NCBI GenBank assembly: GCA_002298785.1
Contig: DBMR01000011.1
Location: forward strand, 84,979 to 148,978
Length of the DNA stretch: 64,000 nt
Source: Verrucomicrobia subdivision 3 bacterium UBA693
GTDB taxonomy: Bacteria > Verrucomicrobiota > Verrucomicrobiia > Limisphaerales > UBA8199
Direction of reading: 5' to 3'
Shown here: positions 1 through 64,000 of the stretch, one piece after another
How the letters are laid out: each line of letters starts with the position of its first letter
Position numbering within the stretch: position 1 is the first letter of the stretch
Made by a program: the position numbers and the translations under genes
The notes under the pieces: generated by a model
What the model was told of the DNA's origin: nothing
Databases searched by the model: none
Seen by the model: only the letters and a program-made list of their open reading frames with translations

Positions 1-3000
1 CCACAGGTGCAATTTCAACTCACCGGGCTGCCCAATCCGGTCACTGGCGATCGCCTGGTCATCCGCCGGGATGACAGCTTCAACCTGAATGCGGCTGCAC
101 CTTCCGAATGGTTCGTGCGACTCCAGGCCAGCAATATCCCCCAGATCGTGCTTACCCAGGAATCCGCACGGGACCGATTCCATGGCCTCGAATTCAATAA
201 CATCGGCGACGCCAATGTCGCGGCTAATGCCGCCGGCGTGGGTCTTAGCCTGCCTCCGACGTCCGACGGTTTGGCCCCGACTGGCCCTCAGGGAGTGCGG
301 GCGACCTTTGGCGGCGCTACGGCGTTCGACGCCTCCTTCGAAGTCATCGATTCACGCCCGGCGCTCCCGGATGGCACCCTGCTCCAGGCAGCCTACGTGG
401 GCGCGGCAGGCACCAATGTCGGGGACATGGCGGTGTTACAGGCCCAGGCCGTCGGATCCAACTGGGTTTATACCACGCAATTGCCCGGATTCAGCAACAG
501 CACTTACACCATCGAGGCGCGACTCCAGGGGAAAACGGTGGCCCGGCTGGCCAACCAGAGCGGCGGCAGCCTCGGTTCCGCCGCACGCCTCGGGGCGGGC
601 GGGTATCCCAGGCCAATGTTCGATACTCACTACCTGACCGACGAACCTCCGATCTTTATCATCACTTGGAATCCGACTCCGATTATGATCACTCTGCCGG
701 GAAGCGGCGGCGTGACCATGGATGAACTGCGCGTCATTCCCAACGCTTCCACCGCCGGCGTGGCGATCCGCGCGCTCGAATTGCGCGCGCAAGGGATTAC
801 GAACCTCGTGGTCACCGACGCCGCGATCAAAGTCTTCACCAATCGCGTCCCTGCCACCGTGCTGCGCGGCGCTTCGCTGCGACCCGACCCGGGATTGCTC
901 ACGATCTCGGACCTCGGCACCAACGGCCTCGACGGCGTGCGCTTCGACGTCGGGATTGCGGGCGACACCACCTTGGCGCTCGATCCCATACCGGGCCCGT
1001 TGCCGGCGGGCGCGACTTTGCGCGCCGACGTGGTGGGCTCGTTTAATGGCGTCCCGAACCAGCCGCTAGGCAACGTCCAATACACCGTCATAGACCCGGC
1101 GTCGCCCTGGCCGCTCGCCATCACTGCCGATTTCACGGCCATCAACTCGCCGTCGCAACTCCTGATCGTCCGTAACAACGGCGCGGACGTCGGCGTCTTC
1201 CCGGGTCATACTGGTCCGGTCGGTAATGTCTCGTCGCTGCCGAGAGGCGTTGGCAAGACGTTTGGTCAGACCAAGTGCATTCGGGGTCGTTACGCCGCGA
1301 ACACCTCGTTTCAAATCAACGGCGTCACCCTGATCGGCGACGAATTGTTGATCCTCGCGGAAACCACCGGCGGACATGTGGATTATCATTCGAGTGTGAG
1401 TCTCCGGGCAGCGGGACTTACCGCCATCGGGATCCGTGGCGTGAGCATTACTCCGGCGCCGGTGACCTTCCTCGGCCAGGTGCATACTCCGCTCGGCAGC
1501 GCCGCGCTGGCGACCACCACCAACAAACCCGTCCGGTTGATCGTCAACAACCTGGGCTCGAGCGGTCAGGACGGGGTTGCCATATCGCTTGGCCATGCCG
1601 CCAGTGCCGGGGTCAGCCTGGATCCGTTGGGCCTGCCGCCCATTGGAGCGTTCCTCCAGTTCAGCGCCGACGGCTCGATCAACGGTCAAACCAACCAACC
1701 GCTGGGTTGGCTGCGCGTCACGCGCGTCAGCACCGCGCCGGGTGGTTACCAGGTCACTGCGGACCTCTCGCCCGATGGTTCTCCCACGCAACGCGTCGAA
1801 GTGTGGGGCGGTGGCGTTTTGCTGGCCGCGTTCCCGGGCCATAGCGGCGTGGTCGGCACGGTATCCTCCATGCCCATCGGCGGCGGCAAACTGCGGCTAA
1901 ACATCGGGCCGCCCATCAAAGGCTGTCTCTGGGATGATTTCCCGGTCGGGACCGACATGTTTGTCAACGGCGTCCACTTCGTTGGAGACCAGCTTCGGGT
2001 CCTGCAGGAAAGCGGGCCGGGAGCGGATTTCCTCTCGGCGCTCAATGTGACCGCGGGTGGTATCTCGTCGTTTACCATCAACAACGAGACCATCGAGCAT
2101 GCGCCGGTCAGGTTCTACGGCTTCCTCAACACCCCCACCGGAACGGGCGATGCGTTCATCGACGCCACCGGCGCGCTCACCGTCGGCAACATCGGTTCCA
2201 GCGGCCAGGACGGCGTGTCGATCAACCTGGGCCAGGCACTCAGTTGCGAGGTCGTGGTCAAAACCAACAAGCTGCGGCTCCGCGAATCGCCGACGCTGTC
2301 GCATCTGCGCTTCTCGGCCACCGGTTCGTCGGGCGGCAAACCCAATGCTTCCCTCGGCTATGTGGATATTGCGTGCGTCGCCACCAATCCGTCCTCCTAC
2401 CAGGTCACCGCTGACCTCACCCCAGAAGGCTCGCCCACCCAACGGATCGAAGTGTGGAGCCAGGGCAAGTTGCAGGCGGCCTTTCCCGGACACACCGGGC
2501 CGGTTGCAACAGTCGGTTCATGGCCCACGAGCTTTGGTAAACTCGGCGTGAGCCCTACGCGGCTCCCCTGCTATCGCGGTGGCTGGCCCTGGCCCACCGA
2601 CATCTTCGTCAACGGCATCCACTTTGTGGGCGACCAGATCCTGATCCTCCAGGAAACCGGGCCGACTTTGGATTTCTTGTCCAGCTTCAACGTGACGGGG
2701 GCCAATATTGACGGATTTGAAATCGTCTCCGAGTCGGCCACCCAGGCGCCGGTGGTATTTTCCGGATACACCAACACCGCACTGGGAACGGCCATGCTGG
2801 ATACAACCACCGGCCAATTAGTCGTGGGCAACCTCGGATCCAGCGGCCAGGACGGCGTGTCGATCGCTTTGTGGCACGGTGCGAGCGCGGGGGTGAGTTT
2901 CACCACCCCAGCCCAGGATCCACTCGGAGCTTTCGTCCAATTCAACGCGATCGGTTCCATCAATGGCCTGCCCAACCAGTCCCTGGGCTGGCTCCGCGTA

Positions 3001-4203
3001 ACGCACGTCGCCGCCACGGCTCACGGATACCAGGTCACCGCGGACCTTTCCCCGGATGGCTCGCCCACCCAACGGATCGAGATTTGGGGCCAGGGCGAAA
3101 TGCTGGCCGCATTCCCGGGGCATACGGGCACTGTCGCGTCCGTAACGTCCCTCCCGATCGGCGGCGGCAAACTGCGCCTCAATATTGGTCCTCCGATCAA
3201 AGGCTGTCTCTGGAGTGATTTCGCGATCGGAACCGATATCTTCGTCGATGGCATCCATTTTGTCGGCGATCAGATTCGGGTGCTCCAGGAATCCGGGCCG
3301 GGTGCGGATTATCTCTCGGCTTTGAACCTTACGGCGGGCGGTGTGCCGTCGTTCACTATCTCCAGTGAGACCGTGGTTCACGCCCCGGTAAACTTCTCGG
3401 GATTCCTCAACACCCCCACCGGCCAGGCGGATGTTTATGTGGACGCGACCGGCGCGCTGAGCGTTGGCAACATCGGCTCCAGCGGCCAGGACGGGGTCAA
3501 CATCGATTTCGGCCCGTCCTTGAGTTGCGACGTGGTGGTCAAAACCAACAAGTTGCGATTGCGCGAATCCCCTACCCTCTCGCACTTGCGCTTCAGCGCC
3601 TGGGGCAGCGTGAGTGGAAATACCAACCGCCCGCTCGGTTATGTTGACATCCGTTGCCTCCAAACGAACGACCCGTTGTATGAAGTCACCGCCGACTTGA
3701 ACCCCGACGGTTCGCCCACGCAACGAATCGAGGTGTGGAACCAGGGCACGCTGCTCGGCGCCTTCCCGGGCCACAGCGGTGTGGTCGCCACTGTTTCGGC
3801 GTGGCCAACCAGTTTCGGCAAACTCGGACCCAATGCCCTCCGGTTGCCTTGTTTCCGCGGAAATTGGCCCTGGCCAACCCGCATCAATATCAACGGCATC
3901 CAGTTCTTAGCCGATCAACTCCTGATCCTCCAGGAGTCCGGACCGGTCCTGGATTACCTCTCTCGCTTCGCGGTCACCGCGGGTGACGTCGACGGATTCG
4001 AGATCGCCTCGGAAAGTGCCGTCCCACTGCGGACGACCTTAACCACGTCCCTCTCCGGCTCCACGCTGACCATTCAATGGACGGGAGGCGGCGTTTTGCA
4101 GGAGTCGAACGATTTGACGACCTGGACCGATCTGCTGAGCGCCACCAGCCCATACCAGACCGGCACCGGCGCGCCCCGGAAATACTATCGAGTTCGGCAA
4201 TAA
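1..4203 (+). CDS. Large repeat-containing secreted/surface protein of unknown function, 5'-partial
   Basis: The 1398-aa ORF (track 7..4203) has no in-frame stop back to base 1, so it probably continues upstream of the window. It has reiterated ~215-aa units with recurring strings GSSGQDGV, YQVTADLSPDGSPTQR(I/V)E(V/I)W, AAFPGH(S/T)G and FV(N/D)G(I/V)HFVGDQ. The C-terminal tail is TLTIQWTGGGVLQESNDLTTWTDL...RKYYRVRQ. I cannot name a family. Confidence 0.75.
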   Translation, partial: PQVQFQLTGLPNPVTGDRLVIRRDDSFNLNAAAPSEWFVRLQASNIPQIVLTQESARDRFHGLEFNNIGDANVAANAAGVGLSLPPTSDGLAPTGPQGVRATFGGATAFDASFEVIDSRPALPDGTLLQAAYVGAAGTNVGDMAVLQAQAVGSNWVYTTQLPGFSNSTYTIEARLQGKTVARLANQSGGSLGSAARLGAGGYPRPMFDTHYLTDEPPIFIITWNPTPIMITLPGSGGVTMDELRVIPNASTAGVAIRALELRAQGITNLVVTDAAIKVFTNRVPATVLRGASLRPDPGLLTISDLGTNGLDGVRFDVGIAGDTTLALDPIPGPLPAGATLRADVVGSFNGVPNQPLGNVQYTVIDPASPWPLAITADFTAINSPSQLLIVRNNGADVGVFPGHTGPVGNVSSLPRGVGKTFGQTKCIRGRYAANTSFQINGVTLIGDELLILAETTGGHVDYHSSVSLRAAGLTAIGIRGVSITPAPVTFLGQVHTPLGSAALATTTNKPVRLIVNNLGSSGQDGVAISLGHAASAGVSLDPLGLPPIGAFLQFSADGSINGQTNQPLGWLRVTRVSTAPGGYQVTADLSPDGSPTQRVEVWGGGVLLAAFPGHSGVVGTVSSMPIGGGKLRLNIGPPIKGCLWDDFPVGTDMFVNGVHFVGDQLRVLQESGPGADFLSALNVTAGGISSFTINNETIEHAPVRFYGFLNTPTGTGDAFIDATGALTVGNIGSSGQDGVSINLGQALSCEVVVKTNKLRLRESPTLSHLRFSATGSSGGKPNASLGYVDIACVATNPSSYQVTADLTPEGSPTQRIEVWSQGKLQAAFPGHTGPVATVGSWPTSFGKLGVSPTRLPCYRGGWPWPTDIFVNGIHFVGDQILILQETGPTLDFLSSFNVTGANIDGFEIVSESATQAPVVFSGYTNTALGTAMLDTTTGQLVVGNLGSSGQDGVSIALWHGASAGVSFTTPAQDPLGAFVQFNAIGSINGLPNQSLGWLRVTHVAATAHGYQVTADLSPDGSPTQRIEIWGQGEMLAAFPGHTGTVASVTSLPIGGGKLRLNIGPPIKGCLWSDFAIGTDIFVDGIHFVGDQIRVLQESGPGADYLSALNLTAGGVPSFTISSETVVHAPVNFSGFLNTPTGQADVYVDATGALSVGNIGSSGQDGVNIDFGPSLSCDVVVKTNKLRLRESPTLSHLRFSAWGSVSGNTNRPLGYVDIRCLQTNDPLYEVTADLNPDGSPTQRIEVWNQGTLLGAFPGHSGVVATVSAWPTSFGKLGPNALRLPCFRGNWPWPTRININGIQFLADQLLILQESGPVLDYLSRFAVTAGDVDGFEIASESAVPLRTTLTTSLSGSTLTIQWTGGGVLQESNDLTTWTDLLSATSPYQTGTGAPRKYYRVRQ
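1456..4020 (+). repeat. Tandem in-frame duplication (A-B)x2, period ~1.29 kb, inside the giant CDS
   Basis: Units start at the conserved APV(T/R/V/N)F codons: A1 at 1456, B1 at 2101, A2 at 2746, B2 at 3382. The A1-A2 offset is 1290 nt and the B1-B2 offset is 1281 nt. A units carry PIGGGKLRLNIGPPIKGCLW. B units carry VVVKTNKLRLRESPTLSHLRFSA and WPTSFGKLG...LPC(Y/F)RG(G/N)WPWPT. A more degenerate unit lies upstream (about 1000-1455). Confidence 0.8.
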
Positions 4204-4207
4204 TCCC

Positions 4208-4246
4208 AAACCTGGGCGGGCTGGGAACCAGGTTTCTCGGCCCGCC
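4208..4246 (+). terminator. Candidate stem-loop downstream of the giant CDS
   Basis: AAACCTGG (4208-4215) pairs with CCAGGTTT (4228-4235). Alternatively GGCGGGC (4215-4221) pairs with GCCCGCC (4240-4246). It starts 5 nt after the stop codon. There is no clean U-tract. Confidence 0.35.
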
Positions 4247-4283
4247 GACACTCCTTTAGCCGCATGACCCCGCCGTTGGATTT

Positions 4284-6326
4284 ATGAGACTCATGCGCAT
4301 TTCGCTCGCCGTCTGGGTCGCTGCCGGACTCTTCCAGCAGGCCTCTGGCGCCCAAAGCATCGCGAGAGTATGGGACGAGGAAAACCTCGCCGCCATCCGC
4401 ATCGACACCCCAAATCCTCCGGTACAGGCGCGCAACCTGTTCAGTCTCTCGGTCACGATGTACGATGCCTGGGCGGTTTATGACCCAGTGGCGGTCGGCT
4501 ACTTGTTTCACGAGAAACACACCGCCGCGGATCCGGCGGCCGCCCGGCGCGAAGCCATTAGCTTCGCCGCCTACCGCTTGTTAAAAGAGCGCTACGCCTA
4601 TTCCCGGAGCGCCTCCAACACGCTCGCCCTCCTCGACCTGCACCTGGCTGCTTTGGGCTACGATACCAACAATTATTCCCTGGACACCACGACCCCCGCC
4701 GGAGTTGGCAACCGGGTCTATACCACTCTCTCCGCCTACTTTCTCAACGACGGCGCCCGCCAGGCCAACGCCTACGCTGATTGGCCCACCAACCAGGGCG
4801 GATACGTCTCAACCAACCTCGCGTTGATCACCGGGATTCCCGGTAACACCACCGTCCTGGATGTGAATCGCTGGCAGCCACTGGCCATTACCAATGCGGC
4901 CGATCAAAACGGTTTCCCCGCCAGTCTGATTCAGAAATTCCTGGGCGCGCAGTGGCTCGGGGTCCGGCCGTTTGCCTTGTCCCGCGCCACTGCCGACCGG
5001 CCCTGGATCGACCCGGGTCCACAGCCGCGACTCAATGGTTCGGGCGACGCCCGGTTCCGGGCCGAAGTGGTGGAGGTGATTCGACGCAGCAGCGAGCTCG
5101 ATCCGGACGACGGCGTGACGCTCGACATTTCGCCGGGCGCGTTCGGCAATAACTCCCTCGGCGCCAACAACGGCGCGGGGCACACGATCAATCCCGTGAC
5201 CGGCCAGCCGTATGCGCCCAATATCGTGAAGCGCGGCGATTTTGCCCGCGTCCTCGCCGAGTTTTGGGCGGATGGCCCAAGCTCGGAGACGCCTCCCGGT
5301 CACTGGAACGTTATTGCCAACAGCGTCGCGGATAATCCCAACACCGTGAAACGAATAGCCGGCGCCGGGCCGATCGTCGATGATTTGGAGTGGGACGTGA
5401 AAGTTTACTTCGCCTTGAACGCCGCCCTGCACGATGCCGCCTGCGCCGCGTGGTCGGTCAAACGCGTTTACGATGGCGGACGGCCCATCGAATGGATCCG
5501 CTTCATGGGGCAACGCGGTGAATCGACCGACACCAACAGCTATTCCTACAGCACCAACGGACTGCCCCTCGTCACCAACCTCATCGAACTGACCACGGTC
5601 GCCTCGACGTCCACCGGCGGGAGGCACCAGGGTTTGCCCCCGGGCCTGGTGGCCATTTATGCCTGGCCGGGCCAACCCACCAACACCGCGTCCCAACACA
5701 GTGGCGCCAAATGGATGTTGCCTTCGTATTGGTATCCCTACCAAAAAGCCACGTTTGTGACGCCGGCATTCCCGGGCTACATCTCGGGCCACAGCACGTT
5801 CAGTCGTTCCGCCGCTGAGGTGCTGACGGCGATTACCGGTTCGCCCTTTTTCCCCGGGGGCCTGGGCACCTTCACGGCCCCGGCCAATACCTTTCTTAGT
5901 TTCGAGCAAGGCCCAAGCCAGACTGTCCAGTTGCAGTGGGGCACCTATTATGACGCCGCCGATCAGGCCGGGTTGTCACGCCTTTGGGGTGGCATCCATG
6001 TTTCCACCGATGATCTGACCGGGCGCATTACCGGCTCCCAGGCGGGGCTCGGCGCCTGGACGCTGGCGCGGAAATACTTCGATGGCTCGATCGCGAGCAT
6101 GCCGGTAGCTCTAACGATCCGCCCCATGAACGCCAACCAATGCGAGTTGCGATTCAACACTGTCCGCGGCTTCTATTATGGTTTGGAATCGACGCCTGAC
6201 CTGAGCCAGCCATTTATCGCCGACCCCAGCGGGTTGGTTCAGGCCACCGATACGTTCATGGTGAAGACCGATACCGGAATCGGCCCGGGCCGGTTCTTCA
6301 GGATCGTCAGTGTTCCCGCCCCGTAA
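4284..6326 (+). CDS. Secreted PAP2-superfamily / vanadium-dependent haloperoxidase-like protein with FYR-type C-terminal tail
   Basis: 680 aa, ATG at 4284, signal peptide MRLMRISLAVWVAAGLFQQASGA. The three PAP2 motifs occur in order: KRVYDGGRP (K-x6-RP), ISGHS (PSGH-like) and SRLWGGIHVSTD (SR-x5-H-x3-D). The tail is ...FYYGLESTPDLSQPF...GRFFRIVSVPAP. Confidence 0.8.
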   Translation: MRLMRISLAVWVAAGLFQQASGAQSIARVWDEENLAAIRIDTPNPPVQARNLFSLSVTMYDAWAVYDPVAVGYLFHEKHTAADPAAARREAISFAAYRLLKERYAYSRSASNTLALLDLHLAALGYDTNNYSLDTTTPAGVGNRVYTTLSAYFLNDGARQANAYADWPTNQGGYVSTNLALITGIPGNTTVLDVNRWQPLAITNAADQNGFPASLIQKFLGAQWLGVRPFALSRATADRPWIDPGPQPRLNGSGDARFRAEVVEVIRRSSELDPDDGVTLDISPGAFGNNSLGANNGAGHTINPVTGQPYAPNIVKRGDFARVLAEFWADGPSSETPPGHWNVIANSVADNPNTVKRIAGAGPIVDDLEWDVKVYFALNAALHDAACAAWSVKRVYDGGRPIEWIRFMGQRGESTDTNSYSYSTNGLPLVTNLIELTTVASTSTGGRHQGLPPGLVAIYAWPGQPTNTASQHSGAKWMLPSYWYPYQKATFVTPAFPGYISGHSTFSRSAAEVLTAITGSPFFPGGLGTFTAPANTFLSFEQGPSQTVQLQWGTYYDAADQAGLSRLWGGIHVSTDDLTGRITGSQAGLGAWTLARKYFDGSIASMPVALTIRPMNANQCELRFNTVRGFYYGLESTPDLSQPFIADPSGLVQATDTFMVKTDTGIGPGRFFRIVSVPAP

Positions 6327-6427
6327 AGTCGAAACCACTCGACGCCGTGCCCCGACGCGTAGAGCACTGCCCACAAACCGCGCCGCATTGAAATAGAATT
6401 TCGCATGGTGGCACCTTTGCTCAACGT

Positions 6428-6832
6428 TCATTCACCGGCGCGGCTGGGCGCATCCTGTGAGGGACCGGGTTCGCCGGACCGCTCCTCAGGCAACTGGCCC
6501 AAATCGCGCAGGCGATCGTGATAACGAATCAGTAACTCGTGAAACCGAAAATCTCCGCGGAACCCCGCCAGAAACTTGCCCAGGCACAAACCACCCATAA
6601 CGCCGAAACTCGTCCAAACAACGGCCAGTGCCAACCCGTACACGAAACCACTTTTTAACTGCTCGGAATCCAGACCCTCTATCTTTCGAATACCAACCAC
6701 GGTGAAGTAGCCGCATAGACCGAGAAATACCGCGGCATAAAGGAGCATCCCGAGCCGCATCTTGCCCTGTGCACCCACAATCCGCCGTGATTTCTCAACG
6801 AGCTGCGCATCGGACTCTGTGATCGGTTGCAT
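6428..6832 (-). CDS. Hypothetical small membrane protein
   Basis: 134 aa with two hydrophobic helices (LGMLLYAAVFLGLCGYFTVVGI and YGLALAVVWTSFGVMGGLCLG). It lies 18 bp downstream of the DUF805 gene on the same strand. No recognisable family. Confidence 0.5.
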   Translation of the reverse strand: MQPITESDAQLVEKSRRIVGAQGKMRLGMLLYAAVFLGLCGYFTVVGIRKIEGLDSEQLKSGFVYGLALAVVWTSFGVMGGLCLGKFLAGFRGDFRFHELLIRYHDRLRDLGQLPEERSGEPGPSQDAPSRAGE

Positions 6833-6850
6833 GGCGTCTAAGGCGAACGA

Positions 6851-7270
6851 TCACCGATGGCGGCCCCCAATGACACCCGAATTACCAAGAGAGGCGGCGG
6901 GGCCGCCATTCGGTGGAGAGCCTTGTTCGGTGCCACCTCTCGGATCAGGTCCAAACCTGTTCGCTCCCGCTGTCCCTGAAAGGATGCCACACTCGATTAG
7001 GTTCCAAGCCCAGCCAAGAAAGGGAATGAGAGCGATGAGCAGCCACCAACCCGCCTTGTCCCTATCGTGCCATCGCTTGATGGTAATCGCGATCACAGGC
7101 CAGATCACAAGAAGATACCAGCAACCCAGCAGAAGGCCGCCCAACTCGGCACGCGCTTCGATAAACGCTAGCGACCAACTGATGACAAACCCCGGGAGAA
7201 ACATGTTCAGCCAGTAGGTGCGACGGCGGACACGACCCCAAGGGGAAAGATATAACTGAACGACATTCAT
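6851..7270 (-). CDS. DUF805 (YhaH/YhaI-like) inner-membrane protein
   Basis: 139 aa with the hallmark strings GRVRRRTYW, IKRWHDRDKAGWWLL and C-terminal G..GANRFGPDP. Confidence 0.8.
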   Translation of the reverse strand: MNVVQLYLSPWGRVRRRTYWLNMFLPGFVISWSLAFIEARAELGGLLLGCWYLLVIWPVIAITIKRWHDRDKAGWWLLIALIPFLGWAWNLIECGILSGTAGANRFGPDPRGGTEQGSPPNGGPAASLGNSGVIGGRHR

Positions 7271-7889
7271 GGCGTTTTCACCGAACAGCCTCGTTGGGAC
7301 AAAGAGATAATGCCGAAGCTACAATATTGCCTTCCCTTTGTTCTCACGCAGGAAGTTTGTGCCGATGCTGTTTTGCCGTCAATTAAGATTTGGTTGGGTA
7401 ATTCTAATTGGCACCGCTCACGCGAGCTTCCAAGCTAGCTTTTGTAGTTACGAACAGGAGGCCGACGCACGCACGGATTCGCCTCCACGCCGCGTGGGTT
7501 AACCGCAACCGTCCTCCGCACGATGTAAACGGACGCGTACGTCCGCGCTCCGGTTCTTCATTAGCGTCCAATTAGCGAAGATCAGCGGTTAAGCGAACTG
7601 GCGCAATGTAGTTTCGGACGCGCTAGAACACGTCCTACCTCCCGCTTTCTTTCCGAGTATTCAGTGGTCCACCCTCCCCGCCCTGCCGTGGGGATCAACC
7701 ATGCCTTTTCCGATCAACCCTCAGGCACACTCACCTCGTCCCCACCTTTTCCTCCTCCGACATAATTTCGGGTTCGGTGGAACACTTCCCCGCACCCGCT
7801 CCCAGAGAGCAACCCTCGACCACGGCCCGAATTGATGGCTTGGCGTAAGCCTGTGGTCTGGCCATAGTGCTAAGCGGCGAAAGCACCAC

Positions 7890-9395
7890 GTGAGCCGATT
7901 GTTCAAACATCCGGGTGAGCTGCGCTGGTGGAAGGCAATTTGCCGGAGCACCGGCGTGGGGTGCGGTTTGCTGGCCCTGCTCGCCGCGCTCCTCGTTAAC
8001 ACCTCCGCCGCTGATGACCCGGCCCGGACGGCCCGGACCCTGCAGGATCCGATCGACGCTTACGATAACCCCACCAATTCACTCGGTTCCTGGATTTGGG
8101 CCGCCGAGACGTTTGACCGCCAGGATTGCCAGCTCTGGCGAGCCTTCGAACTGGCGCCCACGGACAAGGTCCTGAAGGCGCGTCTCCTCGTGACGGTGGA
8201 CAACGAATTTACGCTCTTCCTGGACGGACGGGAATTGGGCCGCGGCGTCGAGTGGCGCGAGTTGTTCGATTTCGACCTGACCCCACTGATGTCCCCCGGC
8301 AAGCACGTGCTGGCGGTCAGAGCTTTCAACTCATCCCGCGCCGCCGGCATGCTCCTCGGATTGCGCCTCCACCTCGCGGGTGGTCGGATCACCGAGATCC
8401 GATCGGATGCATCCTGGCGGATCGTCCCCGAGGGGTCCCGGGGCTGGAAGACCCGCACTGAAGCGCCGGATTCCTGGCCGGCGGCGACCATTATCGCGCC
8501 CTTCGGAGGGGGGCCGTGGTGGACGAACCCGCAGAACATGAACGTCATGCCCACCCTGCAGCCGATCAGAGTCTACTTCTGGCAGACCGGGTGGTTCCAG
8601 ATCACGTTGTTATCGGTGTGCGGGCTGGTGATCTTCATCAGCCTGCGGCTGATGGCCCAGGTGGCGTTGCACCAAAAAGAGCGGCAATTGCTCGAGCAGG
8701 AGCGGGCGCGCATCGCCCGCGATATCCATGACGACATCGGGTCACGCATGACGCAGTTGGTTTTGCAGGGGGAGGTCACGCAAAAGGATTTGCCGGAGGA
8801 ATCGAAAATGCGGGTGCAACTGGACCGGATGTGCGAGGAAGCCCGCGGCCTGTTGTCGTCGATGGATGAAATCCTGTGGGCGGTGAATCCGCGGCGGGAC
8901 ACCTTGCGCGATTTTGCCTCCTACGTCTGCGGTTATGCCCAGGAATTTTTAAAATCCACCCCCATCCAATGCCTGTTCGAGGTGGACCCGGAGATTTCGT
9001 CGATGGCCTTTGACCTGCCGCAGCGCCGCAGCCTGCTCATGGCCATAAAGGAAGCGCTGAACAATGCCGTCAAACATTCCGGCGCCACCGAGTTGCGCCT
9101 GACGATTTACTGGAAGGCCCAGCGGTTAATCGTGGTGGTCCAGGACAACGGCTCGGGATTCGATATCACGAAGGTGAAGTCCGGCCGGCACGGATTGTCC
9201 AATATTACCCAGCGGCTGAGTGAGCTAGGGGGAAGCTGCCTCGTCACCTCGCAGCCCGGAAAAGGGTGCCGTGTGGAGTTCGGCATCCCCCTGGTAAGCC
9301 GACGCCAGGGCACCTGGAGCTGGATCCGGAACTGGCAGTGGCCAGCGAAGCGGAGCATCTTACCGAAACAACCCACCCCACCCGCCGGCGCTTGA
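7890..9395 (+). CDS. Sensor histidine kinase (HisKA_3/NarL-type) with periplasmic beta-sandwich (CBM-like) sensor domain
   Basis: 501 aa with a GTG start; the exact start is uncertain. TM1 is GVGCGLLALLAALLV. A ~190-aa periplasmic domain is followed by TM2 WFQITLLSVCGLVIFISL. H-box ERARIARDIHDDIGSRMTQL, N-box LNNAVKHSGA, G-boxes DNGSGFD and GLSNITQRLSELGG. Confidence 0.85.
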   Translation: MSRLFKHPGELRWWKAICRSTGVGCGLLALLAALLVNTSAADDPARTARTLQDPIDAYDNPTNSLGSWIWAAETFDRQDCQLWRAFELAPTDKVLKARLLVTVDNEFTLFLDGRELGRGVEWRELFDFDLTPLMSPGKHVLAVRAFNSSRAAGMLLGLRLHLAGGRITEIRSDASWRIVPEGSRGWKTRTEAPDSWPAATIIAPFGGGPWWTNPQNMNVMPTLQPIRVYFWQTGWFQITLLSVCGLVIFISLRLMAQVALHQKERQLLEQERARIARDIHDDIGSRMTQLVLQGEVTQKDLPEESKMRVQLDRMCEEARGLLSSMDEILWAVNPRRDTLRDFASYVCGYAQEFLKSTPIQCLFEVDPEISSMAFDLPQRRSLLMAIKEALNNAVKHSGATELRLTIYWKAQRLIVVVQDNGSGFDITKVKSGRHGLSNITQRLSELGGSCLVTSQPGKGCRVEFGIPLVSRRQGTWSWIRNWQWPAKRSILPKQPTPPAGA

Positions 9396-9399
9396 TTTC

Positions 9400-10125
9400 A
9401 TGACCTCGCCAAACCCCAAACCAACCCGATCCACCTCCGGCACTTCCACGGAGCCGGCCCGGAAAAAGCCCCTCAAAGTGGCGCTGGTGGAAGATCAGCC
9501 CAAAGTCCGCGAAAGCTGGGCGCAATTGATCAATTCCTTCCCGGATTTTGTCTGTGTCTGTTCCTGCAAAACCGGCGAGGAAGCGCTGCGCCTCATCCCG
9601 GAGGCCCAACCAGACGTGGTGCTGATGGACATCTTTCTGCCACGCATGTCCGGCATCGAATGCACGGTCCGATTGAAAGCGGTGCTGCCCCACACCCAGA
9701 TCGTGATTCTCACTGCAATGGACGACCAGGAATTGGTGTTCATGGCGCTCGAAGCCGGCGCGGATGGCTACCTGCTCAAACGCACCAAGCCCGCGGACTT
9801 GCGGACGGCCTTGCTGGACGTGTTGGGCGGCGGGGCGCCGATGACCAGCCAGATTGCCCGCCGGGTAATCGAATCTTTTCGGCGCAAAGCCCAAACCCGT
9901 GATGAATCGGCCCGCCTTTCCGTGCGGGAAGAACAGATTCTGCTGCTGCTCTCGCAGGGCTATTCGAACAAGCTGATCGCGAGCAAACTGGAGCTGAGCG
10001 TGGACACCGTTTGCAGCCATTTGAAACACGTCTTTACCAAGCTGCATGTAACCTCGCGCACCGAAGCGGTGGTGCGCTACATGGCCTCGAAGGCGCCGGA
10101 TCAAAGGCCTGATGTATTGCCTTGA
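9400..10125 (+). CDS. NarL/FixJ-family response regulator (REC + LuxR-type HTH)
   Basis: 241 aa, starting 5 nt after the kinase stop. REC motifs are VALVEDQP and DVVLMDIFLPRMSGIE. The LuxR HTH is LSVREEQILLLLSQGYSNKLIASKLELSVDTVCSHLKHVFTKLHV. Confidence 0.9.
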   Translation: MTSPNPKPTRSTSGTSTEPARKKPLKVALVEDQPKVRESWAQLINSFPDFVCVCSCKTGEEALRLIPEAQPDVVLMDIFLPRMSGIECTVRLKAVLPHTQIVILTAMDDQELVFMALEAGADGYLLKRTKPADLRTALLDVLGGGAPMTSQIARRVIESFRRKAQTRDESARLSVREEQILLLLSQGYSNKLIASKLELSVDTVCSHLKHVFTKLHVTSRTEAVVRYMASKAPDQRPDVLP

Positions 10126-10320
10126 AGCCTGGCCCACCCGAGACGCCGGCCCGGCGCCGAAGACGGATGCACCACCTGTTTCGGTGATGCCCGTTTCACC
10201 GGGTCCGGTTATAGACCAGTGGCCGGGCCCCTGGCTACAATTCCCCGCGCAGAATTCGGGCATAGAATTTGCACCAACGGCAGTGCCTCAAGCCTCTGCC
10301 TGTTCAAACCAACAATTTAA

Positions 10321-13263
10321 ATGAACCGATTAACCAGAGCCCTCGTTATGGGCATCGCGATCCTCGCCGGCGGATGTTCGGCGGCGATCACCACCAGCAA
10401 CCTCCGTTGCGAATACCTGACCAACCCTCTCGGAATCGACGCCCCCAACCCGCGCTTAAGCTGGGTCCTGGATTCCAGCCGCCGGGGCGAGCGACAGACG
10501 GCGTACCAGGTCCTGGTGGCCTCCTCCGCAAAACTCCTGGACAAGGACACGGGCGACCTCTGGGACAGCGGCCGTGTAGCTTCTGACGCTTCCGCGCAGG
10601 TGGTTTACGCCGGCAAACCGCTGACGTCCCGCCAGCCGGCTTTCTGGAAAGTGCGGGTCTGGGACGCCGCCGGTAAACCGGCCCGGTGGAGCAAAGTCGC
10701 GAAGTGGGAGATGGGCCTGCTGGCCGCCGCTGACTGGAAAGCCCAGTGGATCATCGTGCCGCCGCCAACCAATGCCGCCGGCGAGACGTTGGTGATTCGA
10801 CGTGCGATCTACGAAGCGATCGAAGGCGGCGGAAAAGCCGACGTGACCGCGGCCCTGAGCCGGCATGTCGCCAAGGGCAGCCTTAACGTCACCGTGAATA
10901 ACCAGACCCTCGGGACCGATCCGGCGGTGAACAAGGTGAAGCGATTGCGGGTGGAATACGAATTGGGGGGACGTCAGTTGACCAAGGAGATTAACGAAAG
11001 CTCGACCCTTGTGCTGCCCGAAGTTCCGCCCGGGCTGCCGTATCTTCGCAAAGCGTTTGATTTGAACCGCCCCGTGCAACGCGCGGTGCTTTATGCCAGC
11101 GCCCTGGGACTCTATGAGGTGGCCATCAACGGACACCGGGTGGGTGACCATGTGCTGGCGCCCGACTGGACCGACTACCGCAGGCGCGTCCGTTACCAGG
11201 CTTATGATGTGACCGCCCTGTTCAATCGCGGTGCCAATGTGATTTGCGGCCAACTCGCCAACGGATGGTACAGCGGCCACATCGGCAACGGCGCCAACCA
11301 GTTCTTCGGCAAGGTGCCCGCGTTCCTGGCCCAGCTCGAAATCACCCACCCGGATGGCACGACGGAACAGATCGCGACCGACACCTCCTGGACCACGCAT
11401 CGTGGCCCGACTCTCACCTCCGATTTCATGCTGGGCGAGGATTACGATGCACGGCTCGAGGTACGAAATGCCGACAAGCCAGGCCCGGTGGAAGGCCCGT
11501 GGGCTCCAGTGGCAGTGCGACAGGAACCCACTCCGCCACTTGAAGCACAGGTCATGGAACCCGTGCGCGCCATCCGCGAACTCAAACCCAAGTCAGTGTC
11601 CGAACCGCGTCCCGGCTTCTGGGTTTATGACCTGGGCCAAAACATGGTCGGAGTGGTGCGGTTGAAAGTCTCCGCGCCCGCCGGCACCCGGGTGACGCTG
11701 CGCCACGCGGAAATGCTCAACGCCAATGGCACCATTTACACCACCAACCTGCGCGGAGCACCCTCCGTGGACCATTACATCTGCAAAGGCGGAGGCGTTG
11801 AAATCTGGCAGCCGCGTTTCACGTTCCACGGTTTTCGTTATGTGGAAATCACCGGGCTCAGCGGGAAACCCAGTATTGACCTCGTGACCGGCGTGGTGCT
11901 GACCACCGACACCACCCGTGCCGGCGAGTTCGCCTGTTCCGATCCCCGCATAAATCAACTCCAATCCAACATCGAGTGGGGGCAGCGCGGCAACTACCTG
12001 AGCGTGCCCACCGATTGTCCCCAACGCGATGAGCGCCTCGGCTGGATGGGTGATGCCCAGGTGTTTATTCGCACCGCCACCTACAACGCCGATGTCGCGG
12101 CGTTCTTCACCAAATGGCTCGTGGATGTGGACGACGGCCAATCGCCGGAAGGTTCCTTCAGCGACGTGAATCCGAACACCATGGGTTGCGGCAGCGTTCC
12201 CGCCTGGGGCGACGCCGGCGTCATTTGTCCCTGGACCATTTACCAGGTGTATAGCGACCAGCGCATTCTGGAACGTCACCTGCCGGCCATGATCAAGTGG
12301 ATCGAGTATCTGCGCGCGCACAGCGATGGGCTCATCCGGGTCAAGGATCGCGGCAACGACTACGGCGACTGGCTCTCCATCAACGCCGACACCCCCAAAG
12401 ACATGCTGGGCACCGCTTACTTTGCCTACTCGACTCACCTGGTTGCCCGCTCCTGCGCCGCTCTCGGGCGCTCCGCCGAGGCGGCCAAATACGAGCAACT
12501 GTTTCAGGACATCAAACAGGCCTTCAACCAGCGCTTTGTGAGCGCCGATGGGCGCATCAAGGGCAATACTCAAAGCGCGTACGCCATGGCGCTAAAATTC
12601 AAATTGCTGCCCGAAGCGCTGCGGGGTAAAGCCGCGCAATACCTCGAAGACGATATCAAAGCCAAAGGCTGGCACCTATCCACCGGGTTTGTTGGGGTTA
12701 GTTACCTGCTGCCGGTCCTCACCCAGGCGGGCAAGGCGGACGCCGCTTACCGTTTGTTGCTGCAGGACACCTTCCCGTCGTGGCTGTTCTCGGTGAAACA
12801 CGGAGCGACCACCATTTGGGAGCGCTGGGACGGTTGGACCCCGGACAAAGGCTTCCAGGATCCAGGCATGAACTCCTTCAACCATTACTCGCTGGGCTCC
12901 TGCGGTGAATACTTGTTCGGCGGCATTGGCGGCATTCGTCCCGCGTCTCCCGGGTTCAAAACAATCGCGATTGAACCGGTGATCCGGGACGGACTGACCT
13001 GGGCCAAAGCCAAGTACACCTCGATCAATGGCCTCATCGCCACCTCCTGGAAACGCGACGGCGATCAACTGAGCCTGGAGGTCACCATACCGGCGAATAC
13101 CACCGCCACCGTCCGTATTCCCGCGCGTGACCTCGCCGGGATCACGGAAAGCGGTAAACCTACAGCGAAGGCCAACGGGGTCAGGGTTTTGGGCCAGGAG
13201 AATGGCATAGCGGCCTTTGAAGTGGGCTCCGGGACCTATAAATTCGTCTCCAAGTTGCCTTAA
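10321..13263 (+). CDS. GH78 alpha-L-rhamnosidase
   Basis: 980 aa. The N-terminus LRCEYLTNPLGIDAPNPRLSWVL...RQTAYQVLVASS...LWDSGRVASD...FWKVRVWD is typical of GH78. The catalytic-region string PTDCPQRDERLGWMGDAQVF is present. The lipoprotein-like signal is ILAGGCS. Confidence 0.9.
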   Translation: MNRLTRALVMGIAILAGGCSAAITTSNLRCEYLTNPLGIDAPNPRLSWVLDSSRRGERQTAYQVLVASSAKLLDKDTGDLWDSGRVASDASAQVVYAGKPLTSRQPAFWKVRVWDAAGKPARWSKVAKWEMGLLAAADWKAQWIIVPPPTNAAGETLVIRRAIYEAIEGGGKADVTAALSRHVAKGSLNVTVNNQTLGTDPAVNKVKRLRVEYELGGRQLTKEINESSTLVLPEVPPGLPYLRKAFDLNRPVQRAVLYASALGLYEVAINGHRVGDHVLAPDWTDYRRRVRYQAYDVTALFNRGANVICGQLANGWYSGHIGNGANQFFGKVPAFLAQLEITHPDGTTEQIATDTSWTTHRGPTLTSDFMLGEDYDARLEVRNADKPGPVEGPWAPVAVRQEPTPPLEAQVMEPVRAIRELKPKSVSEPRPGFWVYDLGQNMVGVVRLKVSAPAGTRVTLRHAEMLNANGTIYTTNLRGAPSVDHYICKGGGVEIWQPRFTFHGFRYVEITGLSGKPSIDLVTGVVLTTDTTRAGEFACSDPRINQLQSNIEWGQRGNYLSVPTDCPQRDERLGWMGDAQVFIRTATYNADVAAFFTKWLVDVDDGQSPEGSFSDVNPNTMGCGSVPAWGDAGVICPWTIYQVYSDQRILERHLPAMIKWIEYLRAHSDGLIRVKDRGNDYGDWLSINADTPKDMLGTAYFAYSTHLVARSCAALGRSAEAAKYEQLFQDIKQAFNQRFVSADGRIKGNTQSAYAMALKFKLLPEALRGKAAQYLEDDIKAKGWHLSTGFVGVSYLLPVLTQAGKADAAYRLLLQDTFPSWLFSVKHGATTIWERWDGWTPDKGFQDPGMNSFNHYSLGSCGEYLFGGIGGIRPASPGFKTIAIEPVIRDGLTWAKAKYTSINGLIATSWKRDGDQLSLEVTIPANTTATVRIPARDLAGITESGKPTAKANGVRVLGQENGIAAFEVGSGTYKFVSKLP

Positions 13264-13291
13264 CGGCGACCGGTTCTAATCACTCGCAAAG

Positions 13292-13330
13292 CGCCCGCCC
13301 GGTTCTCAAACTCGGCGGGCGTTGGCTTTT
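13292..13330. terminator. Bidirectional stem-loop between convergent GH78 genes
   Basis: CGCCCGCC (13292-13299) pairs with GGCGGGCG (13314-13321), followed by TTGGCTTTT on the plus strand. It lies between the stops at 13263 (+) and 13367 (-). Confidence 0.55.
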
Positions 13331-13366
13331 CCCATCTGACTTCCCTGTCCCCTCGCGGTCTGGCGC

Positions 13367-16300
13367 TCAATTGCCGACCAGGCGGAAATATTTTTGCCCG
13401 GATTGAACCGAGTTGGTCAAGGCCGCGGCAGACTGCCGGGCGATGAAATTGGTTTCCGCCGTCCAGATGGGTGAGGCCAGGTTGGTCGTGCTTTGCAGGG
13501 TGTAACCCTGGTCAATCGACAGGCCACTGACGCTCATAACGAAACGGTTCAGGTCCGAACCGACGCCCACGCTCACAGTCGGCGGCACCGGCGATGGGCT
13601 GGCTTTGCCCAGGGCCACCAATTCAGTGTAGCCCACCCCACCATTTTGCTGCGGAGCCGAAAAGTCCCAGCGCAGGTAGCGCACGCCGCTCAAATTCTGA
13701 ACCGCCAGCGTCGTGAGGGTGCCGCTGGTGCCATCGGCCGCCGGGTAGGCCGAAGGGTTATAGGTCACAATCGCGATGGGTGAGTACTTGGCGCCGTCCC
13801 AGGAATAGCTGACGGAATAATTCGCGTTCTCGCGGCCGTTGTCCCGCCAGGCGGTGTAGGCCCACAGGTTCGTGATCGAGTAACCGGCACCATTGGCGCC
13901 ATTGCCCAAAAAGAAAGTGATCGCTCCGCCGCTGATCTCGAAGCTGCGGTTCGTGGTCCCGGGCGCTCCGATTTTCCCGTCATAAAGCGCCGAGGCCGGC
14001 AGATAGTTTTCGGAGGCCACCGTAAGGTTGTTTCCCGCAACCGAGGTCGACGTGTTGGTGAGGAGATTCCCGATCGGCGCGGCCGGGAAACTGCCACCGG
14101 CATAAACGGCATCCGTTTCCGTCACCACCAGCGGGGACGGGAGCGGTGAGGACCAAAGATAGCGCCCCGAGCCAACGTTATAGACGGCGCAATTGTTCGA
14201 GAGGCCGACATAGGTTACCCCCGGCGAAAGGCTTGCCGGCATGCCGCTTTCAGTGATGCCCGCCGCGTTCGTCGTCGGGATGTAAACTTGCGCGGTAGTG
14301 TTCGGTGGAATCACGACTCCCAGGTTGAAGGCATTGCCGGCGTTGGTCCATGCGCTCGTGATCAGCCCACGGGTGGAGTCATAGCTGGTGTTGGCCCAGC
14401 TTAAACCGGAGCCCGGAACGGGCTGGATCCGAATCGTGCGATAACCCGGACTGGCCGCACTGATGCCGCCGACAACGCTATACAAATATTCCCCGACGGA
14501 ACCAAAGGCATAGTGATTGAACGAGTTCATTACCACGCTCTGAAAACCACCGGCAGGCGTCCAACCATCCCACCGTTCCCACATCGTGGTCGCGCCCAGG
14601 GTCACCTGGTACAGCCAGGATGGATACGATTGCTGGAGCAGCAGTTTGTACGCAAGGTCGTCGCGACCCGCCAGGTGCAAGGCCGGCAGCAATCGGGGCG
14701 TGCCGATGAAACCGGTCGCCAGGTGGTAATTGAATTGCACGATGGTGTCCGCGAACTTTTGCGCGGCGAGATCGCGCAGGCCCGGCGGCACGAGGTTCAG
14801 GGTAAACGCCAGGGCGTAGCCCGTCTGGCTGCTCCCATCTTTAAACGAGCCATCGGCATTGAAGAAATTCGCGAAGGCCGAGGCAATATTGCTGCGCAAC
14901 AGCGCATAGCTGGCCGCGTCGGAATCGCGACCGATCGCCCGCGCCATCTCGGACATCGCTTGCGCGTAATAGGCATAAAACGCGGTATCCATCACCGCAG
15001 TCGTGGCGCTGCCGCCCAACCCCAGCCAGTCCCCAAAATCCCCCGGCAAACTGGATACCACATAATTGCTCGCGTGCGCCGCGATGAACTGGCCGCAGCG
15101 CTGGAATGAGGCGTAATGGTCGGCGATGACGTTGGTATCGCCGTAGGTTCGATAAATGATCAGCGGGCAAATCCACCCGGCGTCGCCCCAGGCGGTGCCG
15201 CCGCTGCCCACCCCCAGGTCCGGCGCCACCACCGCATACGACCCGTCGCTGTGCTGCGAATCCTCGCACAGCGTGACCAGGTGCCGGCGAAAGAACGATT
15301 GGACATCGAAATTGTACACCGCGGTGGGCACGAAGAACTCGGTATCCCCGGTCCAGCCCATGCGCTCATCCCGCTGCGGGCAGTCGGTCGGCGTTTCAAG
15401 GTAATTGCCTTTCTGGCCCCAAATAATGTTGTGATAAAGCTGGTTCACCAGCGGGCTGGAGCACGAAAAATCTCCCGTGCGCGGCATGTCCGAGTGCACC
15501 ACCACCCCCGTCACCGAGCCCACCGTGGGCGGGACCGACAGGCCGCGCACCTCCACGTAACGAAAGCCGTGACAGGTGAACCGCGGCTCATAGACCACGG
15601 TGCCGTTGGTTCCGAAGACGTAAAAATCCGTCGCATTGGCTCCGCGAAGATTGGCCGTGTAGATCGTGCCATCCGGGTTGAGCATCTCGCCGTGCCGGAT
15701 GGTGATGCGTTCGCCCACGTTGCCGCTGATTTGCAGCCGCACCCAGCCGACCATATTCTGCCCCAGGTCAAACGTGTAACATCCCGGCTTCGGGACTTTG
15801 AGACTGACGGCCGGCAAGGTCTCGAAACAACGCGCCGGCTCCGTCACCGCCGCTTGAACCCGCAGTCCGCCGCTGTCCGGAAATGAAGCCGGGTTCCCAT
15901 ACAGTGCGCGGATGATGGTCAAAGTCTGGCCAGTCCCACCGATATTCACCGTGGCATTTTCCGCGAAGGCCACGGTTTGGGTAACACCGCCGAGCGAGTA
16001 ATTGATTTGCAGGCTCTTTACGATGCCGTAGGCGGGATCACCACCCAGATTGCCGTTGCTGGCCACGAAGTTGAGCCGGTTGTTCGTTACCAGGCCAGAC
16101 ACGATGCCGGTCACATCGGCCACATCGCCACCGCACGCGCTCAGGCCGGTGACTACCGCCGACCACGTGTGGTCATCAAAATTTGTCGTGTCCCAGCCAG
16201 GCATTTCCCGGCGCGCATCGTATTCCGATCCGATCAGCAAATCTCCGAACAAAATCGGCCCGTAGCTGGCTTTCCAGGAGCCGTCGCTAACGACCGTTTG

Positions 16301-17617
16301 AGTGCTGCCGTCGGCCAGTTCGAGCACCATTTGAGCCCGGAATCGCGGGGTGCCCCCGTAATTGCATCGTTGCCCTTTGAACGCCAAATCGCTGGCATAC
16401 CAGCCATCGCCAAGAATCGCTCCGATGGTGTTGCCCCCGGCCCGCACCATCGGGGTGACATCATAAGTCTGGTAATAGACTCGCTTGGTAAACTGCGTCC
16501 AGCCGGGAGCGAGCACGTCGTTGCCAACTCTTTGACCGTTCAAACGCAGTTCATACACCCCGAGAGCGGTGACATATACCGTGGCGCGAGCGATGGCCTG
16601 CCCGACCACGAAGTTTTTGCGCAGGTACGGCGCGGGCATCCGGGCGATTTCGTTGAGCGCCGGAGTGCCCCACGGGGCGCCGCCACCGTTTGGAGTCGTC
16701 CAGGCCGAATCATCGTAACCAAGCTGCGTCCAGTTCCCCGACGGCCACTGGGCGGTCTTCCACGAGGTATCCACCGGGATGTTGGAAACACTGCCGGAAG
16801 CGAACTGCACCACCAACCGGCCAATCAGGCGCGAGGCCTCCTGGGAGTCCGTATTTGTAACCGAGAGCGCCACCAGGTTGGTCCCCGGCAGCATCAGGGA
16901 CGTCACATTAATCCGCGCCGTGGCTTCCCACCGCACCGCCAAATTGGTGGACTTCAGTCCATTCACAAACACGCTGCACATGTTGTCCGCGTAGAGCGCC
17001 ATCACGGCGTTGGTCATGGTTTGGCCGGCCGGCAAAATCACTTTCTTCCGAAACACCGATTGGTGCAGCCCTCCCTGCTCCACCTGCCCCGGACAACTTA
17101 CCCAGTCGATGCCAGACGCATTGAACAGCGTGCTGTTCGCCGTTTGCTGCGGGGTCGGCGTGTAGGCGGCGTCATAGCCAATCCATTGCCCCGTCCACTC
17201 GGCGGGTGACAGGAGACCCATGGACCACATTACCGGCGAACTCCAGGCGGAGACAGTGCCATTGCCGTCATAAACACGCACCTGCCAGAAGCAGCGTTGG
17301 CCACTGGTCAGCGGCTGCCCGCCATACAAAACATCCACCGTTTCGGCACTGACGACCTTCCCACTGTCCCACAAATCCGCCGCGCCGGTGGTCGATCCGA
17401 CCTGGATTTGGTAGGCGCTTACTGTTTCTCCCCTGGCTGCCCCGGTTCTTTCGAGCTGCCAGGAAAGTCTGGGCTTGGCGTCATCGATGCCCAGCGGATT
17501 CACCCGCATCGCGCAGCGCAAATTCACCGGTGCCAGCGCGGCGTGCACGGTCGCGACAGCCCATCCCATTACCATCAGGGCAAGCGCTATTCCAAAGTAT
17601 CGTTTGGCAAAATTCAT
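13367..17617 (-). CDS. Multidomain GH78 alpha-L-rhamnosidase with extra beta-sandwich insert, C-terminal unnamed ~180-aa module and FYR-type tail
   Basis: 1416 aa, signal peptide MNFAKRYFGIALALMVMGWAVATVHA. GH78 strings are LRCAMRVNPLGIDDAKPRLSWQL, AYQIQVGST, LWDSGKV, FWQVRVYD and PTDCPQRDERMGWTGDTEFF. The C-terminal module (nt 13589-14122) resembles the modules of the 17794..21675 protein. The tail is ...GYTLQSTTNLASPIWTAE...QKYFRLVGN (nt 13370-13588). Confidence 0.9.
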   Translation of the reverse strand: MNFAKRYFGIALALMVMGWAVATVHAALAPVNLRCAMRVNPLGIDDAKPRLSWQLERTGAARGETVSAYQIQVGSTTGAADLWDSGKVVSAETVDVLYGGQPLTSGQRCFWQVRVYDGNGTVSAWSSPVMWSMGLLSPAEWTGQWIGYDAAYTPTPQQTANSTLFNASGIDWVSCPGQVEQGGLHQSVFRKKVILPAGQTMTNAVMALYADNMCSVFVNGLKSTNLAVRWEATARINVTSLMLPGTNLVALSVTNTDSQEASRLIGRLVVQFASGSVSNIPVDTSWKTAQWPSGNWTQLGYDDSAWTTPNGGGAPWGTPALNEIARMPAPYLRKNFVVGQAIARATVYVTALGVYELRLNGQRVGNDVLAPGWTQFTKRVYYQTYDVTPMVRAGGNTIGAILGDGWYASDLAFKGQRCNYGGTPRFRAQMVLELADGSTQTVVSDGSWKASYGPILFGDLLIGSEYDARREMPGWDTTNFDDHTWSAVVTGLSACGGDVADVTGIVSGLVTNNRLNFVASNGNLGGDPAYGIVKSLQINYSLGGVTQTVAFAENATVNIGGTGQTLTIIRALYGNPASFPDSGGLRVQAAVTEPARCFETLPAVSLKVPKPGCYTFDLGQNMVGWVRLQISGNVGERITIRHGEMLNPDGTIYTANLRGANATDFYVFGTNGTVVYEPRFTCHGFRYVEVRGLSVPPTVGSVTGVVVHSDMPRTGDFSCSSPLVNQLYHNIIWGQKGNYLETPTDCPQRDERMGWTGDTEFFVPTAVYNFDVQSFFRRHLVTLCEDSQHSDGSYAVVAPDLGVGSGGTAWGDAGWICPLIIYRTYGDTNVIADHYASFQRCGQFIAAHASNYVVSSLPGDFGDWLGLGGSATTAVMDTAFYAYYAQAMSEMARAIGRDSDAASYALLRSNIASAFANFFNADGSFKDGSSQTGYALAFTLNLVPPGLRDLAAQKFADTIVQFNYHLATGFIGTPRLLPALHLAGRDDLAYKLLLQQSYPSWLYQVTLGATTMWERWDGWTPAGGFQSVVMNSFNHYAFGSVGEYLYSVVGGISAASPGYRTIRIQPVPGSGLSWANTSYDSTRGLITSAWTNAGNAFNLGVVIPPNTTAQVYIPTTNAAGITESGMPASLSPGVTYVGLSNNCAVYNVGSGRYLWSSPLPSPLVVTETDAVYAGGSFPAAPIGNLLTNTSTSVAGNNLTVASENYLPASALYDGKIGAPGTTNRSFEISGGAITFFLGNGANGAGYSITNLWAYTAWRDNGRENANYSVSYSWDGAKYSPIAIVTYNPSAYPAADGTSGTLTTLAVQNLSGVRYLRWDFSAPQQNGGVGYTELVALGKASPSPVPPTVSVGVGSDLNRFVMSVSGLSIDQGYTLQSTTNLASPIWTAETNFIARQSAAALTNSVQSGQKYFRLVGN

Positions 17618-17737
17618 GAAGCTGAAGCGTCCGCAGTTCGTCTTGGTTCAGAAATTAATCAACGGGGTGCGGGCGGGGACCTTTCTGGAAAGGTCTTTTC
17701 GTAACTCAAGTCGCCTTGCGCACATCTCCTTCAAAGT

Positions 17738-17771
17738 CAATTGCCCGGGAACTTGCGTCCCCGGGCAATTG
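17738..17771 (-). terminator. 12-bp perfect stem-loop just downstream of the five-module protein gene
   Basis: CAATTGCCCGGG (17738-17749) pairs with CCCGGGCAATTG (17760-17771), 22 nt beyond the stop at 17794. There is no U-tract, so its function as a terminator or attenuator is uncertain. Confidence 0.45.
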
Positions 17772-17793
17772 ATACCCAATCCCATCCCCAGAG

Positions 17794-20700
17794 TTAAGGC
17801 ATACGGAACTGGAAGAACTCCGGCCGATTGGTGGCATTGACCGGGATGGCGTTCGAGAATGCCCCATTGGCATCCAGCACACCGGTGATGCTCGGCGTCC
17901 AGGTCGACAGCGGCTGAGTCACATCCGAACTGGTCAACCAGGTGTAGGCGCGGTTCGGCGTTCCGCCGGTGCCTGTCAGAATCAGGTTTCCACCCGAGAC
18001 CGACGGCGAGTGCACGACGGGCGGCTTGGGCGCTGGCAGGTTGACGCCCTGCAGCACGATTTCGGCGTAGCCGGAATAGCCATTGTCCAGGCTGCTATTC
18101 TGCCGGGTGAAGTCGAACTTGACCGCGGCGACAGAGGTGGCCAGCGGCGACCCATCCAACCGGGCAATCGCCACGCGGTCGGCGGCGGGTCCGACGAGGA
18201 CGGGCGGGTTGTAATAGACGGTCGTTAGCCGGATGAACGAAGCCGGGGCCGCCAGCGTCGAGTAATACACATCATAGAACTGACCATCGCGATCGAAATT
18301 GCCCCAACCGCTGTAAACCACAATGTTGGTCAGGGTCCAACCCGTCGCGGAGGTATAGGTGACCGACGATCCGGCCCCGAAGGCGCCGCCGCAGGTGGCA
18401 AAATTGGTCACGCCCAGGCCGGCGGGACCAAAGGTGCCATCAGTCAACGCCGGGAGACCCTCTGTGACGGGCTCCCCATTGAACCCCCCGGCATACAAGC
18501 CCGGCCCCGTGCTGCTGGGCAAGTGGCCCGCGATCAGGCTGCTGGTCTCGACGATCCAGGTCGGCGTATCCGAGGCCTGGCTATCCGTCGTCATCACAAT
18601 GGCGTTGGCCGGCTCGGCGCCGGAAGCCACCCCATACACGCCGATTTCATCGTAGCCGGAATAGCCGTTTTCCCCAGGCGGCGAGGTGAAATCAATCATC
18701 ACGGCGGTGACATTCGCGGCGAGCGTCCCCGTCGGACTGGTCAGGGTCGATCGCACGAAGGACTTGAGATTCGATGGGTTGTTGGTCGGATTGTAGGTGA
18801 CGCTCGTCAAAAACGTGAACACCGGATTCGCCACCGTCGTGTAGTAGACGCTGTAGGCTTGCTGGTCACGACCGCTGTCGTTCCATCCGGCCCCGACCAT
18901 GATGTTGGTGAGCGTGTAACCGTTAGGGGCCAAGGTCGTGTCGAGTGAATAGACCACGTACTGCCCCGCGTTCGGTCCACAGGTTGCGAAACCAGGGTGG
19001 TCGCCGGAATTATCAACCGAGCCAAACGTGCCGTCCGTGAGGACGGAGAGGCCGCCCGCGCCAACACTGAAATTTCCCGTCCCGTAACTGCTCGGAAACA
19101 GGAAAGCGATGAGGCTGTCCGAGGCGATCGGCCAAGTGGGACCGAAGGTCTGGGCGTCGGAACTTTGGGTGGCGATGCGCTGCACCACGTTATTCGCATC
19201 GGGTGTCGCTGCGGGTTTGACGATGAGCGTGCCACCGCGGCTGGCAGCGGAGCCCGAGCCATTGGAGGCCATGAGACGATAACCGCCGTTGGTGGCCGTG
19301 TCCGTCGGTTGCAGGTTGCTCAGGGTGAGGGTCGCGGTCGTGGCTCCGGTGATATTGACACCGTCTTTCTGCCACTGGTAACTGGTCGCGCCGCTAAAGG
19401 ACGCGCTGAAGGTGACCTGGCCGCCCACCACATCCGAAGCGTTCAGGGGCGTGATATCGCCCATCAGTATCGGCTTGGGCGCCGAGGGGGTGCCCATCAC
19501 AAGAATCTGAGAGTAGCCTTCCCAACCATTTTTCGCGGGCGCACCGATCATATTGAAGTCGAACATCACTGCGGCCACATTTTGCGCCAGCGACGCACCC
19601 GAAGACAGGATTGTCACCCGCGTGGCCGACTGCGCGGCCTTGGGATCGGATGGGTTGTAATCCACGTTCTCCAAGGCGTTGAAAGAGGTCGGCGCCGCCA
19701 CGGTGGAGTAATAAACGGTGTACTTTTGCTGATTACGGCCGGCATCAGACCAACCGCCGTAAACCACGATGTTGGTGAGGTCGTAGCCATTGGGCGTAAC
19801 CGGCAGCGTGTAGGTGATGGACTGGCCAGCCGGGTTAACACCGCAGGACACGTAGTTCGGGCTGCAGGTGTTCCCGGTGGTTCCCATTACCGTAGTAAGC
19901 GAGTTGTCACCGCCAGCGGTCAGGGAGTCAACAGTCCGACCGACAATCTCGAGGCTGAAGTCACCGAGGCCGACGCTGCTGGGAATCATTCCGGCGATCA
20001 AGCTGTGATTGGTGACGACCGACCAGGTGGGAGTGAAAGTACCGGAACCAGGGCCGGTCTGGGCGGCGGCTTTAGTAATGATGCCATTCACCGGAGCCGG
20101 CACGGGAGTGACCGTCAGCGAGCTGGGCGTCGAAAACGACGGCGCCGCGGCATTGTTGGTCGCATTGACCGCCTTCAGCCGGTAGGAACCCGTGTCCGAA
20201 ACCTGCACGTTGTTGAGCGTAAGCGTGGCGGACGTGGCTCCGGGAATGTCGTTCGTAGCTGAGCCCACGATTACCTGCCATTGCAGGTTGGCCGGTGGGA
20301 GGTTGCTGAAACCCGCCGTGAATACCACCTGGTCGCCCACAACATTGGCGGCGCTGTTCGGCGAGGTGTCCTGGGTCATATAAGGCGACGGCGGCGGGGG
20401 CGGTGCCGCGGTGTCCTTGCCTTGCACGATAATCTCGGAATAGCCTTGATAGGCATTGTCGAATTGCGACGCGCTCGGGGGAGCGGAGAACTCGAACTTG
20501 AGGTTGGCGACACCGCTGGCCAGCGGCGAGCCGTTGTTCATGGCCAGCGCCACCCGGTTCGCCACGGCGCCACTGGTTCCAACCGGGTTGTAAAACACGG
20601 TGGTGATGGGGATGTAGGTCGTGGGTGCCGCAATGGTGGAGTAGGAAAGATTGTAATATTGACCGTCGCGGCCGGCATCACCCCAACCGCTATAAACCAC

Positions 20701-21675
20701 GATGTTGGTGACATCGGAGCCATTCACCACATTGGTGAGGGTAAAGATCAGTGTGCTGCCGCTGCTGCCGGCACCGCAGGTGGCAAAGCCGCCCACCTGG
20801 CCGGAGGTCCCGAGCAGGCCATCCGTCAAAACTGGAGTGCCACCCGAATTTTCCAGGGTGAAATTGCCGTTGGCGGTGCTGGGAGCGAGACCGGCAATCA
20901 AGTTGGGTGTTTCCGGCGTCCACGTGGGGGTGTAGGGATTGACACCAGTCTCGGTCGAAGTCGTGATGGTAACCACGGGCGAAACCACGCTCGCGGCGGG
21001 TGTCCCGCCCACCAGGATGGCGCTGTAACCCGCATAACCATTTTCCACCGCGGGAGTCGTAAAGACAAACTTCACCGCCGCCACATTCGCAGCAATTGCC
21101 CCGCCCGAACCATCGTCGATGATCGCCCGGTTGGCGCTCGCTGTGCTGCCCGGAACGGAGGGATTATAATTCACCGTGGTCAGGTAAAGGAAATTGGTCG
21201 GATTCGCCGCGGTGGAATACAAAACCGTGAAGGCCAGCGCGTCACGGCCATTATTTGCCCAACCCCCGTAAACGGTGATATTCGTCAGGTTGTAGCCATT
21301 AACTGGACCCGACGGGAGCGTGTAAACAATCAACGATCCCGCGTTCTGGCCACACGTCGCATAATTTGGGCTGGTGGTGGTGCTGGGCAGAACAATGTCA
21401 ATCGTCAGATTCGTGTTAACCGTCAGGGAGTTCACGCTTCGGCCGGCAAGTTCCTGGCTAAAATTTCCCACCGCCGTGGTCGGGACCAGCCCGGCAATCA
21501 GACTATTGTTGGTATTCACGACCCAGGCCGGTGTGAAGGGCCAGACATTAGCCGTGCCTTGCAAGTTGGCGGTGGTAACGGTCACGGATGCCGAGACGCT
21601 AGCCGCGAAACCCAGCAGAGCCACGCACACCAGGCTCGCCAAGGTATTCCATTTGGGGATTTGAGGTTTGTTCAT
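17794..21675 (-). CDS. Secreted protein built from five copies of an unnamed ~200-aa module plus two Ig-like domains and an FYR-type tail
   Basis: I prefer the start at MNKPQIPKWNTLASLVCVALLGFAASVSA (ATG 21675) over the track start at 21744. The module consensus is LTDG.FG...ATCG...NGY.LTNI.VY.GW.D.GRD.Q.Y.VYYST.AAP..F..L..V.YNP...V.AVKFDF....NGY.GY.EI.V.G. The Ig-like segments are ATLTLNNVQVSDTGSYRLKAVN and ATLTLSNLQPTDT..GGYRLMASN. The tail is GGNLILTGTGGTPNRAYTWLTSS...RPEFFQFRMP. Confidence 0.8.
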   Translation of the reverse strand: MNKPQIPKWNTLASLVCVALLGFAASVSASVTVTTANLQGTANVWPFTPAWVVNTNNSLIAGLVPTTAVGNFSQELAGRSVNSLTVNTNLTIDIVLPSTTTSPNYATCGQNAGSLIVYTLPSGPVNGYNLTNITVYGGWANNGRDALAFTVLYSTAANPTNFLYLTTVNYNPSVPGSTASANRAIIDDGSGGAIAANVAAVKFVFTTPAVENGYAGYSAILVGGTPAASVVSPVVTITTSTETGVNPYTPTWTPETPNLIAGLAPSTANGNFTLENSGGTPVLTDGLLGTSGQVGGFATCGAGSSGSTLIFTLTNVVNGSDVTNIVVYSGWGDAGRDGQYYNLSYSTIAAPTTYIPITTVFYNPVGTSGAVANRVALAMNNGSPLASGVANLKFEFSAPPSASQFDNAYQGYSEIIVQGKDTAAPPPPPSPYMTQDTSPNSAANVVGDQVVFTAGFSNLPPANLQWQVIVGSATNDIPGATSATLTLNNVQVSDTGSYRLKAVNATNNAAAPSFSTPSSLTVTPVPAPVNGIITKAAAQTGPGSGTFTPTWSVVTNHSLIAGMIPSSVGLGDFSLEIVGRTVDSLTAGGDNSLTTVMGTTGNTCSPNYVSCGVNPAGQSITYTLPVTPNGYDLTNIVVYGGWSDAGRNQQKYTVYYSTVAAPTSFNALENVDYNPSDPKAAQSATRVTILSSGASLAQNVAAVMFDFNMIGAPAKNGWEGYSQILVMGTPSAPKPILMGDITPLNASDVVGGQVTFSASFSGATSYQWQKDGVNITGATTATLTLSNLQPTDTATNGGYRLMASNGSGSAASRGGTLIVKPAATPDANNVVQRIATQSSDAQTFGPTWPIASDSLIAFLFPSSYGTGNFSVGAGGLSVLTDGTFGSVDNSGDHPGFATCGPNAGQYVVYSLDTTLAPNGYTLTNIMVGAGWNDSGRDQQAYSVYYTTVANPVFTFLTSVTYNPTNNPSNLKSFVRSTLTSPTGTLAANVTAVMIDFTSPPGENGYSGYDEIGVYGVASGAEPANAIVMTTDSQASDTPTWIVETSSLIAGHLPSSTGPGLYAGGFNGEPVTEGLPALTDGTFGPAGLGVTNFATCGGAFGAGSSVTYTSATGWTLTNIVVYSGWGNFDRDGQFYDVYYSTLAAPASFIRLTTVYYNPPVLVGPAADRVAIARLDGSPLATSVAAVKFDFTRQNSSLDNGYSGYAEIVLQGVNLPAPKPPVVHSPSVSGGNLILTGTGGTPNRAYTWLTSSDVTQPLSTWTPSITGVLDANGAFSNAIPVNATNRPEFFQFRMP

Positions 21676-21955
21676 AATGATTTTACGGAGTTGCAGACAT
21701 GGGTATATGCAGTCGTTTGGCTTAAAGCCAAAACTGGTCGTCAACTGGCAGGTAAGACACAGTTTTCAATTGGTTGCGCTTTCCATGGAACACAGCAGCG
21801 CTCAGAGTTTTCAATGCACTCGCGAGATCGTGTATTCGCACCTAAGCTAGCTTACGGGCCTGTAAAGGGAAATTCCCCGATTAAGGTGATGCGGTCATCA
21901 CCGAAACAGGGGAGGGTAGGTTTGGCCGCATCCTGCGGCAGTTCAGTGCGGTCGG

Positions 21956-24511
21956 CTATTGAGCCGCAATGTCCACAAAACCCAGATCGACGTATTGCCC
22001 GCCGCTGGTCTGCTGGCACCGAATGGCAATCAGGTTCTTGCCGGTTTTCAGCGCCTCTTTGCCAGCCGAAGTCAAAGGCACGGCCTCATAGCCGCCCACC
22101 CAACCGGACGCGCGCAACGCCGGCACGCCGTTGATGTAAACCTCGACATCTTCGTCATGGTGCAGCCAGGCCTGCAAGTCGTGCCGCTTCCCCGCCGGAA
22201 GCGTGATCTCGCGGCGCAGCCAGATTTCACGGGTATTCCAGATGGTGCCGACAATGGCTCCCGGTGTCCCTTCCGTGCCAAATCCACTCATCCCCTGCTT
22301 CCAGGACGCATCGTTGAAGGCAGGTTGAGCCCAGTCCGAAGCCGGCTTCTGCGTGGTGTAACGCCAGGTTGCGGGCGCCTGGTCGGCGGCCGGAACCACT
22401 ACCGTGACCTTCGGCGCCTTCGGCATCGGCGCCCATTTGGATGCTTTAGTCACGTCACGGGCAGCCCATTTCTTCCATACCGCCTGGTTGTATAGCAATT
22501 GCGCAAACACCCCTCCCACCACCGGGCGCGCCGTGAATCCAACTTTCCGCGCGTCTTTCGTCTGATACCAATCCGACATCGGCGAACGGTCCGGGGTATC
22601 GTTCAGGAAAGTGATGATCGGATCAATCAACGACTCGAAATCCTCGCGATTCTGCGTCAGCGTCGCCGTCCATGTGATCCAATCCAGCTTGGTGTAGGTC
22701 TGCCGGTTGTCGAGTGGCAGGCCGTAGCGATTCTGAATCTTGCGATAATAAGCCATCTCCTTGCGTAAGACCTCCGCGGGAAACAGATTCAATCCCAGGA
22801 TACGATCCCACATGAGGTTGTACTTTTGACTCCAGGAACCGGGCTTGTCGAAGGCGAGCCGGAATTTTTCGCCGTCATCGGCTTCCTTCACCCAGCGTTG
22901 GGCAAATTCCCGGGCAAGCTTGAAATACTCGGCGGCTTTCACCTTGTCTCCACGCAACTCGCACAATTTCGCAAAAGACCCCAAGCCGCAAATCGCCTTC
23001 GCGCTCAAATTCACGTTATGCGCGAGGTGCCCGGCAAAGTCATCCGTGCAAAGCTGGTTTTCGGGATCAAAACCTTTCTCCCGCAAATATTCGGCCCACT
23101 GCTCGAGTTGCTTCCAATAGAGCCCGGCGAACTTCGCATGGCCTTCCATCTCGGCGATGGCCGCCATCAGGATCAGCAGGTTGCCACTCTCCTCCACCGG
23201 CATCTGATTGTTCACGCCCCGCTCACCGTCGCCGTAAACCTGCCCATTGGCATGCGGATACGTGCCCATATCGTGCGGCGCGAACGGAAACTTCCAGCGC
23301 TCGCTGGCCGCGTAATTCATGAACGGCACCACGAACGACTTGGCCAAAGACGGGCCGAGCAGCAGGAACTGCGGCGCCATCGGGTAAAACACGTCGGAAG
23401 TGCCAATGCAACCATTCGAGTGATTCTCCTTGCAGAACTGGAGCGGCTGGCCGTTAGCATCGGCTACGAACTTGCCAGCCGCAAAACACTGGCGATAGGC
23501 GAGCGCGCCCAGTTTGGCGTATTTCGCCCCTCCCGCCCGGGTGAGGTCAGCCATCAACTCCGTATCAAACGCCACGCAACGCTTTTGCAGCGCGGCGTAT
23601 TCCTTCGCGGAAGCCTGCAGGAGGTCGGCGGCTTCCCAGCCGTGACGCCGCCAATACGGGCGCAGATTCTTTTTCATGTACTGGATCGAGTATTCGTCGT
23701 CGTACGCCAGCATCAGCCAGCGGGCGACCGGCTGCGCGCTCACGGTCAACTCCGGGAAGGTGAGCCACACCACGGCCGCGCTGCCGGGAATTCCCTCGTT
23801 GGCGAATATGGCGGATTGGCCGCGGCGACCGCAGCCAGCTTCGGCCTGGGCGCGCGGAGCCGCCAGGTACAAATAACCCCAGTCAATGCGAATATCGTCC
23901 CCCTTTTTCCCGAGAATCGCCTGCTCCACCGAACCCACCCGCGCGGCGGCCAGTTTGTCGGATGAGCCACCCAATTGCAGCAACGCACTCGACACCACCT
24001 GCTGTCCTTCATTCACGGCCAGCTCGCCCGACGCCACAAAATCAAAACTCACCTTGTGCGCCGCTCCATCGGTCGACCGGAAGTCATAAGTAACGTAAGT
24101 CACCGGTCGCGACAGCACGTCGATATCCTCCGGCAATGCGGGCGTCATGAACGTCAGCTTGAGTTCGATCCCGGCTCCGGCAAACGAGTAAATGGTCCGG
24201 GTCGGCAATACTTCCACCGCCGTCTGCTCCAGGGGAGGCGCACCGTTGGTCTCCGCGCCCATGACCCGGAAACTCCGGTCATCGACGGTTACGGTACTTT
24301 CGAGCCGTTGTCGCTTTCCGGTCCAGTGGGTAGTATTCGCGTCAGTCAGCTTGTCCGCCGGCGACCAAATGCTGAAGTAAGGGTCGCAGGCCACGAGTGG
24401 CACCGCGGGCGGCCGCAGCGGCTGCGCGGAACTGGACAGGCTGTTCAGCAGGAGGGCCAGCGCGCACAGCGCGCCGCGTCCGGCAAATTGGCGAAGGCGT
24501 TTCGTCGTCAT
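21956..24511 (-). CDS. Glutaminase-family (DUF4964/DUF5127/DUF4965/DUF1793-type) six-hairpin protein with C-terminal ~135-aa beta-sandwich module
   Basis: I prefer the start at MTTKRLRQFAGRGALCALALLLNSLSSSAQP (ATG 24511). The N-terminal string LRPPAVPLVACDPYFSIWSPADKLTD..TTHWTGK is characteristic of this family. The C-terminal module lies at nt 21959-22372. Confidence 0.8.
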   Translation of the reverse strand: MTTKRLRQFAGRGALCALALLLNSLSSSAQPLRPPAVPLVACDPYFSIWSPADKLTDANTTHWTGKRQRLESTVTVDDRSFRVMGAETNGAPPLEQTAVEVLPTRTIYSFAGAGIELKLTFMTPALPEDIDVLSRPVTYVTYDFRSTDGAAHKVSFDFVASGELAVNEGQQVVSSALLQLGGSSDKLAAARVGSVEQAILGKKGDDIRIDWGYLYLAAPRAQAEAGCGRRGQSAIFANEGIPGSAAVVWLTFPELTVSAQPVARWLMLAYDDEYSIQYMKKNLRPYWRRHGWEAADLLQASAKEYAALQKRCVAFDTELMADLTRAGGAKYAKLGALAYRQCFAAGKFVADANGQPLQFCKENHSNGCIGTSDVFYPMAPQFLLLGPSLAKSFVVPFMNYAASERWKFPFAPHDMGTYPHANGQVYGDGERGVNNQMPVEESGNLLILMAAIAEMEGHAKFAGLYWKQLEQWAEYLREKGFDPENQLCTDDFAGHLAHNVNLSAKAICGLGSFAKLCELRGDKVKAAEYFKLAREFAQRWVKEADDGEKFRLAFDKPGSWSQKYNLMWDRILGLNLFPAEVLRKEMAYYRKIQNRYGLPLDNRQTYTKLDWITWTATLTQNREDFESLIDPIITFLNDTPDRSPMSDWYQTKDARKVGFTARPVVGGVFAQLLYNQAVWKKWAARDVTKASKWAPMPKAPKVTVVVPAADQAPATWRYTTQKPASDWAQPAFNDASWKQGMSGFGTEGTPGAIVGTIWNTREIWLRREITLPAGKRHDLQAWLHHDEDVEVYINGVPALRASGWVGGYEAVPLTSAGKEALKTGKNLIAIRCQQTSGGQYVDLGFVDIAAQ

Positions 24512-24524
24512 TGTGTTTGGGGTA

Positions 24525-25400
24525 TCAAGGATCAATTTGGGCTTCCTGTGCGGCATTCACCGTCCAGGAAATCTCCGGGTGCGGTTGGTTGTCGCTATTC
24601 CAGCGTGAGCGCCACATCGCATTGTTCGGGTCAATCAGCTCTTTCCGCCGGGCGCCCTCGGCGTGGCCGTCGCAAAACATCAAATCCGTGCGCCGGTTGT
24701 GGCGGTTCGAAGGCCATTCCGATGGCGTCTTGGGATCCATGTTGCCGTCAAAGCTCCCGTCCGGTTTGCTGTCACCCAGCATGATCATGTTGACCGGGCT
24801 TTTTACCAGGTTTTCCTTAACTTCTCCCACCACGTTCACATCCCCTCCCAATCCCAGTTGCGGCGCGCCGGGCTCCTTCAAGCCCCAGTCATTGTAACCA
24901 TACGAGAAGCGGGTGCGGGAACTGATGCCATAAGCGTCACGTCCGCCTGTGGGAAAGGTGGCTCCCAGCGAGTCGTTGCCGTTGGTGTTCCAAATCGAAT
25001 TCGCGTTGGCCGCCGGACAATAAAACACGGAGCGGTTCGTGCCCATCTGGCTAAACAAACGCACCGGCCAGACATAATAAAAACTGTCGTTCAACCACAG
25101 GCAACCGGGATAGGCCTTGTACTCGTTCACATACATGATCGTGGCGATGCCGATCTGCCGGAGATTGTTCAGGCAAGCCGTCTGTTTGGCTTTGGTTTTG
25201 GCTTTCGCCAGCGCCGGCAGCAGCATCGACGCCAAAATCGCGATGATGGCAATCACCACCAACAACTCGATCAATGTGAATCCGCGGCGCCACCGACGCG
25301 GGCGCGCTTGAGGTGTTTTCACCGGCCGGGGGGACACCGAAACTGCACGGTTCACCGCTCGCTGGTGACCGTCCGAAAAGGAATGGAATGAAACATCCAT
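24525..25400 (-). CDS. Prepilin-type N-terminal cleavage/methylation domain protein of the H-X9-DG (DUF1559-like) class
   Basis: [31 protein letters not shown] is a class III signal with a hydrophobic helix. The C-terminal [13 protein letters not shown] fits H-x9-DG. Its stop is 13 nt upstream of the next gene start at 24511. The start could instead be the GTG that gives [17 protein letters not shown] (about 25325). Confidence 0.85.
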
Positions 25401-25432
25401 GAATAGGCGACAAAATAATCATCACCTCCCCT

Positions 25433-25461
25433 GCCGTCATGTGGCATGAAGTGGCCACAAG
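25433..25461 (-). promoter_or_regulatory. Copy 1 of conserved 29-bp element (TGTGGC-N8-GCCACA core) with adjacent -35/-10-like hexamers
   Basis: The plus-strand sequence is GCCGTCATGTGGCATGAAGTGGCCACAAG. On the minus strand it is followed by ATGACG (25440-25435), a 17-nt spacer and TATTTT (25417-25412). It lies 40 nt upstream of the ATG at 25400. Confidence 0.6.
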
Positions 25462-25582
25462 CACGATTGATTACTATGGAAACTCACCGAAATTCGGGAT
25501 TGCATGACGCTCGACTCGCGATCGTCAATCCCGCTCCAAGCCTGTTTTTCTTTCGCCCCGTGCCCCGGCGGGCGCGCCCACG

Positions 25583-25611
25583 AAAAAGGGGTGTCCCCGA
25601 AGGGACACCCC
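25583..25611 (-). terminator. Rho-independent terminator of the PATR gene
   Basis: On the minus strand, GGGGTGTCCC-ttcg-GGGACACCCC (a 10-bp perfect stem) is followed by TTTTT. It begins about 33 nt after the stop at 25645. Confidence 0.75.
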
Positions 25612-25644
25612 TGAGTTTGTTAACCCGGTACTTAACCGAGCGGA

Positions 25645-28600
25645 TTACGGCACCCGCATCTTGTAGAAGCGGACCGGCTCCGCCGGATTGATGGGGATAG
25701 CGTTGGAGAACGCGCCGGCGGCGTCAAACACGCCGGTGCTGTTGGTGGTCCAGTTCGCTGCGGGGGCGGCGACGTTCACCGAGGTCAGCCAGGTGTAACC
25801 GGTTCCCGGAGCGCCACCGGTGCCGGTCATGATCAGGTTGCCGCCCACGATGTGCGGCGGACGGACTACCGGCGGCGGGAGCACGATACCCGACACGCGG
25901 ATGGTGCCGTCCACAGCCAGTTTGCTCAGGTCCCAAGTGTAACCCGACGGAAGGTTCGTTGTGGTGAAGGAACCGCTCTGGGTACCCCAATCAAACAGGT
26001 TGAACGTGTCGTTTACGGCCAGCGCGTTCGTCCCGACGAGCACCACGTTGAGCGTGCCGCCAAAGGCGATATTGCCGCCCACGACGACCAGGTCACTGGC
26101 CACCACGCCGCCATCCTTGGAGATTTCCATGGTGGTGGTGCCATTGAGGGTGAGGTTATTGCTGATCGACAGCGCACCGATGGAAGCGCCCGGAGCCAGC
26201 GTCGCGCCGGTAGCTACGGTCACCGAACCGCCGGCGATGACGCCGGAACCGCCCAGCGTGCCCGCGCTGACGAGCGTGGCGCCGGTGTAGGTGTTCGTCC
26301 CCATCAGGGCCAGCGTGCCGGTGCCGAGCTTGGTCAAACCGCCGCCCGCGCCGCCGTCCAACAGCGATTGGCCAATGGCGATGTGGTTCGTGCCCGTATC
26401 AATCGTTGCCCCGCGCGCCAGTACGAAGGCGGTGCCGAGGCCATTCATGAAGTCGGGGTTGGCGTTGGGACCGGCGCGCAACACGCCACCGTTGAAGTTA
26501 AACGTGCTGGAGCCGGGACCACCCGTGAAGCGGCGCGCCTGGAAGGTGCCGCCATCAAGGTTCACCACGCCATTCGCGGTTGCATTATTACCCATAGTGA
26601 CCGCGTCGCAACCAGTCACGATCGAACCGGTGCCACTCAGGTTGAGAGTGCCCTGGCCTTCTTCACCGACGCGGAACAGTTTGCCGGTGTTAAGATTGCC
26701 GTGGGTGATGGTACCGCCGGTGACGTTCAGGATGCCGGGACCGTCCGTGTAACGGCCAATCACGAACCAATGACCAGGAGCCACGATGGTGCCGGCACTC
26801 AGGTTCCACGTGCCCGCCCCGTGGAATCCAATCTGGAACTCATTGCCGTCGGGGTAGCGACCAATGGCGGAACCACCGGTCTGATTCATCGTGCCCGTGC
26901 TGCCGGCGCCCTTGCCAATGAAGAAGTTGTTGGCAGTCGCGGTGGCATTGTTCTGGAGGTTCATCGTGCCCTGGCCGGTACCCACGTCCGTAACGTTCAT
27001 ATCCCACAGCACCCAGAGGCTGCTGTTGTCTTTCACGGTGAGCGTGCCGGTGCCATCTTCGTTCCCCACGGACATCCACGCGTTAACCGTCAATGAGCTT
27101 GAGTCCGCGAGGGTCATGATGGCGTTCGCGCCGGTGTGCCATCCGAGGTGGATGCGCCAACCGGAATACATGGAGGAGTTGCCGTTCAACAGGATGGTCG
27201 AGGTCGAGCCACCGCTTTCCCCAAGGTTCATGTCCCCGTTGTTGGTGAAGCTGGAGGTGCCGTTCAACGCCAGCGTTTGCAGGGCGGAATTGCCCAGGAT
27301 ATTATTGGCATATCCCAGCGAAGCGCTGCCCGATCGCAGTACCGAGTTATAGAGCGTTGCCGTGGAAACATTGCCCACCGTGCCGTTGCCACGGCCGACC
27401 GCGAACCAGCTATCGATGTTCAAAACAGTATTGCTGAGGATCAAGGAGGCGCCGGCGTCCACCGTGCTGCCAACCCAGAATTCATTTTGGTTGTGGTTGG
27501 TCTGCCCCACACCGGTGCCGTCGAATACCACCGTGCCGGCCAGGATGTTGTAGCCAGGGAATCCACCACCCGAAAGCTCCTTAACGCCGGCCCCGAAGTG
27601 CGTCAGCTTGGCCGGACCCGATTTCACAAAGGAACTGCCGGTAGTGGCGGTCACCAAGCCACCGAGGCCCAGATCGCTCACCGTATTGATCGAGCAATTC
27701 GTATCCTGCACGGAGTAACCGCGGTTGACCGCGACCGCCGGGCCGCCGTAACTCAGGCTGCCGTTTGCCAGGACCAGGTTGGCTGGAGCCGAGGAAGCAC
27801 TGCCCAGGGCGCTCGCCGAACCGCCGTTCGCGAGATTGGTCACCACCACCGTGCCGCCCATAATCTTGGTCGGTCCGGTGTAATCGTTGACAGTATCCAG
27901 CGTGAGCGTGCCGGTGCCGTGCTTGGTGAGGCTGGCCGCGCCACTGATCTTGCCCGTGCCGCTGATGGTGTAATTAACCACGCTGTTGTTGACCGTGACC
28001 TTGGCGGGATTGACCGTGGTCCCGAGATTCACGCTCGTGGTGCCCAACGCCGCGTCATCAAACAACACCGCGTTGCCTTGAGCGAAGAAAGCCGGAAGCC
28101 CGGTGCTCAGTTCCACCCAGTTGGTGGTCAGACCGATATCCCAGGTTCCACCCGCCTGACCGTCCCAACGCGGTGCGGAAACCGCCGTGATCTTAAGGTC
28201 AATCGAGCCGGCAGGATTGGTGACAATCGTCGCCACCACCCCGCTCGGGATGGACGCGATCGTGAAGCTTCCCGAACCCGTCCGGCTTCCGTACTTGATC
28301 AGCGGGAATTCGCCCACTTGCGGCAGAGCGTCCGCGATATTAACCGCAATCGGACCGTTGACCGAGAGCGCGCCGGCCAGGTTGATCGGGGCGGCGGTGG
28401 GATTGCCATAGTTACCGAGGTCCAAATCCAAAGTGGCAGTGTCAAGGCTCAGGCTGGTCAAGCCCGCTTGAGCGTTGGCGGACAGAACTAAAAGGCCGAG
28501 GCTCGCGCCATTGGCCACGGTGTAAGCACTCGCACCGGCCACCGCGGTGGTCAGTTGGACTTTGCCAGCATTGACGACAGTGGCACCGGTGTAGGTGTTG

Positions 28601-30201
28601 GCCCCATTGAGGGACAACATTCCGTTGCCGTTCTTGATCAAACCGCCCGAGCTTACATTCGCCAGAACCGGGATGCCCAGAGTCGCCGGAGTCGAGGCTC
28701 CGCCGTTAATCAGCGTCACCGCCGGCGCAGCGCTGTATCCGTATCCGGAGCAGGTCACCAAGATGTTCGTCAGTTTGCCCGCGACCGGATCAATCTGCGC
28801 CAGAGCCGTGGCTCCGCCACCGGCACCGCTCGGGTCGATCTGCACAATCGGCGGGGCCATGTAACCCGCGCCGCCATCGCTGACGGGGATGCTCACCACG
28901 CCCTGGCCTGACGGGGCAATCAGAGCTTGCGAAATGGTCACGTCGTAACCCGCGGTGTCCAGGGTCAGGTTCCCAGCATAGATCACCGCTTCCGCCATGA
29001 CGCCGGGCAGGAACGACGGGTCGTTATTCTTCGCCTGCACCATGCCGCCGTTAAAGTTCAGATAAGCCGTGCCACTCCACTTATCAATCTTCGGAACCTT
29101 CAGGAGGCCGCCGTTGAGGTTGAGATAGGACGTGCCATTGGCCATCATCAGGGGCATCGCCGTCTCCAGCACGCCCGTTCCGGAAACGGTGACTTCGCCG
29201 CGACCATTTTCACCTACCATATAGCGGGTGCCGGTGCCGATGTGCTGGAAAAGACCGCCAGAAATCCAGGTAATGCCGAGACTGCCAGCATACCGAGCAG
29301 TGTCGCACCAGCCAGACTGGATGTTCGTGCCGCCGCTTTGATACAGCAGGCCCTTGCCATAGCGACCGACCTGGAAGTTGAACGGGCAGTTCAGCGTCCC
29401 AGCGGAAAGGCTGTAAAACCCAAACGCGTCCACGGAAGCCTGCGCATCGCCGCCGATGGTCCACTCGTTGGCATTGCCGCCGGTGCCGTTAATGGTCCCG
29501 CCCGTCTGCCACAGAGCGCCAATGGCGGTGTCATTCTTTCCCACGAAGAAGCGCGAGACGTTTAACGTCGCATTGTCTTTGATGTATCCGAAACCGCGGC
29601 CGCTGCCATAATCGCCAATGTTCCAATCCTGGGCCGCGAGCGTATAAACAGCATTGTCCTGCAGAGTCAACGAGCCGATGCCGCCGTTGCCGTTGCCAAT
29701 GCCATTCCAGCCGCCAGTGATATTGATCCTGGCGTTGTCTTTTACGAAAACCTGTCCAGTGCAGAAGGTGCCGTCGCCAACGATAAAACCGTCGCCAGTC
29801 TTGTTGATAATGCCATTGCCGGCAACGATGAGGGTCGAAAGTGGTGTGTTACCGCCATTGCCCGTGCGTCCGACCACCAGCCAATTATCCACCGGCAGAG
29901 TTCCACCGTTGGTGACGATGATGGTGCCAGCGACTCCGCTGTTACCGGCCCAGGCTTCGCTCACGTGGGGCACGGTGTTGGAAATGATGGCGGTGCCGCC
30001 ATTCCCAATATTGCCGATCGCCCAACCGCCGGTGTTATCCGGCAGGACGCCACCGGCCCAATTGGCGGGATCATTCCACCAACCAGTACCAGTGTTGCTC
30101 CAGTCGACAGCGCGCGCACCGGGCGCCATTGCCACACAAGCGCACGCCACGGCGGTCAACGCCAGCGGCTTGTTGAATCTTGTTTGTTTCGATTTTTTCA
30201 T
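25645..30201 (-). CDS. Giant autotransporter-associated beta-strand repeat (PATR) surface protein with FYR-type tail
   Basis: 1518 aa, signal peptide MKKSKQTRFNKPLALTAVACACVAMAPGARA. PATR units recur (GNGMLSLNGANTYTGATVVNAGKVQL, GTGTLTLDTVNDYTGPTKIMGGTVVV, GTGTLALMGTNTYTGATLVSAGTLGGSG). The tail is GGNLIMTGTGGAPGTGYTWLTSV...PVRFYKMRVP. Confidence 0.85.
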   Translation of the reverse strand: MKKSKQTRFNKPLALTAVACACVAMAPGARAVDWSNTGTGWWNDPANWAGGVLPDNTGGWAIGNIGNGGTAIISNTVPHVSEAWAGNSGVAGTIIVTNGGTLPVDNWLVVGRTGNGGNTPLSTLIVAGNGIINKTGDGFIVGDGTFCTGQVFVKDNARINITGGWNGIGNGNGGIGSLTLQDNAVYTLAAQDWNIGDYGSGRGFGYIKDNATLNVSRFFVGKNDTAIGALWQTGGTINGTGGNANEWTIGGDAQASVDAFGFYSLSAGTLNCPFNFQVGRYGKGLLYQSGGTNIQSGWCDTARYAGSLGITWISGGLFQHIGTGTRYMVGENGRGEVTVSGTGVLETAMPLMMANGTSYLNLNGGLLKVPKIDKWSGTAYLNFNGGMVQAKNNDPSFLPGVMAEAVIYAGNLTLDTAGYDVTISQALIAPSGQGVVSIPVSDGGAGYMAPPIVQIDPSGAGGGATALAQIDPVAGKLTNILVTCSGYGYSAAPAVTLINGGASTPATLGIPVLANVSSGGLIKNGNGMLSLNGANTYTGATVVNAGKVQLTTAVAGASAYTVANGASLGLLVLSANAQAGLTSLSLDTATLDLDLGNYGNPTAAPINLAGALSVNGPIAVNIADALPQVGEFPLIKYGSRTGSGSFTIASIPSGVVATIVTNPAGSIDLKITAVSAPRWDGQAGGTWDIGLTTNWVELSTGLPAFFAQGNAVLFDDAALGTTSVNLGTTVNPAKVTVNNSVVNYTISGTGKISGAASLTKHGTGTLTLDTVNDYTGPTKIMGGTVVVTNLANGGSASALGSASSAPANLVLANGSLSYGGPAVAVNRGYSVQDTNCSINTVSDLGLGGLVTATTGSSFVKSGPAKLTHFGAGVKELSGGGFPGYNILAGTVVFDGTGVGQTNHNQNEFWVGSTVDAGASLILSNTVLNIDSWFAVGRGNGTVGNVSTATLYNSVLRSGSASLGYANNILGNSALQTLALNGTSSFTNNGDMNLGESGGSTSTILLNGNSSMYSGWRIHLGWHTGANAIMTLADSSSLTVNAWMSVGNEDGTGTLTVKDNSSLWVLWDMNVTDVGTGQGTMNLQNNATATANNFFIGKGAGSTGTMNQTGGSAIGRYPDGNEFQIGFHGAGTWNLSAGTIVAPGHWFVIGRYTDGPGILNVTGGTITHGNLNTGKLFRVGEEGQGTLNLSGTGSIVTGCDAVTMGNNATANGVVNLDGGTFQARRFTGGPGSSTFNFNGGVLRAGPNANPDFMNGLGTAFVLARGATIDTGTNHIAIGQSLLDGGAGGGLTKLGTGTLALMGTNTYTGATLVSAGTLGGSGVIAGGSVTVATGATLAPGASIGALSISNNLTLNGTTTMEISKDGGVVASDLVVVGGNIAFGGTLNVVLVGTNALAVNDTFNLFDWGTQSGSFTTTNLPSGYTWDLSKLAVDGTIRVSGIVLPPPVVRPPHIVGGNLIMTGTGGAPGTGYTWLTSVNVAAPAANWTTNSTGVFDAAGAFSNAIPINPAEPVRFYKMRVP

Positions 30202-30345
30202 GGGGATTTGGATGATTACTTACGCGTCCGTGTCTGCCACTTCACTGAAGAGGAGTGAAACAAATCGTCACCGTCCGGAACGAGCCCAGGAAACGACTTG
30301 GTTTAGACCACAGGAACATGGCTCAAGTATAAGAAGGGCCAAAGG

Positions 30346-30374
30346 GCTGTCATGTGGCATAAAGTGGCCACACG
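30346..30374 (-). promoter_or_regulatory. Copy 2 of conserved 29-bp element with adjacent -35/-10-like hexamers
   Basis: The plus-strand sequence is GCTGTCATGTGGCATAAAGTGGCCACACG. On the minus strand it is followed by ATGACA (30353-30348), a 16-nt spacer and TATACT (30331-30326). The core starts 152 nt upstream of the PATR ATG at 30201. Confidence 0.6.
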
Positions 30375-30511
30375 CAAATTGTCAACCTAATTATGTGATT
30401 ACATTTTCCCGGAGCTGCGACCAGCCCACCCGCCCGCAAGCAACCGGGCATAATTGTCGCAACTAACTCCTATCAAAAACTTTACAGAAGCAACCGCATT
30501 CAACTACTATC

Positions 30512-31582
30512 TCACCTCGCCGGGGATGGGGGTGAGGTTGCTGGTTCCTCCACCAGGTGGCTTAAAGGTATGGGTAACCCAAAGTTGGGCGTCCCGTCCG
30601 CATTCCACGTAAACCTTTGCACCCGGGTCGTCCTCCCACGGTAAGCATATTCGGAACTGGTCTTGGCGTGATACACGATCCAGTCCGAGCCATCCCCGGC
30701 GCGGAAGAAGCCATTATGCCCAGGGCCGAACACCCCGTTAGCGTCGTTGCGCTCAAAAACCGGGGCCGGATGCTGGTGCCAGGATTTCGGATCGAGGACG
30801 TCCGCAGTGTCCTCAGCGATGAGCATGCCGAGTTTGTAATCCGGTTTGCCGGTGTCGCAGGCGGAGTAAACCAGGAACAGCCGCCCGTTTCGTTGCAAGA
30901 CCACCGGCCCCTCCCGGACCTCGGCACAACCAAAACCCGAGGCTGGCAACACCACGCCGTTCCCGCTCAGGGTCCAGGGATTCGCCAATCGCGCGATGGT
31001 CAGCACATGCCCCGGACGGGCTGCCCACAGGAAATACCACGATCCATCCGGCTTGGAGAACACCGAACCGTCGATGGCATAAGCGTCGTTGGTGGGGTTC
31101 ACCAGTCGTGCTTTGTAGGCATACGGTCCGAGCGGGTCGCGACCGGCGCTTTCCAGCACGTGCATGCGATGTCGGTCGTCGTTATTGTCGCTCGAGGTGG
31201 CGGTGTAATACAGGTACCAGCGATTGCTGAAGTAATGAAATTCCGGCGCCCACATGCCGCGCGACCGGCTCGGATCGAAGTCCTGCCAGACCGTTACTGG
31301 TGAGACCGCTTTCAAACCGCCGATCGTCGGCGCTTTCCACATGCGAATGGCATCGCCCTGGGTAGTGGTGAGGTAGTAATTCCCGTCAAAATATTCCAGC
31401 CACGGATCGGGGCCGGGGTTGATCGGATTCTGGAATTTGCCCGAGTTGACTTGAGCCATAGCCATGCCCAGGGTCAGGCTCACCCACATCAACACCAGGC
31501 TCACCCAACAAAAAAAATGTTCAGCCACCACCAGGCTCCCTGCGAGGCCCCCGGTGCGTTTAAGAAAATCACGTCGTTTCAT
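30512..31582 (-). CDS. GH43-family glycoside hydrolase (arabinofuranosidase/arabinanase/xylosidase type)
   Basis: 356 aa with a Tat-like start MKRRDFLKRTGG. GH43 five-bladed-propeller strings are NPGPDPWLEYFDGNYYLTTT, MWAPEFHYFSNRWYLYYTA, AIDGSVF and EGPVVLQRNGRLFLVYSA. Confidence 0.85.
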   Translation of the reverse strand: MKRRDFLKRTGGLAGSLVVAEHFFCWVSLVLMWVSLTLGMAMAQVNSGKFQNPINPGPDPWLEYFDGNYYLTTTQGDAIRMWKAPTIGGLKAVSPVTVWQDFDPSRSRGMWAPEFHYFSNRWYLYYTATSSDNNDDRHRMHVLESAGRDPLGPYAYKARLVNPTNDAYAIDGSVFSKPDGSWYFLWAARPGHVLTIARLANPWTLSGNGVVLPASGFGCAEVREGPVVLQRNGRLFLVYSACDTGKPDYKLGMLIAEDTADVLDPKSWHQHPAPVFERNDANGVFGPGHNGFFRAGDGSDWIVYHAKTSSEYAYRGRTTRVQRFTWNADGTPNFGLPIPLSHLVEEPATSPPSPAR

Positions 31583-31723
31583 GGAGGGATGCTGTCGGAT
31601 TGGCCTTTCCAGTCACTGCGAACCGTAACCGCGCCCAGGCAATCGCCGACGCGATACGTGCAATTCGTCGATGCTCGGCGAGTGGAAACATGTTGCTGCA
31701 CGAGTCTAAAATAGCGCCGCCTC

Positions 31724-31752
31724 AGCGTCCTGTGGCATGAAATGGCCACACA
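31724..31752 (-). promoter_or_regulatory. Copy 3 of conserved 29-bp element, in the divergent region between the GH43 and GH127-like genes
   Basis: The plus-strand sequence is AGCGTCCTGTGGCATGAAATGGCCACACA. On the minus strand it is followed by AGGACG (31731-31726), a 17-nt spacer and TAGACT (31708-31703). The core starts 149 nt upstream of the GH43 ATG at 31582 and ends 56 nt upstream of the plus-strand ATG at 31806. Confidence 0.6.
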
Positions 31753-31805
31753 CAAAAGACCTGCCTGCCAGGACCCGAGGCTGCTATGCTCCAGGCAGCT
31801 TGTCT

Positions 31806-33857
31806 ATGAATCGACAAAACCGCAACCTCTCCTCCCTCCACCAGGCCGTCACGCTCTGTCTCTTGTTGCTGCTGCCGCGTGCCGCGAACGCCGGCGAGAC
31901 CCCGGTGACCTCGCCCCGGGCGGGCAAATCAGACCGACTGGTCCCGCTGGCCGCGTCTCCCCTGCCCCTCGGCAGCATCAAGCCGGCGGATTGGCTCAAA
32001 AGGCAGCTCGAGATCCAAGCCACGGGGTTGAGCGGACACCTCGATGAGTTCTGGCCGGACGTCGCGCAGAGTTCCTGGATTGGAGGCAAAGCGGAGGGCT
32101 GGGAACGCGGACCTTACTGGCTGGACGGATTCCTCCCGCTGGCCATCGAACTCGACGATCCCAAGCTCAAAGCCCGGGCGCAGCACTGGATTGATTTCAT
32201 TCTCAAGACGCAACACGAAGACGGATGGCTCGGTCCGGTCAAGGGCAATCCGAGCGCCGGCTCCCGTCTCCAAAATTACGATCCCTGGCCGCGGTTCATC
32301 CTGCTCAAGGCGATGACCCAATGGCAGGAGGCAACGGGTGACGCGCGCATTATCCCGGCCATGAACCGGTTCTTCCGATGTCTCGACAAAGTCCTCGATG
32401 AAAAGCCCCTGGAAGAATGGGCTCGCGTTCGCTGGGCCGACTTATCGTTGAGCACTTACTGGCTGTATGATCGAACGGGCGAATCGTGGTTGCTCGAGCT
32501 GGCGGCCAAAGTCCATCACCAGGGACTGGACTGGCTACAACTCGCCCGCGATTATCCGTACCGGGAGAAAGTTACCCAAAGCATGTTGAACCAATTCAAA
32601 GTGGCCGCGGGCGGGCGAGGGATTAATGACCAGTACGGGGCCACGCACGGCGTGAACACCGGGATGGGGATTAAGGCCCCAGGAGTTTGGTATCGGCAAT
32701 CACATGAGCAGGCCGACAAAGCCGCCGCGCTAAGCCTGCTCGACAATCTTGATAAATACCACGGCCAGGCCACGGGCATTTTCTCCTGCGACGAACATCT
32801 GGCCGGCAAACATCCCTCCCAGGGCACGGAGCTTTGTACCGTGGTCGAATCAATGTTCTCCCTGGAAACCCTGCTGACGATTCAGCCGGAGCAGGTGCGC
32901 CTGGCGGATCGCCTCGAAGCGCTGGCCTTCAATGCGTTGCCAGCCAGTTTCACCGATGACATGTGGGCCCACCAATACGACCAGCAAGCCAACCAGGCGG
33001 TCTGCATGATCAGCCAGGAGCGCGTTTACAGCAATAACGGTCCCGATGCCAATTTGTTCGGCCTCGAGCCACATTTCGGCTGCTGTCTGGCGAATTTCCA
33101 CCAAGGCTGGCCAAAGTTCGTTTCGCACCTCTGGATGAAATCCAGCGCGGGAGGCCTGATGGCCCTGGCTTACGCCCCATGCGACATCCGCACCAAGATC
33201 GCTACGGTGGACGTCCAGGTGCGCGTCCGCACGGATTATCCCTTCACTGAGAAGATCGACATCTTCGTCGCCCCTGCCAAACCATCCCGCTTCCCCATCA
33301 GCCTCCGCATTCCCGAGTGGGCTGAAGGGGCGACCGTGAGCGTTAACGGTGAGAAAGCCAAAGTGGTTCCAGCCGGAATCATGCACTCCCTCGACCGACG
33401 TTGGGCCGGCGAAACAAAAGTGACCCTGATCCTCCCGCTGAAACTGCGCGTGGAACGCCGTTTCAACAACAGCGCCACGATTCATCGCGGCCCACTGGTG
33501 TTCGCGCTCAAGGTGGGCGCGGACTGGCAAAAGTTGCGGGATCGACCGCCCACGGCCGATTGGGAAGTGCATCCCGTCACGCCGTGGAATTACGCGCTGC
33601 TATTGAACACCGCAACGCCCGAGCAAAGCCTGCGACTTCAATTCAATGGCGTGGCTGCCTGCCCCTTTTCGTCGAAAGCCCCAGCCGTGCAACTCCTCGC
33701 CAAAGGCCGCCGACTGCCCGAATGGTCATTACAGAAAAACGCCGCCGCCGCACCGCCGCAAAGTCCCGTGGCCTCCACGGAACCGCTGGAAAACCTGGAA
33801 CTGATACCGTATGCCTCCGCCAAACTTCGCATCACGGAAATTCCGGTGCTGCGGTAA
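31806..33857 (+). CDS. GH127/GH146-like (DUF1680 clan) beta-L-arabinofuranosidase-family protein, divergent paralog
   Basis: I prefer the start at MNRQNRNLSSLHQAVTLCLLLLLPRAANA (ATG 31806), because the track start at 31737 lies inside the regulatory element. It keeps the Cys/Glu pattern of the GH127 zinc/nucleophile site: GTELCTVVE (E-x-C) and HFGCCLANFHQGWPKF (CC). The assignment is less certain than for 39736..42105. Confidence 0.65.
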   Translation: MNRQNRNLSSLHQAVTLCLLLLLPRAANAGETPVTSPRAGKSDRLVPLAASPLPLGSIKPADWLKRQLEIQATGLSGHLDEFWPDVAQSSWIGGKAEGWERGPYWLDGFLPLAIELDDPKLKARAQHWIDFILKTQHEDGWLGPVKGNPSAGSRLQNYDPWPRFILLKAMTQWQEATGDARIIPAMNRFFRCLDKVLDEKPLEEWARVRWADLSLSTYWLYDRTGESWLLELAAKVHHQGLDWLQLARDYPYREKVTQSMLNQFKVAAGGRGINDQYGATHGVNTGMGIKAPGVWYRQSHEQADKAAALSLLDNLDKYHGQATGIFSCDEHLAGKHPSQGTELCTVVESMFSLETLLTIQPEQVRLADRLEALAFNALPASFTDDMWAHQYDQQANQAVCMISQERVYSNNGPDANLFGLEPHFGCCLANFHQGWPKFVSHLWMKSSAGGLMALAYAPCDIRTKIATVDVQVRVRTDYPFTEKIDIFVAPAKPSRFPISLRIPEWAEGATVSVNGEKAKVVPAGIMHSLDRRWAGETKVTLILPLKLRVERRFNNSATIHRGPLVFALKVGADWQKLRDRPPTADWEVHPVTPWNYALLLNTATPEQSLRLQFNGVAACPFSSKAPAVQLLAKGRRLPEWSLQKNAAAAPPQSPVASTEPLENLELIPYASAKLRITEIPVLR

Positions 33858-33892
33858 GGGCGAGACTAAATCCACCTTCAGAACTGACTGTT

Positions 33893-36800
33893 ATGAATGC
33901 GAAAAACCGTCCGTCCCGGCTGTTCCTGACTTGCGCGCGCCGTTGTTGTTTCCTCGCGCTCGGGATCCTGTTGGCCGGTCCCTGCCGAATGGCCGGCTGG
34001 CAGATGCAGTACGCGCCGATCATGACCGACTGGGCACGGCAAGTGGACACCAACAGTCCGTTGCCCGAATATCCACGACCCCAAATGGTCCGAACGGATT
34101 GGTTGAGTTTGAATGGTGTCTGGCAATTTCAGGGCGGGAACACCAACGATCCGGTCCCGGTGAACCAGGCACTTGCTGGTGACATCCTCGTTCCCTTTCC
34201 CATGGAGTCCGCGCTCTCCGGAGTGGCAAGATACTATCCCCATTCCTGGTACCGACGTCTCTTTACCGTGCCCGCAGGATGGAACGGGAGGAGAATCCTG
34301 CTGCATCTGGATGCGGTGGATTGGGAGTCGGAAGTTTTCATAAATGGGCAGAGCGTGGGCCTGCACCGAGGCGGTTACGACCCGGCAATGTATGACATCA
34401 CTCCTCAATTGCGGGGCAGCGGGCCGCAGGAGATGATCGTCCGGGTTTACGATCCGACCGATGCCGCCGGCATGCCGCGCGGAAAGCAAACGCTCTATCC
34501 GGGAGGCATCATGTACACCTCGTGCAGCGGCATCTGGCAACCGGTCTGGCTGGAACCAGTACCGATCTCGAGTGTCGCGGGTCTGAAATTGGTGCCGGAC
34601 ATTGATACCCAACGACTCCGCGTAACCACCACGATCTCCGGGCCGACCAACGGCCTCACCATCCACGCCACCGCCCGCGTCGGCACAAATCTCATCGGTT
34701 CGATCTCTGGCGCACCGGGAGCAGAACTGTCGTTGCCGGTGCCGAACCCGACGTTGTGGTGCCCGACCAACCCGTTCCTGTACGACCTCGAGATCGCGCT
34801 CTCGAATGGCCTCACCCGGGTCGATGGAGTCGCGAGTTACTTCGGCATGCGCAAGATCAGTCTCGGCACCACCAATGGCTTCGTGAAGCTGCTGCTCAAT
34901 AACCAATTCGTATTTCAGTTTGGTCCGCTGGACCAGGGGTTCTGGCCGGATGGCATTTATACCGCCCCCACCGATGACGCTCTGAAAAGTGATATCGAAC
35001 AGGAAAAAATCCTCGGGTACAACATGGTCCGTAAGCATATCAAAGTCGAGCGGTCACGGTGGTATTATTGGGCGGACAAACTGGGCCTGCTGGTTTGGCA
35101 GGATATGCCCAGCGCCAATTCCTACACCAGCAATCCGCAACCGCTCGATGTACCCCAGTTCGCGACCGAACTCACGCGGATGGTGCAAAACCACTGGAAT
35201 CATCCTTCCATTATCATGTGGGTGATTTTCAACGAGTCCCAGGGACAACACGATACGGCTGCTCTGGTGCAACAGGTAAAGACGCTCGACCCTTCGCGAC
35301 TGGTCAACGAGGCCAGCGGCGGTTCCTATTATGGATCGGGCGACGTGCTCGATGTTCACAGCTATCCGGATCCCGCCTACCCCACTAGCGGAACGCAGGC
35401 CGCCGTGTGTGGCGAATTCGGCGGCGTCGGTCTCGGCATTACCAATCATACCTGGGCGCCGGGTTGGGGTTACATCTCGGCGGTTAACGGCGATGACCTC
35501 GCAGCCAAGTTCGAAGGCTTCTGCCAGCAGTTGTCCGATTTCGTTCAACACCACGGGTTGAGCGCGGCAGTTTACACCGAGATCACCGATGTTGAAATTG
35601 AGCTGAATGGATTTCTGACCTACGACCGCAAAGTGCGCAAACCGGATGCCGACCGCATCCGACAGGCCATCGCCTCGGCCAGTGCGCCCATCACGTTAAC
35701 CACCGTCGTGCCCACCTCCCAGGCAGCCGGACAAACCTGGAAATACACCACCACGACCCCAGCCGCGAATTGGCCTGCCACCGGGTTCAATGATGCCAAT
35801 TGGAGCACTGGCACGGCCGGTTTTGGAGCCAATAATCCACCCAATACCTCGGGGCTGATTCGGACCACTTGGAATACCGCCGATATCTGGCTGCGACGCA
35901 CGTTCAACCCCGGCAACCTCAGCTCGCAACAAATCAGCAACCTGTTCTTTGTCGTTTATCACGACGAGGACGCTGAGTTTTACATCAACGGTGTCCTCGC
36001 CGTTACAGCCCCCGGCTACACGACCGGCTACGGACTGTCCGCACTGTCTCCAGCGGGAAGGGCGGCCGTTTTGCCAAATGCAGTTAACGTCCTCGCGGTG
36101 CATTGCCACCAAACCGGCGGAGGTCAATACATCGATGTCGGGCTCACCGTCAGGGACAGCAGTGTTATGCCACAGCCGCTCCCGTTGCCCCCGGCCCCAT
36201 CCAATTTGCGCGCTTCCTCCGCGCTCACCGGGGTATCTTTAGCGTGGAACTCATCCCCCAACGCCAGCAACTATAAGCTCAAACGCTCGACGACCAGCGG
36301 CGGCCCATACACCAACACCATCGTCCTGTCTCCCGTCAATTGCGCCACGGATACCGCGGTCAGCCCCGGCAACACGTATTATTATGTGGTCTCGGCCACC
36401 AATTCCTCGGGCGAAAGTGATAATTCAAACGAAGTCGGCTTAACGATTCCAGCGTTACCTCCGCCTTTGCCGAAGGCATGGTTCAAGGCGGATGCCCTGA
36501 GCGGATTGGGCAATGGCGCTCCGATCGCGATCTGGCCGGACGCGTCCGGCAACGCCTTTAACGCCACCCAAACCAACCCGGGCATGAGGCCAACCTACGC
36601 CTCCAGCGCGATCAATGGTTTACCGGCGGTACACTTCAATGCCACCAACAGCAACTCCCTCGCGTTTGCCCGGCCGGTCCAGGATGATTTCACGATCTTC
36701 TGCGTGTATCGCAGTGCCCAGGGCCTCGGTACCGGTACCCAGTTTTACCAAGGCGCCGGGCTCGTGAACGGCGAGGTACCCAGCGTCGACAATGACTTCG

Positions 36801-37639
36801 GCTTGAGTTTGAATGCCAGCGGCAACCTGCTGGCCGGCACAGGAAATCCGGACGTGAGCATCGCCTCGAGTAGCGCAACTTTTGCGGATGGCCAACCCCA
36901 CATCGTGACCTTCAAACGCACCCGGGCGACCGGAGCGCTGGCCCTATTTGTGGATGGATCCGCCCAAGGCACCGCGTCCGCCGGCAACCAGTCGCTGACC
37001 GCCCCTGCTCAGTTGGTGTTGGGCGCACAGCAGACCCTGATCAACTACCTGACGGGCGATATCGCTGAGGTCAAAATATACGAGGCAGCTCTCGGAGATG
37101 CGGACCGGGTTGCCGAGGAAACAGCGCTCGCCTGCAAATACAAACTGGGAGGGGGCGCCGCACCCGCAACGCCTCGAGGTTTGTCCGCCACCGCTAATAA
37201 CCGCCAGGTCTTCGTGACCTGGATTCCCGTGACAGGCGCCACCGGGTACAAGGTCAATTGGTCCGTCAACCTCGCCGGCCCTTATACGCAACTAATCGGG
37301 AATCTGACCACGAACAGCTATTCACACACCACCGCCCTGAATGGACAAACCAATTACTATCGGGTGAGCGCTTACAGTGCTTGCGGGCTTGGCACCAGTT
37401 CAGCTCCGGTGGCAGCCTGGCTGCCCCTGCCGACCCTGGGAGTCAGCCGCGAAAATAGTTTCTTTACCCTCACCTGGCCCGATTGGGCCAGTGATTGGCT
37501 GCTGTGGTCGGCGACCAATCCAACCCCACCGATTTTTTGGCAGCCAATCACTAATGCCGCCACAATTACGAATGGTCAGTTCAACCTCACTCTGCCCTTC
37601 CGGTGGAGCGTTGAGTTATTCCGATTAGCCAGCCCTTGA
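33893..37639 (+). CDS. Multidomain GH2 glycosidase: GH2 core, ~135-aa beta-sandwich module, Fn3, LamG, Fn3, FYR-type tail
   Basis: I prefer the start at MNAKNRPSRLFLT (ATG 33893), because the track start at 33401 overlaps the upstream gene. GH2 strings are YPRPQMVRTDWLSLNGVWQF, WYRRLFTVP, LHLDAVDWESEVFINGQSVGLHRGGYDP, NHPSIIMWVIFNESQG and VCGEFGG. The beta-sandwich module is at nt 35735-36151. The Fn3 segments are NYKLKRSTTSGGPYT and TGYKVNWSVNLAGPYT. The LamG segment is INGLPAVHFNATNSNSLAF...GDIAEVKIYEAAL. The tail is ...LLWSATNPTPPIFWQPI...SVELFRLASP. Confidence 0.85.
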   Translation: MNAKNRPSRLFLTCARRCCFLALGILLAGPCRMAGWQMQYAPIMTDWARQVDTNSPLPEYPRPQMVRTDWLSLNGVWQFQGGNTNDPVPVNQALAGDILVPFPMESALSGVARYYPHSWYRRLFTVPAGWNGRRILLHLDAVDWESEVFINGQSVGLHRGGYDPAMYDITPQLRGSGPQEMIVRVYDPTDAAGMPRGKQTLYPGGIMYTSCSGIWQPVWLEPVPISSVAGLKLVPDIDTQRLRVTTTISGPTNGLTIHATARVGTNLIGSISGAPGAELSLPVPNPTLWCPTNPFLYDLEIALSNGLTRVDGVASYFGMRKISLGTTNGFVKLLLNNQFVFQFGPLDQGFWPDGIYTAPTDDALKSDIEQEKILGYNMVRKHIKVERSRWYYWADKLGLLVWQDMPSANSYTSNPQPLDVPQFATELTRMVQNHWNHPSIIMWVIFNESQGQHDTAALVQQVKTLDPSRLVNEASGGSYYGSGDVLDVHSYPDPAYPTSGTQAAVCGEFGGVGLGITNHTWAPGWGYISAVNGDDLAAKFEGFCQQLSDFVQHHGLSAAVYTEITDVEIELNGFLTYDRKVRKPDADRIRQAIASASAPITLTTVVPTSQAAGQTWKYTTTTPAANWPATGFNDANWSTGTAGFGANNPPNTSGLIRTTWNTADIWLRRTFNPGNLSSQQISNLFFVVYHDEDAEFYINGVLAVTAPGYTTGYGLSALSPAGRAAVLPNAVNVLAVHCHQTGGGQYIDVGLTVRDSSVMPQPLPLPPAPSNLRASSALTGVSLAWNSSPNASNYKLKRSTTSGGPYTNTIVLSPVNCATDTAVSPGNTYYYVVSATNSSGESDNSNEVGLTIPALPPPLPKAWFKADALSGLGNGAPIAIWPDASGNAFNATQTNPGMRPTYASSAINGLPAVHFNATNSNSLAFARPVQDDFTIFCVYRSAQGLGTGTQFYQGAGLVNGEVPSVDNDFGLSLNASGNLLAGTGNPDVSIASSSATFADGQPHIVTFKRTRATGALALFVDGSAQGTASAGNQSLTAPAQLVLGAQQTLINYLTGDIAEVKIYEAALGDADRVAEETALACKYKLGGGAAPATPRGLSATANNRQVFVTWIPVTGATGYKVNWSVNLAGPYTQLIGNLTTNSYSHTTALNGQTNYYRVSAYSACGLGTSSAPVAAWLPLPTLGVSRENSFFTLTWPDWASDWLLWSATNPTPPIFWQPITNAATITNGQFNLTLPFRWSVELFRLASP

Positions 37640-37666
37640 AGCGCTCGCGGTCGCTTCACTCGTAAC

Positions 37667-39739
37667 TCACCGATAAAAGCGGGTGGCCGCATCGGCCGGT
37701 CCCGAGTCTATCCAGAAGAATGGCATTGCCGGCGCGTTGGTGCGCAACAACGTCACCCACGCGCCGATACGGCCCAGGTTGGTGGAAACCTGGATGACAT
37801 AGTCCGGCCCGTAATCTCCATCGATCCGCAGTCCGATCCCGGCATCGGAAATCACGGGCGTATTGAGTTGGGGTTGCGACAGGTTGGTGACGGTAACGAC
37901 GAACCGTTGCGTGGCACTTAAGCTGGGCGACCCGCTGTCTGCCACCACCACGGCCACGGCATTGACGGTGTTCGCCTGAACCACCGCCGGCCGCCACTTG
38001 AACACACCATTCGTGCCATCCAGAAAGGCTCCGGTTGGCGCAGTCAAAAGCGAAAAAGTCAGAGTTTGTCCAGCGTCAGGATCGGAGGCGGTATTCGTAA
38101 CCGCCAGGGACTGACCGGCGCCAATCGAGAAATCCGGCACTGGCGCTAATGTGGGCGGACGGTTCGCCAGGGCGGCGACTTCCACGCTGGTGAGCGCGCG
38201 TCCATACACGCGCGCATCCCGAATAGTGCCCTTAAAATATTCGTCGCCACCCGGAAAATCCGCACCGAGATAAAGCGGTTCGTTGACGACACCAAAGCGC
38301 AGCGTGACGAACGGCTGGTTGGCATCCAACTGGCCATTGAGATAGAAGCGTAACCGGATACCGTCATAGGTCACAGCCGCGTGGCACCATTGCCCGACGC
38401 TCAGTTTCCCCGAGGAATTCCAGGAACCACCGCCAACGCTCCCGGCGGGATTGCCCCAGTTCGCGGTGAAACGCAACGCCCCATCGCTCCAGGTTTCCAG
38501 GGCGAAGGCCGTGCTGTTGCTGCCTTTGGTGATCAGGCCGGCCCAATCCGTGAAAACGTCCGCCCGGACCCAGGCCGCCAGGGTTACCGCGTGTTGCACC
38601 TCGTTGCCCAGCCCTGGACCAGCGTCGACATAGGCGTTGGTGCCGTTGAATCTCAACCCGGGATTCGCCCAAACGGCCCCCCCGTTCAAGGTGGCGAGCC
38701 GACCACACATGATGCTCGCGGTGGTGGTGCCGGTCGTTTGCTCCAGCGAAAATCGCGCGACGAGGAAGTCAGCGTCGTCGGTCGCCGCAGAACCGATGGG
38801 CACCGGCGTGCCGAAATCCGGAAGGTTGGCCACGGTCCACGCGACGCGTTGCGCCCGAATGCGCCGCAGCCCGCCGCAGCCTTCTCCCGAGTTGTTGTTG
38901 GCATGGTAGATATTCCACCACTGTCCGGCGACGTCTTGCAGCACACAATGGTGTCCGGGGCCGTAAGCACCGGGTTGCTTGGTGAACACCGGGCCCGATT
39001 TGGTCCACGAAGCGCGATCCAAAAGATTCGCCCCGGTCAACGTGAGCAACCCCAAGGTGTAATCGTCCGTCCAGCAACCGCTGGCCGAATACGCGATGAA
39101 CAGTTGGCCGTTGCGCTGGAACGCCCAGGGACCTTCGTTGACCTTGGGGTCGCCGATCCGCTCCCAGGGTTGAGTGGGTTCAGAAAGCAGCACCAGTGGC
39201 CCAGCCAAGGTATAGGGATTGCTCATGGGCGCAATGTACAGGTTCTGCGTCGAGCCCTCGTTCCCCGAGCAGATAAAATAAAGTTTGCCGTCGCCGGCGG
39301 TGAACACGCTCCCGTCAATATTCCAAAACGTGTTAAACAAAATGCCGCGATCGGTATAGGGCCCGAGGGCACTGGTGCCCTGGCTTTCAGCAACAAACAC
39401 CCGATGCCCAGCACCCGGATTGCGGCTGTAATAGAGATACCAGCGGTTGTTGAGCCAATGCAATTCCGGGGCCCAGACGTCCGAGTAACCGGGCGCGTAA
39501 ATCGAGTAATCCGAAGCCGTCACCAACCCGCCAATCGAGGCAGATCGGCGCAGATGAATCACGCAGCCATCGCTCTGGACGAGGTTGAATAGACCGTCTT
39601 TCAGAGTCACCGCGGGATCTTGCCCCTGCATGAGGGAGTTCGTGAAACAAGCCCCCCACAGGTTGGCCCCAGCGCCACACACGCACGCGAGCACTGCTAC
39701 CGCTCCCAGGGAGCGCCATGGCCGGGTGAAGGGTCTCAT
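37667..39739 (-). CDS. GH43-family hydrolase fused to LamG-like and cadherin/Ig-like domains with FYR-type tail
   Basis: I prefer the start at MRPFTRPWRSLGAVAVLACVCGAGA (ATG 39739), which overlaps the upstream stop as ATGA. GH43 strings are GQDPAVTLKDGLFNLV, VWAPELHWLNNRWYLYYS, NIDGSVF and NEGPWAFQRNGQLFIAYSA. The LamG segment is LRFNGTNAYVDAG...GTIRDARVYGRAL. The cadherin-like segment is SDPDAGQTLTFSLLTAPTGAFLDGTNGVFKW. The tail is ...YVIQVSTNLGRIGAWVTL...ATRFYR. Confidence 0.85.
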   Translation of the reverse strand: MRPFTRPWRSLGAVAVLACVCGAGANLWGACFTNSLMQGQDPAVTLKDGLFNLVQSDGCVIHLRRSASIGGLVTASDYSIYAPGYSDVWAPELHWLNNRWYLYYSRNPGAGHRVFVAESQGTSALGPYTDRGILFNTFWNIDGSVFTAGDGKLYFICSGNEGSTQNLYIAPMSNPYTLAGPLVLLSEPTQPWERIGDPKVNEGPWAFQRNGQLFIAYSASGCWTDDYTLGLLTLTGANLLDRASWTKSGPVFTKQPGAYGPGHHCVLQDVAGQWWNIYHANNNSGEGCGGLRRIRAQRVAWTVANLPDFGTPVPIGSAATDDADFLVARFSLEQTTGTTTASIMCGRLATLNGGAVWANPGLRFNGTNAYVDAGPGLGNEVQHAVTLAAWVRADVFTDWAGLITKGSNSTAFALETWSDGALRFTANWGNPAGSVGGGSWNSSGKLSVGQWCHAAVTYDGIRLRFYLNGQLDANQPFVTLRFGVVNEPLYLGADFPGGDEYFKGTIRDARVYGRALTSVEVAALANRPPTLAPVPDFSIGAGQSLAVTNTASDPDAGQTLTFSLLTAPTGAFLDGTNGVFKWRPAVVQANTVNAVAVVVADSGSPSLSATQRFVVTVTNLSQPQLNTPVISDAGIGLRIDGDYGPDYVIQVSTNLGRIGAWVTLLRTNAPAMPFFWIDSGPADAATRFYR

Positions 39740-42105
39740 CGCGAAGGAGCGCTCGCCTGCTTTAACAGGCAAACACCAAACACACCGCCCGCCGTGTTGC
39801 CAGGTCGAGGCTGAAACCGGAGAGTGACCTTCGCTTTGCCCCGCGTGAGTTCCGCCGGGATCGGATAGAGCTTTTCAAAAAGTTCATTCGGTCGCGAGGC
39901 CGTCAACTTCTCCGTCGCGAACCGTTGCCCCTCGACGAGCAGGTCAAACTCGCGATTTCCAGCGTCGCTTCCCCAATAGGTTAGTTGCAGTTCCATCGGC
40001 TTGTCCGGGCTCACTTGGACCGTGTACTCGAACCAGCCACCGTCACGGGCGTCGCGCCATTTGGGCGAACCGCCGCCACTGAAGGTACGCTCCCCCTTGA
40101 AAGCATGGTCGACCTCGGATTGCTGTTCGCCCGGTTTGACATCGTCCACGATGCGCGCCTGAAACGCTTTTCGAGCGGCAGCCGCAGCCGCCAACTCGGC
40201 TGTCTTACGCTTCCAATCTGCAGGGGTAAAGGTCTCGAAATACACCGCGTAACGCTGATGATGCGCGCGCCAGAACGGAATGAGAGTCACCTCATGTGGC
40301 TGCACCATCCGGGTAGTCCGAAACGTCAGGGGCTGACCGGATACCGGCTGAAGATGATCGAGCCACCGCCCGTTCTCCGCCACAAAATAGGGAATCACCG
40401 GGGCCGGGATGTTACGCAAAACGTTTTCGTTTTGATCCGTTTGGCAGAGATCAAGCCCCGTTAGTCCTTCCGTGCCCAGTTCGGCAGCCAACACAATGGG
40501 GCCATAGGCCAACGCCAGAATGTTCGTCGCGTGCGGCAGCGGCGCCGTTCGCAACGCCATCGGCAGGCGCACCTCCACGTGGTCCCCATCGCGCCACTCG
40601 CGGGTCAACGCGGCGTAGCCGGCTTCCACCGCGGGTCGGGCAGACTGGCCATTTACCCGGATCACCATCGAACCGGCCAGCCAGGACGGCTGCCGAATCT
40701 TGAGCGCAAACTTTGTCGGGGCCTGGGCGGAGACAGTGAATCTGGTTTGGTCGGTTTCCGGGAATTTGGTCTCCTGACGCAGCGTGACACCCCTGTCAGA
40801 CCAGGTCATTTCTGAAGGGATGAAGAGGTTCACCCAAAGCGTATTGGAAGACTGCGCATAAATGGTGCGCCCGTATTTGCTGTGGTTTTCGATTCCAGTT
40901 CCCAGGCAACACCAAAACGCATTGGTCGGGTTTGAATAGATCTTGAAACCACCCGGTTTCAACGCCTGGAAATAAGTGAACATACCGGTGCGCGGATCCT
41001 GTGAACCGAGGATCTGGTTGTAGAGCGCCTGCTCGTAATAATCCATCCAGCGCGCCGCCGGAGCCCAAGCGAACAGATGCTCGGTGAGCTTGAGCATGTT
41101 ATATGTGTTGCAGGTCTCGCAGGTGGCGGAGCTGAGATGCGCGCGAGTCTGTTCCGGCGGGAAGAAGTGCTCGCTATCGCTGTTGCCTCCGATCGCGTAA
41201 GTCCGGTTCGTCACCACGAACCACCAGAAATTCTCCGCTACGCGCTGAAAATAAGCATCGCCCGAGGCTTCATAGAGGCGGGCCGCCCCCGTCATCTTGG
41301 GAATCTGGGTATTGGCGTGAAGCCCATTCAGGCGATCTTCGCCGCGCGCCAGAGGGTCCATCACCAGGTGGTGGCAGAAGCGTTTGGCCAATTCGAGATG
41401 CTGCGGGTCCCCGGTCAGCAAGTAGATATCGGCGAGCACCTCCGCCATGCCGCCGTGCTCGTTCCCCAGCATCGTTTCCATTTCCTGGGGACTCAAATCG
41501 TGCGTAACGGCTTCAGCCCAACCGGCCAATCGGATCATCACCGCCTTCGCTTGTTCGTTCCCGCACAACACATAGGCATCCCGCAGACCGGCGAAGAGCT
41601 TGTGCATGGTGTACCACGGTGCCCACCCCTCGAGGCGGCCATCGCGCTGCTTCAGCCCATGGAACAGGGCGCGTCCGTTCGGGATGGCCGCCACGAAGCC
41701 GTTCGGATCACGCGCCTGGCAGCGGCTGAGTTCACCCACGATATAGTTCACCCGCTCCAGGAAACGCTGATCGCCCGTGGCGCGATATTGCTGCGCCAAA
41801 GCCGTCAGGTAATGCCCGAGCGATTGCCCGGCCACACCTTGCGATTCCCAGCCGCCATACCGCGGAGCTTTGGGGGGCAGGCCCGCGTTCTGGAGCATTC
41901 CCGAAAGCAGACGGTCCGGATCCAGGGACAGGAGATATTTCGCATTCAACTCCATGGCGACCTTGAAGGGACCATCGAGGAGTCGAACATCGCGCAGATC
42001 GGGAGCCGAAGCCGTGAGGGGGACGGCCAGTTCGACCGCTGAAGCCAGGGCCACCAGGCAGATCAAAGCGGCCCCCATCGCGAACGGATACAGTAATCTC
42101 TTCAC
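39736..42105 (-). CDS. GH127 beta-L-arabinofuranosidase (DUF1680 family)
   Basis: 789 aa, signal peptide MKRLLYPFAMGAALICLVALASA. The N-terminal string is VRLLDGPFKVAMELNAKYLLSLDPDRLLSGMLQNAGL. The zinc/nucleophile motifs are SATCETCNTYNMLKL (E-x-C) and FWCCLGTGIENHSKYG (CC). Confidence 0.88.
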   Translation of the reverse strand: MKRLLYPFAMGAALICLVALASAVELAVPLTASAPDLRDVRLLDGPFKVAMELNAKYLLSLDPDRLLSGMLQNAGLPPKAPRYGGWESQGVAGQSLGHYLTALAQQYRATGDQRFLERVNYIVGELSRCQARDPNGFVAAIPNGRALFHGLKQRDGRLEGWAPWYTMHKLFAGLRDAYVLCGNEQAKAVMIRLAGWAEAVTHDLSPQEMETMLGNEHGGMAEVLADIYLLTGDPQHLELAKRFCHHLVMDPLARGEDRLNGLHANTQIPKMTGAARLYEASGDAYFQRVAENFWWFVVTNRTYAIGGNSDSEHFFPPEQTRAHLSSATCETCNTYNMLKLTEHLFAWAPAARWMDYYEQALYNQILGSQDPRTGMFTYFQALKPGGFKIYSNPTNAFWCCLGTGIENHSKYGRTIYAQSSNTLWVNLFIPSEMTWSDRGVTLRQETKFPETDQTRFTVSAQAPTKFALKIRQPSWLAGSMVIRVNGQSARPAVEAGYAALTREWRDGDHVEVRLPMALRTAPLPHATNILALAYGPIVLAAELGTEGLTGLDLCQTDQNENVLRNIPAPVIPYFVAENGRWLDHLQPVSGQPLTFRTTRMVQPHEVTLIPFWRAHHQRYAVYFETFTPADWKRKTAELAAAAAARKAFQARIVDDVKPGEQQSEVDHAFKGERTFSGGGSPKWRDARDGGWFEYTVQVSPDKPMELQLTYWGSDAGNREFDLLVEGQRFATEKLTASRPNELFEKLYPIPAELTRGKAKVTLRFQPRPGNTAGGVFGVCLLKQASAPSR

Positions 42106-42119
42106 GGAATTGCCCGTAA

Positions 42120-44387
42120 TTAAGGCTGCACCAATATCGCCAGGTCGATCAGTTGACCACCGGCGGTTTGGTGAGTGTGAATGGCGAGCGTGTTGCGGCC
42201 TTTCTTGAGCGCCTGCCGGAGCGTCGTGGTCACCTCGAAGGCCTCATAAGCGTTGTTGAACCCTCCCCGGCTCCAAATCTTCTTCCCATTCACATACACC
42301 TCGGTGTCCTCGTCATGAAAGATTACCAGGGCAGCGGCGCTCAGCTCGGTGGTGGCAGATTCGAACCTGCCGCGCAGCCAGATGTCACTGGTCTTCCAGG
42401 ACGTCCGGGCGTTGGGGAAATTTCCAAAGGGCGCCAATCCTTCCGACCAGGCGCCGTCGTTGAATCCTTCCGTATTCCAATCCACCGCCGGGGTCTCGAG
42501 GGTAAAGCGATACGGCTTGTTCAGGTTGCCGTCCGGCGCCGCTCCCACCAGCACGCTCCAGTCCCGGGGCGCTTTATCGGCCGGTTTCGGGCTGATCGGG
42601 CCGGTGATTTCATACGCCGCCCGCCGGGAAGTGGCCGCATGCAGCCGTTGGGTGTCGAACTTGGGGCGGCGGTCATAATAATACAAGCCATTGTGCTCCT
42701 GCTCCACATCCGTGAGTTGCGTGTAACAAAAGCCGAACATGTCGGGATTATCGAGCAACGCGCTCACCAGTCCTTCATAGCGGGTGTAAAACTCCTCGAT
42801 CGATTTCGGACCGGCGCCATAACCCCAGCCGCCTTCAGTCGCCCAGCCGATGCCCCCAAATTCACTCACCATGAAAGGCACACCCACGTCCCGGCCGGAC
42901 GCACCCACACCATATCGTGACGGTATCGGAACCGAAGTATTACCGGCAAAGAAGTCCAGCCACCGCTTTTTGAAGCTGGCGGGGTCCTGATTATAGTCGT
43001 GATCATCCCGCACTTCGGGGGCCTTGATGGTGTGGGCCCAGCCGCTGGTTTCCAGCACGGGCCGCGTGGGGTCGATGGCCCTGGTTTCGTGCAGGATCAG
43101 GTTCTGAATTTCACCGGCCACGGCTGGCGTTTCGTTGAACGGACACCACCCGACGATGGCGGGGTGATTGCGGTCACGCTGCAGAATCTCCGTCCATTCA
43201 TTGATTACGTTCGCATAATTCGCCGGTTCATAATTGAAACCCCAGTTGGGGAATTCGCCCCACACCAGGTAGCCCAACTTGTCCGCCCAATAGAGGAAAC
43301 GCGGTTCGAAAACCTTTTGGTGCAATCGGGCGCCGTTGTAGCCGGCCGCCATGCTCAATTCGATGTCGTGCTTGAGGGCCTCATCCGAAGGCGCGGTCCA
43401 GATGCCATCCGGATAAAATCCCTGGTCGAGGATCAACCGTTGGAAGACTGGCTTATCGTTAATCAGGATCGCGCGGCCGCGGATGGAAACCTTGCGCAGC
43501 CCGAAGTAGCTCGCCACCTGGTCCACCACTTTCCCGCCGCGCGTGAGCGTGAACTTGAGGTCGTAAAGAAACGGCGATCCAATTTCCCACAGGTGCTTCT
43601 GCTTGAGATCAAGCACCAGCCGATTCTCACGCCAGGAAGCCGGGCGGGATTCTTTGCCGACCGACTTGCCGTTGGCGAACGCTTCCACCGCAAGGACCAG
43701 ATTGGTGTCACCGTCATTAATGGCGGCGTCGATCAGCACCCGCGAGCGATCGGGATCAGGCACGATGGAAAACCCTTCCACGAAAGAGTCACCCACGGCC
43801 TCTAGCCAAACCGGCTGCCAGATGCCGGTGGTGCGAGTATAAACGCAGCCTTCGCTGACGCTGTGCGTCTGTTTACCGGTCGGTTGCCGCCCGCTCGCGG
43901 TATCGTCGAAAGCGCGCAGGACCACCTCGTTGCTTCCGACCCGTAGCCAGCGGGTGATGTCGAACGCAAACGCGACATTGCCACCCACATGCGTGCCCGC
44001 CAACTGGCCGTTCACCCACACCCACGCCTGATAGTCCACGCCCCCAAAATGCAGCCGAATCCGCTTACCCTGCATCTTCGCCGGAACTTCGAACGTCCGC
44101 CGATACCAAACATTCTTCATCATGTCATAATGGCCGATCCCGCTTAGCTTGCTTTCCGGACAGAAGGGCACCGTGATCTTCGATCCCAGCGGCTTTCCGG
44201 AAATTAGTCCGCGCTGGCTGCCGTCACCCTGGGCATCGATCTCAAATTCCCACTCCCCATTCAGCGTCACCCAGTTCTCGCGGAACGCGTCCGGACGCGG
44301 ATGCTCCGGGCGCGGCACCGCCACGGCCGTAAAGGCTGCCAGGACCACCAGGCTGGACCAACCGGCGATTGCGTTCTTAATTCTCAT
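42120..44387 (-). CDS. GH2 glycosidase with C-terminal ~135-aa beta-sandwich module
   Basis: I prefer the start at MRIKNAIAGWSSLVVLAAFTAVAVP (ATG 44387). GH2 strings are HPRPDAFRENWVTLNGEWEF, VWYRRTFEVP, LHFGGVDYQAWVWVNGQLAG, NHPAIVGWCPFNE and MVSEFGG. The module is at nt 42123-42518. Confidence 0.85.
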   Translation of the reverse strand: MRIKNAIAGWSSLVVLAAFTAVAVPRPEHPRPDAFRENWVTLNGEWEFEIDAQGDGSQRGLISGKPLGSKITVPFCPESKLSGIGHYDMMKNVWYRRTFEVPAKMQGKRIRLHFGGVDYQAWVWVNGQLAGTHVGGNVAFAFDITRWLRVGSNEVVLRAFDDTASGRQPTGKQTHSVSEGCVYTRTTGIWQPVWLEAVGDSFVEGFSIVPDPDRSRVLIDAAINDGDTNLVLAVEAFANGKSVGKESRPASWRENRLVLDLKQKHLWEIGSPFLYDLKFTLTRGGKVVDQVASYFGLRKVSIRGRAILINDKPVFQRLILDQGFYPDGIWTAPSDEALKHDIELSMAAGYNGARLHQKVFEPRFLYWADKLGYLVWGEFPNWGFNYEPANYANVINEWTEILQRDRNHPAIVGWCPFNETPAVAGEIQNLILHETRAIDPTRPVLETSGWAHTIKAPEVRDDHDYNQDPASFKKRWLDFFAGNTSVPIPSRYGVGASGRDVGVPFMVSEFGGIGWATEGGWGYGAGPKSIEEFYTRYEGLVSALLDNPDMFGFCYTQLTDVEQEHNGLYYYDRRPKFDTQRLHAATSRRAAYEITGPISPKPADKAPRDWSVLVGAAPDGNLNKPYRFTLETPAVDWNTEGFNDGAWSEGLAPFGNFPNARTSWKTSDIWLRGRFESATTELSAAALVIFHDEDTEVYVNGKKIWSRGGFNNAYEAFEVTTTLRQALKKGRNTLAIHTHQTAGGQLIDLAILVQP

Positions 44388-44454
44388 ATTCTCAGTTATA
44401 GTGTTCGATTTCAGTAAAGTGTTCGGGCCGGCGATGCGCCGCGGGAGCGTTCGG

Positions 44455-46734
44455 TCATTTGCCCTCATGGGCGCTGGTGGGCGTTTTCGGCTTCATAATC
44501 AACAACCCCACATCGATCCCCTGCCCACCGCTGGTTTGATGACAGTGCACGGCCAGGGTATTGGTGCCGGTATGAAGCGCGGCCAGGGCTTCAGCGGAGA
44601 GCACTGCATCCACGTAATCCCCATAAAAACCGGCAAGCTTCGCCGCCAGCACCCCGTTCACGTAAATTTCCGCATCCTCATCATGGTAAACCCGCAGCTT
44701 CATAACGCCCTGCGGGAGTGCATCCAGGGAAAATTCGCGCCGCAACCAAATGTCAGCGGTATCCCAAACAGTGTTGACGCGCGCGCCCGGCGTGCCCGGC
44801 GAACCGAATCCACCCGGTCCTTCCTTCCAGCCGGAAGCTTTGAAGTCTGCTTTTGGCCAATCGTCGGGGGGGGGGTGGGTTGTGTATTTCCAAATGGTGC
44901 GACCAAACACCGCATCCGGCAGCACGATCTTCATGGGCCGACCTCCCCACTCGCCGTGGTTCGCCGCCAGCATGATCGCCGGATCGATCTTGGCCACCGC
45001 ACGGTCATAAGTAAGCAAACCGTTGCACTCCGTCTCAACGTCAGTGGTCTGCGTGTAAATAGCCGCGCTCAAGCCCCGCAAGTCGTGGAGCGCCCAAACC
45101 TGGTCCAGCAACGAAGCATACCGCACCTCGAGTTCCTTGCGACTGTCCAACATCAGGTAACCCCAACAGCGCGAAGACCAGGAATGGCCGTCGATCGGCA
45201 GTCCCAAACCACCGAACTCACCCAGGACCGCCGCCCGCCTCGCCTCCGGTTCGGGCGAATCCGGTCCGGGATAACTGTGCGCATCGATGAAATCGCCGAC
45301 ATGCATGTCGGTCCAACCGCTGGCATTATTCACCAGGCGTGAGGGATCGAGCGTCTTCAGCCATTGCGTCAGGCGTTCGGTGTCATATTGACCCCAACCT
45401 TCATTGAACAGCACCCAGGCAATAATCGACGGATGGTTTTCCAGATCCCCGACCATTTGCAGCAATTCAGTTTCAAATTCCTTCCGGCCCTCCGGCCGGG
45501 CATTGTTGCCGCTGGGCATGTCCTGCCAAACCAGCAAACCCATTTTGTCACACCAGTAATACCAGCGATCCGGCTCGACCTTGACGTGCTTGCGCGTCAG
45601 GTTAAACCCGGATTTCTTCAGGAATTCGATATCCGATCGCAACGCTTCGTCCGTCGGCGCCGTACAAATTCCATCCGGCCAATACCCCTGGTCGAGGGTC
45701 CCAACCTGAAAAACGAATTCGTCGTTTAAAGCGATGCGTGTAATTCCCAGCGCGTCTTTGCGCAGCGCCACTTTCCTCAGACCGAAGTAGCTGGAGACTG
45801 AATCGACGGGATGCCCGTTCTCCCGAACCGTTACTTTCAAATCGTAAAGAAAAGGGTTGTCCGGAGTCCACAAACGCACTTCTGCGAGAGGCAAAACCAG
45901 GTCTTCATTCGCCGAACCCACGATCCGGCCGGCCTCTTTGCCTTCGGCCAGCGCGACGGCTTCGACCCGGAGGCTTTCGGAAAGGTTGCCCACCGCCACC
46001 CGCAGCCGCAACGATTTCGCATCCACGTCCGGCGTGAGTTTGAGGCGATCCACGCCTCCGGTCGGCACCGGTTCGAGCCACGCGGTTTGCCAGATGCCCG
46101 AGTGGGGCATGTAGAAAATCCCCTCCGGTTTGCGTGATTGTTTGCCGCGCGGCTGATCACCCTCGGTCGGATCGGACACCGCCACCACCAATTCCTCGTC
46201 CCCGTTCCAGCGCAATTGATCGGTAATGTCGAAACCAAATCGATCATAACCGCCGCGATGCTGGCCGACCTCATGGCCATTGACCAGCACGCGCGTATGC
46301 CAATCCACGGCGCCGAAATGCAGTCGCACCCGTTGTCCGCGCCATGGGGCAGGAATCGCCAGGCGGCGCTGGTACCACAACGCGCTGTTTTCATCCAACC
46401 GGCTCATCACTCCAGACAAAGCGGATTCCACGGGAAACGGCACCAGGATCCGTCCGGTGTACGTGATCGGCACGCTGGAAGTCAGGGGGACGATCGCATA
46501 GTTCCACAGGCCGTTGAGATTCACCCATTCTTTCCGAGCCAACTGGGGCCGCGGGTATTCCGGCAGCACGTTGGTGGGATTGACCTGAGCAGCCCATCGG
46601 GTCAGCAACGGACCCCGCGCCACCTGCCAGGAGGCGGCCTCGCCCCAACTCGCGCTCAGGCTGCCGAGCAGGACAAATGCCGCCACGGCATAACGCGCCG
46701 CCCAATGAATGGAGCACAAGGTCACAGTGGGCAT
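44455..46734 (-). CDS. GH2 glycosidase with C-terminal ~135-aa beta-sandwich module
   Basis: I prefer the start at MPTVTLCSIHWAARYAVAAFVLLGSLSASWG (ATG 46734), because the longer track ORF reads through the regulatory element. GH2 strings are YPRPQLARKEWVNLNGLWNY, LWYQRRLAIP, LHFGAVDWHTRVLVNGHEVGQHRGGYD, NHPSIIAWVLFNEGWG and VLGEFGG. The module is at nt 44458-44898. Confidence 0.85.
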   Translation of the reverse strand: MPTVTLCSIHWAARYAVAAFVLLGSLSASWGEAASWQVARGPLLTRWAAQVNPTNVLPEYPRPQLARKEWVNLNGLWNYAIVPLTSSVPITYTGRILVPFPVESALSGVMSRLDENSALWYQRRLAIPAPWRGQRVRLHFGAVDWHTRVLVNGHEVGQHRGGYDRFGFDITDQLRWNGDEELVVAVSDPTEGDQPRGKQSRKPEGIFYMPHSGIWQTAWLEPVPTGGVDRLKLTPDVDAKSLRLRVAVGNLSESLRVEAVALAEGKEAGRIVGSANEDLVLPLAEVRLWTPDNPFLYDLKVTVRENGHPVDSVSSYFGLRKVALRKDALGITRIALNDEFVFQVGTLDQGYWPDGICTAPTDEALRSDIEFLKKSGFNLTRKHVKVEPDRWYYWCDKMGLLVWQDMPSGNNARPEGRKEFETELLQMVGDLENHPSIIAWVLFNEGWGQYDTERLTQWLKTLDPSRLVNNASGWTDMHVGDFIDAHSYPGPDSPEPEARRAAVLGEFGGLGLPIDGHSWSSRCWGYLMLDSRKELEVRYASLLDQVWALHDLRGLSAAIYTQTTDVETECNGLLTYDRAVAKIDPAIMLAANHGEWGGRPMKIVLPDAVFGRTIWKYTTHPPPDDWPKADFKASGWKEGPGGFGSPGTPGARVNTVWDTADIWLRREFSLDALPQGVMKLRVYHDEDAEIYVNGVLAAKLAGFYGDYVDAVLSAEALAALHTGTNTLAVHCHQTSGGQGIDVGLLIMKPKTPTSAHEGK

Positions 46735-46752
46735 CGTGTCAGAATGTCCCGG

Positions 46753-46781
46753 GCTGTCATGTGGCATGAAATGGCCACAAG
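46753..46781 (-). promoter_or_regulatory. Copy 4 of conserved 29-bp element, between the response-regulator stop and the GH2 operon start
   Basis: The plus-strand sequence is GCTGTCATGTGGCATGAAATGGCCACAAG. It ends 43 nt downstream of the regulator stop (46824), and its core starts 26 nt upstream of the ATG at 46734. ATGACA follows on the minus strand, but no convincing -10 hexamer sits at 16-18 nt. Confidence 0.6.
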
Positions 46782-46823
46782 TTGAACCCACCGGCGGACA
46801 GCGCAGCGGAGCGGCGCTGGTTC

Positions 46824-47456
46824 TCATTTCCTGAGGAACTTCGCCACCGCCTCGGTGCGGGAACGGACATGCAACTTCTCATAGATGCGCCGGATGTAAT
46901 TGCGCACCGTATGGATGCTGACCCCCAGGTGTTCGGCAATTTGTTTGTAAGCCAATCCTTCGGCCAAGCCATTAAGCACTTCGCGCTCCCGTTGTGATAA
47001 ATCCAACATTTCATCGCCTTTGGCCGGGTCGCTTCGAAACGACTGCACCACTTTGCGGGCGATCGACGCCGACATGGGCGAGCCGCCGTCCCGCACTTCG
47101 CTGATGGCTTCCAACAACTTAGCGGGCGATTGCCGTTTCAGCAGGTAACCGCTCGCCCCCGCCGCCAGCGCCCGGAAGATTTTGTCCGTATCTTCAAACA
47201 CGGTGAGCATCAACACCTGGGCCTCGGGCATGAGTTCTCGCAACCGCCGTACACACTCGATGCCATCCATGCCGCCCAGGTTGATGTCCATCAGGATGAC
47301 ATCCGGACGATCCGTGGGCAGATGGTCAAGCGCCTCCTGCGCGCTGGCATAAACGCTCTTGCAGCTAAATCCACCGGCAGCCTGGAGATAACCGCCGATA
47401 TGCTCTCGCAAATCCGCTTCGTCGTCCACAATCGATACGGTAATGGTTTTGTTCAT
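46824..47456 (-). CDS. NarL/FixJ-family response regulator (REC + LuxR-type HTH)
   Basis: 210 aa. REC motifs are VSIVDDEADLRE and DVILMDINLGGMDGIE. The HTH is LSQREREVLNGLAEGLAYKQIAEHLGVSIHTVRNYIRRIYEKLHV. It overlaps the kinase stop by 4 nt. Confidence 0.9.
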   Translation of the reverse strand: MNKTITVSIVDDEADLREHIGGYLQAAGGFSCKSVYASAQEALDHLPTDRPDVILMDINLGGMDGIECVRRLRELMPEAQVLMLTVFEDTDKIFRALAAGASGYLLKRQSPAKLLEAISEVRDGGSPMSASIARKVVQSFRSDPAKGDEMLDLSQREREVLNGLAEGLAYKQIAEHLGVSIHTVRNYIRRIYEKLHVRSRTEAVAKFLRK

Positions 47457-50400
47457 GAATTGCCGCCGTTATCACTGTTTAAAGGAATCCGCAGGCGCAC
47501 GGTGGCGCCGTGCCCACGATTGCTTTCAATCACGCAATCGCCACCTACTACTGACAATCGTTGACTCATATTGATCAGCCCGTTGCCGCCACGGCCTGCG
47601 GTAGTCACGGGGCTGCCAGAAGCCTTTTCTGTCAGATCATACCCGCAGCCGTTGTCGATGACGGCGATTTCGAACGCCGCCCGGCTCAGGGTCATTTCCA
47701 CGCTCACCTGGTCGGCGCTCGAGTGTTTGAGGACGTTGTTCAACGCCTCCTCGAAACTGAGAAACAGGTTGTGCCGCGTCTCAGCCGATAAAGGGTGATG
47801 CGGAATCTCCCGCGGCAGCCTGATGGCGCACTGCACGGTGGTGTCTTGAAAATATTCCTCGGCGTAATGACTCAGATAGGCCGCAAGATGCTCGAGGGAA
47901 TCGTTGCGCGGATTCACCGCCCAGACGATTTCGTCCAGGGTCTGGAGCAATTCGCGGGAGGTGGCGGCGATGGCTTCGAGCTGGTGCGCCACTGGGCGGC
48001 CTTTGTCCGATTCCATCTTCACCCGTTCGCTCAAAAAAGAGAGTTTCGTCAACTTTGACCCGATATCGTCGTGCATATCCTGGGCGATACGCATGCGCTC
48101 GCGCTCCAGGGCCTGCTGCGCCTCGAGCCGAGCCAGGCGCCGGCGCAATCGCCGGTGGGAAACCAGTCGAACCGTGCCAGCCACCGCTCCTACAGCCGTC
48201 AGAACATAGCCCACGATCGCCGCCGGGGCGCGCCAAAGCGGGGCGGGCACGGTAAAGGCAAACGGCACCGCTGCCTCTTGCCAAACCCCGTCTGCACGGC
48301 TGGCCGCCACCCGGAAACGGTAATCGCCGTACGCCAACCCGGGGTAGCGTACGTGCCGCTCGGTGCCGTCCGCCACCCAGTCCTGGTCGGAGCCTTCCAA
48401 CTTGTGCCGGAAGCGTAGCTTTTCCGGAGCGACAAAACTAAGTGCGGTGAAGTGAAAATCGACCGAGCGGGCATTCGCTAAACGCACTCGAGCGGTTTGA
48501 TTTGTGGATGCGCCGGCCAACCGACGCTCGTTCAACCGCAGGGCCTGGCCGTTGACCAGGATCTCCTCTATGTACACTGGCAGCGGGGCCGACTTCAACG
48601 GGTCGATTCCACTCTTCTCAACGGTTAACAGCCCTTCGGTCGTGGCGAACCACAATCGTCCCTGGGACGATTTCGCCGCTCGGGGCCAGCCGAACCCGCC
48701 GACCGGTTCACTGCTTCTCCGGGTCTCAAAAATCGGCCGGCAGCGCAAGGTCATCGAGTTGGTCAACGCCTCCTGGACCGCGTCCCGCGGCAGCCAGGAG
48801 ATGCCGGCGGCGGTGGCCAGCCACAGATCGCCTTCGGCATCTTCGACCACGCCATAAACGGTGTCGTCCGGCAATCCCTGTGGCGTTGACCAAACCATGG
48901 ATCGCTGTGTCGTCCAGCAACCCAACCCCGCCCCGCCGGTGCCAATCCACAATCTCCCACGCGTATCTTCGTGTAGGGCTAGAACCGCCGCTCCCGCAGC
49001 CGTGTTCCCTTCCTGGACCGCCTTGAACCGACCACGTTCGCCCCGGCAGACCCTGCCGGTTTCGGTGCCCAGCCACAACCCGCCCGATCGCGCCGGCAAC
49101 AACACCGTGACACCCCCTCCCGGCAGGCCGTGGGCACTGTCAAAGGTCGTCACCACCCCCTGGTGCAACCGATGCACCACACCCGACCGGGTGCCGGCCC
49201 AAATGGCTCCATCCGGAGTGGTGCAGACGGAAAGAATAAAACTGTCGGAGAGTCCGTTAATGGTCGAAAACTGCACGCGACGCCCGTTGCGAAAACCAAA
49301 GATGCCGTTGCCAAGTGTTGCCGCCCAGAGTGCTTCATCCGGCGATGTGTAGAGCGACGTGATCATGCTTTGCGCCTCCAACCCCGCCCCGCCTCCGAAG
49401 CGTTCAAATCGCCCCTCTTCACCCACAAACAACCCGCCGGCTTCAAAGCCCGCATACACTCGCCCGCGAGCGTCCACCGCCAGGCTGTTGGCCGGCCCGA
49501 CCGGAAGCCCCTGGCCCACTCTCAACACTTCCACCGATCGCGGCTGAAGCTGCACCAAGCCACCTGCCGACGTGCCCAACCAAAGATTGCCTTCCCGATC
49601 TTCGCAAATCGCCCGCACATCATTGGGCCAATGCAGTTCACTGAGTGTCACCGACTGGAACTTGTTATCCCCAAAACAATACAAACCACGACCGCTGGTT
49701 CCGATCCATAACCGCCCGTCGCGGCCCTCGCAAAGGCTCCAGATCCGCACCGACGCCGCGTCCGCACCCCGGAAATAATTGAAGCGCTTGCCCTCGGCGA
49801 GGTTGATCAAATAGGTATCGCCAAATGCCCAAAGGTTCCCACGCCGATCTTCATAGGCCCCCAGGTATTCCGGACGGCGCCCCTGGCTCTCTGTTTGGAA
49901 CTCATAGGGAATGATATGGCCTTCCTTGAACTGGTACATCCCACTTCGGGTAGTGATCCAAACCACGCCGGAACGCGCCACATGCAAACCGGAAACAAAC
50001 TCATCCGCCAAACCTTCGCGGGTGGTGAAGGCGGAAAACCCCTTTCCGTCCCATCGGTTCAAGCCCGCCCGTGTCCCGATCCATAACCGCCCCTCGGCGT
50101 CTGCCGCCAGGCTCGTGATATTGTCGTCAAGTAACTCACGGCCTTTGCGGTAATAAGTGCTACCACCCTCGTTCAACCGGACGAGTCCCTCCCGTTCGGT
50201 GCCGACCCAAAGTTTCCCGGCGGCATCTTCGCAGAGCGCAGTAATCCGAACCGGTGCATTGCTGCCAGCGACCGGCAACCGGATTTCCGTAAACTTGATC
50301 CCGTCAAACCGCACCAACCGGGCGCTCGTCCCCACCCAAAGGTAGCCGTCACGGCTTTGGAGTATGGTTGTAACAGAATCCCCCGGCAATTCCTCGGGGC

Positions 50401-50524
50401 GATTCCAGGTGCGCACCACAAAGTCACGTGCGGAAACGCCGGGCTCGGCCCCCGCCGCCGCCATCACGCCAACCGCCCCTGCCAGGCAAAGGACGGCGAA
50501 AGCCATGCTCAGTTCACTTTTCAA
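47453..50524 (-). CDS. Sensor histidine kinase with periplasmic two-component-regulator-propeller (Reg_prop) repeats and Y_Y_Y-like domain, HisKA_3 + HATPase
   Basis: 1023 aa, signal MKSELSMAFAVLCLAGAVGVMAAAGA. It has many ~45-aa repeats of the type D..G.LW(I/V)GT..GL. It has a single TM (AAIVGYVLTAVGAVAGTV). H-box ERERMRIAQDMHDDIGSKLTKL, N-box LNNVLKHSSA, G-boxes DNGCGYD and GLINMSQRLSVVGG. Confidence 0.85.
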   Translation of the reverse strand: MKSELSMAFAVLCLAGAVGVMAAAGAEPGVSARDFVVRTWNRPEELPGDSVTTILQSRDGYLWVGTSARLVRFDGIKFTEIRLPVAGSNAPVRITALCEDAAGKLWVGTEREGLVRLNEGGSTYYRKGRELLDDNITSLAADAEGRLWIGTRAGLNRWDGKGFSAFTTREGLADEFVSGLHVARSGVVWITTRSGMYQFKEGHIIPYEFQTESQGRRPEYLGAYEDRRGNLWAFGDTYLINLAEGKRFNYFRGADAASVRIWSLCEGRDGRLWIGTSGRGLYCFGDNKFQSVTLSELHWPNDVRAICEDREGNLWLGTSAGGLVQLQPRSVEVLRVGQGLPVGPANSLAVDARGRVYAGFEAGGLFVGEEGRFERFGGGAGLEAQSMITSLYTSPDEALWAATLGNGIFGFRNGRRVQFSTINGLSDSFILSVCTTPDGAIWAGTRSGVVHRLHQGVVTTFDSAHGLPGGGVTVLLPARSGGLWLGTETGRVCRGERGRFKAVQEGNTAAGAAVLALHEDTRGRLWIGTGGAGLGCWTTQRSMVWSTPQGLPDDTVYGVVEDAEGDLWLATAAGISWLPRDAVQEALTNSMTLRCRPIFETRRSSEPVGGFGWPRAAKSSQGRLWFATTEGLLTVEKSGIDPLKSAPLPVYIEEILVNGQALRLNERRLAGASTNQTARVRLANARSVDFHFTALSFVAPEKLRFRHKLEGSDQDWVADGTERHVRYPGLAYGDYRFRVAASRADGVWQEAAVPFAFTVPAPLWRAPAAIVGYVLTAVGAVAGTVRLVSHRRLRRRLARLEAQQALERERMRIAQDMHDDIGSKLTKLSFLSERVKMESDKGRPVAHQLEAIAATSRELLQTLDEIVWAVNPRNDSLEHLAAYLSHYAEEYFQDTTVQCAIRLPREIPHHPLSAETRHNLFLSFEEALNNVLKHSSADQVSVEMTLSRAAFEIAVIDNGCGYDLTEKASGSPVTTAGRGGNGLINMSQRLSVVGGDCVIESNRGHGATVRLRIPLNSDNGGNS

Positions 50525-50741
50525 ACTCTGTCCGATGATATCTTCGCGCAGAACAGCGTAAAGCGCACTCTCATTCTAATTCCGCTCGGCCCGGTTCCCG
50601 TTTGGCTAACCCATAGGGTCCGCGCCGGGAAACGCCCTCTAAAACCGGAGCGCTTTTGTAATTTCATCAAATCCGCCACGGGTTAAGCTTTGCGTGTCAA
50701 TTCGGCGAGTCGAAGATGGTCTCGCCGGAATCTGAAATCCT

Positions 50742-51320
50742 GTGCTTAAACGCATTACACCAATTCTCGCTCTGACCGCGATCTGCTGGCTGATGTTCGT
50801 GGTCAACAACCTGGCCGGGGAAGGTCGCCTTTCGACACACGGCATCGTTCCCCGCCACCTGGCCAGCCTTCCGGCAATTCTTTGGGCGCCGTTCCTGCAT
50901 GGCTCATTCCAGCACTTGGCCGCCAACACCGTGCCATTACTGGTCCTGGGCGGTATCATTTGCGCCCGCAGTAAATCTGAATTCGCTGTCATCACAATTG
51001 TCGGGATATTGTTGACGGGCGGTTTAATTTGGGGTCTTGCCCGGACCGCCTCTCACATTGGCGCAAGTGGGCTGATCTTTTGCTACTTTGGATACATCAC
51101 CGCTTTGGCTTTCTTTCGCCGCTCAGTGGGCGCGGTGTTGTTATCCGCCGTATGCCTTCTTGGCTATGGTGGAATGCTCCGTGGCATCCTGCCCACCTCG
51201 GCGGCGGTTTCCTGGGAAGGCCATCTCGCGGGTTTGCTGGCGGGGATCGCGCTGGCTTGGATGTCCTCGAAACTCAATCCACCGGCCACAGAGCGCAACG
51301 CAACGCCGACGGCACCGTGA
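50742..51320 (+). CDS. Rhomboid-family intramembrane serine protease
   Basis: 192 aa with a GTG start. Motifs are FLHGSFQHLAANTVPLL (H...H...N), GASGLIFCYFGY (GxSG catalytic Ser) and WEGHLAGLLAG (catalytic His helix). Confidence 0.8.
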   Translation: MLKRITPILALTAICWLMFVVNNLAGEGRLSTHGIVPRHLASLPAILWAPFLHGSFQHLAANTVPLLVLGGIICARSKSEFAVITIVGILLTGGLIWGLARTASHIGASGLIFCYFGYITALAFFRRSVGAVLLSAVCLLGYGGMLRGILPTSAAVSWEGHLAGLLAGIALAWMSSKLNPPATERNATPTAP

Positions 51321-51353
51321 CTTCCGGGCGAAACCCGCGTACCGCGCGAGCTC

Positions 51354-52316
51354 CTATGGTGAGTGTTTGGTCGAAGTCGAGATGACCAAGTCATCCACCT
51401 GCGATGCCAGGTCGGCCAGGTAATCGTCACCCTGCGGATGCCTGGTAAGGGCCACCAGGATGTAGTGCCGGCCGTTACCACTCACCACCGCCGCGTCATG
51501 AAGCCAATTCTCCCAGGAACCGGATTTCCGTATGACATCGAGTCCACGGCCAGCCAGGCCCTTGAGAAATTTGTTGGGGTCGTGAGCCAACTCCGGTGCT
51601 TCGAAGATCTGCCGCATGGTGGCGGATGCCGCTGGTGAGACAAGCCTCCCCTGCTCCAGCAGTAGAAAATACCGTACGAGTTGGCGCACTGTCGCCGCGT
51701 GCGAGTTATCTCCCACCGGATCACCGTATCGTTCGTTGCCGAGCCCGTAATGTTTCCCCACCCAGATTCCTCCTCCATGACTGGCGTCATAAAACCCGTA
51801 GGAATCCAGCACGGCCTGAATCTGCTTTAACCCGAGCAACTGCGAATATTTGGCGGCCATTTCGTTGCTCGAGATCTTTGTCATCAGTCCCAGTTCGCGG
51901 CGGACTTCCGCGTCCAGATTGGTCGCGGCTCCAGGATTGAGTTGAAAGTAAGCCAACAGAATACCGATTTTGGGAATGCTGGCTGCATACTCCACCCGGT
52001 CCGGATGAATGAGCGCCAACCGCGTGGGGTTCAAGTCCAGCAGCCCCACCGCGGTCTGCGCCCCGGTCATGCCATATTTCTCCCGCAGGCTGGAGTCAAT
52101 GCGATCGAGGCCGGGTTGGAGTACGGGATCAACCGGGCTGGTGTAATCCAACGTGTAAGATTGAAAGGAGTTGGTCATTTTCGAATTTGGAGTAGAGCAA
52201 CCGGCGCCGATCACCAGGCTCGCAAGCAACGCCAGCCAGAAGCGACTGCCCTTCAAGTCGCGGGTGATTAGCGGGATCAGCGGGTGAGTTTCCGGACTTG
52301 GCAACTGAAGCTTCAT
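51354..52316 (-). CDS. Lipoprotein with class-A beta-lactamase / serine-hydrolase fold
   Basis: I prefer the start at MKLQLPSPETHP... (ATG 52316), which overlaps the upstream stop as ATGA. The lipobox is LVIGAGC. Motifs occur in order: ASIPK (S-x-x-K), SSN (SDN-like) and KSG (KTG-like). Confidence 0.7.
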   Translation of the reverse strand: MKLQLPSPETHPLIPLITRDLKGSRFWLALLASLVIGAGCSTPNSKMTNSFQSYTLDYTSPVDPVLQPGLDRIDSSLREKYGMTGAQTAVGLLDLNPTRLALIHPDRVEYAASIPKIGILLAYFQLNPGAATNLDAEVRRELGLMTKISSNEMAAKYSQLLGLKQIQAVLDSYGFYDASHGGGIWVGKHYGLGNERYGDPVGDNSHAATVRQLVRYFLLLEQGRLVSPAASATMRQIFEAPELAHDPNKFLKGLAGRGLDVIRKSGSWENWLHDAAVVSGNGRHYILVALTRHPQGDDYLADLASQVDDLVISTSTKHSP

Positions 52317-53578
52317 TTCGCCCGTACCGAATAGCACCAGAGAGAATTCAACTCGCGAACGTAAAGGCGCCCATCCGCCAGCGCCATGTGAGCCCAGGCC
52401 AGAGCCTGCCCCCGGTTCGCGGGACGATCCGGCGGCGTGAACCGCCCCTTTTGGCGATACGCCACCGGCGTCGGCTCGATCAGAACGACGTCTCCGTTTT
52501 CCCCGTGGGCGTAAAGTCGATGATCCGCCGCCAGCCAGGACAAGGCTGGGGAGCGTTCCTGCCACTGAACCGCGCCGGTCTTGAAGTCCACACAGAAAAC
52601 TGAGGGATCGCTCGTGCCATAAAAGTATTCCCCCACTTTGATCACGCTACCCAGGGGACACGGCAGTTTCTTGCTGAAATAGGATTCCTCGATCACGAAC
52701 GTGCCGTCCTTTTTCACCGGCTTGATTACAGAGGCGCCGACCCGGTAAGCGCCGCTGTAAATAAGGCCATCGCTCACCAGCGGGGTCATCACGACCGCCG
52801 GGCTGCCTTTGGCGGTTCGGTCATAAGTCCAAAGCAGCTTGCCGGTTTTCGCTTCCACGCCGACCAGGCTCTTCGAGAAAAATTGCACGTACTGTTTCAC
52901 CCCCGAGAACTCCGCCGCCACCGCTGACGAGTAGGCTGCTTCCTGATCCCCGGGCACCGCGCATTTCCAGAGCAGCGCGCCCGTCTTTTTATTCAACGCC
53001 ACCATGGTGGCGTTGCTGCCCCCAGGGCTGCACACGAGCGTGCCGCCGTCCACCGATGGAGATTCCGCATAAGCCCACTCGCCATATTTCCCGCCAAAAT
53101 CCTCACGCAATTGCTTGCGCCAGCGCTCTTTTCCGGTGGCTGTTTCCAGGCAAACCAGGTCACCGTCCGATCCCAACGCATAGAGCATCTTCCCGTCCAC
53201 CGTCGGGGTTGAGCGCGCCGCCGGATAGTTTGGGTTTTGGTCCGGGTGTCCCACTTTCCCCAGTCTCGCGGTCCACAACCGGTGACCGTCCTTAGCCGAA
53301 AGCGCCAGCACGAACTCATTGGTCAGTCCTTCATTGCTGACCACGAATATTTTGTCTCGCGCCAGGGCCGGCGCGGAAAAACCCCAGCCCAGGTCTTTTA
53401 TCTGCCACACGAGTTTTGGTCCTTCCTTGGGCCATTCCTGGAGCAAATCGGTTTCGGTCGAGTGGCCATTACGTTGTGGGCCGCGCCATTGCGGCCAGTC
53501 CGTGGCCATGGCCGGCGATACCAGGAACCAAAACAAGGAAACCCGAACCAATTGAAGGGATAGTCTGTGCGGCGTCAT
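52313..53578 (-). CDS. PQQ-like beta-propeller repeat protein (BamB/PQQ-dehydrogenase-like fold)
   Basis: I prefer the start at MTPHRLSLQLVRVSLFWFLVSPAMA (ATG 53578), which overlaps the upstream stop as ATGA. TDWPQWRGPQRNGHS follows the signal peptide. Propeller-blade strings recur (LYALGSDGDLVCLETATGKERW, LVALNKKTGALLW, VGVEAKTGKLLW, FCVDFKTGAVQW). Confidence 0.8.
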   Translation of the reverse strand: MTPHRLSLQLVRVSLFWFLVSPAMATDWPQWRGPQRNGHSTETDLLQEWPKEGPKLVWQIKDLGWGFSAPALARDKIFVVSNEGLTNEFVLALSAKDGHRLWTARLGKVGHPDQNPNYPAARSTPTVDGKMLYALGSDGDLVCLETATGKERWRKQLREDFGGKYGEWAYAESPSVDGGTLVCSPGGSNATMVALNKKTGALLWKCAVPGDQEAAYSSAVAAEFSGVKQYVQFFSKSLVGVEAKTGKLLWTYDRTAKGSPAVVMTPLVSDGLIYSGAYRVGASVIKPVKKDGTFVIEESYFSKKLPCPLGSVIKVGEYFYGTSDPSVFCVDFKTGAVQWQERSPALSWLAADHRLYAHGENGDVVLIEPTPVAYRQKGRFTPPDRPANRGQALAWAHMALADGRLYVRELNSLWCYSVRAK

Positions 53579-55512
53579 AGTGATAATTCCGTTGGCAAAC
53601 TGTAATCTCTGCGCCATCCAGTAGCAACCAGGTTTGGGAACTGGCGCAGGAGAGCGTCCCAAAAAGCCAGGTAACCGGTCACATAATGGTTCTCGGTCAG
53701 GCCCTGCCGATCCGGCGCATCCGAGTCACGCCAATAGCCCAGCGGGTCCACGTTGTAATCCTGTCGATAAAGGTCAATGCCCTGGTCGCGAATCAGGCCG
53801 GTGATATGCCGAATCAGCCAAGTGCGCGCGCCATCATGCCCCAGGTTCAGCAGCTTTTGACCGCCGTCCTTTCCCAGCAGCCACGCCGGATTGTTGGTGT
53901 AAAGGAAGGTCCCAGGCGTCACGCGCTCCGGCTCAAACCACACGATGCTCCGCACGTTACGGGCGTGACCATGATCGGTGATGGCTCTTAGCCCGCCGGG
54001 AAACCGGTTGGTGTCCACTTCCCAGGTGCCGGTCTGCGGCCAACCTTTGCCATAGTGCCAATACCAGCCGGCATCCATCCACCAATAGTCCAGCGGCAGC
54101 TTCTCCTCAAGATAACGGTCGATGAACAGCATCTGGCTCCGCTTGTCGGCGTTGATCATTTCCCCATATTGATGCGAGCTGCACGCGGCCATTTGCGGCC
54201 CGAGCGGTTCACCCCCGCGCCGCGGCACGTTGTGGGCCAGCATCCACCGGCGCCAGAGATTTTGGGCCCGCAGCCAGTCACCTTGCCAGAATTGCAGCAC
54301 CAGCAGCGGGGTCCGAATTTCCTCCCCAGGCTGAAGCCGGCAATGCACCTGTTCCTGTCCGGCTCTCACCCGCGCCCGTGTTGCACTCTCGCGCGTGAAT
54401 TCCGCCGACCATTGCCCCGGCCAGCCGACCACCACCACGACGCCTTCGCCCTGGGATTCCAGGTTGAAATAAGGAAACACATGGCCCAGCGGCCGCCCAG
54501 CCGGAGGACTGAAACGCAGCTTTTGGCCCGCTGCCAAATTAGTCGTCAGCGGCTCGAAATCATCCGCGCGGACAAAGGTGCCCTTGTGATGGTGCAGCAC
54601 AAAGTTCGGGCCGCGTTCAAAGCCCAGGTCGATGGCCTGCACCTCGGAGAGAAGCGGCGCCGTATTCGTGCCGGCATTTCGGAAATAAACCGTCCATTCT
54701 ACCGTAGCAAAATCTGAGTATTCCACCCCCACGCACCGCACGTTGAGTTGCGTCTGTGGATCGCTCCAAGAAATGGTGTGCTCGGTGCGGGCCGCGTCCA
54801 GTTTGCGCGAGCTTTGTTTGCGCTCCCAGATTTTCAACCACTCACTCGACGGTTTCCCTTCATAGAAGAACGAAAACGGCGGCTCGGCCGCTTCACCCGT
54901 GCTTTCGCCCGTGCGCAACGGCAGGTCGGCGAGCCAGATTTCCCGGCCATCAACGGTGGTCACTTTCGCCTCGGCCCAGTCCGCCTGGTCGCACGAAATG
55001 CCGTCCGGAGTCTCCGCAATTTGCAGCACAAACTCCCGCGCCCCGGCCAGGTCCACCGCCACCGGTTTACCCGGCATCCCCTCCCTCAAGATCCCGGAAC
55101 AAAACTTCTCCACTCCCCCCAACTCGACGGAAAAATCCACACCGCCTTTCCCACCGCTGGTTTGTTCGTTGCTATCCACGCCAGCGACGGCGGTAAATCG
55201 TGCTCCCGGCCCCGGCAAACGCACGACGATTCTGCTAAAGGCGTGGCAATACAAGCCGCGCGTAAAGGTCTGATCGGCGATGCGCAGCGGGCGACCGGCG
55301 CGCCCGTTTTTTTGAACCGGATCGTGATTGGCCAGCACGACCAAGCCCGGTTCCACTGGAACCGGAGCCGTCACTCCTTCGAAATGCGCAGCCGCCCAAC
55401 GGCGTGCCACAGATAACTCCTCCGGTCGCGTGTTAACCGCGCCGAAAAGTGAAACCGGCGCCAAAACCACACCGAGCAGCGCCAACCCCGATAATAATGT
55501 TCGAAGCATCAT
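53575..55512 (-). CDS. NPCBM-domain + GH36-like (alpha-galactosidase-type) protein, apparently C-terminally truncated
   Basis: 645 aa with signal MMLRTLLSGLALLGVVLAPVSLFGA. The NPCBM-like N-terminus is FTRGLYCHAFSRIVV...FTAVAGVD...GGVDFSV...DQADWAEAKV. The GH36-like barrel strings are DYWWMDAGWY and IDLYRQDYN. The ORF ends at ...FPNLVATGWRRDYSLPTELSL, soon after the position where related enzymes carry the acid/base GG-R-x-D segment. It has no C-terminal beta-sandwich. Confidence 0.65.
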   Translation of the reverse strand: MMLRTLLSGLALLGVVLAPVSLFGAVNTRPEELSVARRWAAAHFEGVTAPVPVEPGLVVLANHDPVQKNGRAGRPLRIADQTFTRGLYCHAFSRIVVRLPGPGARFTAVAGVDSNEQTSGGKGGVDFSVELGGVEKFCSGILREGMPGKPVAVDLAGAREFVLQIAETPDGISCDQADWAEAKVTTVDGREIWLADLPLRTGESTGEAAEPPFSFFYEGKPSSEWLKIWERKQSSRKLDAARTEHTISWSDPQTQLNVRCVGVEYSDFATVEWTVYFRNAGTNTAPLLSEVQAIDLGFERGPNFVLHHHKGTFVRADDFEPLTTNLAAGQKLRFSPPAGRPLGHVFPYFNLESQGEGVVVVVGWPGQWSAEFTRESATRARVRAGQEQVHCRLQPGEEIRTPLLVLQFWQGDWLRAQNLWRRWMLAHNVPRRGGEPLGPQMAACSSHQYGEMINADKRSQMLFIDRYLEEKLPLDYWWMDAGWYWHYGKGWPQTGTWEVDTNRFPGGLRAITDHGHARNVRSIVWFEPERVTPGTFLYTNNPAWLLGKDGGQKLLNLGHDGARTWLIRHITGLIRDQGIDLYRQDYNVDPLGYWRDSDAPDRQGLTENHYVTGYLAFWDALLRQFPNLVATGWRRDYSLPTELSL

Positions 55513-55736
55513 GTTCTCTCCTGAATTCGAGGAAAATCAAAGCCAGAGGTGGGCGAGATCGTCGTCCTCGCCGAAAACTTGGCTGTTGCGTCCGTGTTCC
55601 AGCACCAAGACGGCAACGCTCAATATGACCACCTCGCCATGGGACGAATCCTAACCAAGCATCTGTAGTAGTTCAACGCCGCAAAAGACGATCCCGCTTC
55701 GCGCACCCACTTTCGCATGCGGACCGTCCGGAGGGG

Positions 55737-56285
55737 GTGAATGGTTCTGAAAAATCTCGCTTTTGCCTGCTGCGTTTTTGGGGGATGCTAACCCCGAGTA
55801 TGGGACGTAGCACAAGCCGCGCGACATGCAGGCTGGCGGCGGTTTTGCTGGCCGGGTGCTGGCTTTTCATAGCGGGCTGTACCACCAGCAGAATTCCGCG
55901 CTTAACCGTCGGCGGTCCCGAGTGGAGCATTCGCGAGGGCCAGGCAACCTGGAGATTCTCGCGCGACCGACCCGAATTGGGCGGTGAGCTAATCTTCGCC
56001 AGCAAAGGCCCGGAGACCTGGACCATCAATTTCTCCAAAACTCCATTGCCGCTAATCAATGCCCAGCGCACCGCCACCAATTGGCTGGTCGAATTTCCCG
56101 CTCGAAAAATGAGCTTCGGCGGCAGCGGAACCCCACCCACGCGTTTCGGATGGCTGTATCTACCGGAGGCCCTCTCCGGCAAATCTGTTCCCGAACCGTT
56201 TCATTTTGAACAAGCTCCCGACGGCAACTGGCGATTTGAAAACCGGCGTTCGGGTGAGATCATTACCGGCTATCTCTCACCGTGA
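55737..56285 (+). CDS. Hypothetical lipoprotein, first gene of the lipid-export cluster
   Basis: 182 aa with lipobox LFIAGC. The start is uncertain (ATG at 55737, 55785 or 55800). Its stop overlaps the next gene start as GTGA. Its position and size resemble the small lipoprotein that precedes MMPL exporters in aryl-polyene-type clusters. Confidence 0.55.
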   Translation: MNGSEKSRFCLLRFWGMLTPSMGRSTSRATCRLAAVLLAGCWLFIAGCTTSRIPRLTVGGPEWSIREGQATWRFSRDRPELGGELIFASKGPETWTINFSKTPLPLINAQRTATNWLVEFPARKMSFGGSGTPPTRFGWLYLPEALSGKSVPEPFHFEQAPDGNWRFENRRSGEIITGYLSP

Positions 56286-59200
56286 AAGGGCTTGCGCAAA
56301 AAGGGTGGTGGGTGGTGCTGACGCTCGTCGTGGTGTTCGGCCTAAGCCGATTGCGCATCGACGTCGATGTGCTGAACTTGCTGCCCCCGAACCAACCGGG
56401 GGTTGAAGGTCTAAAGCTGCACCAGGAGCATTTCTCGAACGCGCGGGAACTCATTATCACCCTGCGCGGATCCGATGCCGGGCAGGTCGAAACCGTGGCA
56501 GCCGAGGTCGGCAGGCGTTTGGGCGAGCAGACCAACCTGGTCGCCGAGGCCAACTGGCAACCACCCTGGATGGAGCAACCCGCGCTGGCTGCCGAAATCG
56601 CCGCCTACTTGTGGTTCAATTCGGCGCCGGGGGTGTTCGGGTCATTGACCAACCGGCTCTCGGCCTCCGCCCTGCAGGGAATTCTGACCGAAGCGCGTGA
56701 ATCCCTGGCGACCTCGCTGTCGCCCCTCGAGATAGCCCGCCGGGCGGTTGATCCCTATGACTTGCTCAACGTGCCTGCGATCACGAATCTCAGCGGCTTC
56801 AGCCTCGAGCAAGGCCAGGGCATGTTCGCCTCGGCGGATGGTGGGTTCCGGCTGATTTTCGTGCGGGCCCGTGGCGAGCTCAACGGCTACCAGGCTTGCG
56901 CCTCCTGGCTCAAGTCGGTCCAGGACCTGGTCACGCAGGTGCAAGCGCAGCTCCCGGGTGGCACGGGCATCAAAGCCCGTTATACCGGCCGCCCCGCCTT
57001 TGTCGCCGAGATCGCTGGCAGCATGCAGAAAGACCTCAGCGCCTCGGTCCTGGGCACAGCCGTCATCATCGCACTGCTGTTCTGGCTGACGCACCGGCGC
57101 TGGCGCCCGATGCTGTGGCTGCTGGCGTTGCTGATGCTAATCCTGGTGGCCACCATCGGGCTCGGCAGCCTGCTGCTGGGGCCAATCCACGTGATCAGCC
57201 TGGGCTTTGCGGCCGTGCTGCTGGGGCTCGCGGTCGATTACGCGGTTGTGCATTACCAGGAAGCGTTGTCGCATCCCGGTCTGAGCGTTCCGGAAATCCG
57301 CCGGGCCATCGCGCCGAGCATTCTCTGGGCGGCCCTCACCACGATTGCCGCGTTCCTGGTGCTGAATTTCAGCGGTCTGCCTGGCTTGGCGCAACTCGGC
57401 TCGCTAGTTGGCATCGGTGTAGCCCTGGCCGCAGTCGTTATGGTGGCTGCTTTTCTGCCTCCTCTATTTCCGGAGCGGCGCCAGGCCCCCGCGCACGCAT
57501 CGCGTCCGGCCTGGTGGCAGTATTTTCTGCCACCGGCGCCACTCGATTCGCAGGTCATAACCGAAATGCCGGTGCTCCCGCGCACCACCACAGCCGTGAC
57601 CGTGTTGGTGCTGGCAGCCATCGCTGTCGCACTGCTCTGGCGCTTTCCCGGTCTGGACCGCAGCGGAGCGGCGTTAAAATTTCAGCAAACTGACGCCGAA
57701 ACCGCTCTCGAAGAAATCACGACCTCGGTCGGAATTCCGCGTGATCCTTTGTGGGTGGTGACTTCCGGGCCCACCGCAACCGCAGTGCGAGCCCGACTCG
57801 ACCGGGCCGAAACCCTCCTGCGCGAGGCAGCGCAGCAACAGCAAATCGATGGCTACCTGTTGCCGGGCATGCTGTGGCCGCAGGTCGAATGGCAGCAGCA
57901 AAACCAAGCCACTGCCCGGCAGATCGCCGCGCGCGCGCCGGATTTGCGCGCCGCAGCGTTGGCGGCGGGATTTACGACCAATGCCCTTTTCCTTACCGAG
58001 GAATTGATGGCGACCTGGAAATGGCTAGGCGAGTCGACCGCCCCTTGCTGGCCGACCAATCGCATGAGTCAGTGGTTGCTCGACCGGTTCGTGGCCAAAG
58101 GCACCAACCAGTGGTACGCGCTCGGCCTGGTTTATCCGCGCACGAACGCCCCGGTAACGCCGGCCCTCCTGGCGCTGTCCGGGAAATTCCAGCGCGAGGG
58201 CGTCTCGCTTTCCGGTTGGCCGCTGCTGGGCGCAGCGACGCTCGAAAGCGCCAAACATCGATGGGCGCTGGTGCTGCTGCCGATGGTCCTGCTGGTGCTG
58301 CTTTCGCTGACGCTGGCCTTTCGTCGGCCCGTGGAAGTGCTGCTCAGCCTGGCGACACTCCTGTTGAGCGGTCTCTGTCTGTTGGCGGTGATGGGTCTCG
58401 CGGGTTGGACTTGGAATTTGCTGAACCTGATGGCGGTGCCCCTGATTCTGGGAACCGGGGTTGATTATGGAATTTTCATCCAACTGGGCCTGCGACGGCA
58501 AGGCGGAGATGTGGCCCTGGTGCGCCGTTCGATTGGCAGGGCGCTCTTGCTCTGTGGCGGCACGGCCATCACCGGGTTTGGCGCGCTCGCCTGGTCGGGC
58601 AACGTCGGCATGGCCAGCCTCGGCCGGGTCTGTGCGGTCGGTATCGCCCTCAACATGCTCATCGCCATTTTTCTGCTGCCCCATTGGTGGAACTGGGCCA
58701 CAAGCAACCCCAGGAAAAACCGGAGCGGCGACGTCATTGCCTCCGGGGACCACGGGCAGCTTCCCGCACCGCAGGGTCGGGCCTCGGCCTTGTATGGCGC
58801 GCGGTTATGGCGCCTGGGGATACTGTTAACGCGGGCGTGTCCCGAGCGCTGGCTAAAGGCGGCGGCCTCATTCCTGGTCTCGCTTTATGGGCGCGTCAAC
58901 CGGGCCCGTCGAGAGGTGGTGGTGAACAATTTGCTGCCCGCAGTGGGCGGCAATCGCGCCGAGGCGGAAGTCCTGACCCGCCGACTCTTCGCCCAATTTG
59001 GCATCAAGCTGGTCGAGTTGTGGAAATTTGAAAACGGCATCAGACCAACCACACACCTGGAACGCGAAGAAATTTCGACTGAAATCCTCGCCGCACGAGA
59101 TCGGGGCCAGGGCATCCTGCTCGTGACGCCACACTTGGGAAACTGGGAAGTGGGCGCGGCCATCCTGCGCGAACACGGCATGCGCCTCCTGGTTGTTACC

Positions 59201-59686
59201 CAGGAGGAACCCGGAGCGGGATTTACCAAAATGCGGAGCGACTCGCGGTCCCAGTGGGATATCGAAACCCTGGTGGTCGGCAGCGATGCGTTCGCGTTTG
59301 TCGAGTTGATCCGCCGACTGCAGGAAGGGGCGGTCGCAGCTCTGCTCATCGATCGCCCCCATGCCGCCAGCGCCGTGAATGTCGAGTTGTTCGGACGTCC
59401 GTTCGAGGCCTCGATTGCTCCGGCCGAATTGGCGCGCGCCTCCGGCTGTGCTGTCTTCGGGGTAGTCGTGGCGCAAACCCCGAATGGCCACGCGGTAACG
59501 ACCCTGCCGGAGTTCACTTACGACCGCCGCGCGCTCGGCATTCGTGAAGAACGGCGAGCGTTCACCCAAAGAATCATTCGTGCCTTTGAGCCCAAAATCC
59601 GCGATCATCTCGATCAATGGTATAATTTCGTGCCGGTCTGGCCGCGGGCCAATACCGCGGAAACACGACGGGAATTCAAAAAGTAA
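56282..59686 (+). CDS. Fusion protein: MMPL/RND-like exporter (about 800 aa) + LpxL/HtrB-like lysophospholipid/lipid A acyltransferase domain
   Basis: 1134 aa. It has two 6-TM bundles, each with the RND/MMPL signature G..VDY (LGLAVDYAVVHY and LGTGVDYGIFI), separated by large soluble loops. The C-terminal ~300 aa carry LLVTPHLGNWEVGA, the H-x-G-N-W-E box of the LpxL family. Confidence 0.85.
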   Translation: MKGLAQKGWWVVLTLVVVFGLSRLRIDVDVLNLLPPNQPGVEGLKLHQEHFSNARELIITLRGSDAGQVETVAAEVGRRLGEQTNLVAEANWQPPWMEQPALAAEIAAYLWFNSAPGVFGSLTNRLSASALQGILTEARESLATSLSPLEIARRAVDPYDLLNVPAITNLSGFSLEQGQGMFASADGGFRLIFVRARGELNGYQACASWLKSVQDLVTQVQAQLPGGTGIKARYTGRPAFVAEIAGSMQKDLSASVLGTAVIIALLFWLTHRRWRPMLWLLALLMLILVATIGLGSLLLGPIHVISLGFAAVLLGLAVDYAVVHYQEALSHPGLSVPEIRRAIAPSILWAALTTIAAFLVLNFSGLPGLAQLGSLVGIGVALAAVVMVAAFLPPLFPERRQAPAHASRPAWWQYFLPPAPLDSQVITEMPVLPRTTTAVTVLVLAAIAVALLWRFPGLDRSGAALKFQQTDAETALEEITTSVGIPRDPLWVVTSGPTATAVRARLDRAETLLREAAQQQQIDGYLLPGMLWPQVEWQQQNQATARQIAARAPDLRAAALAAGFTTNALFLTEELMATWKWLGESTAPCWPTNRMSQWLLDRFVAKGTNQWYALGLVYPRTNAPVTPALLALSGKFQREGVSLSGWPLLGAATLESAKHRWALVLLPMVLLVLLSLTLAFRRPVEVLLSLATLLLSGLCLLAVMGLAGWTWNLLNLMAVPLILGTGVDYGIFIQLGLRRQGGDVALVRRSIGRALLLCGGTAITGFGALAWSGNVGMASLGRVCAVGIALNMLIAIFLLPHWWNWATSNPRKNRSGDVIASGDHGQLPAPQGRASALYGARLWRLGILLTRACPERWLKAAASFLVSLYGRVNRARREVVVNNLLPAVGGNRAEAEVLTRRLFAQFGIKLVELWKFENGIRPTTHLEREEISTEILAARDRGQGILLVTPHLGNWEVGAAILREHGMRLLVVTQEEPGAGFTKMRSDSRSQWDIETLVVGSDAFAFVELIRRLQEGAVAALLIDRPHAASAVNVELFGRPFEASIAPAELARASGCAVFGVVVAQTPNGHAVTTLPEFTYDRRALGIREERRAFTQRIIRAFEPKIRDHLDQWYNFVPVWPRANTAETRREFKK

Positions 59687-59691
59687 AGACC

Positions 59692-60375
59692 ATGACGCAC
59701 CGCAAGCTCACAAGCTGCTGCCTGGGATTGAGTTTACTGGCCGTGACCGCCGCTCCGACTCGGGCCGCGGGCGATGCCGACCTGCTCGAGCGCTGGTTCG
59801 CCGCGCAAACCAACCTTCACACCTGGACGGCGGACGCAGTACAGACCAGGACGATTCGTACTTTTAACCAGCCCCTGGTATCCACCGGAAAGGTTTTTGT
59901 GGCCGCGCCAGACCGGTTCCGGTGGGAGCTCGGTCAACCCCCACAAACCATCGCGATCCGACAACCCACTGAGCTATACCTGCTTTATCCGCGCCTCAAG
60001 CGCGCCGAAAAATACGCATTAGCTCCCGATAAGGCTGGCCCCTGGCGCGAAGCACTGGCCTTGCTGGAAGCCAGTTTCCCTTCGAGCCGCGCCCAACTCG
60101 AGTCGCGCTTCACCGTTCTCTCGGTCTCACATTCCAACCAGGTCGCCCAGGTGGTGCTGCAGCCAAAAAGCTCCTTTGCCCGAAAATTCATGGCGGAAAT
60201 CCGGGTCGGGTTCAGTCTCGATGATTTTTCACCCACGTGCACCGAGCTGAAATTCAGCGACGGTTCCACAATGCGGAACGACTTTTCCAGTTCCCGCATC
60301 AACATGACACTGGCGCCCGGGCTTTTCGAACCTGAGCTACCGCCCGGCACCAGCGTCGTTGAGCCGGGCAAATGA
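59692..60375 (+). CDS. LolA-like outer-membrane lipoprotein-carrier-fold protein
   Basis: 227 aa with signal MTHRKLTSCCLGLSLLAVTAAPTRA. It has the LolA-type pattern FAAQTNLHTWTADAVQTRT...STGKVFVAAPDRFRWEL...LYLLYPRLKRAEKY. Confidence 0.75.
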   Translation: MTHRKLTSCCLGLSLLAVTAAPTRAAGDADLLERWFAAQTNLHTWTADAVQTRTIRTFNQPLVSTGKVFVAAPDRFRWELGQPPQTIAIRQPTELYLLYPRLKRAEKYALAPDKAGPWREALALLEASFPSSRAQLESRFTVLSVSHSNQVAQVVLQPKSSFARKFMAEIRVGFSLDDFSPTCTELKFSDGSTMRNDFSSSRINMTLAPGLFEPELPPGTSVVEPGK

Positions 60376-60381
60376 GGTGCC

Positions 60382-60843
60382 ATGAAACCGAACCTCGAGG
60401 AAGCGCTGAACCACCTGCCCCACGGACCGGAATTCCGGTTCCTGGACCGCTTGATTGAGTTGAGCCCCGGCGTGGAAGGCTCCGCGGAATTCACAGTGCG
60501 CAGCGGCGAATATTTCTTGCGCGGCCACTTTCCCGGCGAACCCATTCTCCCCGGAGTGCTGTTGATTGAAGCCGCCGCGCAATTGGCAGGAGTGGTGGCG
60601 CAGAGCGCACCGGACCAGTTTCCCTTGCGCTCGCTCCGGCTCACGGCGCTGCGCCAGGTCAAAATCCTGGGCGCGGTCGTGCCCGGCCAGACGGTTTTGC
60701 TGCATGCCCGCATCGTTGGCCGCCTGGGCGAACTCATTTCCGCGGATGCTCAAGCGTTCGTGGAGGACAAGCTCGTGCTTTCCGCCAACCTCAGTTTGAG
60801 CGGCACGGCAGCCGAGTCGGCTGGAAAATCGACGGGCACGTAG
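60382..60843 (+). CDS. FabZ/FabA-like 3-hydroxyacyl-ACP dehydratase (hot-dog fold)
   Basis: 153 aa. LPHGPEFRFLDRL...GHFPGEPILPGVLLIEAAAQLAG matches the FabZ active-site region HFP..P..PGVL.IEA.AQ. Confidence 0.85.
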   Translation: MKPNLEEALNHLPHGPEFRFLDRLIELSPGVEGSAEFTVRSGEYFLRGHFPGEPILPGVLLIEAAAQLAGVVAQSAPDQFPLRSLRLTALRQVKILGAVVPGQTVLLHARIVGRLGELISADAQAFVEDKLVLSANLSLSGTAAESAGKSTGT

Positions 60844-60867
60844 TCGCCCCCGGCACCGCAACAACTC

Positions 60868-62145
60868 TCACGCTTCCGGGACTTTCATAGCACGAACCTC
60901 CAGGTATTTCCGCGCCCATTGCGCGCGGGAGACTTTGCCGCGCACACCGATCTCCAGGCGATCGACAAACCACCATTCCCTGGGCACCTGCCAGCCCGGA
61001 AGTCGGGCCACAAGGAACCGGCGTAAATCCCGCTCCCGGGTCCCACCTCGAGCCACGACACACGCCACGATCGCTTCCGTGCGCTCGTTCCGCGCCGCGT
61101 CCACACCAAACACCAGGCAATCCTCAACCCCCGGGTGACCGCGCAGGACAGCCTCGATCGCCGCGGGAGCAACTTTTCTTCCGGCCACGTTTATCTGATC
61201 ACCGGTTCGACCCCGCAGATAAATACGCCCGGCGCGAATTTCCGCCAAGTCGCTCGTCTGGAACCGTCCGGCACTCAAGTTATCCTGGGGATCCGGCCAA
61301 TACCCCAAACCAACAGCGTCCCCCCTCACCACGAGACATCCCGTCGCGTCGAGGTCCACACGCACATTCTGCATCGCGGTCCCCACGTCGTCATCCTCGG
61401 ACCGCGGTCGGTCGGTGGCGTCAAAGGCGATGCCGCCGCACTCGGATGATCCGTAAAAATTATGCACCTTGAGCCCGCAGGCCGCGAAGATTGCGCGCTC
61501 TAATTCAGCGCTCAACGGCGCCCCGGCGGAAATGCCCAACTGGATCGATGGCTGGATCACGCCTGCCTCCAGCCACGCCTTCCACAACGCGGGCACGCCG
61601 GGTAAAACCAACCGGGCGTGAGGAGCGGCCGCCAACCGCAACATCTCCGGCAGTGGTGACTGGGCCAACACCAGCGGGATCCCATGCAACAACAGAGGCA
61701 GCACCAGGTTAGAAAAGCCGTATGAATGCGCCAGGGAGATCGCCGCCAGGTTGGGCCACTCAGCGCGCAGCCCCATCGTCGCCACGATGTTGTCAGCGTC
61801 CGCCGCCAATTGTTCCTCGGTAAACCTAACCAGCCGCGCCTGACCGGAGGTGGCGGAGGTCATCTTCAAATGCCGGCAGGGTGACGGCGGCACCGGGATA
61901 CTTGGCGGAGACTGATCGAGCTCGAGCGGACATACCACGACGCCGTCACGCCAGGCTCGTAGGATCGTGAGGATGAATTCCACCGAATTCCCACGGGGAA
62001 ACGCCATCCCGGTGACGCAGGGTTCTGAATTGGCCGCAGCTTCAGCCAGTTCTCGAAAGCGCCATTCGCGCCCCGTGCCGGCATCCCAGATCGCCGTCGC
62101 GTTCGCGTGAGTGAGCGCCACCTGACGCCAGCGGTTGTAAAGCAT
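60868..62145 (-). CDS. AMP-dependent synthetase/ligase (short adenylate-forming enzyme)
   Basis: 425 aa. The adenylation motifs are TSATSGQARLV (degenerate T-S-G-T-T-G), YGSSECGGIAF (Y-G-x-T-E) and FQTSDLA...GRTGDQINVAGRKVAPAAIEAVL. Confidence 0.85.
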   Translation of the reverse strand: MLYNRWRQVALTHANATAIWDAGTGREWRFRELAEAAANSEPCVTGMAFPRGNSVEFILTILRAWRDGVVVCPLELDQSPPSIPVPPSPCRHLKMTSATSGQARLVRFTEEQLAADADNIVATMGLRAEWPNLAAISLAHSYGFSNLVLPLLLHGIPLVLAQSPLPEMLRLAAAPHARLVLPGVPALWKAWLEAGVIQPSIQLGISAGAPLSAELERAIFAACGLKVHNFYGSSECGGIAFDATDRPRSEDDDVGTAMQNVRVDLDATGCLVVRGDAVGLGYWPDPQDNLSAGRFQTSDLAEIRAGRIYLRGRTGDQINVAGRKVAPAAIEAVLRGHPGVEDCLVFGVDAARNERTEAIVACVVARGGTRERDLRRFLVARLPGWQVPREWWFVDRLEIGVRGKVSRAQWARKYLEVRAMKVPEA

Positions 62146-62184
62146 TTACAGGTACCTAACGCATGGTTACTTTTTGAGGCAAGC

Positions 62185-62919
62185 ATGATTTTGCCTGCCG
62201 AGCGCCAGGCGCGCCCTTTTGAGTTTGAACTGGACACCTTTGCCTTCGCCAATGAGTTGGTCTGGCAATACCGCTTCGACCCTCAAACCGGTGCTATGTC
62301 TGCCTTTCGTACCACGCCACCCCCCGCCTACTCCCATCGCTGCTTCGTCCTGGTTCGGTCTGCCCGACAGTTTCTCTATCACGCCCGGTTTGCGCCGGAA
62401 CAGCCCGCCCTCGACCCCGTGGCATGTGCCCCTTTGATTCGGCAGGTGGTTTCGCGCAGCCCACGTCAACCCTCACTCCCGGATGAACGCGTCGTCATTC
62501 CGGGCTACGCCTCGCTCCGCGAGTTCAGTCAGGCCCAAACTGACCTCCTCAAGGCCCACTGCGGCGGCGCCTGGCAGTCGTATTGTCTCCGCAGCCATTG
62601 GCGCATGGTCTTCCCCATTTCACGGTCGCACCAGGCCCGGACCGCCGAGAGTTTGACGCGCGCCATCACGGCGGGCCAGGCCCCAATCGTCCACCTGGTT
62701 CGCTTCCCGCAACTTACCATCAATCACGGAATCATCCTCTTTGCAAAGCGTGACCTCACGGATGGCTGGGGATTTGCCGCCTACGATCCGAACCTGCCCG
62801 GGCGTCCAACTGAACTCAGCTACCACACCGCATCTCGAACCTTCCAGTTTCCCCGAAACCATTATTGGTTCGGAGGCCGCCTGGAAGTAATCGAAATATA
62901 CCGGAACTGGCTCTATTGA
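62185..62919 (+). CDS. Hypothetical protein, possible Cys-His-Asp (transglutaminase/papain-like) fold
   Basis: I prefer the start at MILPAERQARPF (ATG 62185), because the track start at 62107 overlaps the divergent ligase gene. The ordered candidate triad is YSHRCFVLVRSARQF (Cys), LTINHGIILF (His) and AAYDPN (Asp). No family is recognised with confidence. Confidence 0.5.
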   Translation: MILPAERQARPFEFELDTFAFANELVWQYRFDPQTGAMSAFRTTPPPAYSHRCFVLVRSARQFLYHARFAPEQPALDPVACAPLIRQVVSRSPRQPSLPDERVVIPGYASLREFSQAQTDLLKAHCGGAWQSYCLRSHWRMVFPISRSHQARTAESLTRAITAGQAPIVHLVRFPQLTINHGIILFAKRDLTDGWGFAAYDPNLPGRPTELSYHTASRTFQFPRNHYWFGGRLEVIEIYRNWLY

Positions 62920-63284
62920 GCCTTCGTCAGCGCCGACGGCGGCTCCTGACCCGTGGCTTTCGAGCCGGGCTTGCGAAATGCCAACCCAAAGAAAACGATA
63001 CCGCACAGGTTGATTCCGGCGATGTATCCGATTTTATAAATGCGCCCCGTAGTGCCAGGGGCGAAAATTGGCACGTCGTGGCCCATCAGCAGGCTGGGCA
63101 AGGCCGCTGGCATCAAAGCCCCATGCGCTGCGCCCCGCCAGAATCCAGGGGAAATATCCGCTTCATACAGACGCGTTGCCGCCCAGGTGTAGGCCCACCC
63201 CAGCAGCAAGCCTGCGACTAAAAGGGTCAGCAGCTTGCGCAAAACCACCACCGCCAGTTTACGCCAGGTGTAGCCCAGTATCAT
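62913..63284 (-). CDS. Hypothetical small membrane protein
   Basis: I prefer the start at MILGYTWRKLAVVVLRKLLTLLVAGLLLGW (ATG 63284), which overlaps the GT2 stop as ATGA. It has 3 hydrophobic segments and no recognisable family. Confidence 0.4.
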   Translation of the reverse strand: MILGYTWRKLAVVVLRKLLTLLVAGLLLGWAYTWAATRLYEADISPGFWRGAAHGALMPAALPSLLMGHDVPIFAPGTTGRIYKIGYIAGINLCGIVFFGLAFRKPGSKATGQEPPSALTKAQ

Positions 63285-64000
63285 GAGGTGACTGTCTCCG
63301 CCCATGCCTCGGTGTTGTTCGGCGATGTGATTGGGATCGTACTGCCGCGCCACCAGCGCAACCATCGCCACGCATCCACCAACGGGTGAATTTGACTGGG
63401 GCGACCAGGACTGATGGTCCGGATCGGCACGAAGCGCACTCGCAAATCACGCCTCGCGAATGCCAGGAGCATCTCGGACTCGACTTCGAAGTGGTTCGTC
63501 TCGAGGCGCAACCTCGACCACGCCGCCAAATTCACCACGCGGTATCCGCATTGGCTATCCGGAAAGACCTGCCCTGCCCGCGCGGAAATCCATCGGCTCA
63601 TCCAGCGATTGGTCTGGCGGCGCAGCCACGACATCTTTCGAGCGGAATGCATCCGGTCTCCCACCACCAGCGCCGCGCCGGAATCCTCGACTTCCTTCAA
63701 CAAAATTGGCAGATCCTGCGGATCATGCTGGCCGTCACCGTCCATCAGCACCGCCCAGGTGTAACCAGCTGCGCGGGCCTGAGAAAGTCCCGCACGCACC
63801 GCCGCGCCCTTGCCCTGATTCCGCTCGAGTGTCAGCACCCTGGCACCCGCCTCAGCGGCCTCCGCCGCCGTGGAATCGGTGGAACCATCGTTGACCACCA
63901 GCACCAGGGGTAAAAAGGTCCGGACCGATCTCACCAAGGCTTTGACCGTGCGCGCTTCATTGCGGCAAGGCATCACCACGCATACATCTCGACAGTCCAC
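63281..64000 (-). CDS. Family 2 glycosyltransferase (DPM1-like), possibly 5'-truncated by the window edge
   Basis: GT2 strings are VVMPCRNEARTV, VVNDGSTDST, NQGKGAAVRAGL and LMDGDGQHDP (DxD). The ORF runs to base 64000. Confidence 0.85.
   Translation of the reverse strand: MDCRDVCVVMPCRNEARTVKALVRSVRTFLPLVLVVNDGSTDSTAAEAAEAGARVLTLERNQGKGAAVRAGLSQARAAGYTWAVLMDGDGQHDPQDLPILLKEVEDSGAALVVGDRMHSARKMSWLRRQTNRWMSRWISARAGQVFPDSQCGYRVVNLAAWSRLRLETNHFEVESEMLLAFARRDLRVRFVPIRTISPGRPSQIHPLVDAWRWLRWWRGSTIPITSPNNTEAWAETVTS

Follow-up and report, generated by a model that had tools for sequence, protein, structure and literature searches.

A divergent fn3 tail domain on exported Verrucomicrobiota proteins, a candidate surface-docking or sorting module

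Seven putatively secreted proteins of otherwise unrelated architecture are encoded in the window (the whole 64,000-nucleotide stretch of DNA analysed here, from Verrucomicrobia subdivision 3 bacterium UBA693), and the initial annotation proposed that all seven end in one shared C-terminal module. The locus thus raises the question of whether these tails are truly copies of a single domain and, if so, what such a domain might do for the proteins that carry it. We find that six, perhaps seven, exported window proteins share a tail domain of ~68 aa, and because this domain is nearly always the last one in its carriers in related genomes, it is a candidate surface-docking or sorting module.

Homology of the window tails

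Translation confirmed all seven tails in position. The motif said to close them, [FY][FY][RKQ] at 0-6 residues from the stop, is present in strict form within the last 11 residues of six; the GH2 protein ends in ...ELFRLASP, where the corresponding residues, L-F-R, fall outside the strict pattern, and the PAP2-like protein has seven residues after the R. The terminal motif is far above chance frequency, occurring in 6 of 24 plausible window proteins against ~0.0043 expected per protein, and in 1/218 of the other ORF segments that are 100 aa or longer.

The PATR and five-module tails are paralogous, as had been suggested (57% identity over 76 aa, E 9e-33), and the remaining pairs give only weak BLAST matches. 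Leave-one-out HMMs built from the window tails never recovered the omitted tail, so the window alone cannot prove the homology of all seven. Profiles built solely from outside sequences and searched against 896 six-frame window segments (Z = 896) fared better: their six best matches are six of the noted tails, each C-terminal and covering most or all of the model. By this external evidence homology is demonstrable for six tails, which represent one real reusable module and no chance motif.

The strongest match is the tail of the PATR protein (25648..25869, minus strand; gene 25645-30201; 5.3e-19 with the external-only HMM), whose body contains autotransporter-associated beta-strand (PATR) repeats; model positions 4-68 are aligned and the match ends 2 residues from the stop. 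It shares the subtype 'SGGNLI(L/M)TGTGG...YTWLT...W...GAFSNAIP...FYKMRVP' with the tail of the five-module, Ig-rich protein (17797..18018, minus strand; 2.7e-17), which follows Ig_3 and I-set domains in ORF 17794-21744 (probable ATG ~21675). The long GH78 alpha-L-rhamnosidase (gene 13367-17617, minus strand), whose GH78 domains extend to residue 1124 of its 1416, carries a tail at 13370..13588 (7.6e-10; '...GYTLQSTTNLASPIW...KYFRLVGN') that was independently recovered by subtype-B (1e-8) and subtype-A (3.7e-4) profiles. In the GH2-LamG-fn3 protein, which has its true start at the ATG at 33893 (MNAKNRPSRLFLTCARRCCFLALGILLAGP) and a signal peptide from that start, the tail lies at 37421..37636 on the plus strand (stop 37639; 1.4e-9, positions 1-68; '...FFTLTWPDW...W...FNLTLP...ELFRLASP'), immediately preceded by a Pfam fn3 domain (residues 1257-1338).

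The remaining matches are weaker. The tail of the GH43-LamG-He_PIG protein (37670..37876, minus strand; gene 37667 to ~39739; '...GPDYVIQVSTNL...W...TRFYR' and stop) scores 3e-3, improving to 4.8e-4 on iteration, and aligns with those of three orthologous GH43 proteins at E values from 1e-13 to 1e-18; the orthologues end in ...KFYRVRLAP, and the window tail is 4-5 residues shorter. The DUF6851/VCPO-like ('PAP2-like') protein (gene 4284-6326) has its tail at 6108..6323 on the plus strand ('...CELRFN...YYGLESTPDL...GRFFRIVSVPAP'); at 3.6e-2, improving to 2.1e-3 on iteration over model positions 3-67, and as sixth best of the 896 segments, it is a probable family member. The tail of the giant protein (4027..4200, plus strand; ORF open at the window start, stop 4203; 'STLTIQWTGGGVLQESNDLTTW...RKYYRVRQ') reaches 8.5-9.9 bits (E 0.06-0.16) against the family HMM, with only the N-terminal half of the model (positions 2-45) aligned, and its score is matched by 12 of 2000 sequences made by shuffling its residues. 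A word-index search found no homologue for it, and its register fits the 45-member tail-family alignment (A8) with one strand deleted; judged on its sequence, it is at best a shortened, marginal member. Signal peptides, ascribed to all seven carriers, are visible in six, the N-terminus of the giant protein lying beyond the window.

A beta-sandwich related to fn3

The PATR tail was predicted by AlphaFold2, from a 40-sequence alignment, to form six main beta strands (8-10, 13-19, 26-32, 43-49, 56-61 and 70-74) with a pLDDT of 95.5 and a pTM of 0.79, and the GH78 tail was likewise modelled as a beta-sandwich (pLDDT 77). In Foldseek searches the top matches, none of which is significant, were fn3 and Ig-like sandwiches. 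In a profile comparison, hhalign aligned A8 with an 11-member fn3 alignment (A10, all members matching PF00041) at 95.8% probability (E 7.3e-9, 65 columns), placing family columns 5-72 on fn3 columns 8-76 of 95. The family profile also detects genuine fn3 arrays (14-20 bits) and, on iteration, the fn3 domain of the GH2 protein itself. The tails are thus copies of one divergent fn3/Ig-like beta-sandwich domain, which lacks the hydrophobic helix and basic tail of PEP-CTERM or LPXTG signals, as the initial annotation had noted.

In this alignment FYRL falls on fn3 YYYRV, so that [FY][FY]R[LVI] corresponds at the sequence level to strand F of fn3 (the 'tyrosine corner', Y-Y-Y-R-V), and the fn3 model extends ~19 columns past the tail end. 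Since the chain normally stops 2-3 residues after this motif, the domain would have six main strands and no counterpart of the G strand, an absence seen in one profile alignment and two AlphaFold models. Sandwiches with six strands can be stable by themselves. Conservation is highest at W, TNL, G-Y-x-L and FYRL, which look like core or fold positions.

No Pfam or NCBIfam model matches the tail domain, and no description of it was found in the literature searched. The initial annotation had allowed that the tail might prove to be a known Ig-like or carbohydrate-binding domain that also occurs internally; this holds in part, because the module is a divergent fn3 domain, Ig-like and sometimes internal, but the family had not previously been characterised. 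In a library of 1.84 billion proteins it comprises 11,844 representative clusters at E<=1e-3 and 1,153 representatives at E<=1e-10. The credibly labelled genome matches are all from Verrucomicrobiota, mainly subdivision 3 (Limisphaerales, Pedosphaera), and the domain is therefore lineage-restricted; the host, too, is a verrucomicrobial and not a Bacteroidota organism, as anticipated. We consider it very probable that the tails define a new domain family, derived from fn3 and strongly biased towards the C-terminus.

Passenger proteins and position

The proteins to which the tail domain is appended are Sec-exported, multidomain and of numerous unrelated types. Thirty-four carriers contain 51 Pfam families, to which the window adds GH78, GH2, GH43, PATR, Ig and DUF6851 proteins, and this domain content upholds the initial view of the carriers as signal-peptide proteins of unrelated architecture. 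By a crude rule, 43/67 carriers have a signal peptide versus 41/162 control ORFs. Among the carriers are glycoside hydrolases, PATR, GloVer and LRR repeat proteins, lipases and peptidases.

This breadth bears on the idea that the tail is a small beta-sandwich carbohydrate-binding module (CBM), directing the polysaccharide-degradation enzymes of the region to a glycan. Of the seven window carriers, four either are glycoside hydrolases or lie in a CAZyme cluster, terminal and tandem placement is common among CBMs, and CBM21- and CBM48-type sandwiches are among the non-significant Foldseek matches. When solved structures are searched by sequence, the family profile finds its best match in a CBM32 discoidin domain from a Paenibacillus enzyme, a glucanase/chitosanase (2rv9, 4zxe), with E 3.9e-4 across 56 columns. 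However, this match is confined to 57 of 136 residues, in the middle of a domain twice as large, and depends on the motif 'L-x-W...Y-x-[IL]-Q-x-S-x-D...W', and the F5_F8_type_C model is also weakly matched by 2 of the 11 bona fide fn3 domains of A10. None of the CBM Pfam models matched, no conserved aromatic platform was identified beyond the core motif, and the PATR, GloVer, LRR, lipase, M23 peptidase, SpoIID and DUF6851 carriers have no common glycan substrate. We therefore regard a carbohydrate-binding role as very unlikely.

The position once described as strictly C-terminal is better called strongly C-terminal. In 129 related loci totalling 979 kb, the stop follows no more than 10 aa after the end of the domain for 146 of 152 copies, and among the top representatives 139 of 149 have it ending no more than 4 aa before the C-terminus; exactly 2-3 residues follow [FY][FY]R[LVI] in 230 of 247 terminal copies, and the tail is the very last domain in about 95-96% of cases. 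Tandem copies do occur, and so, rarely, do internal or N-terminal ones in proteins that are otherwise normal. Arrays of 2-8 copies, extending to the C-terminus, are found in 41/149 top representatives, and tandem copies in only 2/154 carriers of a less biased sample; P0046 is a signal peptide and six tail domains with nothing more, and P0045 has GloVer repeats followed by eight. In L034 the domain stands between a signal peptide and a C-terminal region that is FGE-sulfatase-like by eye, and in L050 a signal peptide, repeats and the tail domain precede an NHL-like C-terminal region. The R at the third motif position is present in 95% of terminal versus 83% of internal copies, and a basic residue follows the motif in 33% versus 11%.

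Compact, tail-less paralogues in the window (GH78, 10321-13263; GH2, 42120-44468 and 44455-46827; GH43, 30512-31582) adjoin longer versions carrying LamG, Ig or fn3 modules and the tail. GH43 tails are 34-39% identical, whereas the best segment of the entire protein reaches 57-64%, identities which indicate that tails evolve faster than catalytic parts. Downstream of an NHL gene that lacks the tail are a 74-aa orphan ORF encoding only the tail and a tail remnant that is out of frame, which are sequence evidence of 3'-end rearrangement.

Docking, sorting or spacing

Perhaps the tail is simply a lineage-specific fn3 variant, a stable end-cap or spacer with no common function, its C-terminal bias arising from 3'-end module shuffling and inheritance in large paralogue families. 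The fn3 homology is clear, fn3, Ig, PKD and He_PIG spacers abound in the carriers, many of which are GloVer paralogues, and spacers typically show tandem arrays; the seemingly structural nature of the conserved positions, the rapid divergence of the tails and the traces of 3'-end rearrangement fit as well. Generic spacers, however, lie between domains, whereas this one comes last in 96% of its carriers, which span at least 51 passenger families, and in the GH2 protein it differs from the canonical fn3 domain preceding it. Furthermore, the same truncated ending recurs across 11,844 clusters, which argues for selection on the ending itself. We find a purely structural role rather unlikely.

Alternatively, the tail may be a terminal beta-sandwich recognised by a putative Verrucomicrobiota outer-membrane translocon or attachment enzyme, a functional analogue of the T9SS CTD of Bacteroidota that may be cut off or become covalently attached once transported. 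T9SS CTDs resemble it in size class (~70 aa), Ig-like sandwich fold and placement at the extreme C-terminus of signal-peptide proteins, and the cargo is similar (multimodular glycoside hydrolases and LRR_5/BspA-type, PKD, Ig, fn3 and FG-GAP proteins). The constant ending, with its excess of R and basic residues, and the proximity of long tailed paralogues to compact tail-less ones of the same enzyme families point the same way, as does the 'anchor' slot of the GloVer proteins, which NCBIfam names 'choice-of-anchor'. In other lineages an anchor or sorting signal occupies this slot; 29/33 GloVer proteins in these loci end in the tail, which thus fills that slot. Nevertheless, array-internal copies keep FYRL and are fully homologous to the terminal one (30-60 bits), and the placement of the domain behind the signal peptide or mid-protein in L034 and L050 indicates that it does not depend on a free C-terminus or on being the only copy. 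TIGR04183, PF18962 and CHU_C matched none of 45 diverse members at E<=10, and no T9SS CTD is among the top 50 Foldseek matches. The wide occurrence implied by the initial annotation is borne out by the spread of the module; the 64-kb window holds no candidate sorting machinery, and prepilin-type genes occur in just 7/79 loci. An export or sorting signal is, in our judgement, unlikely.

The reading we favour, and put forward tentatively, is that this divergent fn3 tail family functions as a shared docking or retention module. Tandem arrays and occasional internal copies are unlike a cleaved, one-per-protein export tag and favour a binding module; dockerin, SLH and terminal-CBM modules are, like the tail domain, mostly terminal, sometimes repeated and occasionally internal. 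On the other side, the terminal bias could partly reflect descent in expanded paralogue families such as GloVer, and the 96% terminal position and fixed 2-3-residue ending suit a recognition signal equally well. That the most conserved residues look like core or fold positions also counts against this reading. Docking or retention as the function of the domain is, on balance, plausible rather than probable.

If docking is indeed the role, the tail would bind, after export, one shared partner, either a component of the cell envelope or matrix or another copy of the tail, possibly through the F-strand edge that the lack of a G strand would expose. Tandem C-terminal arrays may confer higher avidity or serve as scaffolds, although their rarity (2/154 carriers) means that avidity is not the general rule. 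In this way, large extracellular enzymes and adhesin-like proteins would be retained on the cell surface, their working domains facing outward.

The tail as a divergent fn3 domain

The initial annotation had proposed that seven exported proteins of the window share a C-terminal tail, here taken as about 68 residues, that ends in [FY][FY][RKQ] and is a candidate sorting or anchoring domain. All seven proteins and their tails were found on translation of the window, and the terminal motif holds for six of them, the GH2 protein having LFR instead. Of 24 plausible window proteins, 6 carry the strict motif within their final 11 residues, where about 0.004 per protein is expected. The paralogy suggested earlier for the five-module and PATR tails was confirmed by BLAST (57% identity, E 9e-33), and this was the sole strong pair in an all-against-all BLAST of the tails; leave-one-out HMMs built from window tails never recovered the omitted one. 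Common ancestry is unprovable from the window alone, and external sequences were therefore needed.

When the seven tails were used to search a database, 44 short C-terminal fragments came back, falling into two subtypes, A ('SGGNLILTGTGG..YTWLTTTNL..W..GAFSNAIP..FFRLRxP') and B ('LILTWPTN..GYTLQSTTNL..WTTN..VVVNGQNTVTNP..QFYRLSQ'), both followed directly by the stop codon. As a test of homology, profiles made from external sequences only were searched against 896 six-frame segments of the window. Six window tails were the six top matches among these segments, all of them C-terminal and covering most or all of the model, with E-values of 5e-19 for the PATR tail, 3e-17 for the five-module protein, 8e-10 for GH78, 1e-9 for GH2, 3e-3 for GH43, and 4e-2 (2e-3 after iteration) for the PAP2-like protein. 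For GH43, the tail is further matched by those of orthologous proteins, with E-values of 1e-13 to 1e-18. Membership of the giant-protein tail appears marginal, as it scores 8.5-9.9 bits, aligns over its first half alone, and is equalled by 12 of 2000 shuffles; a word-index search for its homologues found none.

Scans of the tails against Pfam and NCBIfam for a named domain gave no match. Neither Pfam-A nor NCBIfam offered a model for the domain when queried with the seven tails or with 45 diverse family members, and at E<=10 no family was matched by more than one of the 45. The fn3 model PF00041 matched none of the seven tails, and none of the 45 members even at E<=10. At the level of sequence models, these scans rule out identity with the T9SS CTD, CHU_C, PEP-CTERM, Big_x, and Pfam fn3. 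All that alignment-based database searches returned were short pieces of protein C-termini, annotated as 'hypothetical protein' or 'TIGR03803 family'. No database source that we found gives the domain a name, and no description of it was found in the full-text literature searched, nor in 10.1101/2023.06.07.544157.

The relationship to fn3 comes from profile-profile comparison. When the alignment of the 45 members was compared by hhalign with one of 11 bona fide fn3 domains, all of which match PF00041, the two aligned over 65 columns covering strands A-F (95.8% probability, E 7e-9). The [FY][FY]R[LVI] motif falls on the fn3 F strand (YYYRV), and about 19 further fn3 columns, comprising the FG loop and G strand, are unmatched, the tail ending first. 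Iterated family HMMs reach the GH2 protein's own Pfam fn3 domain at 1e-5, and genuine fn3 arrays are matched weakly by the family profile. AlphaFold2 predicts a beta-sandwich for both the PATR tail (pLDDT 95.5, pTM 0.79, six main strands) and the GH78 tail (pLDDT 77). Foldseek searches of the PDB with the two models returned nothing below E 0.04 and just generic Ig, fn3, and CBM-like sandwiches; the fn3 matches were non-significant (E 0.18, TM ~0.5), with Tie1 FN3 and Tencon among the top ones.

Based on these profiles and models, the tail is best described as a divergent fn3 domain that stops after strand F, because the profile alignment and the models end there and 230 of 247 terminal copies stop exactly 2-3 residues past the motif. 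Like fn3, it has an 'L-x-W' B strand, a 'G-Y-x-L' C strand, a conserved W, a Y-[FY]-R-[VL] F strand, and a predicted beta-sandwich. It differs in length (about 68 residues vs about 90), in its apparent want of a G-strand counterpart, the chain being over 2-3 residues past the F strand, and in position, since fn3 typically lies inside a protein and the tail nearly always comes last. By descent the tail belongs to the fn3 superfamily, though the Pfam fn3 model fails to detect it and its position is specialised. If the truncated-fn3 reading is true, a terminal module would here be built in a structurally unusual way.

A carbohydrate-binding module is a very unlikely alternative. Profile searches of solved structures returned nothing significant with a broad family alignment, and with the 45-member alignment gave a partial match to a CBM32 discoidin domain (E 3.9e-4; residues 53-109 of the 136-residue domain) and contactin fn3 at 0.09. 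The CBM32 match rests on an 'L-x-W...Y-x-L-Q-x-S-x-D...W' motif; since a discoidin domain is twice as large as the tail, we judge the match to be motif-level. Two of the 11 true fn3 domains also weakly cross-match the F5/8-type-C model, and no CBM family in Pfam was matched by any of the 45 members. CBM32 identity was rejected, the match being partial and there being no full-length match to a known CBM family.

Distribution, position, and carriers

Searched exhaustively with the profile, 1.84 billion representative proteins yielded 11,844 matches at E<=1e-3 and 1,153 at E<=1e-10. Pattern scans of 185,579 species genomes, one for each of three subtype alignments and all favouring close relatives, gave 59, 14, and 50 loci. 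The labels of these loci are nearly all Verrucomicrobiota, Verrucomicrobiia, Limisphaerales, Pedosphaera, or subdivision 3, and the few odd ones ('Bifidobacteriaceae', Binatia, Acidoferrum) most likely reflect errors of binning or labelling. Several TPA MAGs titled 'Bifidobacteriaceae' or 'Bifidobacterium' (loci L001, L039, L049, L054, L057, L084, L085, L092, and L108) hold typical Verrucomicrobiota genes, including GloVer proteins, tail domains, and GH43 orthologues, and their labels look wrong. Unlike fn3, the tail domain occurs, among credibly labelled genomes, in Verrucomicrobiota alone. As judged from these sequence comparisons, in which the scans favoured close relatives, the tail represents a new, Verrucomicrobiota-restricted domain family derived from fn3.

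Across 129 loci (979 kb), the domain is present in 154 ORFs. The distance from domain to stop is no more than 10 residues in 146 of the 152 ORFs whose stop codon lies inside the locus (96%), and the C-terminus is at most 4 residues away in 139 of the 149 top database representatives. The preference for the last-domain position is very strong, and not absolute. Thirty of the tail ORFs were not selected by the search, which corresponds to about one unselected copy per 33 kb of loci sampled.

The carriers are exported, multidomain proteins of many kinds. In 34 of them we counted 51 Pfam families, including LRR_5, Laminin_G_3, GH16, GH30, GH43, GH2, lipase, M23 peptidase, SpoIID, PKD, Ig, and beta-propellers. 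GloVer repeat proteins (TIGR03803, 'choice-of-anchor') are also carriers, and 29 of the 33 in the loci end in the tail. By a crude rule, a signal peptide is present in 43 of 67 locus carriers vs 41 of 162 control ORFs.

Carriers and neighbouring genes in the window

The 64-kb window derives from a member of Verrucomicrobiota subdivision 3 (Limisphaerales, Pedosphaerales). It has a G+C of about 60%, is rich in CAZymes, and includes two two-component systems. Its enzymes comprise two GH78, three GH2, two GH43, and two GH127-like proteins, one GtaA/DUF4964-type hydrolase, and one NPCBM/melibiase-like protein. Orthologues of the GH43 carrier, at 57-64% identity, are found in MAGs labelled Limisphaerales and Verrucomicrobia subdivision 3. 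The seven carriers do have the unrelated architectures first ascribed to them, with Pfam and NCBIfam domains that differ from protein to protein: the PAP2-like carrier is DUF6851/VCPO-like, the GH78 carrier has a GH78 architecture, the five-module carrier is Ig-rich, the PATR carrier matches TIGR02601, and the GH2 and GH43 carriers are GH2-LamG-fn3 and GH43-LamG-He_PIG. The part of the giant protein inside the window (7-4203, plus strand; 1398 residues) has no Pfam or NCBIfam match. The signal peptides claimed for the carriers are likewise visible in all six that could be checked, the N-terminus of the giant protein lying outside the window.

Compact, tail-less paralogues with signal peptides lie near the long tail-bearing versions, at 10321-13263 (plus strand) and at 30512-31582, 42120-44468, and 44455-46827 (all minus strand). 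They belong to GH78, GH43, and GH2, and the long versions add LamG, Ig, or fn3 modules together with the tail. The short GH78 has a lipoprotein-like 'ILAGGC' signal. The pairing of compact and long paralogues looks as if one set of enzymes were periplasmic or lipid-anchored and the other extracellular or at the surface. A localisation-related role for the tail is supported in the window because these compact GH78, GH2, and GH43 paralogues adjoin the long tail-bearing versions.

Several local features of the tails merit description. The GH43 tail (window 37667-37700, minus strand) stops at ...TRFYR, 4-5 residues before the ...KFYRVRLAP terminus of its orthologues, and its last strand is therefore clipped; the GH2 and GH43 genes are convergent, with 27 bp between their stop codons. 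Immediately upstream of the tail, the five-module protein (window 18019-18200, minus strand) has the motif 'VKFDFTRQNSSLDNGYSGYAEIVLQGVNL', and the long GH78 (window 13589-13760, minus strand) has 'VRYLRWDFSAPQQNGGVGYTELVALGKA', a motif that the two proteins have in common. The same upstream motif precedes subtype-A tails in the database fragments P0001, P0002, and P0005 ('VKFDFT...GYSGYAEIVLQG'). It probably represents the final strands of a further beta-sandwich module, likewise uncatalogued, that accompanies the tail.

Within the window, no secretin, T9SS core (SprA, PorV, PorU, GldK/L/M/N), or sortase-like gene was detected. On the same strand as the PATR gene, and 245 bp downstream of it, is a gene for a prepilin-type N-methylation/DUF1559 protein (window 24525-25400, minus strand); the DUF1559 family is expanded in Planctomycetota and Verrucomicrobiota. 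Prepilin-like ORFs occur in just 7 of 79 related loci, so no link between the DUF1559 gene and the tail is indicated, and this gene was rejected as candidate tail machinery. A lipid-export-like cluster (window 56282-62145), unrelated to the tail, encodes an MMPL transporter fused to a lipid-A-type acyltransferase (56282-59686), a LolA-like protein (59692-60375), and an AMP-binding enzyme (60868-62145).

Sorting, docking, or structural roles

The tail had been described as strictly C-terminal, and this did not hold in the larger family. Tandem arrays of 2-8 copies reaching the C-terminus occur in 41 of the 149 top representatives, a sample that favours multi-copy proteins, scores being additive; among the locus carriers, only 2 of 154 have two copies. 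For example, the database protein P0045 consists of a signal peptide, GloVer repeats, and eight copies, and P0046 of a signal peptide and six copies with nothing more. Internal tandem copies retain FYRL or YYQL, with scores of 30-60 bits. A few copies are N-terminal or internal: in one locus protein (L034:2883-4034) the domain directly follows the signal peptide and precedes a C-terminal region that is FGE-sulfatase-like by eye, and in another (L050:3062-5272) a signal peptide and repeats are followed by the domain in mid-protein and an NHL-like C-terminal region. Terminal and internal copies differ only slightly, with R at the third motif position in 95% vs 83%, and a basic residue following the motif in 33% vs 11%.

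The likeness to the T9SS CTD (type A, TIGR04183/PF18962 Por_Secre_tail; type B, CHU_C) that motivated the sorting proposal is real at the level of usage. Both are C-terminal Ig-like beta-sandwiches of about 70-80 residues, by prediction in the case of the tail, both sit on signal-peptide proteins of very diverse function, and the carriers resemble T9SS cargo in including multimodular glycoside hydrolases, LRR/BspA-like proteins, PKD proteins, and Ig-rich adhesins. The tail is predicted to have six strands, whereas the T9SS CTD has seven, and, unlike the latter, it forms tandem arrays and is occasionally internal. TIGR04183, PF18962, CHU_C, and TIGR04131 matched none of the seven tails (E<=1) or the 45 members (E<=10), and no T9SS CTD was among the 50 Foldseek structural matches listed per model. 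Verrucomicrobiota are not known to have a T9SS. Membership of the T9SS CTD was rejected, as sequence models fail and so does uniqueness of one copy per protein. An export or sorting signal for a further pathway, which would sit at the extreme C-terminus of diverse exported carriers as most of these tails do, is nonetheless unlikely: processed sorting signals are unique per protein and strictly terminal. The sorting interpretation is unproven and partly contradicted.

PEP-CTERM and LPXTG signals also lie at the extreme C-terminus of exported proteins. Their exclusion in the initial annotation was upheld, the tails ending in ...FYRLxx without a signature motif, hydrophobic helix, and basic cluster; these signals are tripartite, and the tail is predicted to be a folded domain. 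TIGR02595 matched neither the seven tails nor the 45 members, and a regex scan found no PEP-CTERM-like ending in the window. PEP-CTERM proteins do occur in this lineage: in the loci, the regex scan detected a single PEP-CTERM-like ORF, in the Limisphaerales locus L034, on a different protein.

The positional statistics come closest to the behaviour of dockerins, SLH domains, and terminal CBMs, modules that dock non-covalently to a shared partner. Like these, the tail is promiscuous, mostly C-terminal on unrelated secreted enzymes, sometimes duplicated, and occasionally internal. The likeness is one of usage only, as dockerins are helical, Ca-binding pairs of EF-hands and SLH domains are also helical, both unrelated to the tail in fold and sequence. 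The tail resembles the T9SS CTD or the dockerin most in location and carriers, and is a member of neither. We tentatively favour a common surface-docking or retention module over processed sorting signals because the tail is usually terminal, at times repeated, seldom internal, and found on carriers of many kinds. Perhaps docking or retention would occur via the F-strand edge that absence of the G strand would leave exposed.

A purely structural role as end-cap or spacer, in which the tail spread through shuffling of 3' ends and the expansion of paralogue families, is a somewhat unlikely alternative; tandem arrays could be accommodated by it. One locus, L078 (3700-4225), has a 74-residue tail-only ORF (P0207) located 131 bp downstream of a tail-less 957-residue NHL-repeat gene. 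P0207 is identical on at least 24 contigs, and the same arrangement is seen in L077 and L079. Between the two genes, in another frame, lies what is left of a second tail's end ('...NLFFRLSQ' and stop), and the LRR_5 gene upstream has a normal tail at its end. The arrangement suggests that tails undergo 3'-end rearrangement, decay, or cassette-like turnover.

Beyond the docking or retention role that we favour, it is possible to speculate, as an improbable case, that the tail is the recognition and docking element of an undescribed Verrucomicrobiota surface-display or outer-membrane sorting pathway, a PVC counterpart of the T9SS CTD. Under such a scheme, an fn3 domain deliberately made without a G strand would leave the F-strand edge (FYRLxx-COOH) exposed, and a strand supplied by a dedicated receptor, in the outer membrane or at the surface, would complete this edge in trans (beta-strand complementation). 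Each genome might in this way mark dozens to hundreds of its enzymes and adhesins for export or attachment.

In soil, peat, and freshwater, bacteria of Verrucomicrobiota subdivision 3 (Limisphaerales, Pedosphaerales) are abundant and degrade polysaccharides. To our knowledge, it has not been established how their large enzymes reach or stay on the cell surface, and we know of no secretion signal for their CAZymes. The domain is a simple sequence marker that singles out a large subset of exported proteins, including the long, accessory-module-rich GH78, GH2, and GH43 enzymes that adjoin compact tail-less paralogues. A family model would improve annotation, tail regions being currently blank or 'hypothetical'. 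If adopted, the family would provide a testable means of predicting which enzymes in metagenomes are extracellular or at the surface, and a handle for locating a partner or machinery. A family of this size opens a testable question, namely the display of enzymes by abundant polysaccharide degraders.

Follow-up and report, generated by a model that had tools for sequence, protein, structure and literature searches.

A palindromic box abutting the −35 element of glycan-gene promoters in Verrucomicrobiota, most likely the docking site of a neighbouring sugar-sensing two-component regulator

The stretch of DNA analysed here (64 kb; the window) carries a glycan island with minus-strand genes for glycoside hydrolases, a PATR-repeat protein and a pseudopilin-like protein, together with a two-component system. 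The gene assignments of the first-pass annotation (pseudopilin-like, PATR, GH43, GH2-GH2-GH127-GH43 and two regulators) were confirmed by Pfam. Those that bear on the present analysis are the following:

24525..25400, minus strand: target gene 1, pseudopilin-like, N_methyl + DUF1559 (Pfam)
25645..30201, minus strand: target gene 2, PATR-repeat protein of 1518 aa (Pfam)
30512..31582, minus strand: target gene 3, GH43 (Pfam)
37667..46734, minus strand: target operon 4, GH2, GH2, GH127 and GH43+LamG (Pfam); the first GH2 is 44455-46734
46824..47456, minus strand: response regulator of 210 aa, REC + GerE/LuxR-type HTH, recognition helix HTVRNYIRRIY (Pfam); proposed box binder
47453..50524, minus strand: partner histidine kinase, Reg_prop beta-propeller + Y_Y_Y sensor, HisKA_3, HATPase_c (Pfam); proposed glycan sensor

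Same-strand genes continue 3′ of the pseudopilin-like gene to 13367, and the PATR gene is closed by a terminator at 25587-25612. The regulator matched Response_reg (E 5.6e-26) and GerE (E 5.6e-18) in Pfam and can be aligned along its entire length with VraR, DevR and NarL; its DVILMD motif, in a conserved phospho-acceptor region, aligns with VraR. The kinase matched Reg_prop (E 8.6e-61) and Y_Y_Y (E 1.6e-10) and is without a REC or AraC domain in Pfam.

The box, which reads TGTGGCCAYTTYATGCCACA in gene sense, is a 6-8-6 palindrome (TGTGGC-N8-GCCACA) whose two halves are always found together. Exactly four exact matches to TGTGGC-N8-GCCACA were found in the 64 kb, at 25440, 30353, 31731 and 46760 on a single strand, and none in 100 dinucleotide-preserving shuffles of the window. 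This exact search, with none expected by chance, confirmed the earlier description of four copies that are all intergenic and share one orientation. Direct reading also bore out the 21 invariant positions of 29 and the distances from core to ATG, 152 nt at copy 2 and 149 nt at copy 3. A 29-mer search allowing ≤3 mismatches retrieved three of the four copies, and relaxed searches gave no further credible copy in the whole 64 kb; matches at 8-9 mismatches number 47 in the window and about 29 in mononucleotide shuffles, no clear excess, and none of them resembles a real box. The boxes and their promoters are located as follows:

25440..25459, minus strand: box copy 1 (TGTGGCCACTTCATGCCACA), 5′ of the pseudopilin-like gene
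25412..25440, minus strand: copy 1 promoter, −35 ATGACG 25440-25435, 17-nt spacer, −10 TATTTT 25417-25412 (direct reading)
30353..30372, minus strand: box copy 2 (TGTGGCCACTTTATGCCACA), 5′ of the PATR gene
30326..30353, minus strand: copy 2 promoter, ATGACA 30353-30348, 16-nt spacer, TATACT 30331-30326 (10/12 consensus match)
31731..31750, minus strand: box copy 3 (TGTGGCCATTTCATGCCACA), 5′ of GH43
31703..31731, minus strand: copy 3 promoter, AGGACG 31731-31726, 17-nt spacer, TAGACT 31708-31703 (direct reading)
46760..46779, minus strand: box copy 4 (TGTGGCCATTTCATGCCACA), beginning 45 nt past the regulator stop codon and heading the GH2-GH2-GH127-GH43 operon
46733..46760, minus strand: copy 4 promoter, ATGACA 46760-46755, 16-nt spacer, −10 CACGAT 46738-46733 (11-lineage footprint)

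As had been annotated, −35-like hexamers directly adjoin the box in all four copies and a −10-like hexamer follows at 16-17 nt in three of them (TATTTT, TATACT and TAGACT), both on direct reading. The copy 1 promoter is too weak to be called by a strict consensus promoter scan, and its mRNA is predicted to be near-leaderless since the ATG at 25400 lies only 11 nt past the −10. Box copy 3 is overlapped by a plus-strand ORF as listed from 31737; this ORF more plausibly starts at ATG 31806, where its signal peptide begins, which would leave copy 3 in a divergent intergenic region. At copy 4, the A(−11) and T(−7) of CACGAT are invariant in 11 lineages. Since this footprint-placed −10 overlaps ATG 46734, the annotated start codon of the operon is doubtful while its GH2-GH2-GH127-GH43 content stands by Pfam; a conserved in-frame GTG is found at 46725.

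The box is conserved throughout one order of soil and freshwater Verrucomicrobia and is thus no local oddity. It was found in more than 100 loci of Limisphaerales/Pedosphaerales-type Verrucomicrobiota, where it is followed by TGAC(A/G) and, 16-18 nt later, by TAnnnT. Instances in relatives were searched by the 20-mer alone, the flanking TGAC(A/G) being no part of the query. Among 131 instances in the matches listed, the bases next after the box are T (87%), G (85%), A (82%), C (82%) and A/G (83%), a −10-like signal is seen after TGAC(A/G), and the positions upstream of the box are uninformative. TAnnnT begins 17-19 nt after TGAC in 110 of 149 distinct instances among the matches listed, with conservation limited to T−12, A−11 and T−7. 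This −10 is weak, with 3-4 of 6 consensus matches in most promoters, and the −35 TGACA matches at 5 of 6 positions and is better conserved. Across 11 lineages the spacer from the regulator stop codon to the next gene is invariant only in the box, the TGA and the A and T of the −10, the C of TGAC being nearly so. Within the box, the 8-nt spacer or loop is conserved as strongly as the stem and the outermost pair varies without compensation; variants include TGTGAC..GTCACA in locus L036 and a C16 to T change that gives a G-U pair.

These data support the earlier proposals that the dyad abuts the −35 of promoters, since TGAC(A/G) and TAnnnT are kept in about 150 instances among the matches listed, and that the boxes head transcription units, since a same-strand ORF starts ≤400 nt downstream (typically 25-260 nt) in 126 of 132 instances among the matches listed. 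Very few of the 132 listed instances lie inside long ORFs, and divergent gene pairs have two opposed boxes. The sequences thus indicate an operator that adjoins the −35 of a sigma-70-type promoter and overlaps this −35 by one base. The genes 3′ of the box in relatives encode PATR giants, pseudopilin-like DUF1559 proteins, GH2, other glycosidases and sulfatases; the pseudopilin-like (N_methyl + DUF1559) type accounts for 25 of 126 such genes among the matches listed, and PATR was present in 13 of 41 sampled proteins. No paper with the box sequence or describing the regulon was found in a literature search.

Orthologs of the regulator at 46824-47456 (70-90% identical) were examined at 80 loci. 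A Reg_prop kinase gene precedes the regulator in 78 of these, and the other two lack upstream flank. The box is present at about 55 of the 80, nearly always in the gene's orientation, and at about 25, including that of cultured Limisphaera, no box was found within 10 kb at ≤3 mismatches; it must be noted that these loci are not fully independent because the co-localisation is partly conserved synteny. Seen from the box, 23 of 118 motif loci among the matches listed share a contig with an ortholog, most contigs being <100 kb. The 367-kb contig CAVWKA010000006.1 has three exact boxes, each no more than about 10 kb away from the regulator gene. At some loci the order is box, kinase, regulator, an autoregulatory layout.

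The association follows the recognition helix. HTVRNYIRRIY was present in all 93 family regulators found, including members from other lineages that are only 51-56% identical. Another survey covered 80 loci whose NarL-type regulators are akin to a distant member; here exact boxes were seen only next to HTVRNYIRR regulators, and the 71 control loci with other helices (about 750 kb) contain no box at ≤3 mismatches. The proposal that a LuxR/NarL-type dimer encoded in the island binds the box is hence supported by co-localisation and co-variation with the 46824-47456 family. Two such regulators had been named as candidates, and only this one is box-linked and helix-specific. The other (9400-10125, REC+GerE) was rejected as binder: it has about 41-45% identity to the box-linked family, carries the different helix DTVCSHLKHVF and has a box-free neighbourhood.

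A paralog with the helix HTVRCYIRR has, 24 nt past its stop codon, the sequence TGCCGC-CACTTCAT-GCGGCA-TGACAG. In this box (TGCCGC-N8-GCGGCA) the half-sites are changed symmetrically, and the spacer and −35 are as in the canonical box. A collection-wide scan found only two occurrences of the TGCCGC..GCGGCA variant in Verrucomicrobiota, each beside an HTVRCYIRR paralog, and one genome with the variant box also has the canonical regulator and canonical boxes. The two loci (L205 and L297) are orthologous, and the helix/box co-variation therefore counts as one evolutionary event. The Asn/Cys position of the helix presumably aligns with Val189 of NarL, and together with the TG/CC half-site pair it offers a ready-made specificity swap.

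The box is most likely the docking site of the neighbouring sugar-sensing two-component regulator. We consider it likely that each box forms a composite module with its promoter, as the operator half, and is bound by a dimer of the 46824-47456 protein, which would activate the four glycan units. The periplasmic Reg_prop/Y_Y_Y sensor of the kinase (47453-50524) would detect a glycan fragment, and the kinase would then phosphorylate the regulator; in Bacteroides, hybrid two-component systems bind oligosaccharides by a sensor of this type. The NarL/VraR-type regulator would bind, as a dimer, the 20-bp dyad TGTGGC-CAYTTYAT-GCCACA, which would abut, with one base in common, a sigma-70-type −35 (A/T)TGACR with a weak −10 TAnnnT 16-18 nt on. 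Placed from the conserved TGACR and TAnnnT with an inferred transcription start, the box centre would lie at about −43.5 to −45.5. Having dimerised on the box, the regulator would recruit or stabilise RNA polymerase like the class-II activators LuxR and TraR, and so switch on the PATR protein and GH43 as well as two operons, the pseudopilin-like one and GH2-GH2-GH127-GH43. We infer that the regulator binds the box and activates rather than represses, and likewise where transcription starts and what the signal is; the sequences themselves show the architecture, its conservation and gene-relative orientation, and its co-occurrence and co-variation with the regulator family.

Some observations do not fit the activator model in its simplest form. 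A well-conserved −35 TGACA is atypical for strongly activator-dependent class-II promoters, so that repression by occlusion could still apply or TGAC could belong to the site of the protein. A simple symmetric dimer also fails to account for the asymmetry of the conserved spacer CAYTTYAT, and the 14 bp between half-site centres exceed the spacing in NarL 7-2-7 sites. At least one MAG carries two regulators with an identical helix (L153 and L157), and the model leaves their signal specificity unexplained.

The proposed arrangement resembles several described systems. Like the lux and tra boxes of LuxR and TraR, the box is a dyad of about 20 bp that would accommodate a dimer with a LuxR-type (GerE) HTH, is directional at each promoter and borders or overlaps the −35 on its upstream side, as at class-II promoters; the centre is near −42.5 for LuxR and is predicted at about −43.5 to −45.5 for the box. 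Where LuxR and TraR have a domain for binding acyl-homoserine lactones, the regulator carries a phospho-accepting REC domain and is paired with a kinase; the box sequence is unrelated and the −35 is well conserved. As the protein is a response regulator and not an autoinducer-binding LuxR, the box is no lux box proper, and 'lux-box-like' describes geometry and not family membership. DosR/DevR of Mycobacterium is also a NarL-family REC+GerE regulator, and DevR (3c3w) is among the best structural matches; its box too is a 20-bp palindrome upstream of many regulon promoters, its own operon included, but half-site sequence, spacing and phylum differ, and the signal is redox or gas there and presumably glycan here. 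NarL and NarP belong to the same family and read inverted half-sites by helix residues at positions that vary here. Their 7-2-7 sites are 16 bp long and have half-site centres separated by about 9 bp, against 14 bp in the 6-8-6 box; unlike the box, NarL sites vary in position and are found in arrays. With the Bacteroides hybrid systems are shared the periplasmic Reg_prop + Y_Y_Y sensor, the location within a glycoside hydrolase cluster and the presumed control of it; in those hybrids kinase, receiver and AraC-type HTH are fused, whereas here a HisKA_3 kinase and a NarL-type regulator are separate. The closest solved full-length structures are VraR/LiaR, with an alignment across REC, linker and GerE (E 2e-27). 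Once phosphorylated, these proteins form dimers, and their palindromic target sites lie upstream of the −35, in which the regulator here may resemble them, but they serve cell-envelope stress in Firmicutes, have about 30% identity and carry the helix TVKTHVSNI instead of TVRNYIRRI.

The same regulator could act in the opposite sense, blocking access of sigma region 4 or alpha-CTD to the −35 until the signal relieves it. Such repression would suit a −35 TGACA of 5/6 consensus that is more conserved than the −10 and has one base in common with the box. We hold it to be rather unlikely, as the weak −10 (mostly 3-4/6) is as at activator-dependent promoters, box-kinase-regulator layouts resemble positive autoregulation, and repressor sites usually span −35 to +1 and do not stop at the −35 edge. 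Bacteroides glycan-sensing two-component systems with this sensor type are activators, which also counts against repression. It is unlikely, too, that the box is the single shared output of several paralogous glycan-sensing kinase/regulator pairs in each genome, all with the same recognition helix throughout an order-level clade, and that substrate control is exerted by a second layer downstream of the promoter. That layer could comprise an NTG-TYC element where transcription is predicted to start, which may be a leaderless upstream ORF, and a 5′-terminal hairpin present in about a quarter of promoters. RNAalifold on a MAFFT alignment of the conserved 5′ UTRs gave no pairs, and single-sequence folds had a mean z of only −0.9. 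To our knowledge, no scheme of many sensors, one operator and an RNA-level gate has been described for polysaccharide utilisation. A link to the regulator that reflects only shared residence in glycan islands, the box being bound by a different, unlinked factor such as an order-wide global carbon regulator, seems very unlikely. Kinase-regulator-GH2-box synteny does explain part of the co-localisation, boxes without a nearby regulator exist (L066 and L082 on a 423-kb contig) and the box sequence is invariant before many different target genes. Nevertheless, the box recurs beside same-helix regulators in differing neighbourhoods (L074/L203, L093, L023/L199, L204, L206), the 71 control loci are box-free at ≤3 mismatches, and a symmetrically altered box beside the paralog with an altered base-contacting residue is not predicted of a bystander.

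Readings without a bound protein fare worse. We find it highly improbable that the palindrome acts as a nucleic-acid hairpin (in RNA processing, stability or attenuation) or cruciform, even though the minimum-free-energy folds of the four copies all contain the 6-bp stem, the variants TGTGAC..GTCACA and C16 to T keep the pairing, TGCCGC..GCGGCA changes two pairs in compensatory fashion and copy 4 may be part of a read-through transcript of the kinase and regulator genes. The gain in stability is slight (z −1.1 to −2.7), the loop is as conserved as the stem, variation at the outermost pair is uncompensated, a U-tract and any Rfam match are absent, and the strict fusion to the −35 has no RNA-level explanation. 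Being upstream of the conserved −35 and −10, the box should not be part of the following gene's mRNA. A REP-like or miniature mobile repeat scattered randomly between genes, which the first-pass annotation had itself raised against its proposal, would be a short GC-rich palindrome with several copies per genome, as the box is. Its chances are practically negligible given that 126 of 132 cases among the matches listed have one set orientation towards the downstream gene, that the spacing to the fused −35 and −10 is constant, that the flanks are unrepeated, that orthologous positions are kept across genera while the spacer around the box diverges, and that the order as a whole shares identical copies.

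Three further candidates were rejected. An intrinsic terminator is opposed by the absence of a terminator call centred on any box and of a U-tract and by the weak fold z-scores, and an Rfam gathering scan of the whole window gave no matches. As a sigma-54 promoter (TGGCAC-N5-TTGC; GG and GC 10 apart), TGGCCAYTTYATGC gives GG-N9-GC, one base short, and the conserved −35/−10 pair downstream also opposes this reading. An OmpR/PhoB-like direct repeat (TGGCCAC / TGCCAC, about 11 bp apart) requires a 1-nt indel between the repeats, and the inverted repeat fits better because of the symmetric variant TGCCGC..GCGGCA.

In soils, peat and lakes, the subdivision-3 Verrucomicrobiota (Limisphaerales/Pedosphaerales) are abundant degraders of glycans. 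Few of them have been cultured, and as far as we know the regulation of their glycan genes is unstudied. The box as a putative docking site of the two-component regulator offers a testable regulatory code, made up of a single 20-bp box, a single regulator family in which the base-contacting residue can be identified, and a Bacteroides-like sensor kinase. From the box, regulons may be predicted directly in metagenome-assembled genomes. The proposed control would place PATR-repeat giants and DUF1559 pseudopilin-like proteins under the same glycan-responsive regulation as the glycoside hydrolases, a functional lead for two enigmatic and hugely expanded families.

The 20-bp dyad TGTGGC-N8-GCCACA (the box) has four exact matches in the 64-kb window, all on one strand, and none in 100 dinucleotide-preserving shuffles of it; relaxed searches gave no credible additional copies in the window. 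Read on the minus strand, each copy is TGTGGCCAYTTYATGCCACA and directly abuts ATGACR, with AGGACG as the variant at copy 3, and at copies 1-3 TATTTT, TATACT or TAGACT lies 16-17 nt beyond this -35-like hexamer. The exact search and the minus-strand reading hence bear out the first-pass annotation, which had described four same-orientation copies and the paired promoter-like hexamers at copies 1-3, and its gene calls are recovered by Pfam. A strict consensus promoter scan passed only copy 2 (ATGACA-16-TATACT, 10/12), the promoters of copies 1, 3 and 4 being weaker. The features concerned are:

25440, minus strand, box copy 1
30353, minus strand, box copy 2
31731, minus strand, box copy 3
46760, minus strand, box copy 4
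24525-25400, pseudopilin-like gene (N_methyl and DUF1559; Pfam)
25645-30201, PATR protein gene (Pfam)
30512-31582, GH43 gene (Pfam)
46734 down to 37667, GH2-GH2-GH127-GH43 operon (Pfam)
9400-10125, REC+GerE regulator gene (Pfam)
46824-47456, minus strand, REC+GerE regulator gene (Pfam)
47453-50524, minus strand, kinase gene with Reg_prop/Y_Y_Y sensor, directly before the regulator gene 46824-47456

The PATR gene is separated from the copy-1 promoter by a strong intrinsic terminator downstream of it (25587-25612; 11-bp stem, 8 of the pairs G-C, and a T-tract). The mechanically called ORF 31737-33857 (plus strand), whose product is GH127-like, has a start at 31737 that overlaps copy 3; ATG 31806, where the signal peptide MNRQNRNLSSLHQAVTLCLLLLLP... 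begins, is the plausible start codon. This plus-strand gene diverges from copy 3 and itself lacks a box.

Scanned in one genome per species, the 20-mer matched at least 118 loci, nearly all in Verrucomicrobiota of the Limisphaerales/Pedosphaerales (subdivision 3) type. Six deviant matches among those listed (four Acidobacteriota, one Pseudoruegeria and one Acidimicrobiaceae) have no flanking TGAC, all four from Acidobacteriota lie inside long ORFs, and the six look like chance or coding matches. The five bases 3' of the 20-mer, which were outside the query, are T (87%), G (85%), A (82%), C (82%) and A/G (83%) in the 131 instances listed; a -10-like signal follows this flank in the same set, and no position in the 40 nt 5' of the box carries information. 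Within the box, the spacer between the half-sites is conserved yet not symmetric. TAnnnT starts 17-19 nt past TGAC (spacer 16-18 nt) in 110 of 149 distinct TGAC-flanked instances, only T-12, A-11 and T-7 of the -10 being conserved. A same-strand ORF starts within 400 nt downstream in 126 of the 132 instances listed, typically at 25-260 nt (median 108 nt), and gene pairs that diverge have two boxes in opposed orientation rather than one in common, as in L047 (boxes 10 nt apart), L024, L179 and L184. The promoter flank, the position before ORFs and the opposed boxes together would make the box a directional operator-promoter module.

Among the matches listed, the genes behind the box encode mainly two kinds of protein, large secreted ones (59) and pseudopilin-like ones of about 300 aa (25). 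A sample of 41 downstream proteins contained PATR (13), Laminin_G_3 (12), GH2 (5) and Ig-like domains, together with GtaA-like hydrolases, sulfatases, GH78 and GH106 rhamnosidases and one aldose epimerase. Related large secreted proteins also stand behind a promoter subgroup with an extra T between box and -35 (CCACA-TTGACA; L001, L012, L020, L027, L042, L056, L068, L094 and L107), most of which also show an extended -10, TG(C/A)GAnnCT. Typically verrucomicrobial box loci, with regulators 70-82% identical, also occur in MAG records labelled Bifidobacteriaceae, Pseudomonadales, Sulfotelmatobacter, Dongiaceae or Baltobacteraceae (L008, L012, L020, L033, L036, L039, L055, L065, L066 and others), and these labels look unreliable.

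Searching the motif loci with the window's regulators by tblastn returned close relatives of 46824-47456 in many of them, about a dozen being roughly 70-82% identical and others more distant, usually with a Reg_prop kinase alongside. The reverse search from 46824-47456 gave 80 ortholog loci (70-90% identity); in 78 the regulator stands behind the kinase gene, and the remaining two loci start too close to the regulator to include that flank. A box with at most 3 mismatches lies within 10 kb of the regulator in about 55 of the 80, nearly always in the orientation of the regulator gene, and none was found at these limits in the remaining 25 or so. Limisphaera sp. VF-2, a cultured relative, has an exact box (L100) and a regulator of 70% identity (L193). 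Three layouts recur: the box directly follows the regulator stop codon, which is the window's arrangement, or comes behind a co-transcribed GH2 gene, or lies 5' of the kinase gene or divergently from it. Twenty-three of the 118 motif loci listed share a contig with one of the ortholog loci, most of these contigs being 10-100 kb pieces of genomes of several Mb. All three exact boxes of CAVWKA010000006.1 (367 kb) lie about 10 kb or less from the regulator gene, and the three matches on CAWJTA010000002.1 (3.3 Mb) lie within 88 kb of one another.

The recognition helix HTVRNYIRRIY is common to all 93 family members recovered. It is kept even at 51-56% identity, by members whose MAGs are labelled Lentisphaeraceae, Chthoniobacterales and Akkermansiaceae, each with an exact box within 2-3 kb in a different gene context; the order box, kinase, regulator in the Akkermansiaceae-labelled MAGs looks like autoregulation. 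As a natural control, a search seeded with one distant family member found exact boxes solely beside HTVRNYIRR regulators (L199, L200, L203, L204 and L206), and no box at up to 3 mismatches turned up in 71 loci, about 750 kb in all, whose NarL-type regulators carry other helices. A paralog in L205 has the helix HTVRCYIRR and, 24 nt past its stop codon, the variant box TGCCGC-CACTTCAT-GCGGCA-TGACAG (box at 6633-6652), in which both half-sites are changed symmetrically and spacer and -35 are unaltered. Across the whole collection this variant matched 19 times, 17 of them in scattered unrelated phyla and without the TGAC flank; both verrucomicrobial copies adjoin the Cys-helix paralog (L205 and L297, CAIKHZ010000245.1), and since these sites are orthologous they represent a single evolutionary event. 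One MAG holds the canonical regulator and boxes alongside the variant pair. The variable residue (Asn/Cys) aligns with Thr in VraR and with Val189 of NarL, a base-contacting position. Such co-variation of helix and box is the pattern expected of a cognate regulator-operator pair that diverged after duplication. Of the two regulators proposed earlier as binders, 46824-47456 is thus favoured by co-localisation, helix and co-variation, and 9400-10125 is not, having another helix (DTVCSHLKHVF) and no box nearby. The latter belongs to a second kinase/regulator pair (7890-10125) adjoining a GH78 rhamnosidase gene, with a HisKA_3 kinase that has no Reg_prop sensor; having no box, this pair presumably has its own separate operator.

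The motif NTG-TYC(C)A stands 6-8 nt past the -10, where transcription is predicted to start, in 38 of 149 box promoters, compared with a background of about 0.4 per offset, including 30313-30319 (ATGTTCC) and 31684-31691 (ATGTTTCC) in the window and loci such as L035, L112, L004 and L117. Its first base follows A>G>T>C, as for start codons, and so hints at a short upstream ORF that is leaderless; conservation of the peptides ends after Met-Phe or Met-Ser. The 84-120-nt 5' UTRs behind box promoters often contain a long hairpin closed by the extreme 5' end (window 30202-30319 and 31583-31691; L007, L035, L097, L123, L126, L128, L132 and L153), in which GTTCC pairs with GGAAC 60-75 nt downstream over a conserved inner base GTCRAA...TTTGAC. 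Single-sequence folds gave weak z-scores (mean -0.9), no consensus structure came from RNAalifold on the MAFFT-aligned 5' UTRs, and Rfam had no match; the hairpin may act as a stem that stabilises the 5' end or as a cis-regulatory RNA not yet described. At many box promoters the main-gene start codon lies a few nt from the predicted transcription start ('accATGa' 10-12 nt after the -10; at copy 1, ATG 25400 at 11 nt), a spacing that would imply leaderless or near-leaderless mRNAs.

Copy 4 was footprinted by aligning the spacer from the regulator stop codon to the next gene across 11 lineages. Complete invariance is confined to the box, TGA, and a single A and a single T 20 and 24 nt beyond, and the C of TGAC comes close to it. 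This invariance places the copy-4 -10 at CACGAT (46738-46733), which makes ATG 46734 an unlikely start codon; the conserved in-frame GTG 46725, also found in the closest Limisphaerales orthologs, would yield a leaderless-like mRNA for the operon.

In the most likely reading, the kinase would sense a glycan fragment in the periplasm and phosphorylate the regulator, whose dimer would occupy the box, centred at about -44, and aid RNA polymerase at the -35 next to it. Activation is favoured by three features, namely the weak -10, the placement of the site upstream and the layouts that look autoregulatory; the main rival is repression by occlusion, with which the well-conserved -35 is consistent. 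That the box acts as a hairpin is unlikely, since its loop is as conserved as its stem, the outermost pair varies without compensation, fold z-scores are modest and the box lies upstream of a conserved promoter. A REP-like repeat was rejected on the fixed -35/-10 flank, the same-strand ORF in 126 of 132 listed instances and the opposed boxes at divergent pairs.

The geometry of the box resembles that of lux/tra-box class-II promoters and of the 20-bp DosR box, and 46824-47456 is a NarL/VraR-type response regulator. The kinase sensor resembles that of the Bacteroides hybrid two-component systems, but kinase and regulator are here separate proteins. Among the papers searched, none gives the box sequence or an account of the regulon. 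Mechanistically unsurprising, the box is a solid finding that helps to predict regulons in a little-studied phylum, and the HTVRNYIRR and HTVRCYIRR regulators with their respective boxes form a natural specificity-divergence pair.
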